Source: a virus
Lineage: Duplodnaviria > Heunggongvirae > Uroviricota > Caudoviricetes
Strand: one strand, 5' to 3'
Length of the DNA: 64,000 nt
Virus record (IMG/VR): IMGVR_UViG_3300028832_000101
Location: 49,380 to 113,379 of that record
The notes beneath the pieces are model-generated. The model ran no database searches. It was not told the DNA's origin and saw only the letters and a list, made by a program, of their open reading frames with translations. This document shows positions 1 to 64,000 of the stretch, in pieces. Positions within the stretch are counted from its first letter, which is position 1, and each line of letters begins with the position of its first letter. The translations under genes were made by a program, and so were the position numbers.

Positions 1-56
1 TTTGTTAATTAAATTTTATAATATTTTTTTATAATAATCAATTACTATTCTTTAAA

Positions 57-85
57 TTGACATTATTAAAAATTTTTGTTATAAT
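57..85 (+). promoter_or_regulatory. sigma70-like promoter TTGACA-N17-TATAAT upstream of first early gene
   Basis: ttgaca at 57-62, 17 nt spacer, tataat at 80-85. Confidence 0.5.
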
Positions 86-211
86 CGCGTGCGTTCCTTA
101 TTATATATATGTTTTTTATTAAAAAATATTATAATGTTGACAAAAGAAAATATTTATTTTAATTTATATATAAGATGATATTCATAAATATTTCTAAAAT
201 ATTATCTTTAT

Positions 212-240
212 TTGATAAAAAATTAAAAATATTATATAAT
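212..240 (+). promoter_or_regulatory. sigma70-like promoter TTGATA-N17-TATAAT
   Basis: ttgata 212-217, 17 nt spacer, tataat 235-240; a third weaker candidate (ttgaca 137-142) lies between. Confidence 0.5.
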
Positions 241-297
241 ATAAATATAAAATTATATATTGCAAAAAACTTTTGCTAGAGAGGAGAAGGGACAAGA

Positions 298-654
298 GTG
301 AATATACAACAAAGTAGATTTTTCTGTACAGAATGCGGGAGAGAAGGCGTCCCAATAATGAGACCTAAAGGGGCTCAAAGAGAATCTGGACATTTGAAAA
401 AATTGTATTGCATATATTGCCAAAAAGAAGTTAACCATGCGGAGATCCGAGAGAATGGAAATTATACCCTGGAAGATTTTCAACAAGAATTTAATCTAGG
501 AAGATTCAAAAATGGAGATAGAGAGGCAATTAGCGAATTGAGTGAATGCTCATGTGTACATTGTCCATTTAATGTTAATGGTCGTTGCTGGAATAGTAAT
601 AGAACAAATAACTGTGGACATAGAATAATAGAAAGAGATGATAATAATGAATAA
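298..654 (+). CDS. hypothetical Cys-rich zinc-ribbon protein (GTG start)
   Basis: ORF track; RBS gagaggagaaggg upstream; several CxxC pairs. Confidence 0.5.
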   Translation: MNIQQSRFFCTECGREGVPIMRPKGAQRESGHLKKLYCIYCQKEVNHAEIRENGNYTLEDFQQEFNLGRFKNGDREAISELSECSCVHCPFNVNGRCWNSNRTNNCGHRIIERDDNNE

Positions 655-1207
655 AATTTGGTTTACAAGCGATTTACACTTTGGACACGATAAAGAATTT
701 TTATATGGGCCTAGGGGTTTTAAGACAATAGGTGAACATGATAGAATGATTATCGCAAATTGGAATGAAATAGTTGCGCCAGATGATGAAGTATATATTT
801 TAGGAGATTTAATGCTTGGTAGCGATGAATATGGAATTAATTGTTTAAGTCATTTAAATGGAAAACTTCATATTATTTTTGGTAATCACGATGAATCTCA
901 TAGAAGAAGGTTATATTTTTTAGAATTAGAAAATGCTTCTTATCCAATTGCATTTGCAGAAAAACTAAAATATCAAAAATATGAATTTTTCTTATCACAT
1001 TATCCAACCTTAGTTCATCCTAAGTTAGATAATAAAAAGATATGGAACCTACATGGACATACACATTCTAAAGATAAATTCAGTGAATACCCTCATTGTT
1101 ATAATGTAGCCCTAGATGCTCATGACAATAGGCCAGTATCAATAGATGAAATCATTGAAGACATTAGAAATTTCAATAATAATAATATAAACAAGGAGGA
1201 AAACTAG
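638..1207 (+). CDS. calcineurin-like metallophosphoesterase
   Basis: motifs DLHFGH, GDL, GNHD. Confidence 0.7.
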   Translation: MIIMNKIWFTSDLHFGHDKEFLYGPRGFKTIGEHDRMIIANWNEIVAPDDEVYILGDLMLGSDEYGINCLSHLNGKLHIIFGNHDESHRRRLYFLELENASYPIAFAEKLKYQKYEFFLSHYPTLVHPKLDNKKIWNLHGHTHSKDKFSEYPHCYNVALDAHDNRPVSIDEIIEDIRNFNNNNINKEEN

Positions 1208-1208
1208 T

Positions 1209-1655
1209 ATGATAAAATGGACTTTAAAATATAGTTTTTATGACTCTATTTCTGGAGTATCAGAAGCACATATAAATACTAATTTAGGAACTTTTAAAGG
1301 TAAAGCATTTTTACATGAAGAAGATGAAGATATTGAATCAAAATTTCAAGGTTGTAAATATGCAGAAATGCGTGCTGTATCTAAATATGTTAGTGCATTA
1401 ATAAAAAATGCTCAAATAAAATATGATACTTTATTAAGTTTAACTAATGATTTTCAAAACATAAATATATATAGAGAAAATAAATATACTAAAATTTTAA
1501 AAAATAAATTAGATAATGCTTATAATAATCTTAAAAATTTAAAAGAATATAAACAAAATTTAGATAAGAATATTTATAAGATAATGTCTGGATACAGAGA
1601 AGAAGTTAATAGCTTTAGAAAAGAAATAAAAGAAAGACAAGAGCCAACTAATTAG
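1209..1655 (+). CDS. hypothetical protein
   Basis: ORF track, tight coupling to neighbours. Confidence 0.45.
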   Translation: MIKWTLKYSFYDSISGVSEAHINTNLGTFKGKAFLHEEDEDIESKFQGCKYAEMRAVSKYVSALIKNAQIKYDTLLSLTNDFQNINIYRENKYTKILKNKLDNAYNNLKNLKEYKQNLDKNIYKIMSGYREEVNSFRKEIKERQEPTN

Positions 1656-1684
1656 TAGTTGACTCTCTTTCTAGTTAGGAGCTG

Positions 1685-2218
1685 ATGAAAATGAATAGAA
1701 AAATAATTAAACTATATACTGATGGGGCATGTAGCGGAAATCCTGGCATAGGTGGTTGGAGTTGTGTTAACTATGATGCTAAGAATAATACTATATGGGA
1801 TGCATATACAGGTCAAGATGATTGGGATAAACCTGAAACCACTAATAATAGAATGGAATTAAAAGGATTAATACAAGCATTAAAACTAGCCACTACAAAA
1901 TATAAAGATTGTGATGTTCTTATATATTGTGATAGTTCATATGTAGTTAATACTTTTAATGAATGGATTAGAACCTGGGCCCGCAATAACTGGATTAATA
2001 GTTCAAAAGAACAAGTTAAAAATTTAGATTTAATGAAACAAATATATGATTATGCTATTGTTGAATTTCCAAATTATGGAGTATATAAAGTAGCAGGTCA
2101 TAATAATGAAATAGGAAATGAATTAGCAGATGCTTATGCTGTTGCGGCAAAAAATAGTGATGCAACAAAATTAGCCAAAATTTTAAAAGAAAATAATATT
2201 ACTCTAGCCATAGAGTAA
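1685..2218 (+). CDS. ribonuclease H
   Basis: YTDGACSGNPGIGGW, NNRMELKGLIQAL and DSSYVVN motifs typical of RNase HI. Confidence 0.75.
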   Translation: MKMNRKIIKLYTDGACSGNPGIGGWSCVNYDAKNNTIWDAYTGQDDWDKPETTNNRMELKGLIQALKLATTKYKDCDVLIYCDSSYVVNTFNEWIRTWARNNWINSSKEQVKNLDLMKQIYDYAIVEFPNYGVYKVAGHNNEIGNELADAYAVAAKNSDATKLAKILKENNITLAIE

Positions 2219-2222
2219 TTTT

Positions 2223-2251
2223 TTGATTTTAGAGGAAAATTTTGATATAAT
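2223..2251 (+). promoter_or_regulatory. promoter TTGATT-N17-TATAAT with extended -10 TG
   Basis: ttgatt 2223-2228, tataat 2246-2251. Confidence 0.5.
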
Positions 2252-2284
2252 ATATATGATAAAACTTTAGGAAGGAGAAAAGAA

Positions 2285-4204
2285 ATGACTGATAAAAACA
2301 CTTATACAGAAACATCGATTGAATCATTGTCACCTCTTGAATTTACTCGTCTTAAACCAGGAGTATATGCTGGTGATACAACTTATTCAACTCAATTATT
2401 AGTTGAAATTGTATCTAATGCTGTTGATGAATTCAGATTAGGACATGGTTCTACGATTGATGTAACTATTATCAATAAAGATAAAGATACATTAATAAAA
2501 GTTAGAGATTATGGTCAAGGATTTATTCCTAATTCTTTTAGGGATGATGGTAAGACTATACTTGAAGCTGCATTTAGTGTACTTAATACATCTGGTAAAT
2601 ATCGTGAAGATGGTACTTATCAAGGAACATCATTAGGTTCTTTTGGTATTGGTTCAAAAATTACAACATTCTTATCACATTATCTAGAAGTAACAACTTA
2701 TAGAGATGGTAAGTATGAATACATTAAATTTGATGAAGGTGAATTTAAAGAAAGAAAAGAAGGAACATATACTGATAAAACTCTAACAGGTACAGAAGTT
2801 ATATGGACTCCAAGTGAACAATTCTTTACTCACACATCAGTAGAAGAATCTAAGATAAAAGATTTATTTAATACTATTACTTGTCTATGTCCTGGATTAA
2901 CTATCAATTTAGATATAGATGGACAAAAAATTAAATATATATCTGAAAATGGTATTAATGATTTAGTTGATGAAGCAGTAAGAGGAAAAGAAATTATCAC
3001 TAATAGATTTAACTTAAAATATGAAGAAGGAAAAGAAAAATTAGATATGGTATTAACATATACATCTAATTATTCTTTAAATTTAATTCCTTATGTTAAC
3101 ACAGGTTTAACAGAAAAAGGACCTCATATTACACAAGTTAAAACAGTTATCACAAGAGAATTTAATAAATTCTTTAAAGATAAGAAATGGCTAAAAGATA
3201 AAGAAGAAAATTTAACAGGTGATGATATCCAAGAAGGTATGTATATAGTATTTAACTTAACAGCCTCTAATGTGGCATATGATGCACAAGTTAAATCAAC
3301 AGTAACAAAATTAGATATGAGTAATTTTGCTAATGTTATTGCTACAAATCTTCAATATTGGTTAGCTAATAATGAAAAAGAAATTAAAGTAATCTTTGAT
3401 AAAGCGGCAGCAGCTCGTAAAGCAAGAGAAGCCGCAAAATCTGCAAGAGAAAGAGTTAGAGAAAATAATAAGAAAAAAGAAAAGGCTCTTAAATTTGATA
3501 GTAAATTAGCAGATTGTTATTCAAAAGATAGAAGTAAATGTGAAATATATATTACAGAGGGTGATTCAGCTTCTGGAAACTTAAAGTCAGCTAGAAATAA
3601 TGAGTTCCAAGCGGTAATGCCTATTCGTGGTAAAATATTAAACACACAAAAAGCAAGTTTAGATAAAATACAAAAGAATGCAGAAATTATGACAATGATT
3701 GATGCTTTTGGATTATATATTGATACTAAAACTATGCAAGTTACTTATAATAAAGATAGTTTAAGATATGGTAAAATTATAATTGAATCAGATGCCGATG
3801 TTGATGGCGCCCATATTAAGAACTTATTCTATACTTTTATATGGAACTTCTGTCCTCAATTAATTGAAGATGGATATGTATATGCAGGTGTTCCACCATT
3901 ATATAAAGTTACAATAGGAAAAGAATATAAATATATTAAAAATGATGAAGAACTAGAAGCATTTAAAAAGACAATAGGCGATAAAAAAATAACTGTTAAT
4001 CGTATGAAAGGTTTAGGCGAAATGTCTGTTGACGAAACAGAAGAAACATTAACCGATCCTGATAATAGAATTATCAAACAAATAACAGTTGAAGATGCGG
4101 AAGCCGCAGATAAATTATTTAATGATTTAATGGGTACTGGTGTTGTCGCAAGAAAAGATTTTATAAAAGAACATAGTAAGGAGGCTACATATAATGCAGA
4201 ATAA
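2285..4204 (+). CDS. type IIA topoisomerase ATPase subunit (GyrB/ParE/T4 gp39-like)
   Basis: GHKL ATPase N-terminus; EGDSASGNLKSARN...QAVMPIRGKILNTQKA toprim motif. Confidence 0.85.
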   Translation: MTDKNTYTETSIESLSPLEFTRLKPGVYAGDTTYSTQLLVEIVSNAVDEFRLGHGSTIDVTIINKDKDTLIKVRDYGQGFIPNSFRDDGKTILEAAFSVLNTSGKYREDGTYQGTSLGSFGIGSKITTFLSHYLEVTTYRDGKYEYIKFDEGEFKERKEGTYTDKTLTGTEVIWTPSEQFFTHTSVEESKIKDLFNTITCLCPGLTINLDIDGQKIKYISENGINDLVDEAVRGKEIITNRFNLKYEEGKEKLDMVLTYTSNYSLNLIPYVNTGLTEKGPHITQVKTVITREFNKFFKDKKWLKDKEENLTGDDIQEGMYIVFNLTASNVAYDAQVKSTVTKLDMSNFANVIATNLQYWLANNEKEIKVIFDKAAAARKAREAAKSARERVRENNKKKEKALKFDSKLADCYSKDRSKCEIYITEGDSASGNLKSARNNEFQAVMPIRGKILNTQKASLDKIQKNAEIMTMIDAFGLYIDTKTMQVTYNKDSLRYGKIIIESDADVDGAHIKNLFYTFIWNFCPQLIEDGYVYAGVPPLYKVTIGKEYKYIKNDEELEAFKKTIGDKKITVNRMKGLGEMSVDETEETLTDPDNRIIKQITVEDAEAADKLFNDLMGTGVVARKDFIKEHSKEATYNAE

Positions 4205-6515
4205 TGATATTTTAAATGAGTTAAGTACAAACTTTATTGAATATGCTGTTGCGGTTAACACAGATCGTGCTATTCCAGATGCAACTTCTGGGTTAAAACC
4301 AGTAGCCCGTAGATTACTATGGGGAGCTTTTGAAAGAGGCTATACATCAAGTAAACCTCATGTTAAGTCTGCAAAAATAGTTGGAGATGTAATGGGTACT
4401 TACCATCCACATGGTGATTCATCTATTTATGGAGCTCTTGTAAGATTATCTCAACCTTGGGTTATGAGATACCCACTTATAGATTGGCATGGTTCTAATG
4501 GTAATATTGATGGCGATGGTCCTGCAGCGATGCGTTATACAGAATCTAGACTATCAAAATTAGCAGAAGATGGTATGTTAAAAGGAATTAAGAAAAGAAA
4601 TGTAGATTTTATTCCTAACTACTCTGAAGACTGTGAAGAACCAGTTACATTACCTGCTATATTCCCTAACTTATTATGTAATCCAAACACTGGTATTGGT
4701 GTAGCTATGGCTTGTAATTTTGCTCCACATAATTTATGTGAAGTAGCTCAAGCTATATATGATTACATTGATGGTAAAGAACCTATGTTACCAGGTCCAG
4801 ATTTTCCAACAGGTGGATTAATTATTAATATGAATGATATTCCAAATATTATGAAAACAGGACATGGTAGTGTAAAAGTTAGAGCTAAATATAATGTAGA
4901 AAAACAAAATATAGTATATTATGAAATTCCATATGGAACTTCTACTGAAGCACTTATTGCGGAAATCGGTGAAGTAGCTGAAAATGATATTCCTGATATT
5001 ATAAATATTAGAAATGAAAGTAATAAAAAAGGTTTAAGAATTGTTGTTGAGTGCGCAAAAGGAGCTAATCCAGATGCAATAGCAGGTAAATTATTTGCAA
5101 AAACTAATTTACAAAGTAGTTTTTCATATAATCAAGTTGCTTTAATAAATAAAACTCCAACAGAAGTTAACTTAAAAGATTGTATTAAATTATATTTAGA
5201 CCATAATGTAAATTGTTTAATTAAGGAAACTGAATTTGATTTACATGCTGCGGAAGCCCGCCTTGAAATTGTTGAAGGTTTATTAAGAGCATTAGAAGAT
5301 ATTGATAATATTATTGCATTTATTAAAAAATCTGAATCTAGTGCTGCCGCAAAAGAAGGTTTAATTAAAGAATATAAATTTACTGAACCTCAAGCTAAGT
5401 CTATTGTAGCTATGAGATTAGGTTCTCTTGCTAAATTAGAAAAAGTAGAATTAAATGAAGAAAAAAATGGTTTAGTAAAAGATATAGAAGAATTTAATAA
5501 AATTTTATCTTCTAATGAATTACAAGTTAATATAATAAAAGAAAGATTAGAAGAATTAGTTAAAAAATATGGTGATAAAAGAAGAACTGAATTAGCTCAA
5601 ATTGAAATCCCAAAAGAAGATAAAGAAATTGTTGCAGTAATTCCTGAAGATGTTGTTGTAATGGTATCTCAAACAGGTGATGTTAAGCGTATTCCTAAAT
5701 CTAACTTCAGAGCGCAAAGAAGAGGCGGAAAAGGAATTAAGTCAGAGGAAGAAGCAATTTTAACTACAATTAAAACTAATACTATTGATAATTTATTAGT
5801 ATTTACTAATAAAGGAAAAATGTATAAAATATTAGTAGATAAACTTCCTGTTGGAACAAATGCTTCAAAAGGACAAAATGTTGCTAGTTTAGTTACTATG
5901 GATACAGATGAGAAAGTAATAGCCGCTGCAAGTTTAGATAGAGATACTGATGCTGAATATGTAGTATTTGTGACTAAACAAGGTCTATTTAAGAAAACAT
6001 TGCTAAGTGAATATAAGAGTATTAAAAAATCTACTGGAACTCAAGCGATTAAATTAAAAGATGGCGACAGTATATCTAATGTAGTGTTTATGAAAGATGA
6101 AGAATTTATGATATTTACTAAATTAGGTATGGCTATTAGATTTACTACTACTGATATTAATCCAATAGGTAGAGTAACTAGTGGAGTAAAAGGTATTAAC
6201 TTAATTGATGGAGACGAAGTTATAAGTAGTTTTGCTATTACTGATAAGAGTAAAAATATAGCAATTATAGGTAAAAATGGTTATGGAAAGAAAAGTAGTT
6301 TAGATGAGTTCTCTTCTCAAGGTCGAGGAGGTAAAGGACTTAAACTTGGATCTGAAATAGCTGGTGCCGCATTAATAAATGATGAAGATAATTTATTATT
6401 ATTAGGTAAACCTAATAGTATATGTATATCATGTGCGGAAATGCCTGTTCAAGGTAGAGCTACTCTAGGTGTTAAGCTAGCACAAAACGAAATTAAAAAT
6501 GTTGTTATTGTGTAA
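4194..6515 (+). CDS. type IIA topoisomerase DNA breakage-reunion subunit (GyrA/ParC-like)
   Basis: 773 aa; GyrA-like N-terminal region (VARRLLWGAFERG), immediately follows B subunit with 4-codon overlap. Confidence 0.85.
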   Translation: MQNNDILNELSTNFIEYAVAVNTDRAIPDATSGLKPVARRLLWGAFERGYTSSKPHVKSAKIVGDVMGTYHPHGDSSIYGALVRLSQPWVMRYPLIDWHGSNGNIDGDGPAAMRYTESRLSKLAEDGMLKGIKKRNVDFIPNYSEDCEEPVTLPAIFPNLLCNPNTGIGVAMACNFAPHNLCEVAQAIYDYIDGKEPMLPGPDFPTGGLIINMNDIPNIMKTGHGSVKVRAKYNVEKQNIVYYEIPYGTSTEALIAEIGEVAENDIPDIINIRNESNKKGLRIVVECAKGANPDAIAGKLFAKTNLQSSFSYNQVALINKTPTEVNLKDCIKLYLDHNVNCLIKETEFDLHAAEARLEIVEGLLRALEDIDNIIAFIKKSESSAAAKEGLIKEYKFTEPQAKSIVAMRLGSLAKLEKVELNEEKNGLVKDIEEFNKILSSNELQVNIIKERLEELVKKYGDKRRTELAQIEIPKEDKEIVAVIPEDVVVMVSQTGDVKRIPKSNFRAQRRGGKGIKSEEEAILTTIKTNTIDNLLVFTNKGKMYKILVDKLPVGTNASKGQNVASLVTMDTDEKVIAAASLDRDTDAEYVVFVTKQGLFKKTLLSEYKSIKKSTGTQAIKLKDGDSISNVVFMKDEEFMIFTKLGMAIRFTTTDINPIGRVTSGVKGINLIDGDEVISSFAITDKSKNIAIIGKNGYGKKSSLDEFSSQGRGGKGLKLGSEIAGAALINDEDNLLLLGKPNSICISCAEMPVQGRATLGVKLAQNEIKNVVIV

Positions 6516-6611
6516 CAACATTTTTTTATTGCGATTTTAAATTTGAAAATAAAAAAAAATTATTATATAATATATATAGAAAAAATAAAAGGAAAGGAGG
6601 AATTATGTATG

Positions 6612-8531
6612 ATAGATAATAATTTAAGTGAAATAAGACAATTAATAGATAAATTAAATTATTATACTAAATTATATGATGAAGGTCATCCTGAGATTTC
6701 TGATATAGAATGGGATAATTTATATTTTAAATTACAAAAATTAGAAAATCAATATCATACATATTGTGAAGATAGTCCTACTCAAAAAGTTAATTTTCAA
6801 GTAGTAAATAAACTAAATAAAGTAGAACATAATCACCCTATGCTTTCTTTGGATAAAACAAAAGATATGGATGTAATTAAATCTTTTATAGCAGGAAAAG
6901 AATTTATATGTATGGCAAAAATGGACGGGTTGACTTGTTCATTAACATATCAAAATGGACAACTAGTTGCCGCAGAAACTCGCGGAAATGGAATTGTCGG
7001 AGAAGATATTTTACATAATGCTTTACAAGTAAAAAACATTCCTAATAAAATTGATTTTAAAGATAAATTAGTTGTAGATGGAGAAATAATATGCACATAT
7101 AGTGATTTTGAACCATTTGCAGAAGAATATAAAAATCCTAGAAATTTTGCATCTGGTAGTATAAGATTATTAGATAGTAAAGAAAGTTCTAATAGAAGAT
7201 TATCTTTTGTTGCTTGGGATTGTATTGAAGGATATAATGATAAATATTACTTAAGCACAAAATTAGCGTGGTTAAATCTATTAGGATTTACTATCGTCCC
7301 TTGTTTTGCTTATGGTATTCCATATACCACAGTTCATTTTGATGAAGATATAGAAGAATTAAAAAATAGAAGTAAAAGATTAGGGTATCCAATAGATGGC
7401 TTAGTATTTAAATATGATAATTGTGATGAATATAATACCGCAGGTAGAACTGACCATCATTTTAAAGGCGGAATAGCATATAAATTTTATGATGAAGAAT
7501 ATGAAACAACTCTTCAAGATATAGAATGGAGTATTGGAAGAACAGGAATTCTTACTCCTGTTGCTATATTTGACCCTGTGGATATAGATGGAACTGAAGT
7601 TTCAAGAGCAAGTTTACATAATGTAAGTGTTATGACAGAAATATTAGGACAACCTTACAAAGGACAAAAGATAAAAGTATTTAAAGCAAATATGATTATT
7701 CCTCAAATCTCTTGGGCTGAAATTAAACCACTTACTATATCTACATTCAGATGTGAAAAATGTCCATTATGTGGAGAAAGAACCGTTCTTAAAAATAATG
7801 ATGGAGTTATGACATTATATTGTAGTAATCCAGATTGCGAAGGAAAGTTAATAAACCGTTTAGACCACTTTTGTGGTAAAAAAGGTTTAGATATAAAAGG
7901 GCTCTCAAAGGCAACTCTCGAGAAACTTATTGACTGGAGTTGGATTTCTAGTTATATGGATATATATAATTTAGAAAACTTCTCAAACGAATGGAAAAAC
8001 AAAACTGGCTTTGGTGAAAAATCAGTAGAGAGGATCTTGAGCGCCCTTGAACAAAGTAAAAATACAACATTAGATAAAGTAATTGCGGCAGCAGGTATTC
8101 CATTAATTGGAACGAGAGTCGCAAAAGATTTATCTCAATACTATTCTTCATGGGAAGACTTTAGAAAAGAAACAAATTTTGAGAAATATGATGGTATTGG
8201 ACCTGAAATGAATAACTCATTATTAAACTTTGATTATACTGAAATAGATAAAGTAATTCCTTATTTGAATATATCTGCAACAAATAATAATAAAGACAAT
8301 ACATTGCAAGATAAAGTTTTTTGTATAACAGGCAAATTACATATATGGAAGAATAGAGATGAATTAATTAAAAGTATTGAATCTATGGGCGGAAGAGTAG
8401 TAGGCTCTATGAGTAGTAAAGTTGACTATTTAGTTAATAATGATATTAATTCAACTTCTGCAAAAAATAATGCGGCTAAACAAGCAGGTATTCCAATTAT
8501 AACAGAAGAAGAATTGCAATCTATGATTTAA
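6612..8531 (+). CDS. ligA: NAD-dependent DNA ligase
   Basis: LigA adenylation region, four-Cys zinc finger (CEKCPLCG...CSNPDC), HhH and BRCT-like C-terminus; ATG at 6612 with RBS aaggaaaggagg (track start 6543 is an in-frame extension). Confidence 0.8.
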   Translation: MDNNLSEIRQLIDKLNYYTKLYDEGHPEISDIEWDNLYFKLQKLENQYHTYCEDSPTQKVNFQVVNKLNKVEHNHPMLSLDKTKDMDVIKSFIAGKEFICMAKMDGLTCSLTYQNGQLVAAETRGNGIVGEDILHNALQVKNIPNKIDFKDKLVVDGEIICTYSDFEPFAEEYKNPRNFASGSIRLLDSKESSNRRLSFVAWDCIEGYNDKYYLSTKLAWLNLLGFTIVPCFAYGIPYTTVHFDEDIEELKNRSKRLGYPIDGLVFKYDNCDEYNTAGRTDHHFKGGIAYKFYDEEYETTLQDIEWSIGRTGILTPVAIFDPVDIDGTEVSRASLHNVSVMTEILGQPYKGQKIKVFKANMIIPQISWAEIKPLTISTFRCEKCPLCGERTVLKNNDGVMTLYCSNPDCEGKLINRLDHFCGKKGLDIKGLSKATLEKLIDWSWISSYMDIYNLENFSNEWKNKTGFGEKSVERILSALEQSKNTTLDKVIAAAGIPLIGTRVAKDLSQYYSSWEDFRKETNFEKYDGIGPEMNNSLLNFDYTEIDKVIPYLNISATNNNKDNTLQDKVFCITGKLHIWKNRDELIKSIESMGGRVVGSMSSKVDYLVNNDINSTSAKNNAAKQAGIPIITEEELQSMI

Positions 8532-8570
8532 TACTTTGATGTTTTAAAAATTTTCGTATATAATATAAAT

Positions 8571-8768
8571 ATGAAAGATAAAGAAAAAAAGAAAAAAATT
8601 AAATCAATAGCTCAACAAATTTCACAATTGGAAAATAAGTGTCGTATAGATTCGGTTAACCAACTTAAGTATATGGCAGAAATGCAACAATTAATTGAAA
8701 ATCTTTCATTAGAAGAGTTATTGGAGATTGATGAATATATAATTGAAAGCAAATGTTTGAAAAAATAA
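8571..8768 (+). CDS. hypothetical small protein
   Basis: ORF track, own promoter-like TATAAT upstream. Confidence 0.4.
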   Translation: MKDKEKKKKIKSIAQQISQLENKCRIDSVNQLKYMAEMQQLIENLSLEELLEIDEYIIESKCLKK

Positions 8769-8830
8769 AAATTTTTAGTTATAATATTCATATAAAATAA
8801 AATAAGAAAAAAGAAGAGGAGAAAAAGATT

Positions 8831-9097
8831 ATGTTAAAACCAAATAGTAAATTAGTTTATGATTATGTAAAAGCAAATGGAGCAAATAATATTACTGCAG
8901 CTGATATCGCTGAAGGAACTGGACTTCCAGTAAGAAGCGTTAATGGTATCGTTACATCTGCATTCCAAAGAAAAGGTTTAATGGAAAGAATTGCTGCTGA
9001 AGTTGAATTAGAAGATGGAACTCACAAAACAGTTAAATTTATTAAATTAACTGCTGAAGGTGAAGCATTCGATCCTGAAGCTGAAGACGCTGAATAA
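8831..9097 (+). CDS. hypothetical acidic small protein, possible winged-helix DNA binder
   Basis: ORF track; strong RBS aagaggagaaaaag. Confidence 0.4.
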   Translation: MLKPNSKLVYDYVKANGANNITAADIAEGTGLPVRSVNGIVTSAFQRKGLMERIAAEVELEDGTHKTVKFIKLTAEGEAFDPEAEDAE

Positions 9098-9117
9098 TTT
9101 TAAATAAACAGGAGAAG

Positions 9118-9150
9118 GAGTTGGGCATAGCTCAACTTCTTTTTAATTAG
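9118..9150 (+). terminator. intrinsic terminator hairpin agttgggcatagctcaact + T-run
   Basis: inverted repeat followed by tctttttaatt. Confidence 0.5.
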
Positions 9151-9159
9151 GAGAATATT

Positions 9160-10086
9160 ATGAGAATTTTATTTTTATTAATAGGTATTATTGGTGTTAT
9201 TTTATGTATAATAGCATTTTTAAGAATAAAAGATACTAATGATAATAATAAAAAAATAGAAGAAGAAAATAAAAAATTATTAAAAGATAAAGAGATTATA
9301 GAAAAAGAAATAAAACTTTTAATTTTACAAAAAGAATATACACAAGAAGATTTGAATAAAATTAAAAATCTAACTTCTGATATGAATAAAGGCGCTTATG
9401 AAGCATTCTCTCAATACTGTGATACTTTAGATACAGAATATAATGTTATCGAACAAGAGTATGATAACACGACGAATGAATTAAAAACTGCATATGATAA
9501 CTTGCAAGATACATTAATGAGCAAGATAGAGATTGTGCAAAAAGAATTGGATAAAATTTCCGCAACCCGTGCCGCCGCATTAGAAGCTCAATTAAAAGAA
9601 CAAGAGGTAAAGAATAAACAATCTTTCTATTGTCCTCAAATTCCTGAAGATGAGTTAAGAGATGCTAAGACATTAAAAGATATAGAATATAAATTGAACA
9701 ATCCAAGAGTATTAAGAATGCTTATATGGCAAACTTATTATCAAAAGCCAATGAACCAAGTATGTGCAAATGTATTAGGTGCGGCAACCGCAGATATATG
9801 TGGTATATATAAAATTACCAACCAATTAAATGATTTAGTATATATAGGTCAAGCTGTTGATATGTCAACTCGTTGGAAAAATCATGCTAAAGCTGGATTA
9901 GGAATAGATACCCCGCAAGGAAATAAATTATATAAAGCAATGAAAGAAGATGGATTAGAGAATTTCTCTTTTGAATTATTAGAAAAATGTAAAAGAGAAG
10001 AATTAGATGAGAAAGAAAAATATTATATTTCTTTATATCAATCTGACCAATTTGGATATAATTCTAATTCAGGAATTAGTAAATAG
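9160..10086 (+). CDS. membrane-anchored coiled-coil protein with C-terminal GIY-YIG nuclease domain
   Basis: N-terminal hydrophobic helix ILFLLIGIIGVILCIIAFL; GIYKITNQLNDLVYIGQ...R..NH motif. Confidence 0.65.
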   Translation: MRILFLLIGIIGVILCIIAFLRIKDTNDNNKKIEEENKKLLKDKEIIEKEIKLLILQKEYTQEDLNKIKNLTSDMNKGAYEAFSQYCDTLDTEYNVIEQEYDNTTNELKTAYDNLQDTLMSKIEIVQKELDKISATRAAALEAQLKEQEVKNKQSFYCPQIPEDELRDAKTLKDIEYKLNNPRVLRMLIWQTYYQKPMNQVCANVLGAATADICGIYKITNQLNDLVYIGQAVDMSTRWKNHAKAGLGIDTPQGNKLYKAMKEDGLENFSFELLEKCKREELDEKEKYYISLYQSDQFGYNSNSGISK

Positions 10087-10240
10087 ATTATATACCCTCG
10101 ATAGCCAGGGTAGGTAATTTTGACAGTAAAAAAATTTTTTGCTATAATAATAATAGAAATAATTAAATCATAAAGATAAATTAAATGAATTAAATTATTT
10201 TAAAAAGAAAAGAAAATATTTAGTAAAGGAGAAAAAGATT

Positions 10241-11191
10241 ATGAGAAAACCACAAAACACAGAAAGAGTAGAAGGATATATTTATCAACATGATTTAACA
10301 GTTAAACAAGTTCAAAATCAATCTAGTGATAATTTTGGTAAAGATTTTATCGCAGGTAATATTGAAGTTGCAACTGATGATGAATGCTTAAATGTTATTA
10401 AAGTTCATTTTACTTATGTAACTCCAACAAATAAATCTGGAGCAGAAAATAGAACTTATAGCGTTTTAAAGAAAATAATTGATGAAAATAAAACTATAAC
10501 TGCTGTTGGTAAAGAAAATGCTACAAAAGTTAGAATTGATACAGCTTTAGCATTAAATGATTTTTATAATCAAAATGATGAATTAGTATCAGCAAAAACT
10601 AATGAAGGTGGATTTGTTACAATTATTAATGAATTAGGAGAACCTAAAGAAAGAAATAGATTCACAGTTGATATGGTTATAACTGGAGTAACTCATGTAG
10701 ATGCTGACGCAGAAAAGAAAATTGACGAACATGCTTTAGTTAGAGGAGCAATCTTTAACTTTAGAAATGATTTATTACCTGTTGAATTTAAAGTAAAAAA
10801 TGCAGAAGGTATTAAATATTTTGAAGGATTAGGCGCAACTAATGCAGAACCTATCTATACTAAAGTTTGGGGAGATATAGTATCTGAAACTACTACTACA
10901 ACTCAAGAAGTTGAAAGTGCTTTTGGAGAAGCTGCAGTAAGAACTTATAGAAACACTTCTAAAGAATGGGTTATTACTGGAACTGCAAAAGTACCATATG
11001 ACTTTGGTGATGAAAGTATTTTAACTGCTGATGAATTACAAAAGGCTAGTGCTGATAGACAAGTATATTTAGCTGATATAAAGAAAAGAGCAGACGAATA
11101 TAAAGCAAGTAGAGCCGCAGGAACTACTACTACAACAACTAGTGAAACTGCTGCAACTACAGCTACTAAAACAGCCGGATTTAGTTTCTAA
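10241..11191 (+). CDS. hypothetical protein, possibly phage ssDNA-binding protein
   Basis: position between nuclease and Sak4-like ATPase; poly-Thr C-terminal tail; no diagnostic motif. Confidence 0.45.
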   Translation: MRKPQNTERVEGYIYQHDLTVKQVQNQSSDNFGKDFIAGNIEVATDDECLNVIKVHFTYVTPTNKSGAENRTYSVLKKIIDENKTITAVGKENATKVRIDTALALNDFYNQNDELVSAKTNEGGFVTIINELGEPKERNRFTVDMVITGVTHVDADAEKKIDEHALVRGAIFNFRNDLLPVEFKVKNAEGIKYFEGLGATNAEPIYTKVWGDIVSETTTTTQEVESAFGEAAVRTYRNTSKEWVITGTAKVPYDFGDESILTADELQKASADRQVYLADIKKRADEYKASRAAGTTTTTTSETAATTATKTAGFSF

Positions 11192-11230
11192 TCCGCTGTT
11201 TTGGTTTATATGTAGGAAGGAGTTTTAACA

Positions 11231-12256
11231 ATGGCTATAGATTTATTAAATTTACAACCTCATAAAGTTAGCCGCGATTTACGTGGATATTCAGTATTCT
11301 TTTATGGAGAGCCAAAAAGTGGTAAAACAACTACTGCCGCACATTTCCCAGAAGCATTACTTTTAGCATTTGAAAAAGGTTATAATGCTATTCCAGGAAT
11401 TATGGCACAACCAATTAATAAATGGTCTGAATTTAAACAAACTTTAAGAGAATTAGAAAAACCTGAAATTAAAGAAAAATTTTCAACTATAATTATAGAT
11501 ACTGCCGACATTGCTTATGACTATTGTACTAAGTATATATGTGATAATGCTAAGCGTCCTGATGGCGGATTTGGTGTTGATTCAATAAGTGATATTGGAT
11601 ATGGTAAAGGTTATGGTATGGTTAGTCAAGAATTTGACGATAGTTTAAGAAAAATTGTTCAAATGGACTATGGTCTAGTATTAATTAGTCATGCTACTGA
11701 TAAAACATTTACTAATGAAAATGGAGCTGAATACAATCAAATCGTTCCAACATTAGATAAAAGAGCTACTAATATAGTTTCTCGTATGGCAGATATTATT
11801 GGATATTCAAGAGTAGTTACAACTGATGAAGGCGACAAAACAATGCTATTCATGAGAGGTACTAACAGATATATGGCTGGATCAAGATTTAAATATACTC
11901 CAGATTATATTGAATTTAATTATAAAAATCTTACTGATGCTATTGCAAACGCAATTGATGAACAAGCAAAAGAAGATGGTGGTCAATATTTCACAGAAGA
12001 AAGAAGCAATTTATATGTTTCAAAAGAAGAAGAATTAGATTTTGACCAATTAATGAATGAATTCCAAGACTGCGTAAATAGAATGATAAAAGACGCTGGT
12101 GAAAGTTTTGAAGAAAAGTATTCACCTAGAATTACTCAAATCACTGAAAAATATTTAGGTAGAGGAAATAAAGTAAGTCAATGTTCAAGAGAACAAGTTG
12201 AGGCTTTATCATTAATAGTAGCAGATTTAAAAGAATTAGAAAAACAAGCTATTTAA
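11231..12256 (+). CDS. RecA-family / Sak4-like (AAA_24) recombination ATPase
   Basis: Walker A FFYGEPKSGKTT. Confidence 0.7.
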   Translation: MAIDLLNLQPHKVSRDLRGYSVFFYGEPKSGKTTTAAHFPEALLLAFEKGYNAIPGIMAQPINKWSEFKQTLRELEKPEIKEKFSTIIIDTADIAYDYCTKYICDNAKRPDGGFGVDSISDIGYGKGYGMVSQEFDDSLRKIVQMDYGLVLISHATDKTFTNENGAEYNQIVPTLDKRATNIVSRMADIIGYSRVVTTDEGDKTMLFMRGTNRYMAGSRFKYTPDYIEFNYKNLTDAIANAIDEQAKEDGGQYFTEERSNLYVSKEEELDFDQLMNEFQDCVNRMIKDAGESFEEKYSPRITQITEKYLGRGNKVSQCSREQVEALSLIVADLKELEKQAI

Positions 12257-12261
12257 TATAT

Positions 12262-12287
12262 AGGACGCCTTTTAAGGCGTCTTTTTG
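12262..12287 (+). terminator. intrinsic terminator aggacgcc-ttttaa-ggcgtct + TTTTT
   Basis: perfect 7 bp GC stem then T-run. Confidence 0.6.
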
Positions 12288-12313
12288 ACTTTTCTTTAAT
12301 TAAATGGTATAAT
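12285..12313 (+). promoter_or_regulatory. promoter TTGACT-N17-TATAAT
   Basis: ttgact 12285-12290, tataat 12308-12313. Confidence 0.6.
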
Positions 12314-12350
12314 ATATATGAAGAAAAAAGTATAGTTTGGAGGTGCGGCA

Positions 12351-12863
12351 ATGGCTAAACTATTAGCAAAATGTTTTTATTGCGGAGAGCAATTTGACCG
12401 AAACCAAGAAGAATGGGTTGCAATTAATGCTCGTAGATATGCACATAAAAAATGTCATGAAGTTGCACAGTCAGAAAAGACTCAAGATGAAATTGATTAT
12501 GAGGCATTGACTAATTATATTAAACAAAAATTTAATATGCAAACTATATCTGCAAAAATAACAAGACAAATAACTGACTATAAAAAGCAATATAACTTTA
12601 CATATAGTGGTATGTTGAAATCTCTTATGTGGTGGTTTGATGTTAAACATAACTCTACAGAGGGAACAAATGGCGGAATAGGTATCTTACCTTATATTTA
12701 TCATAATGCAGAAACATATTATTATGGTTTATATATAGCACAACAAGCTAATAAAGGAAAGGTATTAAAGAAAAGGGTTGAGGAAATTGAAATAGCTCCT
12801 CCTCAAGTATATGTACCGCCACCAAAATTATTTAATATAGAGGAGGAAGAAAATGAAGAGTAA
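12351..12863 (+). CDS. hypothetical zinc-binding protein
   Basis: CFYCGEQFD...HKKCHE. Confidence 0.5.
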   Translation: MAKLLAKCFYCGEQFDRNQEEWVAINARRYAHKKCHEVAQSEKTQDEIDYEALTNYIKQKFNMQTISAKITRQITDYKKQYNFTYSGMLKSLMWWFDVKHNSTEGTNGGIGILPYIYHNAETYYYGLYIAQQANKGKVLKKRVEEIEIAPPQVYVPPPKLFNIEEEENEE

Positions 12864-14391
12864 GTTTATAGATATACCATCAATTGTGCAAGTTATAGGA
12901 AATATATATAATAATCCAAATTTATTAGATAATGAAAAATATACTTTTTATGAAGAAGATTTTCCAAATGAATTTCATAAAATAATATTTGGTTCTATAT
13001 ATAATCTTCATGTTATGGGAGCAAAAGAAATAACTATTAATGCTATTGAAGATTATTTATATAATAGACCAACTTCAAATGGAGTATATCAAACTAATAA
13101 AGGTAGAGAATATTTACAAAAAATTAGTGAAGAAGTTCAAATATCTACTTTTGATTATTATTATAATAGAATGAAAAAATTTACTTTATTAAGAGAATAT
13201 GATAAAGTAGGTTTAGATTTAAAGTGGTTATATGATCCAGATAATATATTAGACAGTAAGAAAAAACAAGCACAAGAGGATTGGTTAGATAATACATCAC
13301 TTGAAACTATTGCTGAAACAATAGATAAAAAAATAACTGAAATAAAATTAAAATATGTAGATGGTACAGATGAAGAATATGTACAAGCTGGAGATAATAT
13401 AGAGGAATTAATTGATAGATTACAAAAAAGTCCAGAAATAGGATATCCATTATATGGTCCTCTAGTAAACACAGTAACTCGTGGTGCAAGATTAAAAAAA
13501 CTATATCTTCGTAGTGCGGCAACTGGTGTTGGTAAAACTCGTGCTATGATTGCAGATGCTTGTAATATAGCTTGTGACCAAATATATAATTTAGAAACTA
13601 ATGAATGGGAATTAAATGGAACTAAAGAGCCTACATTATTTATCACAACAGAACAAGAAGTTGATGAAATTCAAACAATGATGTTAGCTTTCTTAAGTGG
13701 AGTTAATGAAGCTCATATTATATATAATCATTATGAAGAAGGAGAGTTAGACCGTGTTATTCAAGCGGCAAAACTTATTAAATCATCTCCGCTTCATATT
13801 AAAAGATTACCTGATTTTAGTTTACAAGATATTGAAAATGCAATTAAGTTTGGTATTCATGAGTGGGGAGTTAGATATGTATTCTTTGATTACTTACATA
13901 CCTCTTTAAAAATCTTAGGTGAAGTATCTTCTAAAGCTGGAATAAAAGGTTTAAGAGAAGATAATGTATTATTTATGATAGCAATAAGATTAAAAGATAT
14001 ATGTAATGAATATGGTGTATTTATAATGACAGCAACACAATTAAATGCAGAATATACAACAGCTCAACAATATGACCAAAACTTATTAAGAGGTGCTAAA
14101 TCTATTGCAGATAAAATTGACTATGGTGCAATTATGTTACAAACTTCGCAAGAAGATAAGGATGCACTTAAACCTATATTAGCACAACAAAATTTACCTG
14201 CTCCTGATATAAAAATGTCAGTATATAAGAATAGACGCGGGCAATATAAAGATATATTATTATGGTGTAAAGCAGATAGAGGAACTTGTAGAATTGAACC
14301 TATGTTTGCAACAGATTATCAATATCAAGTAATTGATTTACCAGATTTAAAAATTAAAATTAATCCTAGCATATCAGCTAGTGCATTTTAG
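12853..14391 (+). CDS. DnaB-like replicative helicase
   Basis: RecA-like C-terminal domain with Walker A SAATGVGKTRAM. Confidence 0.8.
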   Translation: MKSKFIDIPSIVQVIGNIYNNPNLLDNEKYTFYEEDFPNEFHKIIFGSIYNLHVMGAKEITINAIEDYLYNRPTSNGVYQTNKGREYLQKISEEVQISTFDYYYNRMKKFTLLREYDKVGLDLKWLYDPDNILDSKKKQAQEDWLDNTSLETIAETIDKKITEIKLKYVDGTDEEYVQAGDNIEELIDRLQKSPEIGYPLYGPLVNTVTRGARLKKLYLRSAATGVGKTRAMIADACNIACDQIYNLETNEWELNGTKEPTLFITTEQEVDEIQTMMLAFLSGVNEAHIIYNHYEEGELDRVIQAAKLIKSSPLHIKRLPDFSLQDIENAIKFGIHEWGVRYVFFDYLHTSLKILGEVSSKAGIKGLREDNVLFMIAIRLKDICNEYGVFIMTATQLNAEYTTAQQYDQNLLRGAKSIADKIDYGAIMLQTSQEDKDALKPILAQQNLPAPDIKMSVYKNRRGQYKDILLWCKADRGTCRIEPMFATDYQYQVIDLPDLKIKINPSISASAF

Positions 14392-14408
14392 GAAAGGAGG
14401 ATGCGGCG

Positions 14409-15506
14409 ATGGATAGTAAAGAACAATTAGAACAAATAAAAAATGACTTGACAGTAGAACAAATTTTTGATTTACTAATGACATTAGGGGCAGATCCAGT
14501 TCAACATGGAGATATGATAATGGCAAGAACCATATGTCATGGCGGAAATAGTCATAAACTTTATTATTATGATAATACAAAACTATTTAGATGTTATACT
14601 GAATGTAGTGATACATTTGATATATTTCAACTTATAGTTAAAATTGAATCTACCAATGGCCGCAAGTTCTCCCTACCACAAGCATTAAAATATGTAATTA
14701 ATTATTTTAATTTAAGTATAGAAACTAAAAATTTTACAAATGATGATGACCAACTTCAAGATTGGCAAATTTTAAATAGATATGACAAAATTTTAAACAC
14801 TGAAAATAAAGAAGAGAAAAAGGTAGAAATGAAAATATATGATGACAAAATATTAACATATCTACCTCACCCTCGTATCTTACCTTGGGAAGAAGAAGGT
14901 ATAACTAAGGAGGTTATTAAATCTCATAATATATGTTATAATCCATCTTCTCAAGCAATAGTTATTCCTCATTATGATATTAATAATAATTTAATAGGAA
15001 TAAGAGAAAGAACATTAATAAAAGAAAATGAAATATATGGTAAATATAGACCAACATATTTAAATCATCAAATGTATAATCACCCATTAGGATTTGCACT
15101 TTATAATTTAAACAATAGCAAAGATAATATTAAAAGAACTAAAAAAGCAATTATATTTGAAGGAGAAAAATCTCCGTTATTATTTGCAAGTTATTTTGGT
15201 GAAGAAAATGATATAACAGTTGCAGTGTGCGGAAGTTCATTCTCAAGTTATCAAATGAAATTATTATTAGATTTAGGTGTTGAAGAAGTGATTATAGCTT
15301 TTGATAAACAATTTCAAGAATTAGGAGATAAAGAACATATAGGTTGGGTTAAAAAATTAAAAGATATAAATAAGAAATATAGTCCTTATGTTAAAATTAG
15401 TTATATGTTTGACAAATGGGGATTATTGGGCTATAAATCTAGTCCTATTGATGAAGGGAAAGAAAAATTTTTAGAATTATTTGAAAAAAGATTTAGTATA
15501 GAATAG
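14409..15506 (+). CDS. DNA primase (CHC2 zinc finger + TOPRIM)
   Basis: CHGGNSHKLYYY...FRCYTEC zinc finger; EGEKSPLLFAS TOPRIM. Confidence 0.75.
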   Translation: MDSKEQLEQIKNDLTVEQIFDLLMTLGADPVQHGDMIMARTICHGGNSHKLYYYDNTKLFRCYTECSDTFDIFQLIVKIESTNGRKFSLPQALKYVINYFNLSIETKNFTNDDDQLQDWQILNRYDKILNTENKEEKKVEMKIYDDKILTYLPHPRILPWEEEGITKEVIKSHNICYNPSSQAIVIPHYDINNNLIGIRERTLIKENEIYGKYRPTYLNHQMYNHPLGFALYNLNNSKDNIKRTKKAIIFEGEKSPLLFASYFGEENDITVAVCGSSFSSYQMKLLLDLGVEEVIIAFDKQFQELGDKEHIGWVKKLKDINKKYSPYVKISYMFDKWGLLGYKSSPIDEGKEKFLELFEKRFSIE

Positions 15507-15516
15507 AGGTTATAAT

Positions 15517-17313
15517 ATGAAATATAAATTAATAAAAGAAATAGATGAAAAATTATCTCCAATTCAACAAATACTTTTTAATCGTGGAATCCAATTGAGC
15601 GAAATACATCATTATCTAAATACAACAGATAATGATATTTGTAGTGCGGAAATGTTTGGTTCTGAGGTTATTAAGAGTGCTGCGACAGTATTAATAACTG
15701 CAGTTAAAGAAGAAAAAGACATGCTAGTTTTAGTTGATTGCGATTGTGATGGATATACATCTGCCGCAATATTTATAAATTATTTATATGATTTATTTCC
15801 TGCTTATGTAGATAATCATTTAAAATTTTTCTTACATGAAAATAAAACTCATGGATTAAGTGATTGTCTTGAATATATAGAAAATAATGATTTTAAATTA
15901 ATTGTTATTCCAGATGCAGCAAGCAATGATTATGAATATCATAAAAAATTAAAAGAAGAAGGTAGAGATATTATTATCTTAGACCACCATGAAGCCCCTC
16001 AAGTATCTGAGGATGCTATTGTTATAAATAATCAATTAAGTAATTATCCTAATAAACAATTATCAGGTGCTGGAGTGGTATGGCAATTCTGTAGATATTT
16101 AGATACTTTACTTGGTGGAAATAATGCAGACCAATATATTGATTTAGCTGCACTAGGTAATTGTGGAGACATGATGAGTTTAAAATCGATCGAGACTAAG
16201 CATATCATCACCAAAGGTTTCCGCAGTGAAAATATTAAAAATCCATTTATATATGGAATGGCTGAAAAAAATAGTTATTCATTAGGAAATAAAATAACTC
16301 CTATTGGAGCAGCATTTTATATAGTTCCTTTTGTTAATTCTATGGTTAGAAGTGGAACATTAGAAGAAAAAGAATTACTTTTTAAATCAATGTTAAAATC
16401 AGAAGCATTTAAAGAAATACCTTCTAATAAACGCGGACATGCTATAGGAGAAATGGAAAAATTAGTAGACCAAGCATTAAGATGCGCTACTAATGTTAAA
16501 AATAGACAAACAAGAGAACAAGATAAAGGAATGGAACTAGTTGTAAATAGAATTGAAGAAAACAATATGATGGAACATAAGGTTCTTATATTCTTATTAG
16601 AGCCAGGACAAGTAGATCCAAATATTGCAGGTTTAATAGCAAATAAAATAATGGCTAAATATCAAAGACCAACATTAATGTTAACTAAACATATAACACA
16701 AGTAGATGCTATTGACCCAGATGAAAATATTCATTATGATGTAGTATATAGCGGATCTGCTCGTGGATATGCTAGATCTGGAGTAGACAATTTTAAAGAT
16801 ATATGTGAAGAAACTGGTTTAGTAGAATATGCACAAGGACATCAAAATGCTTTTGGTATTGCAATTAAACAAGAAAATATTAAAGATTTTATTGCGGCAA
16901 CAGATGAAGCCTTAAAAGATATGCAATCTGAACCAGTATACTATGTTGATTATATATTTAAAGGTGTTGATGTAAAACCTGAAACTATTTTAGATATAGC
17001 TGGATTAGGAGATATATGGGGCCAAGATATAGATGAAAGTTTGATTTGTGTAGAAAATTTAAAAGTTACAAAAGAAAACTTAACACTTATGTCTCCTGAT
17101 AAAAAACCTACATTAAAAATTACATTACCAAATAAATTAAGTTTTATTAAATTTGGTAGTTCTCAAGAAGAATATGATAAATTGTGTACTGAAGGATATG
17201 TAGAAATTAATATCATTGGCAAATGTAATGCTAATGAATGGAATGGAAATGTTAATCCGCAAATATTAATTGAAGATTATGAAATTATAGGACAAAGTAA
17301 ATACAATTTTTAA
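15517..17313 (+). CDS. DHH-family phosphoesterase, RecJ-like ssDNA exonuclease
   Basis: DCDCDGYTSAAI and LDHHE motifs. Confidence 0.75.
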   Translation: MKYKLIKEIDEKLSPIQQILFNRGIQLSEIHHYLNTTDNDICSAEMFGSEVIKSAATVLITAVKEEKDMLVLVDCDCDGYTSAAIFINYLYDLFPAYVDNHLKFFLHENKTHGLSDCLEYIENNDFKLIVIPDAASNDYEYHKKLKEEGRDIIILDHHEAPQVSEDAIVINNQLSNYPNKQLSGAGVVWQFCRYLDTLLGGNNADQYIDLAALGNCGDMMSLKSIETKHIITKGFRSENIKNPFIYGMAEKNSYSLGNKITPIGAAFYIVPFVNSMVRSGTLEEKELLFKSMLKSEAFKEIPSNKRGHAIGEMEKLVDQALRCATNVKNRQTREQDKGMELVVNRIEENNMMEHKVLIFLLEPGQVDPNIAGLIANKIMAKYQRPTLMLTKHITQVDAIDPDENIHYDVVYSGSARGYARSGVDNFKDICEETGLVEYAQGHQNAFGIAIKQENIKDFIAATDEALKDMQSEPVYYVDYIFKGVDVKPETILDIAGLGDIWGQDIDESLICVENLKVTKENLTLMSPDKKPTLKITLPNKLSFIKFGSSQEEYDKLCTEGYVEINIIGKCNANEWNGNVNPQILIEDYEIIGQSKYNF

Positions 17314-17371
17314 TTGATAATATAATAAAAAAATGTTATAATATTTATATAAAGTAAAGGCGGTATGGATA

Positions 17372-17644
17372 ATGAAAGAAAAAGAAGAAAAAGTATATGA
17401 CAATTATTATTGTGTTATAGATGGATATATAGATACTATTGTCGGTCCATACCCTAAAATGGTCTTCATCCCTGGAAGAGTACTCGCAATTGAGTATTGT
17501 GCTTTAAGTTGTTTATTATATGATTTTGAAACTTATTTAGAAGAACATGGATATGATGAACTATTAGCAAGATTAAAAGATTATAAAATGGATGCAGACG
17601 AAATGATTAAAGAAAGTGAGGCATATAATGATTTCGCTCAATAA
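17372..17644 (+). CDS. hypothetical protein
   Basis: ORF track. Confidence 0.45.
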   Translation: MKEKEEKVYDNYYCVIDGYIDTIVGPYPKMVFIPGRVLAIEYCALSCLLYDFETYLEEHGYDELLARLKDYKMDADEMIKESEAYNDFAQ

Positions 17645-18830
17645 AAAGCAATTAGAAGGACTTGACCTTGCTGTAGCTAGATATAGAAGCGGAGAAAAGA
17701 CAACTATTATATCTGGGTATGCGGGAACTGGTAAGTCAACATTGGTTAAATTCATTATTGCCGCATTAGAAGAAGATGGAATAGATCCAGATAAAGATGT
17801 TGTATATACATCCTTTACTGGAAAAGCAACTCAAGTCTTACAAAAGAAAGGTAATAAAAATGTAAGTACATTACATAAATTATTATTTGAATTTTATCCT
17901 AGACCAGATGGAACATTCTTCCGTAGACCTGTTTCTATGATACCATATAAAATAGTTATAGTAGATGAATGTAGTATGGTGCCAAAAGATTTATTAAAAA
18001 GATTAGCAAGTTATAAAGTTCATATTATATGTTTAGGAGATCCAGGTCAGCTACCTCCGATAAATAAAGATGAAGATAATCACTTATTAGATATTCCTCA
18101 TATATTCTTAGATGAGATTATGAGACAAGAGGAACAAAGTGAAATTATAAAACTTACAATGGATATAAGAGAAGGTAAACCTCTTAATCATTTTATTGGA
18201 AATGAAGTTCAAATACTAGATAAAGAAGAACTTACAACAGGAATGTTACAATGGGCAGACCAGATAATTTGCTCTACTAATGCAACTAGAGTGGCACTTA
18301 ATAAGCAAATGAGAGATTTATTAGGACATGGAGATAGTCCAGAAGATGGAGATAAAGTAATTTGTTTAAGAAATTATTGGGATATTGGTAGTGAAGATGG
18401 GTCGCCCCTAGTTAATGGAACAATAGGATATTTAGAAAATAGTTTTAATAATTTTATAAAGATACCTGCTTATGTTACAGGCGGCAGGTTATCTCAAATA
18501 GATACTGTTATGGGAAATTTTAAAGTTGATGATGATATGACAGTATTTAATAATTTAACAATGGATAAAAAAATGATTCTTGAAGGTGAGCCTACATTAA
18601 ATTGGAAAGAAAGTTATAAATTAAGTAATAATAAAAAATTCTTAAATAGTTTACCTTTAAGTTTTACATATGGGTATGCGATAACTGCTCATAAGTCGCA
18701 AGGCTCAGAATGGGATAATGTACTCGTTATTGAGGAAGGCTTCCCTTTTGATAAAGAAGAGCACAAAAGATGGTTGTATACTGCGGCAACTAGAGCCGCT
18801 AAAAAACTAGTCATTATAAGAAAGGGTTAG
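17628..18830 (+). CDS. RecD-like ATP-dependent DNA helicase
   Basis: Walker A ISGYAGTGKST; ATG 17628 preceded by agtgagg RBS (track GTG start 17616). Confidence 0.75.
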   Translation: MISLNKKQLEGLDLAVARYRSGEKTTIISGYAGTGKSTLVKFIIAALEEDGIDPDKDVVYTSFTGKATQVLQKKGNKNVSTLHKLLFEFYPRPDGTFFRRPVSMIPYKIVIVDECSMVPKDLLKRLASYKVHIICLGDPGQLPPINKDEDNHLLDIPHIFLDEIMRQEEQSEIIKLTMDIREGKPLNHFIGNEVQILDKEELTTGMLQWADQIICSTNATRVALNKQMRDLLGHGDSPEDGDKVICLRNYWDIGSEDGSPLVNGTIGYLENSFNNFIKIPAYVTGGRLSQIDTVMGNFKVDDDMTVFNNLTMDKKMILEGEPTLNWKESYKLSNNKKFLNSLPLSFTYGYAITAHKSQGSEWDNVLVIEEGFPFDKEEHKRWLYTAATRAAKKLVIIRKG

Positions 18831-18841
18831 GTGAAATTGTA

Positions 18842-19090
18842 ATGAGTAGATATAAATTAAAAGAAGTAAAAGATGATAGATGGGCTATATGGTATTTAGA
18901 TTTTGGTACAACTAAAAGAAATAAATTAGGTTGTTATAAAATCTTTGATTTATATTCAAGTTGTAGAAAATATAAATTTGCATTTAGATATAAACCTAGA
19001 GAAGGACAAACACAAGTTCAAAGTGATAATGCAATAATTGATAGAACTATATTTAATTTTAATAAACCTAGAAATACTTTTTTTAGATAA
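18842..19090 (+). CDS. hypothetical protein
   Basis: ORF track. Confidence 0.4.
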   Translation: MSRYKLKEVKDDRWAIWYLDFGTTKRNKLGCYKIFDLYSSCRKYKFAFRYKPREGQTQVQSDNAIIDRTIFNFNKPRNTFFR

Positions 19091-19154
19091 GAGCGGAAAC
19101 CGCGGTTATGAATAATAGCCTCGGTTTTTAACCGTTATAGAGAGGAGATTGATT

Positions 19155-19655
19155 ATGAAAGTTAGAACTAGTTATTTTTATCAAATAAGAAATTTTAAAC
19201 CTAATATGATACCTATGTCTACTGCATTATCAGATCCAGCTTGGTATCATAATAATCAAGATAAAAATTGTATCTTTAAAGATAAAAGAGGAATATTAAA
19301 TGGTCTCCGCCTTAATCCAATCATAGTTCAAGGCAATTGTGGACATGTATGTCCTTGTGAAAACAGAGACCCAGAACATTGTCCTCTTACAAAAGATTAT
19401 GAATTTGAATTAGACTTAATTGATTTTGATAAAATGTATAAAGCTATGGAAGTTTTTTGTAATGACTATTGCCGCCAAGAAGGCATAAAAGAAGAACCTA
19501 TAGCTGTTTTAATAGTGTATGAAACTCCAGATAATCTATGTAGTGAAAGAAAAAGTATTCAAAAATTATTTAATAAGCATGGAATAGAATGTAAAGAGCT
19601 AGATTATCCAATACAAACTCTAGCCACGATTAAACATGAACCATTTGAATTTTAA
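19155..19655 (+). CDS. hypothetical Cys-rich protein
   Basis: NCGHVCPCENRDPEHCPL; RBS agaggag. Confidence 0.5.
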   Translation: MKVRTSYFYQIRNFKPNMIPMSTALSDPAWYHNNQDKNCIFKDKRGILNGLRLNPIIVQGNCGHVCPCENRDPEHCPLTKDYEFELDLIDFDKMYKAMEVFCNDYCRQEGIKEEPIAVLIVYETPDNLCSERKSIQKLFNKHGIECKELDYPIQTLATIKHEPFEF

Positions 19656-19698
19656 ATAATTTTGTTGTATAATATATATAAAGAAAGAAGGTTTTATT

Positions 19699-22600
19699 AT
19701 GGGAAATAGATTTGAAGTGCACTCACATACATATTATAGCAACATCAGATTGTTAGACTCAATTAATCGTCCTAAAGATTTAATTAATAGAGCGATTGAG
19801 TTAGGTTTATCAGGTATTGCAATCACAGATCACGAGGCAATATGTTCTCACCCTGAGATAAACTTCTATCAAGATGAAATTAAAGAAGCACATCCTGATT
19901 TTAAAATAGCATTAGGAAATGAAATATATTTAACTGATAATAGAGAAAAAGGACAAAGATATTATCACTTTATTTTGATAGCAAAAAATAAAGAGGGACA
20001 TAGAGCATTAAGAGAATTATCCTCAAGAGCTTGGATGAATAGTTATTGGGATAGAGGTCTTGAAAGAGTTCCAACATTAAAAAGTGATTTAGAAGAAATA
20101 TTAAAAAAATATCCTAATTCATTAATAGGAACAACAGCATGTCTTGGTGGAGAATTATCAGTTAACACATTAGAGTTAATTAGATGTGAAACAACAGGAG
20201 ATGAAAATGGTGCGGCGATCGCCCATAATAATATAGTTAACTTCTTACTTTGGTGTAAGGAAGTGTTTGGTGATGGTAATTTTTATATTGAATGTGCACC
20301 AGGTGCCAGCCGCGATCAAATATTAGTTAACAAGAGATTTCCTGCTATTGCAAAAGCATTTGGTTTAAAAATGGTTGTTGGTTCAGATGCGCATTATCTT
20401 AAAAAAGAAGATAGATATGTTCACAAAGCATATTTAAACTCTAAAGGGGGAGAACGTGAAGTAGACGAGTTCTATGAATATGCATACCTACAAGATAATG
20501 ATGAAATTAAAACTAACTTATATGCATCTGAATTTAGTGATGATTTTATAGAACAAATGTTTAATAATAGTTATGAAATATATGAAAAGATAGAAAATTA
20601 TAGTTTAGCTCATGCACAAACTATTCCTAAGGTAGAAGTAGCTAATTATGAAAGAAAATTAGATACATCAATGAATAATTATCCTATCTTACAAGGAATG
20701 TTGAATGATGAAGATAAAGTAAATAGATATTGGGTAAATAAATGTTTAGAAAAATTAAAAGAAAAAGATATTTATAATGAAACATATTTAAGTAGACTTG
20801 AAGAAGAAGCAGATATAAAGCAAACAATTAGTGAAAAGTTAGGAACTAATATGTTTAGTTATCCTATAACTTTACAACATTATGTAGATTTATTCTGGGA
20901 ATGCGGCAGTATCGTAGGTGCTGGTCGTGGTTCAAGTTGTTCAGGTCTTAACCATTATTTATTAGGTATAACTCAACTAGACCCAATCCAATGGAATCTT
21001 CCATTCTGGAGATATTTAAATAAAGAGAGAGTTGAGTTAGGTGATATAGATTTGGATTTATGTCCAAGTAAACGTCCTAAAATTTTAAATGAAATTAAAA
21101 AAGAAAGAGGACAAAACTTTAATAAAGATATAGATGATTTAAGTAGAAAGAATTTAGGTTGTACTTTAATAGCAACATTTGGTACAGAGGGAACTCGTTC
21201 AACAATCTTAACCGCTTGCCGCGGATATAGAAGTGAAGATTTCCCAGATGGTATTGATGTTGATACTGCACAATATTTATCATCATTAATCCCAAGTGAA
21301 CGTGGTTTCTTATGGAGCTTAAGTGATGTTGTAAATGGAAATGAAGATAAAGATAGAAAGCCAATTAAATCATTTATAAATGAAGTTAATCAGTTCCCAG
21401 GATTATTAGATATAATGATGGGTATTGAAGGATTAGTTAATAAAAGAAGTTCACATGCATCAGGAGTAATCTTATTTGATGAAGATCCATATGAATTTGG
21501 TTCTTTTATGAGAACTCCAAAAGGTGAGGTTATCACAGCATATGATCTACATATGTGTGAAGCATGTGGAATGACAAAATATGACTTCTTAGTAACAGAA
21601 GTTCAAGATAAATTAGCAGAAGCAATTAGAATGTTGCAAGACTATGGAGAAATTGAAGACGATTTAACTCTAAGAGAGGTTTATGATAAATATTTTCATC
21701 CAAGTGTACTACCTATTGAAGAGGATAAATATTGGAAAGTTATTCAAGAAAATAGTATTTTAAATTTGTTTCAATTTGATAGTGATGTAGGTAGTCAAGC
21801 CGCAAAAAAGATTAAACCATCTAATATGATGGAGTTGGCAGATGCAAATGGTTTAATGAGATTAATGACCGCAGAAAAAGGTCAAGAGTCTCCAATGGAT
21901 AAATATATTAGATTTAAAAATAATATAGATTTATGGTATAAAGAAATGGACGGATATGGTCTTACAAAAGAAGAACAAAAAACTTTAGAGCCATATTTTA
22001 AAAGTTCACATGGTGTACCACCATCACAAGAGCAATTAATGAAAATGTTAATGGATGAAAATGTTTGTAACTTTAGTTTAAAAGATGCAAATGCCGCCCG
22101 TAAAATTGTTGGTAAAAAGCAAATGAGTAAAATCCCTGGATTAAAGGCGCAAGTATTAGAACAAGCTAAATCTCCAAACTTAGGTAGATATGTATGGACT
22201 TGCGGTATTGGTCCACAAATGGGTTATTCATTTAGTATTATTCATGCTCTTGCATATAGTTTCATTGGTTTTCAAACTGCATATATAGCAACTAGATGGA
22301 ATCCTATATATTGGAACACAGCATGTTTAGTTGTTAATAGCGGAAGTCTTGAAGAAGAAAGTGATTTTGAAGAAGATGAAGATGGATTTGTTGTTGAAAA
22401 GAAAGAAAAGACAACAGATTATAGTAAAATAGCAAAAGCATTAAGTGATATTATAAACAAAGGAATTAAAGTTAGTTTAGTTGATATAAATAAGTCTGAT
22501 TATAGTTTTGAACCTGATGTTGATAATAATGAAATATTATTTGGTATGAAAGCATTAAGTAATGTTGGAGGCCCTATAATAGAACAAATTAAAGCTGGTC

Positions 22601-23649
22601 GTCCATATGCGGGAATAGCTGACTTTATGGCAAAATGTCCATTAAATAAAAGTGCGATGATTAGTTTAATTAAAGGTGGTGCTTTTGATAAAGTAGATGA
22701 AAAATATGCGGTTGCCGCAGGTGTAGAAACAAGAATTTGGACTATGACATATTATTTATCTAAAGTATGTGATGCTAAGAAAAGATTAACTCTACAAAAC
22801 TTTAATGGTTTATTGCAACATGATTTAATCCCAGAAGAATTAGATTTTCAAAAAAGAACATTTAATTTTAATAAATATTTAAAAGCATCTCAAAAAGTTG
22901 GTAAATATTATGTATTTAATCAACCTTGTGAAGAATTTTATAATAAATATTTTGATATGGACCAACTAGAAGTAATAAATGGTTATACATGTATTCTTCA
23001 AACTAGATGGGATAAAATGTATCAAGATACAATGGGAGTCGCTAGAGACTACCTTCAAGAACATCAAGAAGAAATGTTAAAGAAATTTAACACAATGTTA
23101 TTTAAAGAATGTTGGGATAAATATGCTCAAGGAAATATCTCCGCATGGGAGATGGAAGCATTATGTTTCTACTATCATGAACATGAACTAGCACATGTAA
23201 ATAATTTAAAATATGGTTTAATAGATTTCTTTGAACTTCCACCTAATCCAGAAGTGGATACAATGTTCAAAAGAAATGGAAAAGAAATTCCTATATTTAA
23301 AACTTATAAAATAGTTGGAACAGTAATAAATAAAAATGATAATAAAAATAGTATAACATTATTAACTACAAATGGAGTAGTTCCTATTAAGTTCACAAAA
23401 GAATATTTTGCAATGTTCAATAGACAATTAAGTGAACTTGGAGAAGATGGAGTGAAACATGTTGTTGAAAAAGGTTGGTTTACAAGAGGAACGAAAGTAT
23501 TAGTAACTGGATTTAGAAGAGATGATACTTTCGTATCAAAAACTTATACAAAAACTTCAACACATCAATTATATAAAATTGAAGAAGTATATAATAATGG
23601 TGATATAAAATTAACTCATGAAAGAGGGAATGCGGCAGACCTTGGTTAG
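19699..23649 (+). CDS. DNA polymerase III alpha subunit (PHP domain + polymerase core), 1316 aa
   Basis: N-terminal PHP motif HSHTYYS...ITDHE; length and order typical of DnaE/PolC-family replicase. Confidence 0.85.
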   Translation: MGNRFEVHSHTYYSNIRLLDSINRPKDLINRAIELGLSGIAITDHEAICSHPEINFYQDEIKEAHPDFKIALGNEIYLTDNREKGQRYYHFILIAKNKEGHRALRELSSRAWMNSYWDRGLERVPTLKSDLEEILKKYPNSLIGTTACLGGELSVNTLELIRCETTGDENGAAIAHNNIVNFLLWCKEVFGDGNFYIECAPGASRDQILVNKRFPAIAKAFGLKMVVGSDAHYLKKEDRYVHKAYLNSKGGEREVDEFYEYAYLQDNDEIKTNLYASEFSDDFIEQMFNNSYEIYEKIENYSLAHAQTIPKVEVANYERKLDTSMNNYPILQGMLNDEDKVNRYWVNKCLEKLKEKDIYNETYLSRLEEEADIKQTISEKLGTNMFSYPITLQHYVDLFWECGSIVGAGRGSSCSGLNHYLLGITQLDPIQWNLPFWRYLNKERVELGDIDLDLCPSKRPKILNEIKKERGQNFNKDIDDLSRKNLGCTLIATFGTEGTRSTILTACRGYRSEDFPDGIDVDTAQYLSSLIPSERGFLWSLSDVVNGNEDKDRKPIKSFINEVNQFPGLLDIMMGIEGLVNKRSSHASGVILFDEDPYEFGSFMRTPKGEVITAYDLHMCEACGMTKYDFLVTEVQDKLAEAIRMLQDYGEIEDDLTLREVYDKYFHPSVLPIEEDKYWKVIQENSILNLFQFDSDVGSQAAKKIKPSNMMELADANGLMRLMTAEKGQESPMDKYIRFKNNIDLWYKEMDGYGLTKEEQKTLEPYFKSSHGVPPSQEQLMKMLMDENVCNFSLKDANAARKIVGKKQMSKIPGLKAQVLEQAKSPNLGRYVWTCGIGPQMGYSFSIIHALAYSFIGFQTAYIATRWNPIYWNTACLVVNSGSLEEESDFEEDEDGFVVEKKEKTTDYSKIAKALSDIINKGIKVSLVDINKSDYSFEPDVDNNEILFGMKALSNVGGPIIEQIKAGRPYAGIADFMAKCPLNKSAMISLIKGGAFDKVDEKYAVAAGVETRIWTMTYYLSKVCDAKKRLTLQNFNGLLQHDLIPEELDFQKRTFNFNKYLKASQKVGKYYVFNQPCEEFYNKYFDMDQLEVINGYTCILQTRWDKMYQDTMGVARDYLQEHQEEMLKKFNTMLFKECWDKYAQGNISAWEMEALCFYYHEHELAHVNNLKYGLIDFFELPPNPEVDTMFKRNGKEIPIFKTYKIVGTVINKNDNKNSITLLTTNGVVPIKFTKEYFAMFNRQLSELGEDGVKHVVEKGWFTRGTKVLVTGFRRDDTFVSKTYTKTSTHQLYKIEEVYNNGDIKLTHERGNAADLG

Positions 23650-23685
23650 AGAATTTTAAGCTGAGGTCTCCGCAAGGAGGTTTAT

Positions 23686-23916
23686 ATGAAAACAGTAATT
23701 AAACATGGCTATCAAATCAGAATGCATACAATATGTCCCTATTGCGGATGTGAGTTTACATACGAAAGTCAAGATATAATTGCAACACCTATAATTTCTA
23801 ATCATTCATCAACTAATTATGTATATTCGCCAGGTGCTTATGTTACCTGTCCAGATTGTGGAGCAATGCTTTACATATCAATTTATTTCCCTTATAAATA
23901 CCCACAAATAACTTGA
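23686..23916 (+). CDS. hypothetical zinc-ribbon protein; ends at TGA in standard code, would read through to TAA near 23949 under table 4
   Basis: CPYCGCEF...CPDCGAML; only early-region ORF terminated by TGA. Confidence 0.45.
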   Translation: MKTVIKHGYQIRMHTICPYCGCEFTYESQDIIATPIISNHSSTNYVYSPGAYVTCPDCGAMLYISIYFPYKYPQIT

Positions 23917-23932
23917 ACTACGAGGGCAATAT

Positions 23933-24496
23933 ATGACCAATCATTATAAGATTATAGCATTATTTGGACCAAGTGGAAGTGGCAAAGATACACTTGCAAA
24001 AATATTGGCAGAACGAAAAGATATAAATGAAATAGTTAGTTGTACTACTCGCCCTATGCGAGATTATGAAAAAGATGGAGTTGACTATCATTTTTTAACT
24101 AATGAAGATTTTGCAAAAAAAGTTTTAGACGGTAGTATGTTAGAAGCTACTAGCTTCCGTGACTGGTTTTATGGAACGCCTATTGATTCTCTAAAAGAAG
24201 ATAAAATAAATGTAGGAGTATTTAATATACAAGGTATTGATTGTTTATTAAAAGATAATAGATTAAAAATATACCCTATATATGTTGCTTGTGAAGATAA
24301 ACTTCGTTTGCAACGTGCTCTTGATAGAGAAGTAAATCCAGATTGTGAAGAAATTTGTCGCCGCTTTTTAACAGATTTACAAGATTTTGAAGATATACCT
24401 TTTGAGTATTATACTCATTATAATGGCGCAAAGGTCGATCCAAACTGGATTATTCCAGACCTTATAGAGCAAGATATCTTAAGCAAAGTAGATTAA
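23933..24496 (+). CDS. deoxynucleoside monophosphate kinase / guanylate-kinase-like P-loop kinase
   Basis: P-loop FGPSGSGKDTL. Confidence 0.6.
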   Translation: MTNHYKIIALFGPSGSGKDTLAKILAERKDINEIVSCTTRPMRDYEKDGVDYHFLTNEDFAKKVLDGSMLEATSFRDWFYGTPIDSLKEDKINVGVFNIQGIDCLLKDNRLKIYPIYVACEDKLRLQRALDREVNPDCEEICRRFLTDLQDFEDIPFEYYTHYNGAKVDPNWIIPDLIEQDILSKVD

Positions 24497-24577
24497 TCTA
24501 TATGAACTGGAATTTATAATAAGATAGAGGGTATTTTTAAACCACTCGAAATAATTTATATACTGAGGAGGTTGACT

Positions 24578-26908
24578 ATGAATGTCATTAAAAGAGATGG
24601 AAGAATTGTAGAATTCGATCCAACAAAAATTCATAACGCAATTTTAGCAGCTTTTAAGAGCGTTGATGGAGAAATTACTGATTATGCAATAGATAAAGCT
24701 GAAAATATTGCAAGCTATATTGAAGGATATTATTTAGATGTTGACGAAACACCTAGTATTGAAGATATCCAAGATTTAGTTGAAAAAGGATTAATGGCAA
24801 CAAAAAGAAAAGATGTTGCTAAAGAATATATCCTTTATAGAGAAGAAAGAAATAAAAAAAGACAATTTAATTCTTCTCTAATGAAAAATGTAAAAGAAAA
24901 AATTGAAGCATCAGATGTTCAAAATCAAAATGCAAATGTTGACGAGCATTCATTTGGTGGCCGCATGGGTGAAGCTAGAAGTGAAGTTATGAAAAACTAT
25001 GCATTAAATTATATTGTATCTGATATGGCAAGAGAAAATCATTTAAATAATGAAATATATATTCATGATTTAGATAGTTATGCAGTTGGTATGCACAATT
25101 GTTTAACTGTACCTTTTGACCATTTATTAGCAAATGGTTTTAACACTAGACAAACTGATGTTAGACCTGCGCGTTCTATTAATACTGCATTTCAATTAGT
25201 AGCAGTTATATTTCAATTACAATCATTACAACAATTTGGCGGCGTTAGTGCAAGTCATTTAGACTGGACTATGGTACCTTATGTTAGATTAAGTTTCATT
25301 AAACATTGGAAAGATGGTTTAAAATATTGTGAAGATGATGGTTGAGGTGGATTTGCTAAAGAGGATATGCCAGAAGGAGTTTGGGATAGATTATGCTCAT
25401 ACTATAAAAATAATGCTGATAGACAGGTTGTAATAGATAAAAATAATTGGTCTGATAAATATTTACAATCTTTAGGTATTGAAAATCCTTTCTTTAAAGA
25501 AAATCCGAGAGCCTATCGATATGCTATGGATATGACTGAAAAAGAACTAATGCAAGCTGTACAAGGAATGTACCACAATTTAAATACATTACAATCTAGA
25601 AGTGGAAATCAATTACCTTTTACTTCAATTAACTATGGTACTTGTACTTTACCTGAAGGTAGAATGGTTACAAAAGCATTATTAGAGGGTAGTATTGAAG
25701 GTGTTGGTAAAGTTAGAAAAACTCCAATATTCCCATGTGGTATATTCCAATGCATGAAAGGCGTTAATCGTGAACCTGGAGATCCTAACTATGATTTATT
25801 TCAATTAGCCTTAGAGTCAACAGCTCAAAGATTATACCCTAATTATGTTAATGTAGACTGGTCAGTAAATGCGGGTTATGATAGAAATGATCCTAAAACA
25901 TATGTATCTACAATGGGATGTAGAACTTATAATGGTGCAGATATAAATGCAGATGAAGGCGTTAATCCTCAAACTAAGGATGGCCGCGGAAATATATGCC
26001 CTGTTACAATTATTATGCCTACTATTGCAATGTTAGCAAAAGGTGATGATGAAATCGGTCAAGTAGATATTGAAAAATTTATGATGATGCTTGATGATAA
26101 AATTCATGAGGCTAAAGATATGCTAATTGAAAGATATAAATATATTATTAGCCAAAATCCTAACTCAGCTAAGTTTATGTATGAAAACAATTGTATGTTA
26201 GGTTATGACGGCAAGACAGTAGAAAGTGCTATGAAACATGGTACATTGGCTCTTGGTCAAATTGGTCTTGCAGAAACATTACAAATATTAATTGGTAAAG
26301 ACCATACAACACCTGAAGGTATGGAACTTGCTAAAAGAATTGAACAATTATTTAAAGATAGATGTGCTGAATTTAAAAAAGAATATAAATTAAATATAGG
26401 TGTATATTATACTCCTGCAGAAAATTTATGTTATACATCTATGAAGAAATTTAAAAATAGATATGGAGAAATTCCTAATGTAAGTGATAGAGATTACTTT
26501 ACTAATAGTATTCATGTTCCAGTATGGAAACAAATGAGCCCTTTTGAAAAAATTGATATTGAAAGTCAATTAACTGGATACAGCAATGCTGGATGTATTA
26601 CTTACATTGAATTAGATGGTGGAGTTAAACATAATCTAAAAGCATTAGAACAAATTGTTGATTATGCTATGGATAAAGATATTCCTTATTTTGCAGTTAA
26701 TATTCCAAATGATACTTGTTTAGATTGCGGATATACAGATGAATTTAATGATAAATGTCCTATATGTGGCAGCAGCCATATACAACAACTTAGACGCGTA
26801 ACAGGATACTTAACAGGAGATTATAAAACTGCATTTAATAAAGGTAAACAACAAGAAACAGAACAAAGAGTAAAACATTCTGACTCTTTAGAGGGATGGA
26901 ATGATTAG
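24578..26908 (+). CDS. nrdD: anaerobic ribonucleoside-triphosphate reductase (one in-frame TGA=Trp at 25346-25348)
   Basis: ATP-cone N-terminus; C-terminal CLDCGY...CPICGS zinc site and glycyl-radical RRVTGYLTG; the two track ORFs 24572-25345 and 25367-26908 are in one frame joined by TGA. Confidence 0.85.
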
Positions 26909-27392
26909 AATAGCAGGGATTAATGATAATGATGTTGTTAATGGAGAAGGCATCTGCGTAAGTGTATTCTTACAAGGATGTCCTTTCCATTGCCCTGGTT
27001 GTCATAATCCTGAAACTTGAAATTCAGAAGGCGGAAAAGCCTGGTATGAAGACGAATTAATTGAACATATTATAAAATTAATTGGTGCTAATAATATACA
27101 AAGAGGCTTAAGTATCTTAGGTGGAGAAACATTAGATACTGATGATAAAAGAGAATTTATAAAACAATTAATCTATAAAGTAAGAGATAAATATCCTACA
27201 ATAGTAATTGCATTATGAACAGGATATACTTTTGAAGAATTACAAAAAGATTTAGGAGTAAATTATATATTACATAATATAGATTATTTAATAGATGGTC
27301 CTTTCATATTGGCAGAACGAGATATAACTTTGAAATGGCGCGGCAGCCGCAATCAAAGAATTATAAATATGAAAGAATTAAGGAGGAAATAA
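26901..27392 (+). CDS. nrdG: anaerobic RNR activating enzyme (radical SAM), two in-frame TGA=Trp
   Basis: GCPFHCPGCHNPETW with W encoded by TGA at the universally conserved T-W position. Confidence 0.85.
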
Positions 27393-27394
27393 AT

Positions 27395-28345
27395 ATGAAT
27401 GAACCTATTGATATAGTGCTAACATATGTAGATAGTACAGATAAACAATGGCAAAAATCATTTAAACAAATGCAAAATAAAGAAGTAAGAAAAGGAATCT
27501 TAGATAAAAGTGATTGTCAAGCTTTTGGAGAAGATAGATTTAGAGATTGGAATACTTTAAAATATTGGTTCCGTGGAGTAGAACAAAATTGTCCATGAGT
27601 AAATAAAATATTTTTTATAGTTCAATCTGAAAGTCAAATTCCAGAATGGTTAGATACAACAAATCCAAAATTAAGAATCGTATATCATAAAGAATATATC
27701 CCTAGTAGACTATTACCTGTATTTAATAGTAGACCTATTGAATTATATACTTGTAAAATAAAAGATTTATCTAAAAATTATATTAGATGTAATGATGATT
27801 GTTATTTTATTAACCCTGTTGAAGAAGAAAGATTCTTTAGAAATAACAAACCTGTTTTACCAGACAATAAAAGAGAATTTAAATTTTTCAATGCTGAAGG
27901 TAAAGGAGCTCCATTCTGGGGTGCATTAAATAATAATATGACAATAGAACAAGAATATTTAAAAGGTAGAGATTATAATTATGGTATTGCTCATTTACAA
28001 ACTCCTTGTGATAAAGAGTTTGAATTAGAAATACTAAATAAATATTATGGAGATATATTAAAAAGAAATAGTTATAGTCATTTTAAAAATGAAAAACAAT
28101 ATAATGTATTTTTATATGATAATTTAGAAAGATTATGTGATAATGCTATAATTGATGAAAATGTATATGAAAATTGTAGTTATTTATTCTTAAATCCAGA
28201 GCTTGATTATAACGAAGTAGGTAAAAAAATATTTGTTTGTCTTAATGATACTGATAAAGCAAATGAAAATTTTGATTTAGTATATGAACAATTACATACT
28301 TTCTTTGAAGATAAATTCCCTAATAAATCTTCATATGAAAAATAA
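27395..28345 (+). CDS. putative sugar-phosphate/glycosyl transferase with Stealth CR1/CR2-like motifs (one in-frame TGA)
   Basis: LTYVDSTDKQWQ and CNDDCYFINPV resemble Stealth conserved regions. Confidence 0.45.
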
Positions 28346-28378
28346 GACTTATTTAATTTTAAATAAGTCTTTTTTATT
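28346..28378 (+). terminator. intrinsic terminator aagacttatttaa-ttttaaataagtctt + T-run
   Basis: 13 bp inverted repeat then tttttattt. Confidence 0.6.
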
Positions 28379-28399
28379 TTAAATGAAAAGAGATGAATA

Positions 28400-28639
28400 T
28401 ATGTATTCTTGGGAGATAGCTCAATTTTTAGCTGAGCATAATTATTGTATTGGCGGAGATGATTTACTTTTTATCACTGATGTAAAACAACATCCGCAAC
28501 TATGTCGTATTAAATATGACCCTTTTAACAATAAATATGAAATGTGAGATTATGAAGGTAATTACTTTTGTTTTTATGTTATTCCTTATGAAGAAGCATT
28601 AGAACAGGGTTTGGTTAAAAAGAAAACTTTGAAAAAATA
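28400..28639 (+). CDS. hypothetical 79 aa protein (one in-frame TGA)
   Basis: open only under table 4. Confidence 0.4.
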
Positions 28640-28690
28640 AAAAATATATGATATAATATTTATATATAAAAGGAAAGAAGGATAAAATAG

Positions 28691-29155
28691 ATGATAAGAC
28701 CAATTTTTAAATATCCAAAGGATAAAGATATATTAACTACACCAAGTGTAGAAGTAACAGAATTTACTGAAGAAATTAAACAAACTATTAAAGATTTAAT
28801 AGATACAGTCCAAGCAAATAATGGAGCTGGCATTTCCGCAATTCAAATAGGAAAGCCATATCGTATTTGTGTAATTAACTGGGGTGGAATTCATGTTTTA
28901 GTTAACCCAGTAATTACAAGATCGAGAGGTGTCCATGTATTGAAAGAAGGATGTTTATCTGTACCTGGACTATATATTGAAACTCCAAGAGCACAAAAGG
29001 TATGGGTCACTGCTCTAGATGAAAATGGACAAGAGTATGAATTAGCAGAAGGCGGAAATACTAGTTATATTATTCAACATGAGTTAGACCACTTTGAAGG
29101 AAAATGTAGTTTATTTGTTGCATATGATGCAATGATGTCACAAAAGGAGAATTAA
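28691..29155 (+). CDS. def: peptide deformylase
   Basis: GAGISAIQIG, EGCLSVPG, HELDHFEG motifs. Confidence 0.8.
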   Translation: MIRPIFKYPKDKDILTTPSVEVTEFTEEIKQTIKDLIDTVQANNGAGISAIQIGKPYRICVINWGGIHVLVNPVITRSRGVHVLKEGCLSVPGLYIETPRAQKVWVTALDENGQEYELAEGGNTSYIIQHELDHFEGKCSLFVAYDAMMSQKEN

Positions 29156-29156
29156 T

Positions 29157-29735
29157 ATGAATATAATATCTAAATTTTTTAAAACTAGACAACAAAGAAA
29201 AGCATTTAGAAAATTTCTTGATAAACATAAAAAGAATATTTTAAAAGCATATTATGAAATGCTTAATTGTCAAGACCTTGAGTGGATAATGCAAGATCCA
29301 GTTATGTTAGATATTTTATGGGAGAGAGTTCTTACTCATGATGACAGTAAATATGAAGAAGATGAATTTGAATGTTATAGAAAACATTATTTCCCAATAG
29401 ATAAAAAAGAATATATAGAAAATGAAAAAGAGTTTGAAGAAGTATGGTTTAGACATATTCATAATAATGACCATCATTGGCAAGCTAGAACTGATTGGGA
29501 AGACGAATATTTTGATATAAATACTGAGGCGGCATGTCTTGAAAATATAATTGACTGGCTTGCAGTTGGTTATGAATTAAATGACCGCCCAATTGATTAC
29601 TATGAAGCTCATAAAGATGAGATTGATTTACCACCTAAACAAATCCAATTTATAGAAAGATGTATTTATCAAGGAATTGATAAAGATTATATAGAAATGA
29701 GAGATAGTATATATGATGTCTGGAATCGTATATAA
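29157..29735 (+). CDS. hypothetical protein, possible HD-domain phosphohydrolase
   Basis: LTHDDSKYE and HIHNNDHHW His/Asp clusters. Confidence 0.4.
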   Translation: MNIISKFFKTRQQRKAFRKFLDKHKKNILKAYYEMLNCQDLEWIMQDPVMLDILWERVLTHDDSKYEEDEFECYRKHYFPIDKKEYIENEKEFEEVWFRHIHNNDHHWQARTDWEDEYFDINTEAACLENIIDWLAVGYELNDRPIDYYEAHKDEIDLPPKQIQFIERCIYQGIDKDYIEMRDSIYDVWNRI

Positions 29736-29810
29736 TTTATTAATGTTTCTATTTGGATTAATATTAGGATGGTTTCTCGGAGCTTTATCTGATGAATAGA
29801 GGTGAAATAA

Positions 29811-30215
29811 ATGAAGTTCTTTAAAAACAAAAAGAAAAAAGAAACAAAACAAATTGCAATGGGAACTTTATATGATTTAAATAAAAGTATTGTAGAAAAA
29901 AATATAGATGCTTTATCTGAAGAAGATATGCAAAATAAAAAGAATTTAATTATTAAATTTTTAGAAGATACTGATAATATTTATTATATGTTATTATGTA
30001 ATGATAGAAAAGATTATACAGTATTTCATCATTTAGATACTAATATAGAATGTTTACAAGATGTTTTAATTGATGAATGTTTACCTAACCGCGGTTATAC
30101 TAAATCAATTGAACTAACTAAAAATAATGATGCTATTGAAATATGGATCTCAATTGATGGAGATAGTTATTGTTACTATTTCTTCCCATATGATGAAGCT
30201 ATAATAGAATGTTAG
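29811..30215 (+). CDS. hypothetical protein
   Basis: ORF track. Confidence 0.45.
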   Translation: MKFFKNKKKKETKQIAMGTLYDLNKSIVEKNIDALSEEDMQNKKNLIIKFLEDTDNIYYMLLCNDRKDYTVFHHLDTNIECLQDVLIDECLPNRGYTKSIELTKNNDAIEIWISIDGDSYCYYFFPYDEAIIEC

Positions 30216-30225
30216 GAGGATTTAT

Positions 30226-30489
30226 ATGAATAGTTATATTATTATTAATTTAAAAAACTTTACTTTTGCTCATGAAATCTATGTATTTAATGAAGAAAAT
30301 GAAGTTCTTACTAAAACACAATGTTCTATGGGAAATCTTGCGGAAACAGTTGCTGAATATAGTAATTTATATAGAGCAAATAAAGTTAAAATTATGGGAA
30401 AGAATGCTTTCTCTAAAAAACTAGGTCAAGAGATAACTCAAACAAGTTTAGCTAAATATGAATTAAAAATAGATGTAGAATATATTTAG
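30226..30489 (+). CDS. hypothetical protein
   Basis: ORF track. Confidence 0.4.
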   Translation: MNSYIIINLKNFTFAHEIYVFNEENEVLTKTQCSMGNLAETVAEYSNLYRANKVKIMGKNAFSKKLGQEITQTSLAKYELKIDVEYI

Positions 30490-30499
30490 GAGGGATAAA

Positions 30500-30751
30500 A
30501 TGAAATATTTATTAGAAACTACTGAAAATTATAGAGTTGATAATGAAGCAGAAGCAAAAGAATTAATTGAAAAGGCTAAAAAAGGTGATAGTTATATTTT
30601 AAAAAAATATACTTCACAATATAAAGAAAGAAAACAAAAAGGCGAAGTAATAGATGCTTGGTATAGAGTTACATTAGTAAAAGTATTTACTGATGAAAAA
30701 GAACCTGATACACAAGTTGAAATTACTTATGATAATGGGAGTGCATTCTAA
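30500..30751 (+). CDS. hypothetical protein
   Basis: ORF track. Confidence 0.4.
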   Translation: MKYLLETTENYRVDNEAEAKELIEKAKKGDSYILKKYTSQYKERKQKGEVIDAWYRVTLVKVFTDEKEPDTQVEITYDNGSAF

Positions 30752-31239
30752 TGTTTGGGGAAATGTTTGTGAATGGCGTTAAAGTCAATCAGGGGCCTAC
30801 CATTCAAGGAATTAATTATACTAAACTAAGAGACGATGCACATGAACCAACTCAAGGTAGCGCGTTTGCCGCGGGTTATGATTTATATGCTGCTATTGAT
30901 GAAGAGGTTGCAATTCCTCCTCATCAAACAGTAAAAATTGGTACAGGTTTATCTTTTGAATTACCTGAATATACCTTTGGAGCAATCTTCGCTAGATCTG
31001 GGTTAGCCACAAAACAAGGCTTACGTCCTGCAAATTGTGTAGGAGTTTGTGATAGCGATTATCGTGGAGAATACATAGTTGCTATACATAATGATGGAGA
31101 TGTTGGACAATTTATCCAACCAGGAGATAGAATTGCTCAATTAGTCATTATGCCTTATATTCCTGTTACTTTTGTAGAAACTAAAAATTTAAGTGAAACA
31201 GAACGCGGCGATGGTGGTTTTGGTTCAACAGGAAAATAA
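30751..31239 (+). CDS. dut: dUTP diphosphatase
   Basis: AAGYDLYA, ARSGLATKQGL, RGDGGFGSTG motifs. Confidence 0.8.
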   Translation: MFGEMFVNGVKVNQGPTIQGINYTKLRDDAHEPTQGSAFAAGYDLYAAIDEEVAIPPHQTVKIGTGLSFELPEYTFGAIFARSGLATKQGLRPANCVGVCDSDYRGEYIVAIHNDGDVGQFIQPGDRIAQLVIMPYIPVTFVETKNLSETERGDGGFGSTGK

Positions 31240-31271
31240 TAAAAATTAGACGGAAAGGAAGGAATTAGGAG

Positions 31272-32735
31272 ATGGATTTAATTTTTATTGGAATTGGACT
31301 TGCAGTTATTGCAATATTACTTATTATACTTATTGGAGGATATGTTAAATGTCCACCTGATATGGTTTACATTATATCTGGTTTAAGAAAGAAACCTAGA
31401 GTTATTATTGGAAAAGCGACTATTAGAATACCTTTTTTAGAAAGAGTAGATAAATTAACATTAGAGTTAATTCAAATTGATGTTAAAACTCATAATGTTC
31501 CAACATCTGATTTCATTAATGTAGATGTTGACGCAGTTGCGAATGTTAGAATTCCAAATGACCCTGAGTTAATTCAAGTTGCCGCAAGACACTTCTTAAA
31601 TCAAAAATCAGACTATATCGCAAAAAATGTAAAAGAAGTACTTGAAGGAAATATGCGTGAAATCATTGGACAAATGAACTTAGTTGCTCTTGTTAATGAT
31701 AAACAATTATTCTCACAAAAGATACAAGAAAATGCAAAAGATGATATTAAAAATATCGGTCTTGAAATTGTTAACTTAAATGTACAAAACTGTACTGATG
31801 ACAATGATGCTATTGTTAATTTAGGTATTGACAATTTAGTTAAAATACAAAAGGCGGCTAAAATTGCAAAGGCTCAAGCTGAAAAAGAAATTAAAGTTGC
31901 GGAAGCCGCTGCTGATGAAGAAGGAGCTCGTGCTCGTGCAGAAGCAGATGCTAAAATAGCAGAACAACAAAAAGATTTACAAATTAAAAAAGCTGAATAT
32001 AAAATTGAGCAAGATAAAAAACAAGCGGATGCGGATGCTGCTTATGAAATTCAAAAGGCAGTTCAACAAAGAACTATTAATGAAAATGAAGTAGCCGCAG
32101 AAGTTGCTAAAACTGAAAAAACAACTGAATTAAAAGAAAAACAAGTTTCTTTAAGAGAAAAAGAACTTGAAGCTGAAATTAAGAAACAAGCTGATGCTGA
32201 AAGATATGCTGCGGAAATCCAAGCTGAAGTAGATAAAGTTCGTGCTGTAAAGGCAGCTGAAGCAGAAGCTCAAGCTAGAATCGCTCGTGCTGATGCAGAG
32301 AAAGAAGCTAACATTAAAGAAGCTGAAGGTATCCGTGCTAAATTACAAGCAGAAGCTGATGGTAAAAAAGCAATCTTACTAGCTGAAGCAGAGGGTGTTC
32401 GTGCTAAAGCACTTGCTGAAGCTGAAGGTATTGAAAAGAAAGCAGAAGCTCAAAAGAAAATGGGTGAAGCATCTATCGTTGAAATGATTATGACTGCTTT
32501 ACCACAAGTTGCAAAAGAAGTATCTGCTCCATTAGCTAATGTAGATAATATCACTATGTATGGTGATCAATCTACTGAGTTTATTGAAAACAATACACAA
32601 AAAATAGATAAAGTATTAAAAGTTGCTCAAGATAGTTTAGGACTAGATTTAAAGAGTCTTGTAGCAGGTTTTGCCGCAAATAAAGTTATACAAACAAATA
32701 AAGAAAAGAAAAATGAAAAAGACTTAGAAAATTAA
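31272..32735 (+). CDS. SPFH/band-7 (flotillin-like) membrane protein with long Ala/Glu/Lys-rich coiled coil
   Basis: N-terminal TM, SPFH core, EA-rich repeats. Confidence 0.7.
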   Translation: MDLIFIGIGLAVIAILLIILIGGYVKCPPDMVYIISGLRKKPRVIIGKATIRIPFLERVDKLTLELIQIDVKTHNVPTSDFINVDVDAVANVRIPNDPELIQVAARHFLNQKSDYIAKNVKEVLEGNMREIIGQMNLVALVNDKQLFSQKIQENAKDDIKNIGLEIVNLNVQNCTDDNDAIVNLGIDNLVKIQKAAKIAKAQAEKEIKVAEAAADEEGARARAEADAKIAEQQKDLQIKKAEYKIEQDKKQADADAAYEIQKAVQQRTINENEVAAEVAKTEKTTELKEKQVSLREKELEAEIKKQADAERYAAEIQAEVDKVRAVKAAEAEAQARIARADAEKEANIKEAEGIRAKLQAEADGKKAILLAEAEGVRAKALAEAEGIEKKAEAQKKMGEASIVEMIMTALPQVAKEVSAPLANVDNITMYGDQSTEFIENNTQKIDKVLKVAQDSLGLDLKSLVAGFAANKVIQTNKEKKNEKDLEN

Positions 32736-32750
32736 TCTAAGTCTTTTTTG
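32719..32750 (+). terminator. intrinsic terminator gacttag...ctaagtc + TTTTTT overlapping stop of SPFH gene
   Basis: inverted repeat and T-run. Confidence 0.55.
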
Positions 32751-32776
32751 ATGAAATAAAAAATTCAGAGTATAAT
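32748..32776 (+). promoter_or_regulatory. promoter TTGATG-N17-TATAAT
   Basis: ttgatg 32748-53, tataat 32771-76. Confidence 0.45.
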
Positions 32777-32812
32777 ATAGAAAAGAAGGATTATGGGTTA
32801 GGAGGTTTAAAT

Positions 32813-33472
32813 ATGAAAATATTAGTTTTAAGTTGTGATAAAAATGATGATACTTTTGAAGCATTTCATCATTGTATGGAAAAATATTATCCAGAACATC
32901 CAGAAATAATATATGCAACTGAAACAATAATTAACCCCTATTACAAAACAATTACTAAAAAATATCCTTTAAATTTATGAACTAAAAGAATAAGAGAAAC
33001 AGTTCAAGAAATTGAAGATGATAAAATATTATTAATGATAGATGATTGTTTTATTAGAGAACCTGTTGACACTCAAAGAATTGAATATTTAAATGGAGTT
33101 TTAAAAGGAAATATAGCAATGTTTAATTTTGAAAAATCATTTGATGCAAGTGATGAAGAAACAGATATTATAGGGATAAAGAAAAGAAAACACCCTTCTA
33201 TCTATGAAGTTAGTTTATTATGTGGTTTATGACAAAAACAAGCATTAATAGACATACTTCAAGATGATAGCGATCCATGGACGGTAGAAGGAAATCAAAA
33301 AACTCACGGCTATGATTTTTATATTAATAGCGGAGATTATATTATAAACTGGGGATATGAAACATGAAGACCTGCAGGTTTATTTAAAGGTTTATGGTGT
33401 AAAGAGGTTGTTGACTTTTTTAAAAAAGAAGGAGTTGAAATAGATTATGGAAAAAGAGGATTTGCTGATTAG
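32813..33472 (+). CDS. hypothetical protein related to C-terminal half of the Stealth-like gene (three in-frame TGA)
   Basis: MIDDCFIREPV echoes CNDDCYFINPV of 27395-28345; three standard-code fragments in one frame. Confidence 0.45.
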
Positions 33473-34043
33473 TATAATAACTCCTTATTATAATACTTTA
33501 AAACAAACAAAATCTTTGGCTAAAGTATTAGAACCACAATTAACAGAAGATATAGAATGAATTATAATAGATGATGGATGTCATGAAACTGAATTAGATA
33601 CTATAAAAGCAACAGTTATTCATTTAGAGAATAATAGTGGCGGAGGAAGCGTTCCAAGAAATGTAGGCCTAGATACCGCAAAAGGTAAATATATTTTATT
33701 TATAGATAGTGATGATATGATAAAAAGAGATTATATTGAAACAATAGTTAAGAAAATAAAAACTGAAGATTTTGACTATTGTTATTTTGGTTGAGAATCT
33801 CATGCTTTTCATATAATCATAACAGACCAACCGCCTGCATGAAATTGTAGTATTTGAAATTGTATATATAAGAGAGAATTAATAGGTGATATTAGATTTA
33901 ATCCCGATTTAAGAATTGGAGAAGACCATGAATTTAATAATAAAGTAAGACATGGTAAGTGCGCACATATCCCTAAAATTCTATATTATTATAGTGATAC
34001 TCCTAATTCTTTAATAAAGCGAGGTAGTAAAGATGTTTTATAA
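33447..34043 (+). CDS. family 2 glycosyltransferase (four in-frame TGA)
   Basis: LISIITPYYN...IIIDDGC...FIDSDD GT-A fold motifs. Confidence 0.7.
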
Positions 34044-35148
34044 TAATATTTATTATTTTTATTATCTTTCAGATATAGGTGGAACTGAAACCTTTTTATA
34101 TGAATTATCAAAAAAATATTGTAATTATGATTTAACCATTATATATAGATATGCAGACCCTAGACAATTGGAAAGATTAAGAAAATATGTAAGATGTGTA
34201 GAATTTGTAGATGGTATGGTTATTAGATGTAAAAATGCTTTCTTTAATTATGGAATAGATATTATTGATAATGTAGAAGCAACAGATTTTTATACTTTCG
34301 TTATCCATGCTGACTATGAAGATATGAAAAATAGAGGACAATTATCAAGTAAGATACCTGACCATCCTAAATTGAATAGATGGATCGCGGTAAGTAAGCG
34401 TGCAGCTCAAGGCTTCCATGCAGTAACAGGAAAAAAAGTAGAAGTATGTTATAATCCTTATGAAATTAGAAAGCCTAATAAAGTTTTAAATTTAATTTCC
34501 GCAACTAGATTATCAAAAGAAAAAGGTAAAGATAGAATGATTCAATTTGCAAAACTATTAGATAAAGCTGGTATTAAATATATATGAACCATCTTTACGA
34601 ATGATAAGAATGAAATTAAAGATAATCCAAATATTATATATATGAAACCTAGATTAGATATTTTAGATTATATTGCTAATGCAGATTTTCTAGTTCAGCT
34701 ATCTGATAATGAAGGTTTTTGTTATAGTGTAGTTGAATCATTATGCGCGGGAGTCCCTGTTATAGTTACTCCATGCCCTGTATTTGATGAAATAGGTTTA
34801 ATTGATGGAGAAAATTGTTGGAAAGTTCCTTTTGATGTTACAGGATTTGATCCACGTAAATTGATAGATAAACCATTAAAATTTAAATACACTCCACCTG
34901 CAGATTCTTGGGATAAATATTTAAATAATGCACCTAGCACATGGCAAGAAGAATTACATACTAAATATAAAGTAATGGCTACTAGTGCTTATAAAGATAA
35001 TCATATTTCAGATAGCCAGTTACGTAAAACTCCAGAGCCTGGAGACACATGGTGGGTTACTCCAGAAAGATTAAGAATCTTGCTAGGAGAAAATTCTAAA
35101 AGAATAAAATTTGTAAAAGTAGTTGAGAAAGTCGTTTCAGAAGAATAA
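34033..35148 (+). CDS. GT-B fold glycosyltransferase (GT4/GT1-like), one in-frame TGA joins track ORFs 34033-34587 and 34642-35148
   Basis: SDNEGFCYSVVESLCAGVPVI motif. Confidence 0.7.
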
Positions 35149-35220
35149 TCAACTACTTTTTTCTTTTGCGCGTCTTGAAAATTTTTGTTATAATGTAAGT
35201 AAGAGAAGGAGATGACTCAA

Positions 35221-35718
35221 ATGATATTACTATCTTTAGATTTATCAACAAAGAGCTCTGGATGAGCAATCTTTGAAGATGGTTTTTTAAAAGATTCAGG
35301 ATGTATAGCATCTTCATCTACTGATTTACTAAAAAGAATTAATATAATGATAGATGGGATTAAAACAATAGTAGAAAAATATAATCCTAATAAAGTAATT
35401 GCAGAAGAAGTTAGACCTGAAAATGGTATGCAAAATTTAAAAACACATAGAGCGTTAATGTGGTTACAAGGCGGAATTGCTTTAATGCTATATGATTATA
35501 ATAAAAAATTAGAAATGGAATTAATATATCCTAGTTCATGGCGTGCGGCAATTGGTATTAAAACTGGTCGCGGCATTAAAAGAACTACTTTAAAAGAAAA
35601 AGATATTCAATTTGTAAAAGAAAATTATAATTTAGATGTTAATGATGATGAGGCGGATGCTATTTGTATTGGTTATTCACAATGTCATGATATAGAAACA
35701 GAAATAAATTGGGACTAA
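35221..35718 (+). CDS. RuvC-like Holliday junction resolvase (one in-frame TGA)
   Basis: LSLDLSTKSSGWAIF and DEADAICIGY catalytic motifs. Confidence 0.6.
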
Positions 35719-35742
35719 AATTAAAAATTTTTAAAAGATATG

Positions 35743-35772
35743 AACACTTTATCATAAAAAGTGTTTTTTTAA
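35743..35772 (+). terminator. intrinsic terminator aacacttt-loop-aaagtgtt + T-run
   Basis: 8 bp stem, tttttt follows. Confidence 0.5.
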
Positions 35773-35801
35773 TTTTCCTGCCAAATTTTAAGCAAATAAA
35801 A

Positions 35802-35838
35802 AAAGCACACTATTAAAAGTGTGCTTTATTTTTTTTTA
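35802..35838. terminator. bidirectional intrinsic terminator agcacact-attaaa-agtgtgct flanked by A-run and 12 nt T-run, at the convergence point of the two modules
   Basis: perfect inverted repeat; stop of minus-strand gene 35836-38 abuts it. Confidence 0.65.
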
Positions 35839-38682
35839 TAATTTTGTTTCTACTTGCGTTGCCGCAATAGTCATATTTCCACTAATTGAAAGTGGAATTG
35901 AGAATGTAGACATCATAAAGTCTCCATGAATATCATCTTGTTCAGATGTAACTGATATTCTTGTATTTGGTTCTAAATGATAAATAGGAATAGTAGTTAT
36001 ATTAATATTACTATTATAATTTGTATGTGCCCATAATAAATTTTTAATTTCATTAAAACAACTATTATGAAGTCCACCTATTACTATCATTTCATATATA
36101 GTAGGTTCTACAATACAATAATCTTGATTACGTTCTTCACACCATTGTGCTTGTTCTTCTGCTGTTTCATCATTTTTTATAATAACAATATCTGGAACTT
36201 CAGATTCAAAAACGCAATTATAATCATCACTATTTTTAGTAATACTTCTTCTTCCTATATTTTTTACACTAAATTGATCGATTACTGTATCGCTATCAAT
36301 AAAATCTAATCAATAATTAACATCCCAAGGATTATCTTTAACTTCTTTATAAAAATCTCCTACAAAAATTAAATCTCCACTTACATCATCAATATAATAG
36401 TCTGCCATTAAATTATATAATTTAGGTCATTCTGCAGCTAACTCTGCATAATAATAATTACTTTCTAAACCCAAAGCTTCTGCAGCGACCCCTTCAAGGT
36501 ATAACTCAGAGCGCCAATCAGTCGCTTGAACTTTAACTACAGGAGTATTAGTATAAGGAAGATATTCATATTGTTGAGCTAATAAATCATTTTTATCTTC
36601 TTCATATGTAATAGTTAAATTATCTATCTCTTCTTGAATAATATTTATTTCATTTTGAATTACAGCGATTTCAGCCCCATCTTGTTCAATTTCTGCATCA
36701 ATTGGAGCTAATTCTTCTTCTACCGGAATTAATTCTTCTTCTAAAAGTTCAATATCTTCTTCAAGTTCATTAACCCTTTCTTCTAGTAAATCTATATCTT
36801 CTTGATAATTATTGGCCCTTTGTTGAGCTGCATTCTTAATAAGTGTTGCATCTTCAATTTCTTGTTCTAATTCTGCTTTTCTTACTGGATCAGTTTCAAC
36901 TTCCCATTCTGCAGTTAATGTTGCTATTAGTTCCTCTTGAGTTGTTACAATTTCTAATTGTTCATTTTTTAATCCAGTAACTCTTGTAATTTCATTATTA
37001 ATAATAACTTTAGTTTCTTCTAAATCATTTATTTGTTTTTCAAGTAATTGTTTTTTATTTCTTAACAATATACTTCCTGATATTAATCCATTAATATCAC
37101 TTTGGATTGTATTGATTGTATTTTGTTTAGTTTGAATTTGTGTATTATAAGGCCTAATATTATCTTCATAATCAGCTTGTAAAGCAATTAATTCAGCCTG
37201 GATATGTCTATAATGCGTTGAATTTGTATCCAATCCTCAAATTCATTGAGTTCCATTACTTGTACTTCAATATACATAATTGAATTCACCGATTGAAGGG
37301 AAATCGCTTACAGAATTATATTGAAGATAAGGTCCGTTATCAAGAGATACATAAGCATTTAACTCACTATCTCATTTATATATAATTCCAGTATTTTCAT
37401 CTAGATAGAATATTCCATCTACTCCAGTTGAAGGAAAATGTGCAAAATTCATATATTTAATAGGACATTTTGCTTTTGTTAATCCATCTGCGGGGTCTTG
37501 ATAAAAAAATACTTCATATATATTTCCTGTTTGAGGTTTATTATCAATAGCTAAATGATAACGAATAGGCACTTTATAACCATCTGCATTTTCTTTTATT
37601 CCTCATACGACAAAATCATTTTTAATTCTATTGTATTGAGGACTATGTGAAAAACTAATAACTAATTGACTATCATCAAAACTATACATTGCTTTTCCTT
37701 TTGAGATATCAATTACATAATCATTATTTGTAATATTTTTTATATCTACTGTTGCTTGAGTAGTATTTAAATAATTTTTAATTTCTTGGAAAATAAAATT
37801 TCCATCTTTATCATAATAATATTCATAATTACCTAATGTATTTTTTATTTTGTCAAGAATAGTACAAACATTATCTCCCGCATTCGCATTTAGTTCTCCT
37901 GGATAAGTAAAATCAGTATAAATAAAACCAACATCTTGTCCATAAGCAAATTCTTGAACTATTCCAAATTCTAATGCTTCTGCTTTTGAAGTTGTAAATT
38001 TATGTTCTGTCCCATTTGTAGCTAAATAAAGTGGATTTGATCCAGTCCACTTCATTACTTGTTTTACTTTTTCATCTATATCATTTATAATAATTTTTCC
38101 TAATTGTTCATTTCCAAAATGATTAACCAATTCTCTAATAATCATTGATATTGTTGGTCTTGAAGTATATATTTCTCCTGTTGCAGTATTTACTGTATCA
38201 TATTTATCTAATGTTACTGCGGAAGTAATTACTCCTCCGCATTCTCCATTTAATAAACACATTTTGTCTTTAAATTGTGCAGATAATGTAGTTCCTTGGC
38301 CTAAAGAACTACTGATACTACAAGAGGTAATTACATATGTTCCTTGCGGATACCATAAAATAGGATAATCTGTATATTTATCTGTTGTATTTTCAATTCC
38401 AATTTCTATAAAAACTTTTTTATTTATAGAGATTAAATTATTCGCATCAGTTATTTTTCCTGTTGATACGTCCTTTACATTCATTGTTAAATTACAAGTT
38501 CTACGAACGGAAGAATTCCCATTAACTGAGATACTTCCGCTTGTAGCAATACCTTGAATTTCTTGTAAAGGTTTTTCATTTCAATCTAACAAAATAATTT
38601 TAATATATTGTTTTTGTAAATGTTGTAAATCAACTTCATATAGGAAATTGTCATCTTTTAAATAAGGATATATCTTTTTCAT
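35836..38682 (-). CDS. large tail-associated structural protein (about 948 aa) with central coiled coil; possibly tail tip/lysin-like; about 10 in-frame TGA
   Basis: track ORFs 35836-36090, 36427-37233, 37372-37572, 37603-38484 share one frame and are bridged only by TGA codons (codon-by-codon checked); ATG 38680-82 with RBS gaaggagaataat. Confidence 0.55.
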
Positions 38683-38683
38683 A

Positions 38684-41053
38684 TTATTCTCCTTCAACAG
38701 GATCTATTAAAGGTGTATTATTTTCACTAACTGAAATTTTATTAAATACTCTATTTTGATTATCCCATAAATATAAATCTTCATTATCTGCATAAATTTC
38801 TCTGTTACTATGTGACTGAGCAATAAGCTCATTAGGTCTATCATTCCATAAAGGAACTGAAATAAGATTATAATTTGAGCGTTCAGAATTTCATAAATAA
38901 CATTGATTTTCAAAGATATATAATACATGGTCTTTTCCTTCAGCAGGGAATTCTTCAATACTATCAATAAACACAACTCTTTGAATTGCGGAAATAGTAG
39001 GTTCACTGCTTCCACCACCTGAAATAGCAGGACCTTTATTAGTGGTGCTTATAATATTATATTTTCCATAATTTTCTCAATTGCACTCATCAACTTCATA
39101 TGCAGTAGATTGAAAATTTCATAATCTACGTCCTAAAGTTTGATTAGGTTGGAATGAGATATTCATTAATCTAACTAAGAAATTTCCTTCAGATGGACTA
39201 CGGAATAATTTTACCCCATCATCATATAAGAAATTTGAAACCTTTTCTCTAAAGAATCTTTCTCAAATAAAATCATTATAATATTTAATATCTTTCTTTT
39301 CATTATATTCTTCATAAATATTTAAATTATCTTGATAAACTTCTTTTTTTGTAATAAATAAGCCATCTTCATCCATTGCAGAAGCAATTAAACCATTTAA
39401 AGGAAATTGAACATAATCTACAAAACCATTTCTTTTAATAAAAGGATATTTACTTCCTATTGTATCTACTTTTGATTCTTGTATTGTTCTTTGGAATGAA
39501 GTAATTGAAGGATTAAATTTAATTTTTAATTGTTTATCTCCACTTGTTAAGAATATATCTTCAAAATAACAACAAATAGGTTCTTGGAAAAAGTACATCT
39601 CTGTTCGATTACCTTCTGGAGTAATTCCTTGAACTCCATATAAATAAAATATTCCATTTTCAACAGTATAATCAAACCAAGTAAAATCTATATTTCTAGC
39701 TTCTTTATATGAAGCAGTATATATATCATCTCATATATTATAATTGTCTTTACTACTAGCTCTTCTTATTACAATCTTTCCTGTATATGGATTTGTTAAA
39801 GTTTTAGATCTAGTTATACGCATACCAATTCTACCATTTTCTTCATCCATATAAGGTTTAACTCTTAATCCTAAATCAGTTTGAATTGCAGGTAAAACTG
39901 AAATATAATATGTTTTAGTATCAGTAAATAAATTACTAGTAACGTAAGTAAAAGTAAAACGATATGTATGTTCAGCTTTAAACCAATATTTAATAGTATA
40001 ATTAAAATTATTTATATCAGTAAAATCATTTGAATAAATATCTCCGCTATCTAATAGTAAAGTATCTTCACTATTATATACTTTAATACGATAAAATTTC
40101 AATGTTTCAGTTTCATTAGGATTTGCAAAACTTATTTTACCGATAACTTGAGTATTTATAATACTATCATAAATATCAATAATACCGCCTTCATCATAAT
40201 CTTTCATTTCAACAGTAGGTTCTGAAATACCTCTAATTAAACATACAGTAGACCATTCACTAAAATTATCTAAATTTATAGATAACCATTCATTTATGGA
40301 TTGTACTGCATCCTCATCAGATAAATTAATACCTGGGTCAGTAGCATTAACAGAAGTAAATCTAATTTGAACTTTATAATAAGTATCAATATCAAAATTA
40401 TTTCCATTTAAATCTTCAGGTTTAATTTCAATATAATATTTATCATTAGTTTCTCTTTCTTCATCTATTTGAATTTGTTTTAACATTATTCCAGATGGAT
40501 ATTTTATAGAATGTAAAACATTTTTATTTGTATTTTGATTTCTTACAGTTATTTGTGCGTTTTGTATTTCTTCTAAATCATTATACATTGATAATGAAAA
40601 ATAAACTCTACATATATATTTATCATCAGTAGTTGTTACTGTCTGAAAAGTTGCTCTTTTAGAAATTTCAGTTGGCTCTGGTTTTGTGGCAAAGAAAATT
40701 GCTTCAGTTAATGTTTCAGTAGAAGAGCCTTCTAATAAAGCATCTAATAAATTTTTATATTGAATATGAAGTAATCTTTCTTCTTCTATACGTTCAGGAT
40801 CTGCAGGATCTGGATAACGTTCTGCAATTTCTGCTAAAGCAGCTTCATATTCATCTCATAATTCTTCTACTCCAGAGATATCCGAATTTGTAATAAATTG
40901 GTCAACAGCAGCTTCATATCTAATTACATCTGAATAAGAAGTAACTATATATGTTTTTGTAACTGTATGAATTCCACTTGAATTATCTCCAACTAAAAAA
41001 GCTGGCATATATGTATCCACAATAGGTGGATATAAATTATTTGTTACTGCCAT
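38684..41053 (-). CDS. large structural (baseplate/tail) protein, about 789 aa, many in-frame TGA
   Basis: track ORFs 39263-39598, 39731-40588, 40856-41053 in one frame; gaps checked free of TAA/TAG; ATG 41051-53 with RBS aaaaggagag; stop TAA 38684-86 one nt before next ATG. Confidence 0.55.
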
Positions 41054-41079
41054 ATCTATCTCTCCTTTTATCTCAATCT

Positions 41080-41144
41080 TTTTTATCTTACTAAATAATA
41101 TTAAAAAACTAGTAAATAAATTATTTATATTAGGCCAAAATAAA
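41080..41144 (-). promoter_or_regulatory. conserved bipartite late-promoter-like motif, copy 1
   Basis: box B ATATTATTTAGTAAGATAAAAAA and box A TTTATTT(T)GGCCTAATAT with fixed spacing. Confidence 0.5.
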
Positions 41145-41145
41145 A

Positions 41146-41166
41146 AAGGAGCTATATAGCTCCTTC
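41146..41166 (-). terminator. intrinsic terminator aaggagctatatagctcctt + T-run on minus strand
   Basis: palindrome; contains stop codon of upstream gene. Confidence 0.6.
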
Positions 41167-42819
41167 TGGTTCATTTTTATTTACATGCCAAGCATTATCT
41201 TTTTTATAATATATTTTTTTTGCTTTAACTCATTGTCCATCTATTTTATACCAAGTTTTACCTTTTACTCATTGGCCATCTATTTTTATATATGCGGCCG
41301 CCTGATCTGCAGGTGTATTAACAATAATATTAGATGAAATAATTTCAGTATCTTCTCCTGAAGTTCCTTCATGTAATGCTTTTACTTTAACTTTTAAAGT
41401 ATATTCAGTTTCTTCAGTAAGTCCATCAAAATCATAAGAATTGCTTGTTTGATATGTTGTTCATGTTTCTCCTGCGTCTAAACTAAAACTATAATTTAAA
41501 GTTCTAGAAGGAGTAATAACAGCATCAATAGTAGTAGTAAAACTAAAAGGCAATAAATTAGAAATTTCAACTGAATTAATAATAGGAACTGGTAAAGTAG
41601 TTGAAAAAGTTACTGGACTATTTACTGTAGTAGTTGTACCTCCAGGATTAGTTACACTTAAGTAAATATTATAATTTGAATCAGCATCTAATCCTGTAAT
41701 TGTTCCTATTGTAGAAGTTCCTAAATTTAAACTAGAATAATTAGTTTCATTTGTTTTTTTATAGTATAGAGTATAGTTATTTATATTTAAACCATCTGCG
41801 GCAACCGCAACAGTAATACTATTATTAGTACTAGATTGATAAGTTATAGATAAATTACTTGGTTCAATTGTACTAAAACTTAAAATAACTGTTTTACCAT
41901 ATTCTATTGTTCCTGAGGTTGCTGCAGAACCGCTTGCAATTCCATTATATCTATATCCGGGTTTTGCGGTAATTTCTTCTACAGAGTATGATAAATTATA
42001 TGGTTGAGAAGTACAACAATCATTTGAATTACGAGTAATTCAAGAATTATTAACCTTAACACTAGCAGTCCCATAATCTCCTAAATTTCCACTTACTACG
42101 CCGCCATCCAATTGACCATTTAAATCTAAAGTATAATTTTTATATCTTGTTCAAACTTTTGTAACTCCGCCATCAAAATATTTTCTATATCTTCCGCTGC
42201 CAATATCAGTAGCATTTTCAACTCGATCAAATTCTAGATTATCACGTTTAATATCTATATTATAAATCTCGAAATATGATGTTTCATAATATGTAAATGT
42301 TCCAGGTTGATCTCATAAGTTATCATATGAGGCATCAATTTCAGATACATATACTGACATTGTTCCTACATCTTGCGTTTCTCTATCATCAGGAGTAACG
42401 ATATTAATATTATTTCAATTTCTTCTACGAGAATCAAAAACAACTCCACAACGATAGTTATTAATATTTGACACTCCTGAACCTTCAACAGTTAAAATAT
42501 AAGTAGCTCCATTTACAATACCTGAAATTTGTCAATTACTAAGTCCTGTTCAGTCTCCTTCTGAGTAATTTTTCCCCCAGTAAACGGATTTATTTCCATA
42601 AGTTAATGAATATGAAAAATCTTGAACGACAGTATCTCCGTCATACCTTCTTAAATGAACAGTTCCACCTGTACTTTGAGTATCTTGGTTTCCCCCACTT
42701 TTATAACCACTAATTTTTTCAATAGTAATAGAACCATTATAATTATTATTATATTGAACTCTAGTATATCCAGTATAACTTCCTAAACTCCCAGAGCCCA
42801 AATATTGTAAATTTGCCAT
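41152..42819 (-). CDS. receptor-binding/tail fibre-like protein, about 555 aa, FN3/Ig-like middle and C-terminal cell-wall-binding-like repeats
   Basis: ATG 42817-19 with RBS taggaggtg; C-terminus ...AAAYIKIDGQWVKGKTWYKIDGQWVKAKKIYYKKDNAWHV; middle not fully verified. Confidence 0.5.
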
Positions 42820-42832
42820 AAATTAGCACCTC

Positions 42833-43783
42833 CTAAATTGATGGAGGTAAATCTTCTATTAAGATATATATATCCCCATTCTTTCCTAAGCTTCCTGAAG
42901 GAGTTGTTGAGCCATAATATGCTTTTGTTGTTTCTGAAAGTATTTTATCAGATGTTCATATACTATTAATATTTGCAGTATTATCAACAGGATATCCACT
43001 AACAGCTTGAGAATTTAATACTACACCAGCTCCACCTGCATCAACATAATCTGCTTTATTCATATCTCCAGTCCCATCTTCAATAGAAGCTGTAGTTGTT
43101 CCTTCTAAGTCTGTAAGAGTAATGGTTGCTGTTCTTCCGCTTTTTGAAACTGACGCGGATGGACAATATCCTCTATCCCCAGTATCACCTTTTGGCCCTT
43201 TTATATTTACTGCAGTTGGATTTACTAATCCTTTATCATTAGTCCAATGAATTACTCCTTCATTGTCTATATAAGGAATAAAAGTTGCTCCATTATCTCC
43301 CATATATGTTGGAATATATTGATATTCAGTATTTCCATTTGTAAAAGTATAAGTTATCTTAGTCCATAAAAATTTTCCTGGATCAACAGTAATAAAAGTA
43401 TTACTTCAAGTACCAGTAGGTATGGTTGTACTATTATTACCTTGTTGATATTGCATAGTAATTGAATTAACAAAATCTCCATCTTTAGCTTTATAAACAT
43501 TAAGATATGTTATGTATTCAGAACCATCTGAATATGTATAAGTAATTTTTTGCCATAAATATTGTCCTTGTTCAACTTCTACAATAGTATCAGACCAATC
43601 TCCAACAGGGATTTGTGTTGGACTTGTTCCTGCCAAATATTGAATTTTAGTAGAAACAATTCCCCTTCCATCATCTCCCTTTACACATATATCAAAATCT
43701 AAATCATTATCTTTATTATAAATTTCTATATCAAAAGCAGTATCTACTTCAAGAGGTTCATACATTACAGTATCAGTTGCCAT
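42833..43783 (-). CDS. tail fibre-like protein with short collagen-like GPKGDTGDRG segment, about 316 aa
   Basis: track ORFs 42956-43303 and 43406-43783 same frame joined through TGA; stop TAG 42833-35 checked. Confidence 0.5.
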
Positions 43784-43785
43784 AA

Positions 43786-44139
43786 TTATACCTCCACTTC
43801 TCCAGCTTCAGGCCAAAGAGTAAAGATTTTTGGCCCATTTTTATCATAGCCGATTAAAGTAGTATCTCCATTTAATTCAATTTCATACCAATAATCAACA
43901 GAGTTATTTTTTAAAGGCTCTCCAATTTGAGTGTCTTGAGATGTTAATTCAAGATCAATAGCATCAGTATTTTCAGTTATATCAAATCTTTTTTGAAAAA
44001 TAACATTACTATAATCTCCATTTTGACAAATTGAAAATAAAATATAATCTCCAAATCTAAAAACATCTGAATTATTAATTAAATGAATACTTCCCTTATC
44101 TCCCCTATTGATATAAATATGTTTATTTTTAATTTCCAT
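43786..44139 (-). CDS. hypothetical 117 aa protein
   Basis: intact in standard code; RBS aaaggagaga. Confidence 0.55.
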   Translation of the reverse strand: MEIKNKHIYINRGDKGSIHLINNSDVFRFGDYILFSICQNGDYSNVIFQKRFDITENTDAIDLELTSQDTQIGEPLKNNSVDYWYEIELNGDTTLIGYDKNGPKIFTLWPEAGEVEV

Positions 44140-44171
44140 ATTATCTCTCCTTTTATATCTTGCGGCGGCCG

Positions 44172-44765
44172 CTATTTATTTTCTTTATGATTTTCGTCTA
44201 TTGCTTGGTAAATATGTGGTGGAACTATAATATCATGTGCTTTAGCCCATTTATTAAATTCACTAGTCATATACCAATCTCCATGCAAACTTACAAAATA
44301 TGTTTCAGCAAGTTTTAAAATTGTATCTATATTTTCAGGTTGTTGTTCTAAAATCATTAATAATTGAATTCTTAAAGTGTCTTTTCTAGTCTCTTGTGCA
44401 TTTTCAATTAAAAATTTTACATCATCTTTAAACATATCAATACGTTTATCAGAATCTTCTTTGTTTTGTTTTACGATTTCTCTTGTCTCTTGAAGAGCTT
44501 TAGTGAAATCTTCTCTTGCTTTATGTTCATATTTAATTATTTCTGCATGAGTATATTTAGCTTGTTTATCAACATAAAAAGAAACAAGTAATAAAACTAT
44601 TCCTAGAAATGCAAAAATACTATATGTTAATTCTGGAGAAGTATTTAAAACTTTGACTACAAAAGTCGCAGAAACTCCAACAGCGGCAAGTACTCCTGCA
44701 ACTCTTGCCCATATTGTTTTTATATCATTTCAAGGAGTTTTTATTTTTTCATCTTCGTTGTTCAT
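44172..44765 (-). CDS. putative holin-like membrane protein, 197 aa, two TM helices
   Basis: N-terminal hydrophobic segments VAGVLAAVGVSATFVV and IFAFLGIVLLLVSFYV; RBS ggaggagg; one in-frame TGA. Confidence 0.45.
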
Positions 44766-44792
44766 TTATATTTTTCCTCCTCCAAAATATAT

Positions 44793-44856
44793 TTTTTATC
44801 TTACTAAATAATATAAAAGTTTGTTTATATTAATTATACATATTAGGCCAAATAAA
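44793..44856 (-). promoter_or_regulatory. conserved bipartite late-promoter-like motif, copy 2
   Basis: identical box B; box A TTTATTTGGCCTAATAT; same 46 nt register. Confidence 0.5.
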
Positions 44857-44858
44857 AA

Positions 44859-44887
44859 AAGATAGATAGTTAAAATCTATCTATCTT
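44859..44887 (-). terminator. intrinsic terminator aagatagatag-ttaaaat-ctatctatctt + T-run (minus strand)
   Basis: 11 bp stem; contains stop of gene 44886-46643. Confidence 0.6.
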
Positions 44888-46643
44888 AACTTCAACCATT
44901 TTCAGCTAAAGTTGTTCATTCAGAATAAGTTTTACATTTATTTTGTTGTGTAGAACTTAATCCAATATAAGTTAGTGTCTTAGTTCCAGTATAGTCGCTT
45001 GTTAAAGTTGCTAAAGAAGCTAAAATATTATGCAAACTTGTATCACTAAGTTTAGTACAACTACTAAACATATATTGACATGTTTTTGCTTTTGGCATAT
45101 TTATTACTGGAACACTATCTAATTTACTACAACTTTTAAACATAGAATTAAAATTAGTACAAATTGGAGTTAAAATTGTACTTGGAATATCTGTTATTTC
45201 GGAACAAGAATTAAACATATAACTACAATTTGTGCATTTAGATAAATCTAAACTACTAGGTATTGATATTAATTTACTACAATAATTAAACATATAACTA
45301 CAATTTGTAGCTTTAGATAAATCTAAATTACTATAAATATTAGTTAACGCCCTACAATAATAGAACATATTTGATAATGAACCAGTACAATTAGATGTAT
45401 TTATTCCACTTGGAATAGTAGTTAATAATTGACAGCTATAAAACATATAAGAAGCTTGTGTTAAACTAGGTAAGTTTATTGTAGAAAGAGTCGTTAATTT
45501 TGGGCAATAATTAAATAAACTGTTAGCATTAGTACAATTTGGAAGATTTAAAGGGATAGACATTTGTTCTAAATTTGAACAACTTGAAAACATCCCACTA
45601 ACAGATGTAGTTGTACTTGGAATAGTTAATGAATTACTATCTATTTGTTTTAATGCTGAACAACCTAAAAACATATTACTAAAATCAGTACCAGAAGATG
45701 TATTTATATTTTTAACTTGTTGTAATTTAGTACAATTATAAAACATTTGAGAAACAATTGTTGCAGATGAACAATCAATATTTTCAACTTTTATAAGATT
45801 ATTACAATTATAAAACATTTGAGAAACATTTGTGGCGGTAGAAAGATTAATATTATTTACTTCTTCTAAAGCAGTACATCCATAACAAAATTGTCTTCCT
45901 GATGTACTTTGACATAAAGGCATATTTATATTAGATAATTTTTTTAAATTAGTATAATTTTTAAATCATGTTGAAATAGTTGAAGTAACACTTGCAAGAT
46001 TATATCCATCTATTTCTTCTACTGTTGTTGGGAAAAATTTAATTCCTGAAGTTAAACCTGATAAATTTATATTATATACTTTTTTTATATTAGAACAATT
46101 ATAAAACATAGAACTCACATCATTATAATTAGTTATCTGAGACAAATTAATATCTTTAATAATTTCTAAGTTTGTACAATTTTGATACATATAAGAACAT
46201 CTAACTGCTTGAGAAAAATCAAGAGCAGGAGTTTCTTTTAAACCAGTACATCCACTAAACATGCCATAAAAATCTCTTCCTTTTGAAGTATCTAACGTTC
46301 CTGCAGGAATTTTTTCCAAGCTTTGACATTTATTAAACATATAATTAAAAGTTATTCCATTTGAAGTATTTATAACTGGAATATATTTTAAATTTTTACA
46401 ATTAGTAAATAAATAAGAAAAGTCATCAAGAGTGCTATAATTACAATTTTTTATAAAAGATGCATCTTCAAATAAAGAATTTCCAAATTTTATTTTATTA
46501 GAAATAGCAGAAGGAGTAGATGAAGTATTGATAATAGTATCTGCCATATCTCTAGGTTTATATACAGCATTCAAATTGTTAGTTTTAATTCTTAATGCAT
46601 CAGCAATATCTGTTAAACTATTTTCATCTATTAAAACATTCAT
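44886..46643 (-). CDS. BspA-type leucine-rich repeat (LRR_5-like) Cys-rich protein, about 585 aa
   Basis: repeated NMFxxCxxLxxI units; track ORFs 44916-45923 and 45966-46643 bridged by TGA; RBS aaggaggt. Confidence 0.6.
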
Positions 46644-46658
46644 ATTTTAAACCTCCTT

Positions 46659-47786
46659 CTAATATCCTGTAGTCCAGCCCATGGCTTCTAATGCCGCCCA
46701 ATTTGATAAAGATGTACATGTAGTAGCTTGACTTTGAGAAAGTCCTATATGAGCTAAAGTTTTAGTTCCTGTGTAATTAGTTGCTGTTGAAAGTGTTTGT
46801 AAAATATTATTTAGACTAGTGCTTGTAAGATTTGGACATCCAGAAAATATGTCCATTAAAGAATATTGATTTACAACATTTGGAATACTAAAAGCAGGAA
46901 TATCTCTAAGCGCATCGCAATAAGCAAACATATCTTCTATATCTTCTGCAGCGGGAATCGTAATAGAGCTAACTGACACAAGATTATAACAATCTAGAAA
47001 TGAACAATTAAATCCAGTTGCTTTTGGAGCATTTAAAGATGGAATTGAAGTTAAACCATGGCAAGATACACAAATATTATCCAAATTAATCGCCTCTGGT
47101 AAACTTCAATTAGGGAAAGTAATTAAACCGCATCCTTGAAAAGTGCCATCAAAATCTTGTCCTTTAGAAACATTGTAAACAGGAATAGTTGTTAAATTAC
47201 TACATCCTGCAAACATTCATCGAAAGCTTGTTCCGTTAGAAAGATCAAAATTACTTGGAGAAGGAAGAGTAGTTAATTGAGAACAGTTTGCAAACATATT
47301 TGCAAAAATAGTTCCTTTTCCAACTCTCATTCCTTCAAAAGTTGTTAAATTATTACAAGCCTGAAACATGGTTCCAAAATTAGTACCATTTCCTGTTGGT
47401 AAAGAATTTCCTTGTGCTAAAGTTATTGTTTCTAGATTACTGCAACCTGAAAACATACCACTAAAATTTAAACCTGCATCAGCAGGAGTTGTACTTAAAT
47501 AAGGGAAAAAATTTGTTCCTACTCCAGTATTGGAAAACATGCCACTAAAGTCAGTTCTATTTCCAATAGGATTATTTGAAACCATATTAAACATATAAGC
47601 CATTGCAGAAAGGTCGCTTCCTGAATTCCCAAAACTTATAGTATTAATATCTGCTTGGGAAGAAGTTGAACTAATTGCATCTGCCATTTCTGCAGGTTTT
47701 AATTTTAAATATGGATTTCCTTTTACTGTTCTAATTGCATTTGCAATATTTTTTAAAGCAATTTCATTTACTCAAACATTTGCCAT
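46659..47786 (-). CDS. second BspA-type LRR protein, about 375 aa
   Basis: track ORFs 46659-47084 and 47217-47687 merge via TGA; ATG 47784-86 overlaps stop of upstream collar gene. Confidence 0.55.
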
Positions 47787-48430
47787 TAATATTCAACCTC
47801 ATTCCCATTTATATTGCTATTAAATAAATTATTTATATACGCGCAACTATAAGCATCTGTTGTACTTGTAGAAAAATCATCTACTACATTTGAGAATGTT
47901 GCAACAGTATTTTTCGCTTTAATTAAATAATTTACTACAATATATGGTTGTAAGTTTGTATGAGCTTCATCTCCTCCAGTATTATTTGATGTTACTGTTG
48001 CTGATACATGATCTGGACCATCTGCAGGTGGATATTGTCCTGGGTTAGATGTAAAATTTTGATCATCAACAGTTCCTAAATAAGTACTATGAGAATGACT
48101 AGGTATTTGAGAAACAGTTAAAGTAACTTCTTTTACTCCTCCTATTTCTCCAAGCGTATCAAATTCTGTCTGAGTTAAATCTAATCCAACTCCAACTCTA
48201 CCTTTTTTATTAGGTATATTAAATGTAGTACTTCCATCTCCAGCTCCATAAGTTGTTCCTATTACATCAAATAATTCATTATATTCAGTTCTACTTATTG
48301 CACTACCATCACATATTAATCAACCAGTAGGAATAGAAGAACCATAAAATTCAATCCCAGTTCCAATAGCCATACTATCAAGAGCTTTTATTGCAAGATC
48401 TACTCATTGTCCATTGTATTTAAATTTCAT
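47786..48430 (-). CDS. phage tail collar domain protein, 214 aa
   Basis: IPTGWLICDGSAISRTEYNELFDVIGTTYGAGDGSTTFNIPNKKGR...SHSHS...NLQPYIVVNYLIKA; both in-frame TGA fall on conserved Trp. Confidence 0.7.
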
Positions 48431-48444
48431 AATCTGTCCTCCTC

Positions 48445-51400
48445 CTATAATGATGATGATGCTTTTGTATATTCTAATACTATAAATATTTTATCAAAGG
48501 TGTCTGTAAAAGTAGTTACAGAAGTTCCTAGATTAATATATATTTTAAGATTATCTATATCAAAAGAACATTTATCTCTTGTAGAATTATAATATCCTAA
48601 TTTAGCATATCCAACAGGAAGGTCTTCTTCAGCTGGATATCTTAAATATGAATGAGTATAATCTATAAAAATCATATCTGCCCCAAGATTTGATATATCA
48701 ACCTCATTATTTGAAGATGTAATAATATCGTTTGGATCATATTCAACACATATTCTATAAATAGGTTTTCCATCAATTCATATTTTATTAGTTAAAGTTT
48801 CAGTAGTAGAGAATACATCTGGTTCACTACCTCCACCACCACTTGCAGAAGATACTTCATTTGGATTAATCCATAAAATTGCGTTTCCAGTTGGTTGAGT
48901 AGTAGATATTGAAATTTCATTATTGTCAGATGCAGCAATATGTAAAGAATTTGCTGTTCTTGTTATATAATACATTTCATTGCGTTTTGTTGTATTATTA
49001 AATATATATGCAAGAGCAGGTTTATTTAAAATCATATTATCTCAATCCCCTATAATCAAAGAGTTTGCAGGGAATGTAAAAGTTGTAGATTGAGAAGTTT
49101 GTGTATCTGTATAAGTAATTGTTATTGGAGATTTTACTATTGTAGCAGAAGAATTAAATAATTGTTCATTATTAGTTACAGAATCAACTACATTTATTCT
49201 AAGATTTAAATCTATGGCGTCTACAGGGGATTCATCTGTAAATATAGTAGTATTTGTAACATTTGAACCATTATATGTGAACATTTTATATCCATAATCA
49301 CTAACTACAATAAATGTTATATAAGGTTCATCTGGATCTGCAGTAAAATTATAACAACAAATTGCAGATTTTGCTCCAAAATCTATATATCTAGAATCTC
49401 CAACTCTTATGCGGAAGCTTGCGCCTCCACCTCCGACAACATAATAATGAATTCCTCTAGGAAAATCTACAGGTCCATAAGCACCATTAATAGTTTCAAA
49501 AAGAATTCCATCTGTATTAGAAATAACATTATTTGCATCTATATTGATTCCAGTACCAGCAGTATAACTAATATCTCCAAGTTCAATTTTGTTTTTAGTT
49601 ATAGTTCCAGTTACCCAAGTTGTAGGATCATTTCCTGATAAAATAAATTCATAATAATAAGTATCTCCAGCAGTCTCATTTAAAATTCCTAAATTTCCAA
49701 TAATAGTAAATACCATTTTGTCTGTCGTATCTCCTGAAGCCTCTCCATGAGAATAAGGTACATAATAATTTTCTGACTTTTGTAAAGTAGTATTTATATT
49801 CGAATATTGTAAATATAATTGTTCATTCATACTAGCAGATTGTAACGAAGCTAAATTAGAATAAACTGTTCCTTTATTATCAGTTGCATTTATAGTAAAA
49901 GTTCCATTAACAGCATCTATAGATAAAATTGGCATAAAAATTGCTTCATCTTTATGTGTACTAGTTGTCTTTGTATAAGTTTTTGTACTACTTGCCACAG
50001 TTAAATTTACAGAAGTAAAGACATCTTGCCCTACACTTGGAGCCTGATATGGTAAAGTAGTTGAAAATATTGCAGTGTTATTTGTACTTATATTTAATAA
50101 AGGAATATATAAAAATACATTTGTACTTTTTTGTCATTTACCAATAACTTGGTATCCTTGAGAAACTAATGTAGCAATTTCTGTTCCAGTATAATTAGTT
50201 GCATTATTACTATCTAAAGTAACAATAGCAGTAGGTTTAATATCATAATCAGTTCCGAAATCAGCTTGAGTCATTGCGGAAGCCGCAGTTACATGACCTT
50301 CTGCATTAGTAGTTATTTTATATAAATCACTTGTAAATGCACTACCTTTTGCAGTTGCATGGTCATATGCAATTTTACCTCTATCTCCACGATATGCAGT
50401 TGATTCAGTTTCTCCTAAAGCCAAATCTGAAGCTACTACAACATATATAGAACCTGACCATCTATAAGATTTATTAGTAGATAAATCTACATATATTTTA
50501 CCTGATTCTGGAGTAATCTCTGTTGTATAAGTAGATTCTTTATAGAATTTACCATCTGTTAAATTATAATAACCTTCAATAATATCATCTACATAAGCAG
50601 GTAATTGCGAGCTAGGAACCTTTCCAGAACTATCAAGAGTAGCAATTCCATTAGCTTGACCTAATTTTGCATTGTCTGCAGGAGTAAAACCTAATGCAGC
50701 AATTATTGAATTTGAGCTTACTTCATTCCAATATTCATATTCTAAACTATCTTTTGATAAATAATAAATTTTATTATAGTCGCCAACGGAAAATAATAAA
50801 TTTGCTATTCCCATATTACCATAATCTGTATTTAAAAAATTATAAGTCATATAACCTAATTTATCAGTTTTTAAGAAAGCTCCATTTTTTAATATACAAG
50901 TTGCCTCTCCATCAAAACCATCAAATTCAGGTAAAGCAATTCTATCTTTCCATTCTTGGAAAATATAATTACTATTATTTTCAATATAACTCTTTATAGG
51001 TAAAGTATTATCTTTATAGAAAGTGAATTTATTTATTGTTCCAAAAATAGTTGTACCTGGACAATATTCTCCCCAAGAGTCTTCATACTCTAAAAAATTA
51101 ATACCTCTTACATCAATATTTACATTACAAACATCTGGATAAACATAATATGTTTTAATTTTATCTGGGTCAAAAATAATAATTTCATTATCTTCATTAT
51201 CACCATCTTTATAAGTTTCAGAATTTCCATTACTATCAATGACAGTCCATCCACTATTTGATAAATTTAAAATTGCATAACTATTAGCAGGGATTGCATA
51301 AATAGGAACAACTACATCAGTTCCATAGCTTGTCTTTCCTTTAAATAACCAAAAACGAGTAATATTTTGTCTACCTTCATAAACAAAAGTAATTCCTCAT

Positions 51401-52020
51401 CTAATAGAAGAATCCACATCATTATCAACATATGCAGAAGTAGTCCATTCAATAGAGGTTGGATTTCCTATCTCATTAAATTCTCCAGCATTAATTCTTA
51501 CATTCATTATTTCTTTTCAATTAGATATATATTTTCCTCTAATATTGGCATTAGAACTATTTCCTTGTAAACTATGTAATTCATTTATGTTTTGTTTTAA
51601 ATTTGAAATTGTATATAGACCAGTTGCAGTTGTATCTTCTGAACGTCTATTAGGATTTATAATCTCAGGTAGATCTGCTAAACTAGATACATGACCGCCA
51701 TATATAATTGAATCATATAAATTATATATATCTTCAAAACTAATTTTTTCTTGAATTGCATTAGTTAAAAAATATATCATATAATTTATTTCGCCTTTGT
51801 CATAATAATTAGCTAAATTACTTACCATTCTAGTAATATAATTACTACCATTATCTAACTCTGCAACATCAGTAGGCATAATTTGAATTCGTTGCTCTGA
51901 ATCTAAATCAAGATAAATTAATTTTTTGTCTGTTATAAAAAATATATTTCCTTTTTCCTTATCATAAGTTGCTAATTCATTATAAGCAATTCTATAAGGT
52001 TTAAAAATATCTTGTGCCAT
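48445..52020 (-). CDS. very large structural protein, about 1191 aa (tail fibre/host-specificity-like)
   Basis: track ORFs 48445-48675, 48778-49035, 49042-49998, 50134-50850, 51517-52074 all one frame with TGA at every junction checked; ATG 52018-20 with RBS aaaggagg. Confidence 0.5.
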
Positions 52021-52094
52021 TTTTAATCCTCCTTTTATATCTATGCGGTGGCCGGTTAAAAGATTCTTAGACAAGGCTCCCGCAATATTTTTTA

Positions 52095-52159
52095 TTTTTT
52101 ATCTTACTAAATAATATTAAAAATTAATTAAATTCATTAGTTATTTTAGGCCAAATAAA
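52095..52159 (-). promoter_or_regulatory. conserved bipartite late-promoter-like motif, copy 3
   Basis: identical box B; box A TTTATTTGGCCTAAAAT. Confidence 0.5.
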
Positions 52160-52161
52160 AA

Positions 52162-52181
52162 AGATAGTATCTCTACTATCT
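52162..52181 (-). terminator. intrinsic terminator agatagtatctctactatct + T-run (minus strand)
   Basis: contains stop of GT2 gene. Confidence 0.55.
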
Positions 52182-53255
52182 ATAATCATCTTTTGTGCAC
52201 AAGTTTATTCTAATATTATTTTGTTTATATTTTTTTGGTATTTTCTTTTGTATCTTTTTTAAATCTTCTTCTTCATATATTGATGCATTTAAATCTTTAA
52301 CATATTGATCTATTGTATATTCTTCAGCTTCACCATCATATTGAATTTCATTTAAGAAAGCTTTAAAATCCTCTACTGGAATTATTCTTTTTATTTTAGG
52401 TAAATAGCATAAATGATAAAATTTATAACAATAGTATTTAGCTTGGTCTATAAAGAATTGTTTTTTAGATTTTACTATCTCTTTTAATACATCATAAAAA
52501 TCTAATAATCTATAACAAAAGAAATAGATTTCATCTTCTTCTTTAATATTATCTAATCCACCTTGTTCTAAAACATAAATTGAACTATCTACCATTCCGC
52601 AAATACTTCTATCTATTAAGAATTGTTTATCATTACCACGTACTAATGAATCTTTATGGTATGCTCAAAAATAAGTTGGAGTATTTATTACACCAAGAGA
52701 CTCTCCTTTATAAAAACTTTTCATTTCAAATAACATATTAAATCCAACATCTTCATTAGCTCTAAAAGGCGGAAACCATATATTATTATCTTCAATAAAA
52801 TTTCTTCTATATAATCTTGCAAATACATGAGAGTCAACTTCACCATTGATAGCGCCAAATTCACAATTCTCATTTTCTTCTAATATATCAGACCTTAAAA
52901 CAATTAATTGTTTATTATCTTCCATTATTCCTAACATTTGCTCTAATGATTTAGGTAATATTAAATAATCATCAGCATCAACAAACATTATATAATCATT
53001 TTTAGTATTTTTCATACCCTGATTTCTAGCTTCACCAGGCCCGCAATTCTTATCTAATTTAATTTCTTTTATATCCATAAAATTAGAAAATAATTTAATA
53101 GTATCTTGATAATCTCCTTCAGGACAACAATCATTAACAATAGTAACATCTACTTTATCAATAATAGATTGTATTGCTATTGAATGTAAAGTTTTTTCTA
53201 TTGTCTTATGTGCTTTATAGGCGGGAATTATTATATCTATTTTTTTATCTTTCAT
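52176..53255 (-). CDS. family 2 glycosyltransferase embedded in tail module, about 359 aa
   Basis: IIIPAYKAHKTIEKTLHSIAIQS, VNDCCPEG, FVDADDYL; track ORFs 52176-52595 and 52665-53255 joined by TGA. Confidence 0.65.
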
Positions 53256-53295
53256 ATAAAGCCTTCTTTCCTTATCTTTATTATATCATAAAATT

Positions 53296-53340
53296 CATAA
53301 AAGGTCAAAAAAAAAGACTACTGACTAACAGTCAATAGCT
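53296..53340 (-). terminator. intrinsic terminator gactgttagtc + T9 (minus strand)
   Basis: hairpin then ttttttttt. Confidence 0.5.
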
Positions 53341-53669
53341 CCTTTAAATTCAGGTAATGTTTTTAAATAATTATACCCATCTGTTACAGTAAAATCTTCA
53401 ACATATTCTGGTAACATATACCATTTTAATTCTTTAAAAGTATTACTTCCTTTTAGCCATAATTGTTCTTCTGCTGGAGTGATAGGTTCATCATTATCTA
53501 TTTTCTTTTGAATAACCTCAGCTTCAGCTTCTAATTCTCTTTTAGATTCATCTATATATGAGTATAATTGAATTCCTGTACTTTCATTTGTTTTATTTGT
53601 AATTTCATAAATTCTATGGTATGAAACCATAACTCCATTATATGCTTCTCTTTCTAATAATAAAGCCAT
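53325..53669 (-). CDS. hypothetical 114 aa protein
   Basis: intact ORF; RBS aaaggagg. Confidence 0.6.
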   Translation of the reverse strand: MALLLEREAYNGVMVSYHRIYEITNKTNESTGIQLYSYIDESKRELEAEAEVIQKKIDNDEPITPAEEQLWLKGSNTFKELKWYMLPEYVEDFTVTDGYNYLKTLPEFKGAIDC

Positions 53670-53683
53670 TTTAATTCCTCCTT

Positions 53684-54472
53684 TTATGCCGTTCTATTTC
53701 AAATATATACACAAACATAAGGTTCAATATTATCTGTATTACCTACATTTCCGCTAGGTGCTCCAGTAGTTCCAGCCGCAACAGTGTGAGTATGTGAACT
53801 TGTATGACTATGATTAAAACTATGATTATGAACCATTGTATGCGTATGATCTATTGAGTGTGTATGCCCATTTATACTATGAGTATGATTATATGTATGG
53901 CCATGTGAAAAATTCCACCATACATATCCCCAGAAGTCTGCATTTGTACCATCATGAGCATAACGTCTATTACCATCAGCCCAACCAATATAGATACCCG
54001 CAGCATCTGAATCACTTTGTCCATCTACGAACATTAATTGATCTGGTAATTCATCTCCTAGATTTCAAGATAAACCAGGGTCTGCAGCATCTAATCCTGG
54101 ATCTCTATCATCTGTATCAATAGATGCAGTTGATATTGTAGGACTTGTTGAACTTGAAGTTCCTGCAGCCGCTTGACTAACAGTAGGACTTGTACTACCT
54201 GATGTAATACTTATTGAGTGTGTATGCGCGGGAATGCTATAAGAACCATAACTAGTTCCTGCAGCATAAGTATGAGATGAATCTAATTGACCTGCGCCAA
54301 TTAATAGTCTACCTGCTCCATATGCAACCCATGTTCCACCAAATATAGAACCTGGATTTGTACTTGATGTAGAAATATATATACTTCCAATAGGATAAAA
54401 ATTATCTACATTTCAAATTTTTCCTGATATATGACTGTCTCCAGCCACAATTAAATCTTTTATAAATGCCAT
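53684..54472 (-). CDS. His-rich collar-domain tail protein paralog 1 (262 aa)
   Basis: N-terminus MAFIKDLIVAGD...YPIGSIYISTSSTNPGSIFGGTW, HTHSINGHTHSIDHTHT repeats, C-terminus EPYVCVYIWNRTA; RBS aggaggtg. Confidence 0.65.
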
Positions 54473-54484
54473 CTTCTACACCTC

Positions 54485-55276
54485 CTATGCTGTCCTTTTC
54501 CACATGTATACTCCGATACATGGTTGTAAGTTTCCTGAAGTTCCAGCTCCAGTAGATCCAGAAGTTCCTGTAAAAGTATGAGTGTGCGCAAAAGTATGAG
54601 TATGTGCTTCTATTGAATGTGTATGAGCACTTCCATGACTATGACTTGCGCTATGATGGTGACTGTATGAATGTCCATGATTTGCACTATGTGAGTGTCC
54701 CATCGCATATCTTATTTTTCTCCAAGAGTTACTTGATGTACCACTTGTTTTAAATTGATGGTAATCCGCAAAAGTAAACCAAATTCTTGAAGAACTATGT
54801 GAACCTTTTTGCGAACAGAAAAATCTTGTTGGAGAAGCAGCATCACCAGCTAATTCAGTACTACTTGTTGCTGAACTGTTTCCTGATGATGTACTTGAAT
54901 TTCCAGTATGTTCAGTCGTAGAACTTGAATTAAATGCATCTTTATTTGCTATTCCCATATCACCTGTGAGTGTCTCTGCAGCAGCCTCACTTGAAGTTGC
55001 AGAAATACTATGAGTATGGTCTTGTATATCTAAGGAACCGCCTTGTTCATTTGCGGCAATAGTTTTTGTTTTACTTTGCCCATCAGTTCCAGTCCCAACT
55101 CCCATTAATACTCTTCCAGTACTAAATACTTCTCAAGTACCACCAAAAATATCTCCTGGATTAGTTGAATTAGTTGATATATAAATAGAACCAATAGGAT
55201 AAATACTATCTACGAAATGCGCTTTTCCCGCAATTCTTAAATCTCCTTTTACTATTAAATCTTTAAAAAATGCCAT
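54485..55276 (-). CDS. His-rich collar-domain tail protein paralog 2 (263 aa)
   Basis: MAFFKDLIVKGD...YPIGSIYISTNSTNPGDIFGGT; GHSHSANHGHSYSHHHSASHSHGSAHTHSIEAHTHTFAHTHT; ends LQPCIGVYMWKRTA. Confidence 0.65.
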
Positions 55277-55292
55277 ATAAACCCCCTCTTTC

Positions 55293-56123
55293 CTAAGCCG
55301 TTCTCTTCCACATATATACACCTTGATAAGGTTGTAAATTATTTGCTGTGGTTTGGTATGTAATTGAAGGATGACCTGTAGAGCCTGAAATGGTATGACT
55401 ATGCGCGGCAATAGTATGGCTATGAGAGAATGTATGACTATGTGCAGCAACACTATGTGTATGTTCAGGAATTCTATGGTAATGACTAGGTACTGTATGA
55501 GAATGGGAAGGTAAACTATGATTATGAGACATATTAATATGCATATTTGCCCAACCATTTGTTGATGAACCACTGTCTTTAAATCTTCGATTACTACTCC
55601 ACTTAACAGCCGCTCTATCTCCACTGTTACTATAATAACACATATTATTACTTAAGTTATTTTGATGAGTCATGAAGATATTTCTTTGGTGGTCACCACT
55701 ATTACCACCTGCTCCAGACCAATTACCTGTTCCACCTGAAGTTCCGCCAGTATTCCCACTAGTTCCTCCACCAGTTAAGCCTTCAGTATTATCACCTGTA
55801 TTACCTGTCGTAGTTGAAGTAGTTGTATTATTTGCGGAAGTCATTGCCGCAAAACTATGAGTGTGTGTACCTATATTATAACTACCCCCTGTTGTTCCTC
55901 CAGTAAATGTTTTTGTAACACTATCTTTATCTGTATAACTACCTGCACCGATCAAAGAACGACCTTGTCCAAATGCTTCTCAAGTTCCTCCAAAAAGTTG
56001 ACTTGGATTTGTAGAGGCAGTAGACATATATATAGAACCTATTGGATACATACTTTCCAAAACGTTTATTTTTCCTATAAATCTGGCGTCTCCGCTGACA
56101 AATAAATCTTTTAAAATCGCCAT
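55293..56123 (-). CDS. His-rich collar-domain tail protein paralog 3 (276 aa)
   Basis: MAILKDLFVSGD...YPIGSIYMSTASTNP; HNHSLPSHSHTVPSHYHRIPEHTHSVAAHSHTFSHSHTIAAHSHT; ends LQPYQGVYMWKRTA. Confidence 0.65.
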
Positions 56124-56149
56124 ATCCTTCTACCTCCTTTTAATGAATT

Positions 56150-56212
56150 TCATATCCATTAAATATTATAAAAAATTGATTAAAATTGTTATTTATATTT
56201 GCCCAAATAAAA
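56150..56212 (-). promoter_or_regulatory. degenerate copy 4 of bipartite late-promoter-like motif
   Basis: box A TTTATTTGGGCAAATAT and diverged box B at the same 46 nt register. Confidence 0.4.
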
Positions 56213-56235
56213 AAAGATAGGCATAAGCCTATCTA
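56205..56235 (-). terminator. intrinsic terminator agataggcataagcctatct + T-run (minus strand)
   Basis: contains stop of gene 56229-56663. Confidence 0.55.
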
Positions 56236-56663
56236 GGAATCATACTAAAGTAATAATATACTTTATCTTCTTTTGCATCTTCATCACAAATAAAATCTTT
56301 ACTGAATTTAGCATAATATTCTACATTATCATTAAATAAATCATTGTAATCATTATAAGCACTATTCATTACGATTCAAAAGTCAACAGGTCTAATATTC
56401 TCATAATTATATTGTTTTCTTACTCCTTCAGTATCTTCAAGAGTTCATTTCATTCCATAAGGTTTCATATTTTCAATTAAACCTTTTGCTATTTCTTCGT
56501 TTAACACTTTGCCTTCAGACATTTCATATAATTTTCTTTCAATTTCTTCTTTATCAATAGCATTAGAATGCTCAATGATATGAGATATAAAATTAATTAA
56601 TTCATCTTTCTTATCATTATTATCTGAAGACATTATTTTACTGACATATTTTTTTATTTCCAC
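56229..56663 (-). CDS. hypothetical 144 aa protein (GTG start)
   Basis: track ORF 56445-56663 continues through TGA to TAG at 56229; RBS aggagg. Confidence 0.5.
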
Positions 56664-56675
56664 AATAGCCTCCTA

Positions 56676-57239
56676 TTATATTGATGTATAAGGACATTGA
56701 TAATAACAAGGAGGATTTAATACATATCTACCTTGTAAATTTAAAATTGAGTCAGTTGAGTTTTGAATAGCGGCAGTGATTGCTGCAGTTTGATTTGCGT
56801 TAGATAAAGCATCTCTAGTTGTTTGTAATTTATCACTTATTTCTCTAATATAGTTATCTTGGATCATTTGTCTAGTAGCATTTCCTTCTTGAGCAACTAG
56901 GTTGCCAATTGCGGCGATACTATTACTTAATTGTAATGACATATCTTTCATACTTACTAAATTATTATAAGCAGAGTTTAATACAGTATCAGTAATTCCA
57001 CATTGTCCTTGAGCTAATCCTCTGATTGCATTATCTTGAGATTGGAAATATAAGCTATTTTGTAAATCGCTTTGACCTAAAGCAGTTGCACTATTTCCCC
57101 AGAATCCTCCATTTCCACCAAATAATAAGATGAAAACGATAATTAATGCTAAAATACCATTTCCTCCAAATAATCCGTCTCCGCTACCTTTAGTTAATGC
57201 TAACACATCAGCAGCTGACATTCCTGTACTTTCATTCAT
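56676..57239 (-). CDS. Gly-rich membrane protein, 187 aa
   Basis: hydrophobic ILALIIVFILLFGG; RBS ggaagggga. Confidence 0.55.
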   Translation of the reverse strand: MNESTGMSAADVLALTKGSGDGLFGGNGILALIIVFILLFGGNGGFWGNSATALGQSDLQNSLYFQSQDNAIRGLAQGQCGITDTVLNSAYNNLVSMKDMSLQLSNSIAAIGNLVAQEGNATRQMIQDNYIREISDKLQTTRDALSNANQTAAITAAIQNSTDSILNLQGRYVLNPPCYYQCPYTSI

Positions 57240-57294
57240 TTTTCTTTCCCCTTCCTAAATATTATTTATTTATATATAATAAAAAGTTAGTTTC

Positions 57295-57519
57295 CTAACC
57301 TTTATTACCATTAATTAATCTAATCATTTGCGCAAGTTGTTCTTTACTTATTCCGCGTTCATTACACATCTTAGCGATAGCTTCCGCCTGTTCATTATTA
57401 GGTCTATTATTAATATTGTTAAAAAGTTGTAACTGTTGCGGATTTAGTAGACTTAACAACGCTTGTTGTGGTTGATTTGACATCATCACTTGCGACATTA
57501 GACTTTGTAGATTGACCAT
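57295..57519 (-). CDS. Gln-rich small protein, 74 aa
   Basis: RBS ggagggg; overlaps 3' end of next ORF. Confidence 0.45.
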   Translation of the reverse strand: MVNLQSLMSQVMMSNQPQQALLSLLNPQQLQLFNNINNRPNNEQAEAIAKMCNERGISKEQLAQMIRLINGNKG

Positions 57520-57877
57520 TTATAATCCCCTCCAACTCTTTCACTTTTGTTTCTAATTCTTCTATTTTTAAATCCTTTTCATCTTTAGGAATAATAATAT
57601 CATAACTTTTACTTATTGTTCCATCAACTTCTTTAATAGATATTTTCCCTTTATGTTCATCTATAAATAAAGTTTTTTTAGTAATAAGAATATTATTTAT
57701 ATCATCATCTTTTGTTAGATATTTTATTTCAATATCAGAAGAACTAGATGTATTAATGATATTTTGAACTGGAGCTTGTTGATTCATCAATCCTTGACTA
57801 TATTGATTTATCATATTTTCAATATTATCTTTTTGTCGATATAATTGATTAATCATTCCATTATAATTATAAGGCAT
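57419..57877 (-). CDS. hypothetical 152 aa protein with coiled-coil C-terminus
   Basis: RBS ggaagggga. Confidence 0.5.
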   Translation of the reverse strand: MPYNYNGMINQLYRQKDNIENMINQYSQGLMNQQAPVQNIINTSSSSDIEIKYLTKDDDINNILITKKTLFIDEHKGKISIKEVDGTISKSYDIIIPKDEKDLKIEELETKVKELEGIINGQSTKSNVASDDVKSTTTSVVKSTKSATVTTF

Positions 57878-57906
57878 ATAAATTCAATCCCCTTCCTAAA
57901 AACAAA

Positions 57907-57951
57907 AAACCGCACAGTAGAAGTTAACGAATTAATCTACTGTGCGGTTTA
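57907..57951 (-). terminator. strong intrinsic terminator accgcacagtaga...tctactgtgcggt + TTTTTTGTTTTT on minus strand
   Basis: 13 bp GC-containing stem; sits inside the leader of gene 57419-57877. Confidence 0.65.
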
Positions 57952-57955
57952 ATTT

Positions 57956-58020
57956 ATTTTCAATCCATTTCCAAGAGTAAAATCAATCCTTTTCCTTTGA
58001 AGTAAATTAATTCAATCCCT
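57956..58020. repeat. three direct repeats of TCAATCC(n)TT(T)CC spaced about 24-25 nt
   Basis: tcaatccatttcc, aatcaatccttttcc, attcaatccctctc. Confidence 0.5.
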
Positions 58021-58161
58021 CTCTAATTCGAGATTAAGAGAAAAAGATACATCAGAAATTCTTTCTTCTTTTCCCTTACATGTATATATGAATTTTAGCT
58101 TAGCCAAATTATAAAGATTGTCCCAAAGTTGTAAAAATTTTTGCTAAAATTTCATAGCTTA

Positions 58162-58809
58162 TTAAATTTCAATAAAATCATTAGCAACAATATCTTGATT
58201 TTGAAAAATTTTTGCTTTATCTGTAATAGATAAACTATCATTATCTATACGAAGATATACATCTAAATAACCTGTTGTAACAACAGCTTGGTTATATGCA
58301 GGAATCCCGCCATTATGTCTTGCAGAAGCCCCAAAAGCACCTCACCAATTTCCTTCAGTACCATTATTACAACAAATATAAGTATTTGCACTAGCTACTT
58401 TATATGCTCCTCCATAATTTGATGATGGTGTCGTATATCCTGTAGTTGTTATGAAAGTAATATTAGCTGGAGCAACATTACTATAAGTTGCTATATTAGG
58501 ATTATAATTTTGAACCCATCTAAATTTAGATTCATTTGCAGTATCAGTTGTTTTTTCTTTTACTAATATTTCTCATTTAGTAGCACTATCAAATAAATTA
58601 AATTGTGCCCATCTATTCGTATCTTTATATACTCCATTTGCAAAACTATCTGAATTAGAGAAAATATAAGATGCAGGATTATTATGATGCAATACTTGAA
58701 TTCATATAGAACCATCTGGTTCAGTAATAATTACTGGATTAATAGCAGTTTGAAAAGAATAATTATTCATATAATTATTATTCCATATTCCATTTTTATA
58801 TACACTCAT
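58162..58809 (-). CDS. hypothetical 215 aa structural protein, possibly lectin-like
   Basis: full manual translation; RBS aaggagg; CCNNGTEGNWWGAFG segment. Confidence 0.55.
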
Positions 58810-58811
58810 AA

Positions 58812-60590
58812 TTATTCCTCCTTAAATTCATATGCATACATATTATTTGCGTTATCTACAAAACCGGCAGTGTCATATAATTGTTTTACATCTGCGGCAG
58901 ATAATGCAGTTGCATATATACGGAAGTCAGATAAACTACCATAATTTTTTGTATTTCAGCCTGTTCCTGTATAAGTGTTTCCAATTGAATTATTTAATAA
59001 TGGAATAGTAGTATCTGTATAAGTATTTTTTGTTAAAGTTTGTTCAACTCCATTTAAATATCATTTTGCCGTTCCTTTATTAAATACATATACTGCATGA
59101 TATCAAGTTCCTGCTGTTAATAATGAACCTCCTGCAGTATATTTACTTCTATAAGCTCATAATCCACAACCTTCACAATTTGTTGCTATTCATAAACCAG
59201 CCCCGGCAGGATTGTTATAAGGAGACATTATGCAACAATAACCACCATTTGAAGCATTGGGTTTTACTCAAAAAGAAATAGTTAATTCAGCCATATCAGG
59301 TATAGATAAATCAGTTTTTAAACCATCAATTCCTGTTGCACAGCTACTTCCCCCATTATATCTTGGTGCGGTAGAGTCAAAATTCAACGTTCCAACTTTT
59401 GTAGCATTATATCCATTTCCGCTTACATCAGTAAGTATCATATTATCAAAACCTAATTTAGAATACATAACATCACTTGAATTTGGTATTCAATCTGTTG
59501 CAACCTCTCCAATTTCAATTTTAGGATGTCTATACTTTATTGTTCCAGTAGTATCTCTCATAAAGAAACTTACATTTAAACCAGCTATATCATAATTTGT
59601 AACAGTTACAGTACAACTATATTTTACTCATCCAGTTGTAACTGCTGTAGGGATAGTTTTTCCGCCATATCAATCTAATCACTGATTGCTTCCCCCTGTT
59701 GTAGTATTTCTTGTAACAGACAGTTCAAAACCAACTCAAGGATTTGTAGTACCAAAGGTAAGTGCTTCTGTAATTTTATATTCCATAGAAAAAGTCAATT
59801 TTTTATTTTTAAAATCAGTTAATCCTGCAGTATCCATTGTTTGTGAAAAACTTATTCCAGATGCTTGAAGAGTATCAGAATGAAAAGTTACTTCATCTCC
59901 ATCAAAAGTATAAATTCCTGCATTAGTTTTATTAGACCAATCACTATTTTTAATATAATTTTTACCAGCTCCCATCTCCTCCAATTTATAATGACAAACC
60001 AATCCCTTTGAAATTTCTTTTATTTGTTTACGAGATAGGCATTCATCATATACACGTAAATCATTCATTACTCCTGTAATGATATTATTATTTTCTCCTA
60101 TATGAAAATCGGTAATTAAATACCCGCCTAATCCAGTATCTGTGTATAATAGACTTCCATCTACATAGGTGTAGAGATTTGCACCATTATAACTTACACA
60201 ACAATGATGTCAAGTTCCTTTTTGGCTTTCTTCAATTAATACTCTTGTCGCCTGCGTAACCCCAAAAGGTGAATTATTATGAAAACTACATGCTCTTGTA
60301 GATTGTGTTGCTTCAAATCTAAATTGAGCAGCAGCAGTTCCATCTGCTTGTTTACAAGTAAATCCAAGAGAATCGGCTCAATCTGATGTACAGCTATCTA
60401 CTTTTAATCAAAAACATATTGTGAAATTATCTAACCTAGATAAATTAGTAAAAGTAATTCTAGGAGATAAACTTAAACCCTTTCCGATTTTTCCTCCATT
60501 AGAATATGTAGGAGTTCCTGATACTGATAAAAAATCTATACCTTGATTTTTTAAGTTACCATTAAGAGGCAACCATACTCGTAAAGCCAT
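58812..60590 (-). CDS. tandem LamG/concanavalin-A-like lectin domain protein, about 592 aa
   Basis: MALRVWLPLNGN..., MNDLRVYDECLSRKQIKEI and C-terminal LSDFRIYATALSAADVKQLY are LamG hallmark motifs; track ORFs 59736-60068 and 60408-60590 joined by TGA. Confidence 0.6.
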
Positions 60591-60601
60591 ATGATTACCT
60601 C

Positions 60602-63600
60602 CTAACTAAAGATAAATTCAATACATTTATCTGTTGAATTATATTGAACTGTTGCGGCAGATGTTAATCCAATCTTACCATTTCCAGTTGTTATTTTATT
60701 TGGGAAACTTGTATTTCCACTTGCGTCTAATAATGTAGCAGTTCTGGTTATTGTAGCAAAAACACCACTATATTGTCTAACATAAATAGGTTCATTACTA
60801 TCGTCTGCAGTAGCAATTTCTAACCAACCTGCATTAGCGGCAGTTGCTCCTGCGGCAATTCTACCATAATCATTATCCCCAGCTTTAAATTGAACTTGTC
60901 TAGTGCTTGTTCCACTATTGGCAAATAGTAAATCACCTGTCATAGTGTCTCCAGCTTTTAATACATAATCACTACCGCCACCTCCGCCAGTAGGAGCATA
61001 AATTTTTGTAGATGTGCCATTAATCTTAATAGTACCTATTTCAGTTCCTTCTGTTAAAGTTTGAGTAAATGAAGTAGTACCTGTATTTAAAATTGTTCCA
61101 CCTGTTGTTGGGAATGTATGAGTAGATTCAGCAGTGGCAGACGCTGTTGCTTTTACTGTCGCAAATCCAGCCTTTTCTGCATATATTCTAATTTCGCCAT
61201 ATTTATTTCCTGCAGTTTCTGTCGCAGTAGCATTTCCTAAAGAAAGAATTGATCTACCTGCAGCACTTGCAGTACCTTGTAAAGAATAATATCTTAAACC
61301 ATCATTAGCATTAACTCCATTGGTACCAGATGTAGCTGTATACCATGTAGGGTAATACCAAGTACCTGTTGTTGGATTAGTATTTGAAATAGTTACTTTA
61401 TTATTAGTATCTGTATAAACTCTTGTAGTCCAATTTCCCCAAGTTCCATTAGTACAATATCTTACATAAGAATTGTTTGGGTTATTTGCATTTGTAAAAA
61501 TTTGTCTTGTTATATAATCTGAAGTACTAGCTCATCTAATTACATCAACATCTAATAAGAAAGGTTTACCTGTAACCGGGATATTAGTTATATTATTAGA
61601 GCCCCCATCAGTTTTTTCAATATAATGCATACTATTAGGACTTCCCGCAGATAAGTTTAAAGTATTAATATCTAAAGTTTGACTTGAAATATCAATTCTA
61701 TCATAACCTTTTGCATAGAAAGCTCCTGTACTTGGATTTGCAGTAAAATTAACTGATTTATTTGAACCAGCAGTTTCAGTAGTATCATTAGCTGAATTAG
61801 ATAATAATAATCTATAAGCTGAAGCTGTTGTACTATTTGTTTGAGTTACTTTATTATTTGTATCAGTATAACAACTACTAGGAATTGTTCCACTTAACTT
61901 TGTAGCATCTAGTGTACTACTAGCAGTTAATGGAGTAATTGTATTACTTCCAAGAGTAATAACCCCACTAGCAATTTTCGCATCTGTAATTCCATAACCA
62001 CTTAAAGTTGTTGGATTAGTTCCCGCAGTAACGTGTCCTGTTGCATTAACAGTTACACTTCTATATGTTCCCGCGGTTACACCTGAATTGGCATGTGATA
62101 AAGTTCTAGTTCCACTAGTTGTAATTGCGGAAGTACTATCAATAGCAATAGGTGAAGTCGCTTTAATTGTGACACTCGTTACAGTTCCACTAGGTTCATC
62201 ACCTGAAGGAATTAATACCCAAGTATTAGCACTTGAAGTTTTTGAATCACATACAAATGTATCTCCAATTTTTGCAGCTTGGCTTGCATAAGTACCTGCA
62301 GTGATAACTTTATAAGTATCACCAACTGATGCACTACCATCAACAGGTAATGCAGTAATAGTACCATTTGTACCTAAACTACCTTTAAATACCATTGGAT
62401 CTGGTAAATTATCAATAGCAGTTTGAACAAAGGCAGTTGTTGCAATTTGTGTGGTATTTGTTCCTGCAGTAGCTGTTGGTGCAGTAGGAATACCATTAGA
62501 AATTCCAATTGCTTCTTTATATGTATTACTTACTGTATTACCTAAACTTAATTTAGCATTTGCATCATCAGTAGTACTGAATGTTGTAACACCAACATCT
62601 GCAGTAGTTGCCGAATAATCTACTTTAAATCCATCTGTAGAACCTGTTACTGTAAATAAATTTGTACTAGCTATTGTTCCACTTGAAGCAAGAGCACGAG
62701 TAATAGCACCTGTCATTGCTCCACCAGATTTTTTAAGATAAGTAGAATTAATTGCATTCCCATCACTATCATTAGTAGCTTTACCTGCACTAGTCGCATA
62801 AGGGACTGTAATTGATTGTGCATTTCCACTACTTGGCGTTAAAGTTATTTTATTATTAGTTGTATCTGCAGCTAAAGTATAAGTAGTATTATTATCTGTT
62901 CATGGAATATTAACTGATAATTTTCCATTTTTATCTAATCCTACTGCATATTGTTTATTTGCAGTAGAACCCATATCTACGGCTTCAAGAGTAGATTTAG
63001 TCTCACTCTTTAAATTTGCTTTAATTGTACCTGTTGTAGTAACATCTCCACCTGTTAAACCTGCTCCAGTAGAAACTTTAGTTACAGTACCTGTATTAGT
63101 TGTATAACCTTTACCTTCAACAAAAGAAGCAACCGCTTGAGATGTAGGTAAATTAGTACTTGTACTAGCTGCGGAAATTGAAGTATCTACAGCTTTAGCA
63201 CTTGCAGCCGCTAAAGTATATCCATTATAAGTTTTATTTGTTAATGCTTGTGTATCACTTAAATTAACAACTTGTTTACTATTACTATAAACATGTCCAT
63301 CAGTTCCAACATAAGCAGTATCTTGTGAATAAGTTTGTGGATTAGCTGCTTGAGATTTGGCTCCTACGATAAAAATTTTATCTGAAGTATCTGTTGAACC
63401 TGCAGTATTTTTTGTATCACTATTATTATCAGTAGAATGACTCATCCAAACCCAATATGTACCATCATACATATAATAAAGAATTCTGTTCGCATAACCA
63501 TAAGCAGTTGTATTAGTGCCTGTATTTCCAGCTCCACTATGAGTATTATTATACCAAATATTTTTAGCTCCTGTACTATTTACATTTAATGTTATAGGAC

Positions 63601-64000
63601 TATCAGTTGTAGAACTATAAGTGTTTGTATTTGTAAATTTAACTCCTACAATAGTACCTTTAGCTAATTCCCAACCTGTTGTATCTGCTAAAGTAACTTC
63701 TTTATTTCTTGTATCTGCAGCAGTACTACAAATACCATAGAATGCTCTACGATTGTTTGTATCGCTTCCAGGAATTCCTAAAGCAGTGATATCCGCTTTT
63801 GCAACAGCAGTAACTGACTTAATATGTCCTTCTGCAGTTGTTGCAATTTTATATAATCCGCTATCTGCGGCAGTTGTTAATCTATTACTATCAGTTGCAT
63901 GAGTATAGGCAGTATTTCCATAATCACCTCTATAAGCAGTTGTAGATGAAGTTCCTAAAGCTAAATTACTTGTTCCTGCACCTATATTAGTACGGGCATT
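60602..64000 (-). CDS. giant Thr/Ser/Gly/Asn-rich tail fibre protein, at least 1133 aa, 5' end beyond window
   Basis: track ORFs 60602-60943, 61532-62716, 62900-63472 one frame joined by TGA; C-terminal YVLKAGDTMTGDLLF tail-fibre repeat motif; stop TAG 60602-04 inside RBS of next gene. Confidence 0.5.

Follow-up and report, generated by a model that had tools for sequence, protein, structure and literature searches.

TGA-to-tryptophan recoding of late genes and a five-arm tRNA(UCA) in a probably SPbeta-like phage

Comparison with described recoded systems

Alternatively coded phages were reportedly the subject of earlier work by Ivanova et al. in 2014. Recoded phages of standard-code hosts that follow an early/late pattern have been described by Borges et al. 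(doi 10.1101/2021.08.26.457843), and TGA recoding of late genes combined with standard-code early genes is a phage strategy already known. We analysed a 64,000-nt stretch of phage DNA (the window), about half of a ~136 kb genome (contigs of 136,118 and 137,249 bp; GC 28%); in all, ~72 kb of the ~136 kb was examined. Very probably the window belongs to an SPbeta-like phage, likely of the 'Agate' type, that reads TGA as Trp and infects a standard-code Bacillota host.

The phage has much in common with the 'Agate' phages of Borges et al.: TGA read as Trp and lost as a stop, an AT-rich genome of >100 kb, standard-code replication machinery beside recoded structural genes, a suppressor tRNA, standard-code close relatives and one preferentially recoded tail protein. 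These shared features do not define a clade; 'Agate' genomes are ~127 kb, against 136,118 and 137,249 bp here, and the window held no terminase. Two further differences were seen. Unlike in 'Agate' phages, recoding extended to the 'early' strand, where it included nrdD, nrdG and genes for glycosyltransferases, and the suppressor was a 96-nt five-arm tRNA, a form undescribed in that paper.

The nearest cultured relatives were SPbeta-like Bacillus phages and Enterococcus phages, with PolIII-alpha (YorL) 39% identical over its full length. The SPbeta-like B. subtilis phages and the ~134-142 kb Enterococcus phages (VRE9, EF1/EF5, H1) are similar in size to this phage, in which YorF and YorH domains and AAA_24 were present; YomW and YomU were found in a relative. 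These cultured phages differ in using the standard code throughout, and DNA similarity to them amounted to only 95 nt at ~84%.

A 'code-change module' of tRNA(UCA), TrpRS and RF1 occurs in a Jade phage (Borges et al.), and AP1/HF2 TrpRS pairs have been described (PMC12636597). Our phage resembles the Jade phage in its own tRNA(UCA), the change of TGA to Trp and a probable Firmicutes host. Unlike the Jade module, the 72 kb examined here yielded neither TrpRS nor RF1, and the tRNA instead had an extra arm with a CCA loop. Either gene, or a second tRNA(UCA) of conventional form, may lie elsewhere in the ~136 kb genome. Code 4 of Mycoplasma and Spiroplasma likewise reads TGA as Trp via a tRNA(UCA) adjoining a tRNA-Trp(CCA) gene. 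Those organisms, however, lack RF2 and use TGA in all parts of the genome, whereas here 28 genes were free of TGA and the tRNA had a fifth arm; the tRNA-Trp(UCA) of Mycoplasma and Spiroplasma is of ordinary length.

Distribution of TGA codons and promoters

Open reading frames were called with TAA and TAG as the sole stops and the code-4 gene list was curated, giving 60 tightly packed genes with 82 in-frame TGA codons spread over 27 of them. The absence of TGA stops outside the 28 TGA-free genes is a consequence of this calling rule; within those 28, whichever stop codon came first was always TAA or TAG. The labels 'early' and 'late' were assigned from gene function and promoters.

The plus strand began with an early/replication module (298..23649; 21 genes, 7,529 codons) encoding RNase H, GyrB-like, GyrA/ParC-like, NAD-ligase, GIY-YIG, YorF, AAA_24, YorH, DnaB, primase-like, RecJ-like, RecD-like helicase and Pol III alpha/YorL proteins. 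As the original prediction had stated, this module used TGG for Trp and TAA or TAG as stops, with 0 in-frame TGA and 74 TGG. The other two frames of the replication genes contained many TGA triplets (96 in +1 and 459 in +2), and the in-frame absence of TGA was therefore selective. The next block (23686..28640; six genes, 1,636 codons) contained 6 TGA and 17 TGG, with TGA in five genes: NrdD (24572..26908; TGA at codon 258), NrdG (26901..27392; codons 40 and 106), a Stealth-family transferase (27335..28345; codon 88) and two small ORFs; the TGA of one of these, codon 77 of 87, is ambiguous. The guanylate kinase of this block had no TGA.

A second TGA-free block followed on the same strand (28691..32735; seven genes, 1,299 codons, 0 TGA and 11 TGG), encoding peptide deformylase, DUF5662, three small ORFs, dUTPase and an SPFH/flotillin protein. 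The earlier picture of the early strand, correct for the replication module, had overlooked this block. All four genes of the last plus-strand block (32813..35718; 956 codons, 9 TGA and 12 TGG) were recoded: a 219-aa protein of no assigned family (3 TGA), a GT2 (4 TGA, 0 TGG), a GT1 (1 TGA) and a RuvC-like resolvase (1 TGA).

The late/structural module occupied the minus strand (35836..64000; 22 genes, including baseplate and tail-fibre proteins) and was syntenic with the recoded relative L018. It contained 67 TGA and 68 TGG in 9,048 codons, and 18 genes had TGA. Among its products, all encoded on the minus strand, were two DUF285/BspA-LRR paralogs (44886..47786), a tail-collar protein (47786..48430), a GT2 (52176..53255), three Gp10_C-like paralogs (53684..56123), a double Laminin_G_3 tail protein (58812..60590) and a fibre protein running off the window end (60602..64000). 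The Laminin_G_3 gene was the most heavily recoded in the window (14 TGA, 2 TGG). TGA had been described as dense in every minus-strand structural gene, which was too broad: four minus-strand genes had none. A 948-aa protein credited with about 9 TGA and 4 TGG had 8 and 7 on recount.

TGA made up 0 of 85 Trp codons in the two TGA-free blocks and 82 of 179 (46%) elsewhere (Fisher p = 5e-18), which bears out the predicted early/late partition. Confinement of recoding to late and glycosyltransferase genes proved too narrow a description: nrdD, nrdG and the RuvC-like gene were also recoded. T at position +4 was less frequent after in-frame TGA than after TGG (11% vs 28%; p = 0.008), and sense TGA codons of relatives showed a bias in the same direction. 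This is weak evidence that sense TGA codons shun the strong UGA-U context, in line with RF2 competition. A was enriched at +4 of sense TGA, a misfit to a pure weak-termination-context model.

Consensus sigma-A-type promoters were found in the divergent intergenic region (1..297), where TTGACA-17-TATAAT (starting at 57) and TTGATA-17-TATAAT (starting at 212) point toward the replication module. Extended -10 promoters resembling these were located at 8757, 10120, 12285, 17314 and 28629, the last a sigma-A-like site just upstream of the second TGA-free block. A promoter scan returned 17 sites with <=1 mismatch compared to 7.8 in shuffles, and the intergenic sites clustered upstream of TGA-free blocks. 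Sigma-A-type extended -10 promoters were also present in the genome arm holding the tRNA genes.

Decoding of TGA and the five-arm tRNA(UCA)

TGA was a sense codon in this phage, with TAA and TAG the only stops. The NRDD Pfam match (residues 120-769) was unbroken across TGA codon 258, and matches to the domains of NrdG, Stealth and GT1 likewise extended over TGA codons. Alignment of TGA positions to homologs, a check proposed with the original prediction, showed Trp to be conserved. In the Laminin_G_3 protein, compared with 44 homologs that included P0031 (locus L019, no in-frame TGA) and GenBank protein P0047, 7 of 14 TGA positions fell on columns that were 82-100% Trp; TGA columns overall were 54% Trp, with Gly in 5% of cells. 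All three motifs originally cited were located: the TGA of CHNPET-W is NrdG codon 40, opposite Trp in the CHNRDTW stretch of E. coli PflA; that of PTG-W-LICDG is codon 37 of the collar gene; and that of VYI-W-NRTA lies in 53684..54472, with TGG in the paralog. TGA codons of relatives lay opposite TGG-Trp of the window in 137 of 195 cases. These alignments, with TGA at Trp positions invariant in standard-code homologs, uphold the predicted assignment: TGA is read as Trp.

A suppressor tRNA with anticodon UCA had been predicted elsewhere in the genome. The search of the 64-kb window found no tRNA(UCA); ARAGORN and the Rfam tRNA model both found one on a contig that overlaps the window, at a distance of 7,123 nt to the left of position 1, and an ordinary tRNA-Trp(CCA) gene adjoins this tRNA gene. 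The tRNA(UCA) is 96 nt long with five arms, a 7/5 acceptor/T architecture, a 4-bp D-stem and a Trp-type acceptor (A1:U72 first pair, G73 discriminator). Its extra hairpin has the loop CUCCAAA, which matches the anticodon loop of tRNA-Trp(CCA). CCA is confined to this loop and the anticodon is UCA, unlike in the ~76-nt class I tRNA-Trp(CCA).

The extra-arm design was found in 15, then in 70 IMG/VR loci. Nearly all of the ~40 unique non-Sec phage sequences had G73, a first pair of A:U or G·U and a UCCAA loop; among long-arm UCA tRNAs, A:U at 1:72 was present in 36 of 47 and G73 in 43 of 47. The extra-arm loop was 7-9 nt with the consensus (C/G/U)UCCAA(A/C), and none of the 15 Sec-type tRNAs of the same scan had the UCCAA loop. 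RNAalifold independently predicted the arm, and the four pairs of its stem showed compensatory changes in 17, 17, 9 and 4 of 33 sequences. Similar tRNAs came from MAG bins labelled with several phyla. The literature searched contained no description of this extra-arm design.

Class II tRNAs, tRNA-Sec and allo-tRNAs (Mukai et al. 2017, PMC5389517) share with it a long arm between the anticodon and T arms, UCA and G73. It differs from them in its 7/5 architecture, 4-bp D-stem and A1:U72 pair, as well as in an extra-arm loop of 7-9 nt with conserved UCCAA where theirs is short and variable. ARAGORN labelled the tRNA 'SeC'. Identity as tRNA-Sec was rejected: tRNA-Sec has an 8/5 or 9/4 architecture and a 6-bp D-stem, and the codons in question stand at Trp positions.

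The extra-hairpin loop reproduces U33-C34-C35-A36-A37 of tRNA-Trp. The extra arm might in this way give TrpRS back the CCA identity element removed by the C34-to-U change, a hypothesis by which the arm may make a dedicated synthetase unnecessary. It would require the anticodon-binding domain of TrpRS to reach a loop in the variable arm. A long extra arm together with G73 resembles the SerRS identity set, and mischarging with Ser is conceivable. In E. coli extract, 13 phage tRNA(UCA) inserted Trp (PMC12636597).

Relatives, host code and the partition

Many of the 80 PolIII-alpha loci of relatives had 0 in-frame TGA, and these shared 61-90% PolIII-alpha identity with our phage. Relative L019 had no in-frame TGA and one of its genes stops on TGA. 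Relatives at 90% PolIII-alpha identity had 8 TGA in replication genes, and in L160/L161 up to 38% of replication-gene Trp codons were TGA. Across relatives the TGA fraction was 1.7% for PolIII-alpha, 6% for DnaB, 20% for RecJ-like, 33% for NrdG and 60-89% for glycosyltransferases. The recoding boundary is movable. With TGA present in the replication genes of close relatives, strict early/late gating is not a conserved trait of this phage family.

Indirect but consistent evidence points to a standard-code host: the standard-code relatives, the kinship with SPbeta and Enterococcus phages, a PHROG transglycosylase-family protein encoded in the genome and an OLE-like RNA. No CRISPR spacer match or prophage junction was obtained to link the phage to a host. 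The original prediction had also argued for a wall-bearing host from cell-wall-binding-like repeats in a late protein; these had no Pfam match, which leaves that argument unsupported.

At infection, host RF2 would treat UGA as a stop and only TGA-free genes, which sit behind host-type sigma-A promoters, would be translatable. The phage tRNA(UCA), which may be made early since it too lies behind host-type promoters, would then accumulate, charged with Trp most likely by host TrpRS. Read-through of UGA would make the nucleotide-metabolism, glycosyltransferase and virion genes translatable. We infer that the partition is at least a footprint of the products needed ahead of the switch in code. It may in addition act on the late genes as a gate, for timing or for safety. 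The predicted match to recoded phages of standard-code hosts with a suppressor tRNA (Borges et al.) stood, whereas the gating of late translation that went with it is something we only infer.

Two other readings of the TGA codons themselves were weighed. A host with code 4 of its own (a Mollicute or other RF2-less lineage), with the phage following and the early/late gap reflecting expression-linked codon preference, is highly improbable. The GC content of 28% and the match of two tail proteins to DUF285, a family named for Mycoplasma, would suit it, and Mollicutes descend from Bacillota, so that SPbeta-like ancestry is formally compatible with it. TGA-Trp in all gene classes is expected for a Mollicute phage, however, and 28 genes with 85 Trp codons had none against 46% elsewhere. 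Relatives at 61-90% PolIII-alpha identity are wholly standard code, the closest cultured relatives infect Bacillus and Enterococcus, the phage has both its own tRNA(UCA) and a tRNA-Trp(CCA), a transglycosylase-family protein is encoded, and sense TGA avoids the UGA-U context. In AT-rich code-4 genomes TGA dominates Trp codons, and we know of no expression-linked bias this strong in code-4 organisms. It is scarcely credible that TGA encodes a residue different from Trp (Gly, its meaning in code 25; Sec; or Ser via a long-arm tRNA) or that the TGA codons are true stops in an element that is decaying or was misassembled. The 'SeC' call and the SerRS-like features of the tRNA lean that way, against the Trp-rich and Gly-poor TGA columns, the TGA/TGG exchange between relatives and a 7/5, 4-bp D-stem structure from which the true Sec-type tRNAs of the same scan differ. 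SECIS-dependent insertion is incompatible with 82 TGA in 27 genes, domain matches run on past the supposed stops, and the independent ENA and JGI assemblies agree (3 mismatches in 23,951 nt; 0 in the 12,218 nt over which the tRNA-bearing contig and the window are identical).

It is possible, and we entertain it tentatively, that the partition is a passive footprint with no selected gate, TGG having become TGA by G-to-A drift where tolerated in an AT-rich genome. Genes translated ahead of effective suppression would on this reading be unable to retain TGA. The shifting boundary within the family (0 to 38% of replication-gene Trp codons recoded, with 8 TGA even in the closest relatives), the graded per-gene fractions and the host-type promoters ahead of the tRNA are what drift would leave. 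Some genes nevertheless lie far above the ~45% expected of drift: TGA accounts for 14 of 16 Trp codons in 58812..60590 and for 12 of 15 (12 TGA, 3 TGG) in its L018 ortholog, and Borges et al. (doi 10.1101/2021.08.26.457843) report significant TGA-preferring gene families. Drift is compatible with the code-switch explanation that we prefer, the sole difference being whether the partition is adaptive.

The OLE-like RNA (Rfam RF01071) scored 118.6 bits, compared to a gathering threshold of 50, at 2748-2953 of locus L002, and matches of 85-109 bits were seen in L007, L008, L010 and L012. The OLE RNA class has been reported mostly from Bacillota. The L002 match covers model positions 284-595 only, in 206 nt; the full OLE architecture is ~600 nt with OapA/OapB.

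In-frame TGA across the window

Translated with table 11, the window yields many short ORFs. With TAA and TAG as the only stops, it holds 60 tightly packed genes; in this code-4 gene list, plus-strand genes occupy 298-35718 and minus-strand genes everything from 35836 onward. GC content ranges from 26 to 38%, and the sign of the GC skew reverses near 36 kb, at the change of coding strand. ARAGORN and Rfam detected no tRNA or other RNA family within the window.

The first plus-strand block (298-23649; 21 genes, 7,529 codons) has a TGA/TGG count of 0/74. By Pfam it encodes RNase H, GyrB- and GyrA-like subunits, NAD-ligase, DnaB, a RecJ-like DHH protein, a RecD-like helicase and Pol III alpha, and precomputed hits add GIY-YIG, YorF, AAA_24 and YorH. 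Plus-strand genes at 23.7-35.7 kb include guanylate kinase, NrdD, NrdG, a Stealth-family transferase, peptide deformylase, DUF5662, dUTPase, a flotillin-like protein, GT2, GT1 and a RuvC-like protein. Here TGA/TGG counts are 6/17 at 23686-28640 (6 genes), 0/11 at 28691-32735 (7 genes) and 9/12 at 32813-35718 (4 genes). The 22 minus-strand genes (67/68) include the virion genes, namely a tail-collar protein, Gp10_C-like paralogs, DUF285/BspA-LRR paralogs, a Laminin_G_3 tail protein and fibre proteins, with one GT2 among them.

TGA-free blocks differed significantly from the remaining genes of the window (Fisher p = 5e-18), and the first stop of any type was TAA or TAG in all 28 TGA-free genes. 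The replication genes contain many TGA triplets in their other frames, and the in-frame absence is therefore selective. The early/late partition proposed in the original prediction is thus borne out. Its scope was drawn too narrowly: late and glycosyltransferase genes are recoded as proposed, but so are nrdD, nrdG and the RuvC-like gene, the last of which was missed, and the TGA-free genes, taken to be the replication module alone, include the overlooked block at 28691-32735. A 948-aa protein credited with about 9 TGA against 4 TGG does carry many in-frame TGA, but the count is 8/7.

Sigma-A-type promoters with an extended -10 and at most one mismatch were located in intergenic sites on the plus strand at 57, 212, 8757, 10120, 12285 and 17314, and a further sigma-A-type promoter (at most one mismatch) at 28629 (plus strand) lies directly before the second TGA-free block. 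Only two such sites occur in the recoded blocks, at 53308 and 58135 (minus strand). The near-consensus form TTGACA-17-(TG)nTATAAT is thus present before both TGA-free blocks and rare before recoded ones. The tRNA arm of the genome also has host-type promoters; a repeated motif there, ATTATATAATATTTATAAG, was considered as a late promoter and rejected, as it is a -10 region with its flank. As read from sequence, the layout fits an order in which host-translatable genes would be expressed first and recoded genes later. This genome displays the TGA-free set unusually sharply, as two blocks with host-type promoters before each.

Several surface-related genes were noted: the Stealth-family transferase, two GT2s, GT1 and an SPFH/flotillin protein, at 27335-28345, 32813-35148, 52176-53255 and 31272-32735. 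All of the transferases are recoded and the flotillin is not. Together these genes suggest that the phage alters a glycan on the surface of its host or virion. Three Gp10_C-like paralogs lie in tandem at 53684-56123 (minus strand); the two that were read end in long His-rich H-x-H repeats (e.g. HTHSINGHTHSIDHTHTMVHNHSFNHSHTSSHTHT), after which comes a conserved tail, ...VY(I/M)W(N/K)RTA. It may be that the repeats are fibre motifs that bind metal.

Tryptophan as the meaning of TGA

The most recoded gene, encoding the Laminin_G_3 tail protein (58812..60590, minus strand; 14 TGA), was used as a query with X at each TGA, so that the alignment carried no bias toward Trp. Among 44 full-length homologs, 7 of the 14 TGA columns were 82-100% Trp, and Trp filled 54% of cells over all TGA columns against a background of 2.2%. 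Some database homologs had themselves been called with code 4, and the syntenic recoded relative L018 does not translate under table 11; homologs that demonstrably use the standard code were therefore checked. Locus L019 has 14 genes with no in-frame TGA, one of which stops on TGA. Its protein P0031 and the GenBank homolog P0047 both have Trp at all seven high-Trp positions. NrdG codon 40 (TGA) likewise aligned with a Trp of E. coli PflA. These alignments confirm the predicted assignment of TGA to Trp.

Exchange with relatives gave the same result. Across 80 related loci, in-frame TGA of replication genes aligned with TGG-encoded Trp of the window in 137 of 195 cases. The Trp columns and this TGA/TGG exchange exclude Gly, Sec and Ser as what the codon means in evolutionary terms. 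Pseudogenisation, which would also place TGA in frame, was rejected because domain matches continue across the TGA codons. The TGA pattern in the window is the one that Borges et al. described for alternatively coded phages; the recoding is correct as found, and the phenomenon is already known.

A long-armed suppressor tRNA left of the window

The RNase H protein led to a 136,118-bp JGI contig of the same phage (L002; 3300037512 Ga0400026_0000021), which shares 12,218 nt with the window without a mismatch; an ENA contig (L001, 137,249 bp; ERZ27256849 k141_4501037) showed 3 differences in 23,951 positions. Exact-protein look-ups with 62900..63472 and 638..1207 gave no hits, and the analysis covered the window and the sequence to its left, about 72 kb of the ~136-kb genome. 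Window position 1 corresponds to position 79,103 of the JGI contig, and the window would run about 7 kb past the contig end. The window must therefore derive from an assembly with another permutation, which fits a genome that is circular or terminally redundant.

Left of the window, the minus strand carries small genes and 11 tRNAs, tRNA-Trp(CCA) among them. The UCA-anticodon tRNA that the original prediction expected outside the window was found here by ARAGORN and Rfam (L002 1099-1194, minus strand; 96 nt), 7,123 nt from window position 1. It has the Trp-type acceptor features A1:U72 and G73; its CCA end is encoded, and its anticodon loop is CUUCAAA. Between the anticodon and T arms lies an extra hairpin of 5-6 bp with the loop CUCCAAA, the same seven bases that form the anticodon loop of tRNA-Trp(CCA) close by. 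ARAGORN labels such long-arm UCA tRNAs 'SeC'.

A pattern requiring CTCCAAA recovered 15 IMG/VR contigs of 39-135 kb, in which the stems differ in sequence yet stay paired. Leaving the arm unconstrained gave 70 loci; under the same constraints on anticodon arm and T arm, only 24 loci carry a variable region of ordinary short length. The long-arm design was seen in L002, in L003-L017 and in many of L021-L075. Parsing left about 40 unique non-Sec sequences with very different tRNA bodies, nearly all combining G73 with a first pair of A:U or G·U and a further hairpin that has UCCAA in its 7-9-nt loop. A UCCAA-type loop occurred in none of the 15 Sec-type tRNAs from the arm-unconstrained scan. RNAalifold (33 sequences) predicted the extra arm independently, with a loop at least 90% conserved and compensatory changes in the arm's four pairs in 17, 17, 9 and 4 sequences. 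No description of the arm was found in the literature searched.

Judging from sequence, we tentatively propose, as a reading somewhat short of probable, that many phage opal-suppressor tRNAs, including that of this phage, form an undescribed class: a tRNA-Trp(UCA) whose fifth-arm loop, N-U-C-C-A-A-N, imitates the anticodon loop of tRNA-Trp(CCA). The extra arm would return the CCA identity element to TrpRS, and a standard-code host TrpRS could then charge a tRNA whose anticodon was changed to read UGA. Two problems face this proposal: a long arm with G73 resembles SerRS identity, and TrpRS would have to reach the arm geometrically. If TrpRS does recognise the arm, it would be a cis-acting 'anticodon decoy' allowing a code change without a phage synthetase. 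It would answer a question that occupies the field, namely how recoded phages have their suppressors charged in hosts with no use for such tRNAs, and would offer genetic-code engineers a natural design of UGA-reading tRNAs. Borges et al. (doi 10.1101/2021.08.26.457843) detected a suppressor in only 35% of TGA-recoded genomes and suspected non-canonical tRNAs; the long-arm class could help explain this low share in tRNAscan-based surveys. The real interest of the finding lies in the suppressor tRNA, the architecture of which may be its new part.

The tRNA clusters hold other RNA genes. tmRNA genes lie inside those of relatives L005, L008, L009, L015 and L016, and an amber-anticodon CUA tRNA stands beside the UCA tRNA in two relatives (L012 138-214, L014 3898-3974). 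An OLE-like RNA (Rfam RF01071) was detected inside the clusters of L002 (2748-2953, minus strand) and of four relatives (L007 5210-5602, L008 5822-6158, L010 5177-5380, L012 5077-5348), scoring 85-119 bits (gathering score, 50); in L002 the match, 206 nt long, is limited to model positions 284-595, the 3' core. No report of a phage-borne OLE RNA was found in the literature searched.

Host and relatives

Megablast against 50,697 phage records returned only a 95-nt match. Pol III alpha shares 39% identity along its whole length with YorL of SPbeta-like Bacillus phages and with Enterococcus phages of about 134-142 kb. Many closer relatives have no TGA at all (see below); a host lineage in common with such standard-code phages argues, at the level of sequence, for a standard-code host. 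The OLE-like RNA in this phage and four relatives is a further hint, as this class is reported mostly from Bacillota (PMC12054373). Left of the window there are two peptidoglycan-enzyme candidates, both weak in Pfam; PHROGs supports one as a transglycosylase, hinting at a walled, standard-code host. Another hint is the base at +4: in the window, T follows 11% of sense TGA codons and 28% of TGG codons (p = 0.008); in the related loci L145-L224 the figures were 16% and 22.5%. The scarcity of T at +4 may mean that the strong UGA-U termination context is avoided, which does not explain the enrichment of A at +4 after sense TGA. DUF285 is the only pointer toward Mollicutes. The cell-wall-binding-like repeats that had been predicted did not hold up: the C-terminal repeats of 41152..42819 have no Pfam match, only weak FN3. 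A tRNA scan of bacterial genome contigs was uninformative for the host, returning MAG bins of several phyla and true tRNA-Sec genes with TCCAA by chance.

The left arm in L002 is TGA-free apart from a 273-aa gene of unknown function (6454-7275, minus strand) with three in-frame TGA and the transglycosylase-family gene (4923-5504, minus strand) with one, at codon 184 of 193.

Relatives of Pol III alpha at 61-90% identity were found on at least 109 IMG/VR contigs, and code state over 80 loci around Pol III alpha relatives (L145-L224) formed a continuum, many having no TGA at all. Other relatives, the closest (90% identity) among them, carry TGA in primase, RecJ, helicase and Pol III, and in L160 and L161 it makes up 38% of replication-gene Trp codons. 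Replication genes free of TGA throughout the family were rejected on these grounds, and the TGA-free module is therefore a property of this genome. The code boundary slides within one family, from no recoding to recoded replication genes, and so offers a good setting in which to study the spread of a code change through a genome.

Locus L159 shows no TGA within 10 kb of Pol III alpha, though it lies on the same contig as L008, which has the long-arm tRNA. In several relatives (L197, L198, L206, L208, L211, L212, L219, L220 and others) the Pol III alpha match spans about 5 kb rather than 3.9 kb, indicating that the polymerase gene carries insertions of about 1 kb, of the kind made by an intron, an intein or a homing endonuclease. 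In Enterococcus phages EF1 and EF5 an HNH endonuclease occupies that place.

Follow-up and report, generated by a model that had tools for sequence, protein, structure and literature searches.

Short GC-rich words that occur in excess in phage genomes, and of which the density rather than the position is kept, are familiar from the Chi signals of RecBCD and AddAB, as in phage P1 and the lambdoid LLS class. The experimentally defined Chi signals of B. subtilis (AGCGG) and S. aureus (GAAGCGG) have GCGG as their 3' core, and in phage P1, which packages by the headful mechanism, both strands bear Chi sites, 31 of the 50 being on the top strand (bioRxiv 10.1101/2021.07.08.451572). Phages enriched in the Chi of their host have been documented, and Chi-rich lambdoid phages show an orientation bias of 20:3 and 32:0 (PMC12315714). 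The DNA uptake sequences of Pasteurellaceae (USS) and Neisseria (DUS) are orientation-free, evenly spread, frequent in genes in several frames and subject to positional turnover, and they form inverted pairs, some within terminator stems. In the H. influenzae USS, GCGG makes up the inner core that is critical for uptake (PMC3458573). Phage restriction-site avoidance likewise leaves short words at an abnormal frequency. In E. coli, very-short-patch repair by Dcm/Vsr enriches the methylation-type word CCWGG at the expense of CTWGG throughout the genome.

The stretch analysed here (the window) comprises 64,000 nt with a GC content of 29% and belongs to a 137-kb SPbeta-like phage in which NrdD/NrdG, the glycosyltransferase cluster and the late genes use TGA as a sense codon. 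The earlier note had reported a strong over-representation of the heptamer TGCSGCA in this AT-rich DNA, with about one copy expected from composition. Indeed, 27 copies are present (Table 1), versus a mean of 1.14 (maximum 5) in 100 dinucleotide-preserving shuffles and 4.9-5.6 when synonymous codons are shuffled with the encoded proteins and the codon usage held constant (z 12-14). For each of the 22 positions that had been listed there is a true site no more than 10 bp away, but the copies at 2143, 8084, 35544, 55052 and 60851 had been left out. The majority encodes Ala-Ala, as was noticed: 24 of the 25 genic copies read xxT GCS GCA, the other one being Cys-Gly (TGC GGC), and a non-coding copy is found between a Shine-Dalgarno sequence and ATG.

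The enriched unit is nevertheless not the heptamer but the asymmetric tetranucleotide CCGC/GCGG. TGCSGCA was shown to be this tetranucleotide as written in Ala-Ala codon pairs (GCC-GCA and GCG-GCA, on opposite strands). Its T and A flanks follow mostly from third codon positions rich in T or A and from the frequent use of GCA, and its palindromic look arises because GCN-GCN accommodates the word on both strands alike, GCG-GCN on one and GCC-GCN on the other. The orientation-independent palindromic core proposed before does not hold: after orienting, 26 of the 27 copies read TGCGGCAR, and the non-palindromic TGCGGAA, with 21 copies, comes close in number. In coding DNA the word is by far the top tetranucleotide (165 versus 64.5 expected, z 15.4); the remaining NCGN words lie at 0.36-1.2. 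Relative to the expectation from protein and codon usage, the excess kept by the phage lineage is about 2.6-fold for the pooled orientations, about 2-fold for sense-strand GCGG and 4- to 5-fold for CCGC. The 212 sites in the window (109 GCGG and 103 CCGC on the plus strand) are spread evenly along positions 1..64000, at 21-35 per 8 kb, and the excess concerns early as well as late genes. Intergenic DNA has 15 sites versus 1.2 expected, terminator stems supplying part of the surplus. There is a modest additional flank preference for CCGCV/BGCGG (CCGCV about 5-fold, CCGCT about 2-fold).

Considering that nearly all genic heptamers share one frame, ribosome or tRNA effects that favour GCS before GCN might be invoked. 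Of the Ala-Ala pairs, 55% start with GCG or GCC, versus 11% elsewhere, and codon-pair counts alone predict 18.2 of the 24 in-frame copies, so that the codon-pair-preserving shuffle by which the earlier note had proposed to refute a DNA-level signal came near to reproducing the count. This comparison does not discriminate, since the codon-pair bias is itself made by the tetranucleotide bias, which extends to all frames and to non-coding DNA. By reading frame, observed/expected amounts to 9/3.9, 48/12.1 and 16/1.5 for CCGC (the last being xxC-CGC) and to 52/29.6 and 39/17.2 for GCGG, and GCSGC in the NGC-SGC frames occurs 13 times versus 2. The same tetranucleotide is in excess antisense, GCG and GCC are both used despite their different wobble decoding, and the enrichment is missing in related phages of other Firmicutes. 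We regard a translational codon-pair preference as refuted. GCG, GCC and NCC, which are rare codons, are chosen chiefly at places where they give rise to CCGC/GCGG.

The heptamer could also be a by-product of avoiding GCWGC, at which restriction enzymes of the TseI/ApeKI or BbvI kind act, so that Ala-Ala would have to be written GCS-GCN instead of GCW-GCN. GCWGC is found 55 times versus 88-91 expected (z about -10) with GCSGC up by a similar number, GCA-GCN occurs 14 times versus 41, and drastic avoidance exists in related phages, such as Clostridium c-st with 0 GCNGC in 50 kb. However, the 55 persisting sites represent a ratio of 0.6, where true avoidance in the controls leaves 0-2%. Moreover, the depletion is strand-asymmetric (GCA-GCN 0.34 versus GCT-GCN 0.79; sense-strand CAGC 0.43 versus GCTG 0.9), unlike that of a duplex target, and the CCGC excess is equal where GCWGC is no alternative (TCC-GCN, NGC-CGC, GCG-GAA and intergenic DNA). 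This explanation is largely refuted and keeps a very slight chance. A second, separate effect is that nnA|GCn is avoided on the sense strand, which removes further GCA-GCN. Genuine avoidance does occur in this genome (GATC 0.45, CCGG 0.37, ACGT 0.35, TCGA 0.38), whereas for CCGC/GCGG, equally a restriction-type short word, the sign is reversed.

Table 1. Positions of the heptamer copies, inverted composites and related features in the window
Feature	Position	Strand	Context
TGCGGCA	2143..2149	+	GTT GCG GCA (Ala-Ala), RNase H gene
TGCCGCA	5345..5351	-	GCT GCC GCA (Ala-Ala), GyrA
TGCCGCA	6365..6371	-	GGT GCC GCA, GyrA
TGCCGCA	6968..6974	-	GTT GCC GCA, NAD-dependent ligase
TGCGGCA	8084..8090	+	ATT GCG GCA GCA, ligase
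TGCGGCA	9780..9786	+	GGT GCG GCA, GIY-YIG ORF
TGCCGCA	11335..11341	-	ACT GCC GCA, Sak4-like ATPase gene
TGCGGCA	12344..12350	+	Non-coding; GGAGG-TGCGGCA-ATG spacer 5' of yorH-like gene
TGCGGCA	13515..13521	+	AGT GCG GCA, DnaB-like helicase
TGCGGCG (no TGCSGCA match)	14402..14408	+	Non-coding; AGGAGGA-TGCGGCG-ATG spacer 5' of primase gene; architecture as at 12344
TGCCGCA	15762..15768	-	TCT GCC GCA, RecJ-like exonuclease
TGCGGCA	16893..16899	+	ATT GCG GCA, RecJ-like exonuclease
TGCCGCA	17759..17765	-	ATT GCC GCA, SF1 helicase
TGCGGCA	18782..18788	+	ACT GCG GCA, SF1 helicase
TGCGGCA	20902..20908	+	Other frame, GAA TGC GGC AGT (Cys-Gly), DnaE
TGCCGCA	22713..22719	-	GTT GCC GCA, DnaE
TGCGGCA	23631..23637	+	AAT GCG GCA, DnaE
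TGCCGCA	31580..31586	-	GTT GCC GCA, flotillin/Band 7 gene
TGCCGCA	32672..32678	-	TTT GCC GCA, flotillin/Band 7 gene
TGCGGCA	35544..35550	+	CGT GCG GCA, ORF 35347-35718
TGCCGCA on + strand	35860..35866	-	ATT GCG GCA, minus-strand late ORF 35836-38697
TGCGGCA	41797..41803	+	GTT GCC GCA, minus-strand TGA-containing ORF 41152-42819
TGCGGCA	55052..55058	+	ATT GCC GCA, minus-strand ORF 54485-55624
TGCCGCA on + strand	55845..55851	-	TTT GCG GCA, minus-strand ORF 55293-55955 (code 11 call)
TGCGGCA	58893..58899	+	Gene ambiguous: code 11 versus code 4 ORF calls
TGCGGCA	60653..60659	+	TCT GCC GCA, minus-strand ORF 60602-64000
TGCGGCA	60851..60857	+	ATT GCC GCA, minus-strand ORF 60602-64000
TGCGGCA	63866..63872	+	ACT GCC GCA, minus-strand ORF 60602-64000
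GCGG-AAG-CCGC	4097..4107		GyrB, GCG GAA GCC GCA
GCGG-CAA-CCGC	9781..9791		GCG GCA ACC GCA; heptamer 9780..9786 is left arm
GCGG-AAA-CCGC overlapping CCGCGG	19093..19105		Intergenic, right after stop of ORF 18842-19090
GCGG-TTG-CCGC	22708..22718		DnaE; heptamer 22713..22719 is right arm
GCGG-CAG-CCGC	27340..27350		NrdG, other frame (CGC GGC AGC CGC, RGSR)
GCGG-AAG-CCGC	31899..31909		Flotillin gene
GCGG-CAA-CCGC	41798..41808		Late ORF; heptamer 41797..41803 is arm
GCGG-CGG-CCGC	44162..44172		Intergenic; holds GCGGCCGC at 44165
GCGG-AAG-CCGC	50276..50286		1209-aa late ORF
CCGCGG	19100		
CCGCGG	21219..21224		
CCGCGG	25984		
CCGCGG	30089		
CCGCGG	30869		
CCGCGG	62071		
GCGGCCGC	41294..41301		
GCGGCCGC	44165		
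Intrinsic-terminator-like hairpin	57908..57950	-	Stem base CCGC...GCGG, then T-run; two intergenic word sites

The word also occurs in inverted composites of fixed spacing. Nine copies of GCGG-N3-CCGC, placed in three different frames as well as between genes, compare with 0.18 expected (Poisson 5e-13; mean of 0.10 in the synonymous shuffle), and against the same expectation per spacing there are six copies of CCGCGG and two of GCGGCCGC, for which three had been claimed. The opposite arrangement, CCGC-N3-GCGG, is absent from the window, and direct composites are not enriched, unlike the inverted ones. The relative L002 has seven GCGG-N3-CCGC copies, and the composite in NrdG is kept there at the orthologous place via different codons. 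These observations, together with an excess free of orientation and frame, would suit a putative dimeric protein that binds duplex DNA with GCGG as its half-site, phage- or host-encoded. It might, for example, be a regulator, coat the genome or resemble a histone, or modify DNA as a methyltransferase or another enzyme. The fixed-spacing pairs would then be bound with high affinity, and the numerous single words, bound with low affinity, would serve to mark or organise the phage DNA. CCGC, CCGCGG, GCSGC and GCGGCCGC are in fact classic restriction-modification recognition sequences, multispecific C5-methyltransferases occur in SPbeta-family phages, and mtbP is annotated in the relative L015. 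Nevertheless, the approximately 79 kb inspected contained neither a methyltransferase nor any obvious gene for a sequence-specific DNA-binding protein, and restriction-modification targets are normally depleted, as GCNGC is in c-st and GATC in the window. The N3 composites hold just 18 of the 212 sites, their mixture of odd and even symmetry is not explained by one dimer geometry, and the sites turn over rapidly, which leaves a half-site rather unlikely. Nothing in the analysis pointed to a packaging motif, which had also been suggested.

All close relatives examined, which are animal-gut MAG contigs, have the signature in common; CCGC/GCGG ranks first or second among the enriched tetranucleotides in L002-L008, in both orientations. 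The enrichment was not found in SPbeta, Enterococcus EF1, Clostridium c-st, a Staphylococcus SPbeta-like phage and the distant IMG/VR relative L021. An entire lineage of large gut phages with AT-rich genomes thus maintains the word several-fold over expectation, in any frame and on both strands. Single sites are gained and lost fast, while the density is constant.

Against selection in general, context-dependent mutation or repair bias may underlie such a pattern. The clade's or host's polymerase, glycosylase or mismatch repair, or biased gene conversion, would make CCGC/GCGG a mutational sink or shield it from GC-to-AT pressure, so that it builds up passively and without function. A genome-wide excess that is independent of frame and strand, with site positions that are not conserved, would be expected in this case, as in very-short-patch repair, and the signature is confined to a clade with a shared replisome (DnaE identity 63-79% within the clade, 39% to SPbeta). 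However, a signature of the very-short-patch type was rejected, the transition neighbours being undepleted (CTGC/GCAG 0.99, GTGG/CCAC 1.00); no methyltransferase or Vsr gene was seen (some 79 kb being inspected for the former), and the enrichment, at 2.6- to 5-fold, is much stronger than in E. coli. The word is enriched where differing tetramer positions are free, flanks included (as in xxC-CGC), which indicates that the whole word is favoured and not one base step. Moreover, gain of the word would most often require changes of A to C and T to G, which usually are the least frequent of all mutations, and a 4-bp context bias does not predict the fixed N3 inverted spacing. We consider a functionless bias improbable, somewhat more so than a half-site.

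That the excess depends on neither frame nor strand, and that GCGG-N3-CCGC and CCGCGG recur as fixed inverted composites, points to a reader acting on DNA, and the fast turnover of sites at constant density points to weak density-type selection (or drive) rather than conserved functional positions. CCGC/GCGG is therefore probably a DNA-level signal under such selection or drive, acting on duplex DNA. The earlier proposal of a signal beyond codon preference stands in this respect, in view of all frames, both orientations and non-coding DNA, with a unit other than TGCSGCA or YTGCSGCAA. The properties of the uptake sequences listed above are shared by the word, but those are 9-12 bp long with defined flanks and accumulate by uptake and recombination in naturally competent Gram-negative hosts; here the word has 4 bp, the USS flanks (AAGT...T) are absent around it in the window, and the carrier is probably a virulent phage of uncultured AT-rich gut Firmicutes.

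As reader we tentatively favour, on the analogy with P1, a putative host nuclease of the AddAB type for which the word would be a Chi-like signal in both orientations. A host AddAB/RexAB-type helicase-nuclease might enter at any double-strand end, would run into a GCGG of the right orientation before it has travelled more than a few hundred bases, and there would switch from degradation to RecA loading. Both orientations would be required throughout the genome if the ends vary in position, be it through headful permuted packaging or through internal restriction or CRISPR breaks. Several points argue against Chi. The orientation is unbiased (109:103), where AGCGG in the SPbeta control stands at 21:2, and AGCGG is the least favoured flank variant in the window. 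To our knowledge, all known Chi sites are longer than a 4-bp core. The phage encodes Sak4-like and RecJ-like recombination genes of its own, and a Chi function does not predict that the composites keep a fixed N3 spacing. In line with a Chi-like role, the flank preference differs between related phages as Chi does between hosts: in L004-L006 it moves to CGCGG and GCGCG, which may be compared with the Chi signal of L. lactis, GCGCGTG.

The heptamer TGCSGCA (S is G or C, W is A or T) occurs 27 times in the 64-kb window, which has a GC content of 29%, against an average of 1.14 and at most 5 in 100 dinucleotide-preserving shuffles. The earlier note had put the number of copies above 25 and the expectation from base composition at about one, and both figures hold; the coordinates it listed all lie within 10 bp of true sites, and five further sites had been overlooked. 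Base and dinucleotide composition are ruled out as the cause by these shuffles. Codon usage together with protein sequence is ruled out by synonymous shuffles that preserve each protein and its codon usage and that were run both pooled and within genes (see the table). The excess is real and highly significant. The supposedly palindromic core of the heptamer has no true symmetry, as 26 of the 27 copies read TGCGGCAR after orienting. Most copies do encode Ala-Ala, as had been proposed: 24 of the 25 genic copies have the form xxT-GCS-GCA. The exceptions that had been noticed also exist, with one copy read as TGC-GGC and one placed between a Shine-Dalgarno sequence and ATG.

Word counts and positions of features in the window
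Feature	Position	Expected	Observed	z	Remarks
TGCSGCA		4.9-5.6	27	12-14	synonymous shuffle
GCSGC		26-30	77		synonymous shuffle
GCWGC		88-91	55		synonymous shuffle
Replication genes	298-24496				no in-frame TGA
GyrB, GyrA and NAD-dependent DNA ligase genes	2285-8531				phage-encoded
ORF with GIY-YIG nuclease domain	9160-10086				6.5 CCGC/GCGG per kb, more than any other gene of the window
Start of yorH-like gene	12339-12353				GGAGG(A)-TGCGGC(A/G)-ATG
Start of neighbouring primase gene	14395-14411				GGAGG(A)-TGCGGC(A/G)-ATG
NrdD	24572-26908				TGA as sense; one unbroken Pfam NRDD match (2-562 of 562)
NrdG	26901-27392				TGA as sense; full Fer4_12 match
Stealth CR2/CR4 protein, family 2 and group 1 glycosyltransferases	27335-35148				between nucleotide-metabolism and late genes; each with in-frame TGA
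Late genes with TGA as sense	35836-64000				1-14 in-frame TGA per ORF
Sign change of GC and AT skew	~36 kb				early and late genes meet
Break of the identical JGI contig	~56890				

The codon anatomy of the heptamer at first sight resembles a codon-pair effect. Of 92 Ala-Ala pairs, 51 (55%) begin with GCG or GCC, whereas these codons serve for 97 of the 910 Ala (11%) that precede other residues. A shuffle preserving codon pairs, which had been put forward as a possible refutation, comes close to reproducing the count (18.2 of the 24 in-frame copies are predicted), but such a shuffle does not distinguish between a DNA word and an effect of codon pairs. The GCSGC pentamers that do not encode Ala-Ala (NGC-SGC) are in excess as well (13 versus 2), TCC, CCC and ACC are over-used ahead of Ala, and TGCGGAA has 21 copies, near the 27 of TGCGGCA. 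An apparent excess of CTGCAG, the PstI site, under a Markov model is accounted for by codon structure (37 versus 32 under the synonymous shuffle).

The tetranucleotide that is enriched by a wide margin over all others relative to the synonymous shuffles is CCGC/GCGG, with 165 copies versus 64.5 (z 15.4, 2.6-fold). CCGC is found 9, 48 and 16 times in the respective frames where 3.9, 12.1 and 1.5 are expected, and GCGG 52 and 39 times where 29.6 and 17.2 are expected, while the remaining NCGN words stay at 0.36-1.2 of expectation. The enrichment extends to frames in which the flanks are free positions, which argues for the whole word being favoured. Over the entire window the two orientations are split 109 versus 103, the sites are evenly spread, and early and late genes are both enriched. 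The 2,394 nt of intergenic DNA hold 15 sites versus 1.2 expected, part of them in terminator stems and two in spacers of the type SD-TGCGGCR-ATG. A translational codon-pair bias should be confined to one frame and to the sense strand, and is rejected since all three frames, the antisense strand and the intergenic DNA are enriched. The signal is a property of the DNA, not of translation or composition, and it is specific for the word and the clade. Thus, the DNA-level signal proposed in the earlier note stands, but the heptamer is not its unit, and the feature is best described as an enrichment of CCGC/GCGG throughout the lineage, accompanied by fixed inverted composites, and belongs with the known over-represented genomic DNA words. 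More generally, 'codon-pair' oddities can be projections of DNA words, and a heptamer recognized by eye can mask a simpler unit.

There is little room for a motif longer than the tetranucleotide, as the flanks add little and the 7-mers and 8-mers follow from the 4-mer and codon structure. Enrichment is about 5-fold for CCGCA, CCGCC and CCGCG alike and about 2-fold for CCGCT; of the 53 GCS-GCN pairs, 36 have GCA as their second codon (background 0.47, p = 0.003). Any regularity of spacing or phasing with the DNA helix is marginal at most (the per-strand CV of 0.83 borders on the random range), and neither an effect of position within genes nor a special local GC context was seen in the window. 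A search for structured RNAs and tRNAs as a source of the word found none, and a literature search for over-representation of CCGC/GCGG in phages yielded nothing relevant. The yorH-like gene and the neighbouring primase gene share the layout of their starts (see the table), which could reflect a shared translational operator or merely two extra copies of the word. A second enriched word in the coding DNA is TGACCA/TGGTCA (12 versus 2.6; TGACC 20 versus 7.1).

The sites also occur in fixed inverted pairs. GCGG-N3-CCGC is present nine times, compared to 0.18 expected from the number of sites (Poisson 5e-13) and 0.10 from synonymous shuffles, and the opposite order CCGC-N3-GCGG has no copies in the window. 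CCGCGG is found six times and GCGGCCGC twice; the latter had been reported to occur three times. The N3 composites occupy three reading frames as well as intergenic DNA, and the relatives carry them too, with seven in the 24 kb of locus L002. The composite in NrdG is retained through different codons (window, CGC GGC AGC CGC; L002, CGC GGT TCC CGC). As single-stranded DNA the N3 composites fold at -3.7 to -4.9 kcal/mol. They account for only 18 of the 212 sites, and imperfect hairpins around single sites were rejected, as 3/4 matches at offset 7 show no enrichment in the window. A dimeric DNA-binding or modifying protein that reads the word is a rather unlikely explanation. Neither a methyltransferase nor a Vsr gene was found in the ~79 kb inspected, which comprised the window, locus L017 and the upstream part of L022.

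In the seven loci of close relatives (L002-L008), CCGC/GCGG ranks first or second among the enriched tetranucleotides in both orientations, and a stretch of the same phage outside the window is equally enriched. The preference for flanks moves to CGCGG and GCGCG in L004-L006. No enrichment was seen in SPbeta, Enterococcus EF1, C. botulinum c-st, a Staphylococcus SPbeta-like phage or a distant IMG/VR relative. As a check of the method, SPbeta (84417-134416) showed depletion of ACTA and TACTA and a strand ratio of 21:2 for AGCGG, the B. subtilis Chi sequence. The positions of the sites are hardly conserved. In conserved Ala-Ala pairs a first codon ending in S in the window predicts the same in a relative weakly and not significantly (0.55 versus 0.38), and a comparison with a 96.5%-identical genome revealed rapid gain and loss, with 31 sites in common, 7 in the window only and 5 in the relative only. 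The density of sites is kept while their positions are not, from which we infer weak selection of a density type, or drive, on the word. A mutational or repair bias that produces the word is a quite improbable alternative; the variant modelled on very-short-patch repair is not supported, as the transition neighbours are not depleted (CTGC/GCAG 0.99, GTGG/CCAC 1.00).

Restriction leaves a different mark. A restriction target should be depleted, whereas CCGC/GCGG is enriched 2.6-fold. Avoidance of GCWGC as the cause is too weak (0.6) and strand-asymmetric, and it leaves the contexts other than Ala-Ala uncovered. The controls, several of which completely avoid GATC or other sites and of which Clostridium phage c-st (1-50000) has zero GCNGC in 50 kb, show what total avoidance looks like, and the ratio of 0.6 is unlike it. 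GCWGC avoidance is all but excluded as the cause, and so is a codon-pair bias. A separate, strong effect on the sense strand is the avoidance of nnA|GCn across codon boundaries (CAGC 55 versus 128 in that frame, AGC 404 versus 512), which further removes GCA-GCN; the complementary GCTG is not avoided. Being restricted to the sense strand, it suggests a cause at the level of the mRNA, for example an endoribonuclease site or a decoding effect. In the coding DNA GATC is at 0.45 of the synonymous expectation (47 versus 100) and CCGG, ACGT and TCGA are at 0.35-0.38, with GATC near-absent in L004 (1 versus 44) and in the distant relative L021 (0 versus 47); this shortage looks like ordinary restriction-site avoidance.

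Recognition of Chi sites (crossover hotspot instigators) by RecBCD or AddAB attenuates the nuclease and loads RecA. The reader that we favour, tentatively and by analogy, would be a host enzyme of the AddAB type with CCGC/GCGG as its Chi-like target. GCGG is the core of AGCGG and GAAGCGG, and the word has the over-representation expected of such a target (z 15 in the window, first or second rank in the close relatives). However, strand polarity is lacking, with both orientations enriched in every relative as opposed to the 21:2 of AGCGG in SPbeta. An A flank is disfavoured, the word measures just 4 bp, the phage carries its own recombination genes, and the N3 composites fit poorly. With regard to polarity the headful phage P1 is a partial exception, having Chi on both strands (bioRxiv 10.1101/2021.07.08.451572), and Chi-rich phages exist (PMC12315714).

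The orientation-independence, the even distribution and the location in coding DNA are also shared with the DNA uptake sequences (USS/DUS), and GCGG also forms the inner core of the uptake sequence of H. influenzae (PMC3458573), which we regard as a resemblance only. The uptake sequences are conserved motifs of 9-12 bp with defined flanks, whereas here specificity is limited to the 4-bp core and the flanks track codon structure. It is conceivable, if doubtful, that this lineage of large, AT-rich gut phages with recoded TGA marks its genome with a 4-bp 'self' word, placed at intervals of about 300 bp in either orientation and also in fixed composites, and that a specific protein reads it on the DNA. 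The word might then resemble Chi, but independently of orientation, and restrain a host nuclease that processes DNA ends, or it might be read by a factor of the phage's own that distinguishes phage from host DNA in protection, in replication or in the loading of recombination proteins. If true, this would constitute a new class of genome-wide phage DNA signal; to our knowledge, genome-wide over-represented words are, Chi aside, almost unknown in phages. Over-represented phage words show which host machine a phage must satisfy or evade. Being strong, simple, shared by the lineage and absent in cultured relatives, the CCGC/GCGG signal can serve to mark the lineage, or else its host range, and it provides a handle for methylome sequencing, AddAB assays and DNA pull-downs.

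The window belongs to a 137,249-bp metagenomic contig (ENA ERZ27256849), and the identical phage is also present as a permuted 136,118-bp JGI contig. Two independent ENA assemblies (137,249 and 141,575 bp) end 5.6-5.9 kb upstream of gyrB, and the JGI contig breaks elsewhere (see the table); these ends could be due to a repeated or variable stretch, or to a difference between defined and permuted termini. A search of IMG/VR for the rest of the genome returned only a 53%-identical relative. A search with GyrA gave more than 120 clusters with identities of 72-99%, many of them from contigs of 120-150 kb, and the phage lineage is therefore very abundant, diverse, large and uncultured. The GyrA homologues were also used to look for the host, and the best 120 of the 8,000 scored all look like phage relatives. 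The DnaE proteins of the relatives are 55-92% identical (63-79% for the seven loci analysed), and their contigs were binned into animal-gut MAGs that are labelled inconsistently as Bacilli, Clostridia and Erysipelotrichaceae.

The plus strand (0.3-35 kb) encodes a module of the SPbeta type, consisting of YorF, a Sak4-like ATPase, YorH, a DnaB-like helicase, a primase, a RecJ-like exonuclease, an SF1 helicase and a polymerase of the DnaE type, which shares 39% identity with YorL of SPbeta. The synteny YorF-YorG(Sak4)-YorH-YorI(DnaB)-YorJ-YorK(RecJ)-YorL(DnaE), the Pfam matches to YorF and YorH and the SPBc2 gene order place the phage among the SPbeta-like phages. The same strand encodes GyrB/GyrA, an NAD-dependent ligase, RNase H, NrdD/NrdG, a dUTPase, a peptide deformylase and a flotillin-like protein, together with a Stealth/glycosyltransferase cluster of polysaccharide-type enzymes that may act on the host surface or on DNA; we know of no GyrB, GyrA or NAD-dependent DNA ligase genes in SPbeta. 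The late genes lie on the minus strand (36-64 kb). The sign change of the skews coincides with this switch to convergent transcription and, taken alone, does not point to a replication origin or terminus.

Reading TGA as sense raises the ORF coverage from 0.82 to 0.97. It applies to NrdD, NrdG, the glycosyltransferase cluster and the late genes, whose ORFs of 555-1209 aa have up to 14 in-frame TGA each. With TGA translated as Trp, NrdD and NrdG give the domain matches listed in the table, which extend across the TGA without a break; DnaE, one of the replication genes, has 18 TGG. No suppressor tRNA was found in the window. The pattern matches that of the TGA-to-sense recoded 'Agate'-type gut phages (bioRxiv 10.1101/2021.08.26.457843), an assignment made by this pattern. 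Finally, the ORF with the highest density of sites combines a 210-residue N-terminal part that has no assignment with a C-terminal GIY-YIG nuclease domain (residues 214-301), the reverse of the domain order in typical GIY-YIG homing endonucleases.

Follow-up and report, generated by a model that had tools for sequence, protein, structure and literature searches.

A TGA codon beside the TGA-free replication genes of a recoded phage is most likely read as tryptophan

The locus described here raises the question of whether a single TGA codon, at positions 23914-23916 of a 64,000-nt stretch of phage DNA (the window, to which all coordinates refer unless a contig is named), ends a small zinc-ribbon (ZR) gene or is read as tryptophan. 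The window is part of the genome of a 136-kb gut or rumen phage of the virulent type, the host of which is probably a standard-code member of the Bacillota. A preliminary description had left the choice between a genuine RF2 stop and a sense codon open and had placed the first sense TGA further downstream, in nrdD. The locus comprises:

23686..23913, + strand: ZR gene body, codons 1-76, with the core at residues 1-65
23914..23916, + strand: ZR TGA, codon 77, with A as +4 base
23917..23949, + strand: ten-codon extension TTRAIYDQSL plus TAA, which crosses the kinase Shine-Dalgarno sequence GAGGG (23922-23926) and the kinase start codon
23933..24496, + strand: guanylate-kinase-like nucleotide kinase, 187 aa (Pfam PF00625, 2.4e-18; PHROG 1815)

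The ZR gene starts with the ATG at 23686, 7 nt 3' of AGGAGG, and under the standard code the ORF 23686-23916 encodes 76 aa. As the preliminary description had it, this is the sole early ORF ending in TGA: no other plausible + strand gene in 1-24500 does so, and three further TGA-ending ORFs of at least 30 aa in this interval are off-frame shadows inside larger genes. The extension of about 36 nt that it had proposed was also recovered. Under table 4, ZR is 33 nt longer (36 nt including the TGA), ends at TAA 23947-23949, encodes 87 aa and overlaps the kinase gene (ATG 23933) by 17 nt. The sequence of the region, including the TGA, was 100% identical in five assemblies and, therefore, the codon is not a sequencing error. 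The phage is present in the data sets JGI 3300037512, ERZ27256849, SRR11060108, SRR8543131 and SRR10393136. A candidate hairpin over the ZR Shine-Dalgarno sequence (CUCC-GCAA-GGAG) was rejected, since its z of -1.48 was not significant.

Five cysteines of ZR (Cys17, Cys20, Cys22, Cys55 and Cys58) are invariant or nearly so in the family alignment, and C17, C20, C55, P56 and C58 were invariant in both ZR alignments (32 and 49 sequences). The AF2 model contains four strands (residues 13-16, 23-26, 51-54 and 61-64) with a pLDDT >90 around the knuckles; as modelled, ZR is a small four-Cys zinc-ribbon protein with two CxxC knuckles in a zinc-ribbon fold. The family, which has the pattern MKxIIKHG…CPxCGCEF…CPECG, is uncharacterised: ZR was not assigned to a curated family (all Pfam zinc-ribbon matches were below cut-off and there was no PHROG), Pfam searches with longer ZR homologues gave no hint of function, and a protein search of the phage collection gave no meaningful match. 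Residues 67-87 were modelled as coil (pLDDT ~54-62), and disorder is predicted for everything beyond residue 66; therefore, termination at the TGA should cost little. Across the family, the tail is 0 to 60 aa long. Differences from the homologue on contig L105 numbered 13/228 for the body, 4/19 for the part of the tail outside the overlap and 0/17 for the overlap itself, the tail evolving faster than the body (p = 0.03). The tail of the 87-aa form is unconserved and partly fixed by the kinase start region, and it looks dispensable.

The codon was then viewed against the distribution of TGA along the window, the main features of which are:

358..23649, + strand: replication module, 20 genes, TGA-free, with stop codons that are all TAA or TAG
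19699-23649, + strand: DnaE, the last gene of the replication module
24578..26908, + strand: nrdD (anaerobic ribonucleotide reductase), 776 aa, with one TGA read through at 25343-25345
25335..25509, + strand: lineage-specific nrdD insertion of ~37 aa, a hypervariable loop that holds the nrdD TGA
26901..27392, + strand: nrdG activase, with TGAs 27018-27020 and 27216-27218 at conserved Trp positions
27335..35718, + strand: remaining genes with sparse TGA (Stealth CR2, peptide deformylase, DUF5662, SPFH/flotillin, GT2, GT1 and a RuvC-like gene)
35802..35827, no strand assigned: bidirectional terminator-like hairpin with a 10-bp stem and T-runs on both strands, between the convergent + and − gene blocks
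35836..63472, − strand: heavily recoded late block, with genes of tail, fibre and baseplate-like type

The phage reads TGA as tryptophan throughout except in its DNA-replication genes. The replication module (358-23649), with genes for RNase H, GyrB, GyrA, NAD-ligase, GIY-YIG, AAA_24, DnaB, primase, RecJ, a Dda-like helicase and DnaE, contained 74 TGG and no in-frame TGA in 7416 codons, off-frame TGA being plentiful. The later + strand genes (nrdD, nrdG and the rest to 35718) had 38 TGG and 14 TGA, and the − strand late genes had 66 of each in 8848 codons. The share of TGA among the Trp codons was 0/74, 14/52 and 66/132 in the three blocks (0%, 27% and 50%), which is a depletion in the replication genes and an enrichment in the late genes. 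This partition is far beyond chance; relative to the replication module, Fisher p was 1.3e-6 for the downstream + strand genes and 7e-17 for the − strand genes, and a third p value listed for the TGA shares of the three blocks was 0.005. The GC skew changes sign at the hairpin at 35802..35827. An in-frame TGA at 17604 had been considered as a sense codon and was rejected, since the gene begins only after it, at ATG 17628.

The preliminary description had taken the ZR site to mark the switch of the expression programme, which was not borne out. TGA density increases gradually along the + strand and on to the − strand, the spacers between DnaE and nrdG contained neither a top-scoring promoter-like nor a terminator-like site, and in relatives the edge lies elsewhere. 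A promoter scan of the region found 131 sites versus 129 expected, which is chance level, and therefore no operon boundaries were drawn from it.

That TGA is decoded as Trp is demonstrated by several observations. Aligned with the PFL-activating enzyme 3c8f, the nrdG TGA at 27018 falls on the Trp of CHNRDTW (motif CHNxxTW), and relatives have TGG (35) or TGA (14) at this site; at 27216 they have TGG (34), TGA (9) or Tyr (5). Among 340 in-frame TGAs of relatives (~90 related loci), 263 align with Trp codons of the window (TGG 202, TGA 61), followed by Tyr (16), Phe (15) and only 2 Gly. Window paralogues at 53684-56123 swap TGA and TGG at the same positions (GGTxE / GGTWV; YIxNRTA / YMWKRTA). 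Reading TGA as sense gives a 776-aa nrdD product with all domains, and the fragments of nrdG, Stealth, GT2, GT1 and the tail proteins each merge to a single ORF. A T following the codon, which strengthens bacterial termination as +4U (PMC5289835), is avoided at the sense TGAs of the window (8/81 versus 49/180 for TGG, p = 0.002); the commonest +4 base among them is A, as at the ZR TGA.

The genome continues in contig L247, which is 100% identical to window 1-10654 and which carries, on the − strand, an array of 17-18 tRNAs including a suppressor tRNA:

L247 2426-2521, − strand: tRNA(UCA), outside the window, 7.1 kb left of window position 1
L247 2922-2995, − strand: tRNA-Trp(CCA), in the same array

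The tRNA genes were located by anchoring on gyrB and then on the first gene of the window. Within the window itself no tRNA or other RNA genes were detected (ARAGORN; Rfam at gathering scores), and ~95 loci around DnaE and the kinase yielded no tRNA genes. The same tRNA(UCA) was found in 17 IMG/VR contigs, several of which are recoded relatives from the DnaE set, and contig L027, a relative discussed below, carries it as well.

The preliminary description had also called for related phages to be compared, and this was done. The nearest (sister) lineage consists of eight short contigs (L003-L010) and the 15.7-kb contig L105, which is itself recoded with three in-frame TGAs in nrdG. In all nine loci, ZR codon 77 is TGG and the same TAA follows 11 codons on. 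In 7/7 related loci checked, the stop codon of the ZR ORF (TAA or TAG) lies within the kinase gene and the two genes overlap by 11 nt or more; compared with these, only the window has a stop ahead of the kinase-internal end. The ZR core of L027 and L029 has an in-frame TGA between the two Cys pairs, one L029 TGA being TGG in L027, and there these codons must be read through. The edge of recoding moves between close relatives, which include standard-code as well as recoded genomes. The first TGA after DnaE lies in nrdG in the sister lineage, which makes nrdG the first post-DnaE gene with TGA common to both (L105 also has TGA at the 27018 site), and in the kinase gene in L025. L052, L058 and L026 have TGAs within replication genes, L052 even in DnaE; early versus late TGA shares were 8/41 versus 17/25 in L058, 11/42 versus 10/23 in L026 and 17/44 versus 16/22 in L052. 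The kinase gene of the window has two TGG and no TGA.

From these data, the ZR TGA is most likely one more Trp codon and an ordinary detail of a recoding system that has been described before. Of the two options left open, the sense codon is thus favoured; RF2 may still act here early in infection, at the expense of the tail only. Since TGA 23914 is most likely itself sense, the placement of the first sense TGA in nrdD was probably wrong by one gene pair, the edge lying 1.4 kb upstream at 23914. The explanation that we regard as probable overall combines three elements: a tRNA(UCA) of the phage's own, a TGA-free replication module, and a derived, near-neutral change of TGG to TGA in the ZR tail. 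The phage would decode TGA as Trp by means of its tRNA(UCA) and would keep the replication module free of TGA, and the ZR TGA would derive from TGG by mutation of G to A within the C-terminal tail, which is predicted to be disordered, a change that would be effectively synonymous. With the suppressor tRNA present, codon 77 would be read as Trp and the ancestral 87-aa ZR would be made, ending at TAA 23947-23949 inside the kinase gene; where RF2 wins, for example very early in infection, a 76-aa ZR with an intact zinc ribbon would result. The change would therefore be near-neutral and could become fixed beside a TGA-free module. We infer the direction of the change, the standard-code host and which ZR product prevails at which time. 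The basis for the direction is the overlap architecture common to the relatives together with the mutation bias towards AT; an outgroup cannot polarise the change, since more distant relatives have ZR tails that do not align. The nrdD TGA may likewise be derived, as part of a new insertion in a variable surface loop. Relative to the sister lineage, two TGAs would have been gained, one in the disordered ZR tail and one in the new variable-loop insertion of nrdD; with n = 2, this gives a hint that TGAs are gained beside the TGA-free module where termination harms little.

A different reading, which we consider unlikely, is that the TGA is a functional RF2 terminator, ZR having 76 aa and the 87-aa form of the sister lineage being merely a variant. 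ZR directly follows the TGA-free DnaE gene at a distance of 36 nt with no terminator between, a possible counterpoint to the Trp reading: if the module is TGA-free due to its translation before suppression, ZR would therefore end at its TGA. The zinc-ribbon core extends only to about residue 65, with a tail of predicted disorder behind it, many family members have 60-72 aa, and the TGA leaves a normal 16-nt spacer with the kinase Shine-Dalgarno sequence. Moreover, TGAs near C-termini are genuine stops in standard-code relatives, with TAA or TAG soon after. For this reason an apparent clustering of early-gene TGAs at C-termini (8.5% versus 0.1% within three codons of the stop) is confounded and was not used. 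However, ZR does not behave as an ordinary TGA-terminated gene. None of the other 20 early genes ends in TGA, the nearest orthologues have TGG and then the same TAA, the ZR ends within the kinase gene were found in all seven loci checked, and relatives have sense TGAs even within the ZR core. In addition, the genome encodes tRNA(UCA) and, therefore, a TGA stop would leak once this tRNA is expressed.

We judge it improbable that the codon has a selected dual meaning, with early release of a 76-aa ZR at the kinase Shine-Dalgarno sequence, a late 87-aa Trp isoform and a programmed switch between the two. If this were true, one codon would alter both the ZR isoform and the coupling to the kinase as the code switches, and late ribosomes would cross the kinase start. 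In its favour, the TGA lies 5 nt before the kinase Shine-Dalgarno sequence and the alternative stop 12 nt beyond the kinase ATG; the five assemblies are uniform for the codon, and two analogous TGAs outside the window stand 3 codons before the stop in the L105 homologue of window 17372-17644 and 10 codons ahead of it in L247 6250-6831. Yet programmed read-through was not borne out: the TGA is unconserved, with TGG at this codon in the sister lineage, other relatives have different and unrelated tails, and no RNA structure that could stimulate read-through was found 3' of the TGA when 23900-23990 was folded and compared with shuffles (z = 0.10). The faster evolution of the tail, the lack of a promoter or terminator standing out at the site and the variation of the recoding edge among relatives speak against it as well.

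Far less credible is a host that itself uses code 4 (Mollicutes-like), so that TGA would always be Trp and the replication module would have been acquired recently from a standard-code phage. The nearest cultured relatives infect Erysipelotrichales, close to Mollicutes, one related contig was binned as 'Tenericutes', and TGA is frequent in the replication genes of some relatives (17/44 in L052). But 0/74 Trp codons as TGA over 7416 codons at 28% GC indicates strong selection against TGA in the module, the early-below-late gradient recurs in the independent lineages L058, L026 and L052, the tRNA(UCA) is phage-borne and stands beside a tRNA-Trp(CCA), the late genes reach only 50% TGA, and the hosts that Borges et al. 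predict for these recoded clades are Firmicutes or Bacteroidetes with the standard code. The nearest cultured relatives grow on Thomasclavelia ramosa, and related contigs were binned mostly as Bacilli or Erysipelotrichaceae MAGs.

The Trp reading extends to nrdD, the TGA of which is located at 25343-25345 and not at 25346-25348 as given before, a slip of 3 nt. The series of ATP-cone, NRDD and Gly_radical domains runs on unbroken through this codon, and nrdD is single and uninterrupted in all relatives. The insertion holding it is missing from L105 and L003 (blastn homology is broken between 25334 and 25510), and in 43 related loci the codon falls in a gap. That nrdD is made without read-through as two polypeptides, 24578-25345 and 25367-26908, is hardly tenable, although ATG 25367 comes 21 nt after the TGA with AAAGAGGAT ahead of it, public gene calls give 255 + 513 aa and nrdD of phage TR-TP2 is split too, at another place, since the frame is continuous across the TGA, the GAGG is only 2 nt from the ATG versus 6-7 nt in front of other genes, the loop is single and unbroken in every relative, TGA = Trp is established in the very next gene and L075 has a Trp at the matching spot (CECDDW).

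TGA-recoded phages, including the ~127-kb 'Agate' clade, have been described as having replication genes in standard code and recoded codons concentrated in structural genes (Borges et al., bioRxiv 10.1101/2021.08.26.457843; Nat Microbiol 2022). The window phage is a phage of this kind, recoded from TGA to Trp (code 4) with a standard-code replication module. It shares with the Agate and other phages of that study a low GC content, the size range (~136 kb here), the origin from gut or rumen metagenomes, TGA aligned with Trp, recoding in structural genes, a suppressor tRNA, the loss of TGA as stop codon, relatives of both codes, and a GC skew with two oppositely oriented arms; the likeness to Agate is one of size, sources, code and partition of genes, judged from the account in the preprint, the terminase lying outside the window. 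A search outwards with the TR-TP2 terminase recovered only TR-TP2-like contigs. The crAss-like and Lak phages recoded at TAG (code 15), for which a switch of code over time has been put forward, resemble the window phage in that their early genes are compatible with the host code and their late genes need a phage suppressor tRNA. They differ from it in reading TAG as Gln, in infecting Bacteroidota and in having unrelated replication genes, the window phage having DnaE, GyrAB and NAD-ligase. Phages of Mycoplasma and Spiroplasma and of code-25 hosts also use in-frame TGA for an amino acid, in their case as the native code, but they have it throughout (~90% of genes in code-25 phages), whereas the window phage has 20 consecutive TGA-free genes and its own tRNA(UCA). 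Programmed read-through of stop codons, for example in the case of the Qβ A1 protein, likewise yields a short and a long product from one ORF through an in-frame stretch 3' of a UGA, stop and extension being conserved and functional there. For ZR, by contrast, the sister lineage has TGG in place of the stop, the extension arises as a by-product of the region where the kinase gene begins, and a dedicated suppressor tRNA does the decoding.

The nearest phages in GenBank are the Thomasclavelia phages TR-TP1 (PQ571309) and TR-TP2 (PQ571310), with nrdD 79-80% identical over ~400 nt; a DNA search of the phage collection gave two weak matches only, both in nrdD. They share the layout of a + strand arm for replication and nucleotide metabolism that ends in a resolvase, followed by a − strand structural arm. 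They differ from the window phage in that annotation with the standard code gives continuous genes and that HNH genes interrupt nrdD and DnaE, and no tRNA was found in them with ARAGORN in the 82 kb examined (19.6-101 kb).

The published picture of recoded phages is unchanged by these results, and other relatives already have TGA in replication genes. What is new is the edge at codon level, in the form of a TGG/TGA pair in the gene adjoining the replication module, the shifting of this edge among close relatives and a five-arm tRNA(UCA); the former two give a codon-level look at the spread of a stop-to-sense reassignment. For annotation, table 4 is needed: ZR is then 23686-23949 (87 aa), and nrdD and nrdG, which public calls split, are single genes each. 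A literature search, which was incomplete, found nothing on a tRNA(UCA) with an anticodon-like variable arm, which is not proof of novelty, and no description of OLE RNA in phages. The tRNA(UCA) of this phage family, encoded outside the window, has a five-arm shape with such an anticodon-like variable arm, the loop of which carries CCA and might act as a decoy anticodon, and is a more unusual by-product of the analysis than the zinc-ribbon TGA.

Reading TGA as Trp (table 4) joined the fragmented ORFs of the window into full-length genes, and in-frame TGAs were found to be unevenly distributed over three gene blocks:

358-23649, + strand: replication block; 20 genes, 7416 codons, 74 TGG, 0 in-frame TGA
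24578-35718, + strand: nucleotide metabolism, glycosyltransferases and others; 15 genes, 3615 codons, 38 TGG, 14 in-frame TGA
35836-63472, − strand: tail and fibre genes; 22 genes, 8848 codons, 66 TGG, 66 in-frame TGA

The first block encodes RNase H, GyrB, GyrA, NAD-ligase, DnaB, primase, RecJ, a Dda-like helicase and DnaE, and off-frame TGAs are abundant in it; the second contains nrdD, nrdG, a Stealth protein, peptide deformylase, an SPFH protein, two glycosyltransferases and a RuvC-like gene. Fisher's p was 1.3e-6 for the early against the downstream block, 7e-17 for early against late and 0.005 for downstream against late. The phage of this window is TGA-recoded and keeps its replication module free of TGA.

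To determine the meaning of TGA, codons were mapped over about 90 related loci, taken from IMG/VR and from further assemblies. In-frame TGAs of the relatives corresponded to TGG in the window in 202 cases, to TGA in 61, to Tyr in 16, to Phe in 15 and to Gly in only 2. TGG takes the place of the window TGAs 27018 and 27216 in 35 and 34 relatives, respectively, and the former TGA, in nrdG, aligned with the tryptophan of motif CHNRDTW in the pyruvate formate-lyase activating enzyme. Judged by these alignments, TGA in this phage is tryptophan. The base following the 81 in-frame TGAs of the window was A (38), G (30), T (8) or C (5), that following TGG (n = 180) G (59), A (56), T (49) or C (16); thus, T is rarer after sense TGA (8/81 versus 49/180, p = 0.002). 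A U in position +4 has a known role in termination (PMC5289835), and its avoidance fits what is expected if selection minimises termination by RF2 at these codons.

ZR, the small zinc-ribbon gene 3′ of the DnaE gene, starts at ATG 23686, 7 nt 3′ of AGGAGG, and encodes 76 amino acids up to the TGA at codon 77 (23914-23916). Its frame continues to a TAA at 23947-23949 (87 aa in total) and spans the Shine-Dalgarno sequence (GAGGG, 23922-23926) and ATG (23933) of the next gene, which codes for a guanylate-kinase-like protein, confirming the table-4 continuation through the kinase start described previously. ZR had also been called the only early-region ORF ending in TGA. Indeed, of the four + strand ORFs with 30 aa or more that end in TGA within the first 24.5 kb, three are off-frame shadows within larger genes and, therefore, ZR is the sole candidate gene. 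An apparent in-frame TGA at 17604 was rejected as a sense codon; it lies 5′ of the true start of the Dda-like helicase (ATG 17628, with GTGAGG upstream). The ZR region including the TGA is identical across five assemblies, showing that the codon is fixed and not a sequencing error. The nearest relatives keep a small hairpin (CUCC-GCAA-GGAG, 23667-23680) over the ZR Shine-Dalgarno sequence; this region folds no better than its shuffles (z = -1.48).

The only close homolog of the ZR protein (P0001) is 88% identical and 87 aa long, and all eight short contigs encoding it have TGG in place of the window TGA and the same TAA end. TGG and the same TAA were also found in L105, a 15.7-kb contig whose nucleotide sequence is about 84% identical to window 13.8-30.6 kb. 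In the comparison with related phages proposed in the preliminary description, the nearest lineage thus keeps the extension and its TAA and has TGG for the TGA, which speaks for the sense reading. Since L105 is itself recoded, its nrdG having three TGAs, one at the CHNPETW site, TGG versus TGA is a difference between recoded sister lineages. In L105, in L003 (one of the short contigs) and in five loci with unrelated tails (L058, L030, L025, L024, L026), ZR overlaps the kinase gene by at least 11 nt and stops within it at TAA or TAG; compared with these seven, only the window has an earlier stop of any kind. In L027 and L029, ZR has an in-frame TGA between its two Cys pairs, a place where the ribosome has to read through, and one of the L029 TGAs is TGG in L027. 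Two more genes beside the TGA-free module have a TGA shortly before the true stop: L105 3492-3764, a homolog of window 17372-17644 that ends in DDwIE before its stop codon, where the window has Phe, and, in the genome of the window itself, a leftward gene (L247 6250-6831, − strand) with a TGA 10 codons before TAA, which the JGI call treats as TGA-terminated.

Members of the ZR family, collected by exhaustive HMMER searching, share an invariant core with four Cys that lies within residues 1-65, followed by tails ranging from 0 to 60 aa. An AlphaFold model built with 49 homologs has four strands (13-16, 23-26, 51-54 and 61-64), and residues 67-87 are coil with a pLDDT of about 54-62. Therefore, the zinc ribbon is intact under either reading. 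Against L105, the non-overlapping tail differs at 4/19 nt versus 13/228 in the body (p = 0.03), and the stretch common to the kinase gene at 0/17. No RNA structure was found 3′ of the TGA (z = 0.10).

Together, these data suggest that codon 77 is probably a derived, effectively synonymous TGG→TGA change in a tail that appears dispensable: with tRNA(UCA) available, it would be decoded as Trp, and with tRNA(UCA) absent, termination would be harmless. That the TGA is a genuine and exclusive stop is considerably less probable, even though ZR directly follows the TGA-free DnaE gene and near-C-terminal TGAs in standard-code relatives are plain stops. A codon selected for dual meaning is unlikely, given that the TGA is unconserved. 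A host natively using code 4 is very improbable in view of 0/74 TGA in the replication genes, an early-below-late TGA gradient that recurs in independent lineages, and the phage's own tRNA(UCA). With the ZR TGA read as sense, the first recoded codon of the + strand would be 23914 rather than that of nrdD, and ZR is best read as an 87-aa gene with the most upstream recoded codon of the + arm.

The first sense TGA had previously been assigned to nrdD at 25346-25348. A TGA is indeed present in that gene, at 25343-25345, 3 nt before the earlier position, but its rank as first probably does not hold, the ZR TGA being itself most likely a sense codon. It lies inside a ~37-aa insertion (about 25335-25509) of a hypervariable loop, which L105 and L003 lack; a gap at this codon is seen in 43 related loci. 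Frame and all domains of nrdD are continuous across the TGA. A split nrdD restarting at ATG 25367 is unlikely, because GAGG is only 2 nt from this ATG and every relative has a single continuous polypeptide. The first gene after DnaE with a TGA common to window and sister lineages is nrdG. On this comparison, both edge TGAs (ZR and nrdD) are lineage-specific relative to the sister lineage and placed where termination or substitution would cost least.

The proposal that this site marks a switch of the expression programme found no support. Promoter-like matches in 17-37 kb were at shuffle level (131 versus 129), the spacers from DnaE to nrdG had no top-scoring promoter-like and no terminator-like site, and the only strong terminator was a bidirectional hairpin at 35802-35827. 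TGA use climbs stepwise over the blocks without a sharp line, and the position of the edge varies from one relative to another: L105 has its first TGA after DnaE in nrdG, L025 has a TGA in the kinase (ALwGGGGCGKD), the DnaE ORF of L052 has six, and early aligned Trp codons are TGA in 0/40 (L030), 8/41 (L058), 11/42 (L026) and 17/44 (L052) cases. In more distant relatives (53-68% identity), no Trp position is TGA; thus, the family includes standard-code and recoded members. To the left of the replication module, three in-frame TGAs already occur in the fourth leftward gene of this genome. The boundary is a lineage-specific snapshot and no regulatory landmark.

Neither a tRNA nor an Rfam match at gathering scores was found in the 64-kb window. 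Exact protein matches revealed that it is part of a 136-137-kb genome (JGI 3300037512 Ga0400026_0000021; ENA ERZ27256849 k141_4501037), and L247, a locus of its JGI contig, is 100% identical to window 1-10654. This genome has a − strand array of 17-18 tRNAs, 4.2-9.6 kb left of window position 1, with the following RNAs in it and in related contigs:

L247 2426-2521, − strand: tRNA(UCA), 7.1 kb left of window position 1
L247 2922-2995, − strand: normal tRNA-Trp(CCA)
L144 176-271; L174 4318-4413; L222-L239: other tRNA(UCA) copies
L247 4075-4280; L144 3397-3668; L174 61-265, − strand: OLE-like Rfam matches

The means of decoding TGA are therefore present in this very phage. Its tRNA(UCA) and those of 16 further IMG/VR contigs are ~96 nt long with five arms. 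They keep the bacterial tRNA-Trp identity elements A1-U72 (invariant) and G73, and CCA is encoded in most. An additional arm of 4-6 bp in the variable region ends in a loop of 7 nt, CUCCAAA, the very sequence that forms the anticodon loop of the tRNA-Trp(CCA) next to it. Covariation is seen in the outer pairs of this arm (GC, CG, GU, AU); the loop and two closing pairs were preset in the search pattern, so their invariance is no evidence. The arm may be a decoy Trp anticodon for TrpRS; no five-arm tRNA(UCA) was described in the literature searched. The OLE RNA (RF01071) matches inside the phage tRNA arrays scored 100-119 bits (gathering score 50), cover about model positions 280-595 of 616 and look like a shortened OLE-like RNA. 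A 136-kb relative with a five-arm tRNA(UCA) (L230/L040, IMGVR_UViG_3300032038_000012) uses TGA in none of the 67 Trp positions aligned around DnaE (43 early, 24 downstream) and may combine the suppressor with little or no recoding there. A tRNA with anticodon CUA (amber suppressor) in a distant relative (L219 9274-9349, + strand) and a tmRNA within the tRNA array of another (L149 1504-1912, − strand) show that other translation tricks exist within the same phage family.

Borges et al. described TGA→Trp phages from gut microbiomes, among them 'Agate' genomes of ~127 kb recovered from cattle, pig and tortoise; their recoded codons are concentrated in structural genes with the DNA-replication machinery left in standard code, close relatives use the standard code, TGA was lost as a stop before reassignment, and suppressor tRNAs were detectable in only 35% of code-4 genomes (bioRxiv 10.1101/2021.08.26.457843). 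The window matches this account on every feature checked, a likeness by description, and its phage is a further example of this already described recoding system. The nearest cultured phages infect Thomasclavelia ramosa and the bins of related contigs are mostly Bacilli or Erysipelotrichaceae, both only hints to the host.

Three tandem paralogs with His-rich repeats (HSHT/HTHS) at 53684-56123 (− strand) have a common N-terminus and a C-terminal YMWKRTA, a local GC content of 37.6% (~28% elsewhere) and TGA/TGG interchange at the same Trp positions between copies. The Stealth CR2/CR4 gene (27375-28384), whose family comprises capsular-polysaccharide phosphotransferases, is an insertion that separates nrdG from the next gene and that L105 lacks; more glycosyltransferase genes lie at 33447-34043 (GT2) and 34033-35148 (GT1), and the late ORF 52176-53255 may be another. 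The phage peptide deformylase (28691-29155; PF01327, 1.2e-34), without TGA, adds an auxiliary gene related to translation to a phage that itself rewires decoding. Window 1-357 is a 357-nt AT-rich non-coding stretch between the leftward small-gene/tRNA unit and the rightward replication genes, of which the first (358-654) encodes a Cys-rich protein matching PHROG 1257 ('ribosome associated inhibitor A; zinc finger domain', 1.5e-7).

Follow-up and report, generated by a model that had tools for sequence, protein, structure and literature searches.

A TGA-recoding gut or rumen phage carries a mobile glycosyltransferase cassette that may act on virion proteins

A group of glycosyltransferase (GT) genes, four of them close together and one in the tail block, is present in a large phage of gut or rumen origin in which TGA is read as tryptophan. 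These genes are best explained as members of a mobile, phage-specific glycosylation cassette. The core of this cassette is best described as a new GT-A-fold enzyme together with a short GT2, with a GT4-like GT-B enzyme and a short Stealth protein as accessories. Glycosylation of the virion is the best supported of its possible functions, because in relatives the cassette lies in or beside the head operon and co-varies with a Ser-ending capsid tail, and this function may be given about an even chance. An earlier note had postulated that the phage glycosylates its own fibre or virion proteins. The comparative data on the cassette family (head operon, capsid tail) favor the idea in general but not fibres as the first target, as they would point first to capsid and tail-tube proteins.

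The window, i.e., the whole 64-kb stretch of DNA that was analysed, belongs to a genome of 136 kb, the capsid and tail-tube genes of which fall outside it. The interval 27395-35148 comprises 13 genes, and the existence of four GT-like genes among them is confirmed, with all four gene calls intact when TGA is read as a sense codon. These genes had been described as consecutive, but nine unrelated genes, including a small ORF, peptide deformylase, DUF5662, three small ORFs, dUTPase and an SPFH/flotillin protein, separate the Stealth gene from the DDC/GT2/GT-B trio:

27395-28345, plus strand: Stealth-family protein, 316 aa, putative hexose-1-phosphate transferase (Pfam)
32813-33472, plus strand: DDC protein, 219 aa, uncharacterised GT-A-fold glycosyltransferase-like family (fold test)
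33447-34043, plus strand: minimal GT2 glycosyltransferase, 198 aa (Pfam PF00535, Glycos_transf_2, 4.5e-16)
34033-35148, plus strand: GT4-like GT-B glycosyltransferase, 371 aa (PF00534, Glycos_transf_1, 2e-11; PF13692, 1.1e-8)
35802-35827, no assigned strand: bidirectional terminator-like hairpin, 10-bp stem then T run, reported on both strands

The Stealth gene starts 3 nt past the stop of nrdG, which itself overlaps nrdD by 8 nt, and the DDC/GT2 and GT2/GT-B pairs overlap by 26 and 11 nt, respectively. The hairpin separates this plus-strand block, in which ruvC ends at 35718, from the convergent tail genes starting at 35836. The presence in the same plus-strand block of nrdD, nrdG, a guanylate-kinase-like dNMP kinase, dUTPase and RuvC favors a role in DNA hypermodification, in which the enzymes would put sugars or sugar-phosphate on a modified base and protect the DNA from restriction, as with the glucosyl-hmC of T4 or multi-GT viral DNA glycans. 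A Stealth-GT2 fusion that comes after DNA polymerase A in one relative (L012) points in the same direction, and virus-encoded GTs that hypermodify DNA with diverse glycans have been documented (Pyle et al. 2024, as cited in PMC12619734). Nevertheless, DNA as the target appears highly improbable. No co-encoded acceptor-base enzyme (dCMP/dUMP hydroxymethylase, thymidylate-synthase homologue or TET/JBP) was found in the 64 kb analysed of this 136-kb genome or in the neighbourhoods that Pfam annotates around the cassette in small phages, and neither the head-operon placement nor the co-variation with capsid tails would be explained. On the other hand, the position of the cassette in the window, at the end of a nucleotide-metabolism/replication block, with Stealth right behind nrdD and nrdG, and outside any head operon, counts against virion glycosylation.

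The Stealth-like label given earlier to the first gene is borne out by matches to Stealth_CR2 (PF11380; residues 48-152, E 4.9e-35, 120 bits against a cut-off of 39.4) and Stealth_CR4 (PF17103; E 7.5e-8, 32.6 bits against a cut-off of 27.4). No Pfam match to CR1 or CR3 was obtained at E<=0.01 in 27395-28345; a CR1-like DIVxTYxxxxDxxW in the N-terminal part and a central CR3-like HLPxxxKK are kept in a 32-sequence alignment, and a precomputed CR1 match is present in only one homologue (P0233). The 374 Stealth homologues, of ~315 aa and mostly on contigs of 30-47 kb, form a clade of their own on phage-sized contigs, the nearest bacterial relatives (26-32% identical) being found in Streptococcus, Companilactobacillus, Lachnospiraceae and Bacteroidota, while tblastn against 50,697 GenBank phage records returned zero matches. 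The Stealth family comprises bacterial capsule hexose-1-phosphate transferases and the eukaryotic GlcNAc-1-phosphotransferase (Sperisen et al. 2005). The phage protein has CR2 and CR4 in common with that family, but it is only ~316 aa long and has no extra domains. Bacterial Stealth proteins are known from polysaccharide synthesis and not from protein glycosylation, which counts against virion proteins as targets; the eukaryotic member, however, phosphoglycosylates glycoproteins, so that a protein-linked glycan acceptor has precedent.

The DDC protein matches nothing in Pfam, PHROG or NCBIfam. Only a weak BLASTP match links it to Stealth (E=0.007 over 76 residues), and it has a GT-A fold of its own, with a Rossmann-like fold and an acidic DxD-type motif after beta-strand 4. 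A Stealth paralogue was thus rejected in favor of a new GT-A-fold family, which extends to more than 1000 sequence clusters. The GT2 and GT-B labels of the remaining two genes agree with Pfam: the GT2 combines its PF00535 match with a DSDD motif at residues 87-90, and the GT-B enzyme combines PF00534 with the EX7E motif EGFCYSVVE at residue 227, followed by a C-terminal extension of ~110 aa.

As noted earlier, in-frame TGA occurs in all four genes, on Trp columns of their homologues. The single TGA of the Stealth gene (27596-27598) encodes Trp68, which is invariant in 32 homologues, and among the three of the DDC gene (32978-32980, 33230-33232, 33365-33367) are W56 and W140, occupied by W in 52/56 and 53/56 aligned sequences. 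All four Trp codons of the GT2 are TGA (33558-33560, 33792-33794, 33840-33842, 33855-33857), and the GT-B gene has one (34585-34587). The TGA share of Trp codons rises from 1/75 in early genes to 5/29 in neighbouring metabolic genes, 9/23 in the four GT genes and 66/132 in tail genes; for GT versus early genes the Fisher p is 7e-6 with the table entered as 1/69 versus 9/14, and the early codons actually counted, 1 TGA and 74 TGG, would change the exact p slightly. A candidate opal-suppressor tRNA(UCA) is located in the same genome ~9 kb upstream (L071, 499-594). Thus, TGA stands at conserved Trp positions, early genes are almost entirely spared and the phage has its own candidate suppressor tRNA, which establishes at the level of the sequence that TGA encodes Trp. 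The further proposal that the GTs are translated only late stands in part. Their TGA share near that of late genes and the tRNA(UCA) speak for it, but in-frame TGA also occurs in nrdD, nrdG, the RecD-like gene and ruvC, so that the codon marks genes as not immediate-early rather than as virion-late, and the single TGA of Stealth and of GT-B, equal to the nrdD level, counts against a late assignment. Late translation of the GT genes is therefore best regarded as plausible.

In the sister phage (contigs L006 and L007) the genes for flotillin, Stealth, the DDC protein, GT2, GT-B, GIY-YIG and RuvC follow each other in this order, and it is because the four GT genes are adjacent there that they can be treated as one cassette. 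Natural fusions join DDC to GT2, DDC to GT2 and GT1 (the order of the window), and Stealth to GT2. DDC-protein homologues in 41 IMG/VR contigs (49-68% identical in 40 of them, with L070 as an outlier at 24-25%) almost always adjoin a GT2 gene and often a GT-B gene; conversely, the GT2 adjoins DDC-protein homologues in nearly all viral contigs examined, and GT-B homologues of 29-68% identity lie beside DDC-protein or GT2 genes in viral contigs. The conservation of the cassette as a unit is counted, like gene identities and folds, among the observed results.

In many of the related small phages the cassette is part of a head operon. The gene order in L030 is TerL, portal, minor head protein, GT2, GT2, DDC protein, one unknown, scaffold and major head protein (PHROG-confirmed), and the start of the first GT2 overlaps the stop of the minor head gene; in other lineages the cassette is situated between TerL and portal, or just before TerL. 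In the L030-type capsid family, a capsid tail ending in S-[L/V/Y] is present at all 33 loci with the cassette and missing from 10 of 12 empty-slot loci, an association whose statistic ignores phylogeny and physical linkage and rests on about four independent losses. Three of these losses occurred independently in the L030 type, and in one lineage a premature TAA is followed by a remnant 'EVVL' where the tail was. The two empty-slot exceptions (L082, L108) keep an -SL capsid tail, which counts against the association. In the unrelated L034-type family, the capsids of the eight cassette-bearing phages all end in ...VSA or ...TSA, and all three without the cassette have capsids that terminate at ...RLV or ...RLVAE. 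In further capsid families next to the cassette the C-terminus is -GSV, -PSV or -VSL, or an 18-aa S/T tail. In addition, cassette-bearing phages have PTFxPxxSL at the end of the protein assigned by position as tail tube, and several have -SL at the end of the tail-completion protein; the tail-tube protein of the slot-empty phages L081 and L085, however, still ends in -PSL, which again counts against.

Cassette and capsid gene are 1-9 kb apart in the relatives and are therefore inherited together, so that the association could reflect linkage only, with another cytoplasmic target, i.e., a non-structural phage or host protein or a small molecule, as the true acceptor. The small number of independent events is compatible with this explanation. 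Yet linkage alone does not predict a premature stop that removes the capsid tail in a GT-less lineage, nor the same pattern in a second, unrelated capsid family, and such a target is considered quite improbable.

No transmembrane segment is present in any of the five GTs, which are best explained as soluble, probably cytoplasmic proteins, and no flippase, GT-C partner or initiating phosphoglycosyltransferase was found by Pfam in the window and neighbourhoods checked. The cassette thus differs from three-component surface glycosylation of the GtrABC type (membrane GtrB, flippase and GT-C enzyme). These absences argue against modification of the host envelope, by which the enzymes would add sugars to a lipid-linked polymer of the wall (teichoic acid, rhamnose-type wall polysaccharide or capsule) at the cytoplasmic face, and the changed surface would block superinfection or stop progeny from binding debris, as with prophage TarP and O-antigen conversion. 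Several observations do fit such a role: Stealth, GT2 and GT4 enzymes are typical of polysaccharide loci, and the bacterial genomes with the nearest Stealth relatives are consistent with it; TuaG, EpsD and EpsE are the top NCBIfam resemblances, and PHROGs labels the GT2 matches as GtrB-like O-antigen conversion; a fusion with a TagF-like glycerophosphotransferase domain occurs in one DDC-domain protein; some of the carriers are temperate phages whose integrase gene lies within a few genes of the cassette; and flotillin is the conserved upstream neighbour in the sister phage. On the other hand, a place inside the head operon, overlapping head genes in many phages, is a poor site for prophage expression, and in a large phage with no integrase in the window, late-like codon use would leave the cell surface little time to be remodelled. 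Nor would this reading account for the repeated joint loss of cassette and capsid C-terminal tail. Envelope modification is consequently judged unlikely, though less so than the other two alternatives.

Virion glycosylation would find candidate acceptors in the tail block of the window, where a fifth GT gene, missed at first reading, lies inside the tail-fibre genes:

48445-52020, minus strand: 1191-aa tail-fibre protein, C-terminus ...KASSSL, weak candidate acceptor
52176-53255, minus strand: fifth glycosyltransferase, long GT2, 359 aa, one TGA (PHROG/NCBIfam)
53684-54472, 54485-55276 and 55293-56123, minus strand: three tandem paralogous tail-collar-type proteins, candidate acceptors

The fifth GT2, directly upstream of the fibre gene in transcription order, has a DADD motif at residues 93-96 and matches a GtrB-like PHROG (2.3e-8) and GT2-type NCBIfam models, all below equivalog cut-offs. 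Its 233 homologues (~370 aa) are found among tail-fibre genes in L232 and L233 and between fibre and lysis genes in L234 and L235; the adjoining fibres in L232 and L234 lack a Ser-ending C-terminus, which counts against virion proteins as targets. Each collar-type paralogue contains an internal low-complexity Ser/Thr tract (S+T of 60%, 57% and 50% in the richest 30-aa window) and His-x-His repeats, and 53684-54472, the only one of the three scanned, matches tail and baseplate-wedge PHROGs. Three late proteins of the window end in Ser-Leu/Ile, namely the fibre, 42833-43783 (...LPPSI) and 56676-57239 (...PYTSI), and an S-[LIVAMY] C-terminus occurs in none of the 33 plus-strand proteins whose translations were read. 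The description of the late proteins as extraordinarily Ser/Thr/Asn-rich was overstated, with S+T+N of 13-36% in late versus 13-23% in early proteins; five late proteins do contain genuine low-complexity tracts in which S and T make up at least 50% of 30 aa.

Under virion glycosylation, the TGA(Trp) codons would yield full-length GTs only once the phage tRNA(UCA) suppressor is active, together with the virion proteins. One enzyme would start an O-linked glycan on Ser in exposed C-terminal tails or S/T tracts of new virion proteins, the other GTs would extend it, and Stealth would add sugar-phosphate, giving a charged, possibly teichoic-acid-like coat. We infer the C-terminal tail as acceptor, the enzyme order, the sugar-phosphate addition and the extension to the 136-kb phage. 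A more tentative idea, which we consider possible but on the doubtful side, is a portable system of tag and enzymes, in which a very short C-terminal tail of Ser plus one hydrophobic residue marks capsid, tail-tube and further virion proteins for a swappable GT cassette and, with Stealth, for a phosphodiester-linked, teichoic-acid-like glycan, a coat mimicking the wall polymers of Gram-positive bacteria. On this view, the differing gene sets found in the slot would be the phage equivalent of capsule or O-antigen serotype diversity.

To our knowledge, the demonstrated cases of virion glycosylation come so far mainly from actinophages and giant eukaryotic viruses. If it holds here, a different and widespread enzyme set, including a new GT-A family and the first phage-borne Stealth sugar-phosphate transferases seen in this analysis, would play the same part in low-GC phages of the gut or rumen, the virion proteins that are modified could be predicted from a simple sequence tag at the C-terminus, and the cassette would be swapped between unrelated phages like a serotype module. 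This would bear on gut phage stability and antigenicity, on predicting receptor binding and immune recognition from sequence and on engineering glycan-coated particles, and it would offer a concrete case of recoded stop codons that put an accessory pathway under late translational control.

In the chlorovirus PBCV-1, several soluble GTs encoded by the virus assemble the glycan of its major capsid protein in the cytoplasm, with no need for the membrane machinery of the host; that virus differs in being a giant virus of eukaryotes, its glycans are atypical and N-linked, and its enzymes are unrelated. Compared with serotype-converting prophage GTs (GtrABC; TarP of S. aureus), the cassette lacks GtrA, a GT-C partner and a membrane anchor, and its genes are placed in late or head operons and not at moron positions. 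With phage DNA GTs, i.e., the alpha- and beta-glucosyltransferases of T4 and those of Pyle et al. (2024) as far as PMC12619734 describes them, it has in common soluble phage enzymes near nucleotide-metabolism genes, but no acceptor-base enzyme was found in the regions searched here and most carriers associate it with capsid, not replication, genes. In the phAss-1 group, recoding of TAG to Gln is biased to lytic genes (PMC10607447 and literature cited there). The window phage is similar in concentrating recoded stops in late genes and in having its own suppressor tRNA and a DnaE-type polymerase, and its baseplate-like protein is 35% identical to the phAss-1 counterpart, but it recodes TGA to Trp; the Stealth and DDC genes are absent from phAss-1 and other GenBank relatives.

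In mycobacteriophages, capsid and tail-tube subunits are glycosylated at their C-termini by GTs that the phage encodes (Freeman et al. 2023, Cell Host Microbe, as reported in PMC12619734). Going by that account, the present enzymes are different (a new GT-A family, a minimal GT2, a GT4-like enzyme and Stealth), their carriers are low-GC gut or rumen phages and not actinophages, their genes sit inside head operons, and the putative tag is very short, Ser plus one hydrophobic residue. What the cassette shares with the mycobacteriophage system as reported there is that its GTs are phage-encoded, and capsid and tail-tube C-termini may be the modified sites here as well: in relatives the cassette tracks with Ser tails at the capsid C-terminus, and the tail-tube protein has a similar ending.

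The interval 27395-35148 holds 13 genes, and the glycosyltransferase (GT) genes among them are not contiguous. An earlier note had described four consecutive GT genes here and had taken the DDC protein, a 219-aa GT-A-fold protein named after its motif, for a relative of Stealth. The GT genes themselves stand, but neither their contiguity nor this kinship does, and a fifth GT gene had been omitted. The latter, the tail GT2 (359 aa, 52176-53255, minus strand), lies among tail, tail-fibre and tail-collar genes identified with PHROGs. Transmembrane segments were found in none of the GT proteins.

Genes of the interval 27395-35148 and the gene directly after it
27395-28345, plus: Stealth
28383-28640, plus: small ORF
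28691-29155, plus: peptide deformylase
29157-29735, plus: DUF5662
29811-30751, plus: three small ORFs
30751-31239, plus: dUTPase
31272-32735, plus: SPFH/flotillin, 487 aa, with an N-terminal membrane anchor and zero Trp codons
32813-33472, plus: DDC protein
33447-34043, plus: GT2
34033-35148, plus: GT4-like GT-B
35212-35718, plus: RuvC (directly after the interval)

The four genes nevertheless form one cassette. In a sister phage with a DDC protein of 78% identity, the genes run from flotillin through Stealth, DDC, GT2, GT-B and GIY-YIG to RuvC, so that the four genes are adjacent there and Stealth has moved next to nrdG in the window; flotillin directly precedes the cassette in that phage. 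Natural fusions join DDC to GT2, DDC to GT2 and GT1 in the gene order of the window, DDC to a TagF-like domain, and Stealth to GT2 (no cluster names are recorded for these fusion proteins). Across 41 IMG/VR viral contigs, a GT2 nearly always adjoins the DDC homologue, a GT-B often does so too, and the order of the genes varies.

The DDC protein represents a new GT-A family, with 706 close homologues and 1131 cluster representatives. Neither comparison with PHROGs, NCBIfam and Pfam nor a profile search of PDB sequences gave anything meaningful, a single-sequence search of GTDB genomes gave nothing, and the family alignment is too divergent for search patterns. The possibility that it is a truncated Stealth was discarded, as the fold search returns a generic GT-A enzyme and the sequence similarity is marginal. 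Stealth belongs to a clade of short proteins (~315 aa, 40-60% identical) carried on contigs of 30-47 kb. The best relative in GTDB genomes reaches only 41% identity and belongs to a Clostridia MAG, on a contig of 12 kb, and identity falls to 26-32% for true bacterial Stealth genes; one Stealth homologue from a MAG bears the label Methanobrevibacter, probably through a binning error. Identity of the window proteins to the cassette genes of small phages is 49-68% for the DDC protein, 30-66% for GT2, 24-52% for GT-B and ~40% for Stealth.

In these small phages the cassette lies next to the head genes. The order in L030 is TerL, portal, minor head protein, GT2, GT2, DDC, one unknown gene, scaffold and major head protein; all its head genes were confirmed with PHROGs, and the start codon of the first GT2 overlaps the stop codon of the minor head gene. 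The cassette is found between TerL and portal in L032, L042 and L043 and immediately upstream of TerL in L040, and a temperate phage (L009) carries GT-B, GT2 and Stealth upstream of TerL. Glycosylation of DNA would fit the gene neighbourhood in the window, but no enzyme for making an acceptor base is seen there or in the small carriers, and we regard this reading as highly improbable. The ~290-aa protein encoded between the GT cassette and the scaffold gene of L030 (10858-11739), with homologues in L082 and L119, has motifs (YRG..., ISSWT, EDEVIM) that by eye resemble an ADP-ribosyltransferase; it has no PHROG match, and phages that lack GT genes have it too.

The presence of the cassette in this slot goes together with the form of the capsid C-terminus. 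We collected 71 IMG/VR loci with a major head protein like that of L030 and scored GT genes upstream of the capsid gene; in 45 of them the capsid gene was complete and its surroundings could be assessed, and 33 of these 45 carry GT genes in the slot (two GT2s with DDC, two GT2s with Stealth, GT2s alone, or GT-B with or without GT2). In all 33 loci with GT genes the capsid protein runs on for 6-8 residues after a conserved AKF motif, and its last two residues are Ser and then L, V or Y (for example AKFPVGNISL and AKFKGTPVVSL), whereas 10 of the 12 capsids from empty-slot loci have no tail and end in AKFTA, AQFATA or AEFTA (Fisher p=3e-7 on unique sequences, a test that ignores phylogeny). The two exceptions, L082 and L108, keep -SL with an empty slot; the L082 locus spans only 4.6 kb, and GT genes are possible elsewhere in its genome. 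A neighbour-joining tree built from the capsid core shows three separate losses of the tail, each in an empty-slot lineage, and in L077, L080, L081 and L083 a TAA stop cuts it off while a remnant, EVVL or EVIL, is still present downstream. The capsids of one lineage lacking both GT genes and tail (L084-L088) carry a ~40-residue insertion (KINKVEYDIVPSTTSGATAVTANNIATYQGKTKVPVKIGDYVLAA), which may be an alternative surface-exposed domain.

A second capsid family (L034-type), unrelated to the first, behaves alike: all eight cassette-bearing loci end in ...VSA or ...TSA, and the three loci without a cassette, in each of which GT genes are absent over 4.5 kb or more upstream, all stop at ...RLV or ...RLVAE. 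As independent events are few, the association could possibly be an artefact of linkage, against which stand both the separate truncation of the capsid tail by stop codons and the recurrence of the pattern in this second family. Other capsid families adjoining the cassette end in -GSV, -PSV or -VSL, the L043 capsid has an 18-residue Ser/Thr tail beyond the end of its PHROG profile match, the tail-tube protein of cassette-bearing phages, assigned by position, ends in PTFxPxxSL, and the tail-completion protein ends in -SL in several of them. Judged from these sequences, the cassette family is tied to Ser tails at the C-termini of capsid and tail-tube proteins. Modification of host wall polymers would suit the biochemical pedigree of the enzymes and the existence of temperate carriers; it is, however, an unlikely role for a cassette without any membrane component, and it leaves unexplained the placement in the head operon and the joint loss with the capsid tail. 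The proposal of the earlier note that the phage glycosylates its own virion proteins is thus supported in part, by the co-variation of tail and cassette in two capsid families of small phages.

In the window, homology to the small-phage cassettes indicates that the four enzymes most probably carry out late, cytoplasmic O-glycosylation of virion proteins, to which Stealth would possibly add sugar-phosphate. The capsid and tail-tube genes of this phage lie beyond the window. The window has a GC content of 26-38% and two convergent gene blocks, one on the plus strand (358-35718) and one on the minus strand (35836-63472), with a bidirectional terminator between them at 35802-35827. A sigma-70 promoter scan was uninformative (87 sites against 83 expected), and an Rfam scan of the window returned no family. 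The standard code leaves many window genes in fragments, and long ORFs return once TGA is taken as a sense codon. In-frame TGA corresponds to Trp at positions 56 (W in 52 of 56 homologues) and 140 (53 of 56) of the DDC protein and at position 68 of Stealth (32 of 32). These conserved Trp columns and the TGA-free early genes oppose both a reading of TGA as Gly and a host using code 4, and the two candidates were dropped. TGA use rises as a gradient across the gene sets of the window, TGA ending none of the called genes, which is partly an effect of gene calling with ORFs delimited by TAA and TAG only.

TGA/Trp codons in gene sets of the window
Replication genes (358-24496, plus): 1/75
Non-GT genes from nrdD to ruvC: 5/29
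Four GT genes: 9/23
Tail genes: 66/132

The early block (1-24496, plus) encodes GyrB, GyrA, an NAD-dependent ligase, RNase H, a DnaB-type helicase, primase, a RecJ-like protein, a DnaE-type polymerase (1316 aa) and SPbeta YorF- and YorH-like proteins; its sole TGA sits in a RecD-like helicase (17592-18830). The window itself contains no tRNA genes, and a tRNA cluster lies ~9 kb upstream of its start in the same genome, which totals ~136-137 kb.

L071 (another part of the same genome) 499-594, minus: tRNA with anticodon UCA, 96 nt, ~9.4 kb upstream of the window start, adjoining tRNA-Trp(CCA)

This tRNA has a discriminator G and an encoded CCA end, and the fold of its long "variable arm" resembles another anticodon arm, whose loop, CUCCAAA, carries a CCA (Trp) anticodon; its sequence suggests descent from a tRNA-Trp in which the anticodon arm was duplicated. 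The tRNA set at this genome end differs in the ENA assembly of the same phage. Within the cluster, outside the window, there is a partial strong Rfam match to the OLE (Ornate Large Extremophilic) RNA (L071 2148-2353, minus; model positions 284-595; 118.6 bits against a gathering score of 50). This RNA is known from Firmicutes that are anaerobic or extremophilic; a copy on a phage would be unusual and hints at a Firmicute host.

Several late proteins of the window are candidate acceptors.

53684-56123, minus: three tandem, paralogous tail-collar-type proteins with internal Ser/Thr tracts, adjoining the tail GT2
57419-57877: 152-aa protein with a Ser/Thr-rich C-terminal tail

The collar-type proteins are alike at both ends, with MAF[IL]KDL...IGSIY at the N-terminus and ...Y[IM]W[NK]RTA at the C-terminus, between which lie long His-x-His repeat runs (HTHSINGHTHSIDHTHT...) and the Ser/Thr tracts; the ORF called at 54485-55558 overlaps the next gene and probably starts at an internal Met, giving 54485-55276. 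Three late proteins end in Ser-Leu or Ser-Ile (...KASSSL, ...LPPSI, ...PYTSI), against none of 33 plus-strand proteins, which weakly suggests them as acceptors; these endings are a weak point because fibres beside tail GT2 homologues in other phages end otherwise, and the C-terminal -SSSL of the fibre adjoining the tail GT2 was for the same reason dropped as a general feature. Two adjacent Cys/Ser/Asn-rich repeat proteins of the tail block (44886-47786, minus) are possible receptor-binding proteins. Their repeats resemble DUF285-type proteins; the Pfam DUF285 match itself was obtained for a possible counterpart in the tail block of the sister phage.

The region 27000-36000 has no megablast match among GenBank phages. 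Their search by tblastn returned nothing for Stealth and one weak 26% match for the DDC protein; no GenBank phage record carries either gene, and there is hence no cultured relative to consult. A literature search for Stealth in phages found nothing relevant. A metagenome scan with the fibre N-terminus retrieved only relatives at 39-87%, and a 140-kb contig (L145) is not syntenic. The labels of related contigs (SHIW14, XIEF21, WILK20, STEW19, RUG, "Water_deer_Omasum") and the recurrence of many IMG samples suggest that all cassette-bearing phages come from ruminant gut metagenomes.

By the identity of its baseplate-like protein to phAss-1 (35%) and Enterococcus phage EF1 (28%), the phage is placed in a group distantly related to both, whose annotation is too poor for a capsid query. 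phAss-1 is TAG-recoded, whereas TGA is read as Trp here, and the replication module, with YorF, YorH and a DnaE-type polymerase, is similar to that of SPbeta. The system would represent phage virion glycosylation with new enzymes and a testable sequence tag. In mycobacteriophages, according to a summary of Freeman et al. 2023 (PMC12619734), the subunits of capsid and tail tube carry glycans at their C-termini, an arrangement mirrored in the small cassette-bearing phages by the C-terminal Ser tails of the capsid and tail-tube proteins, as known from their sequences.
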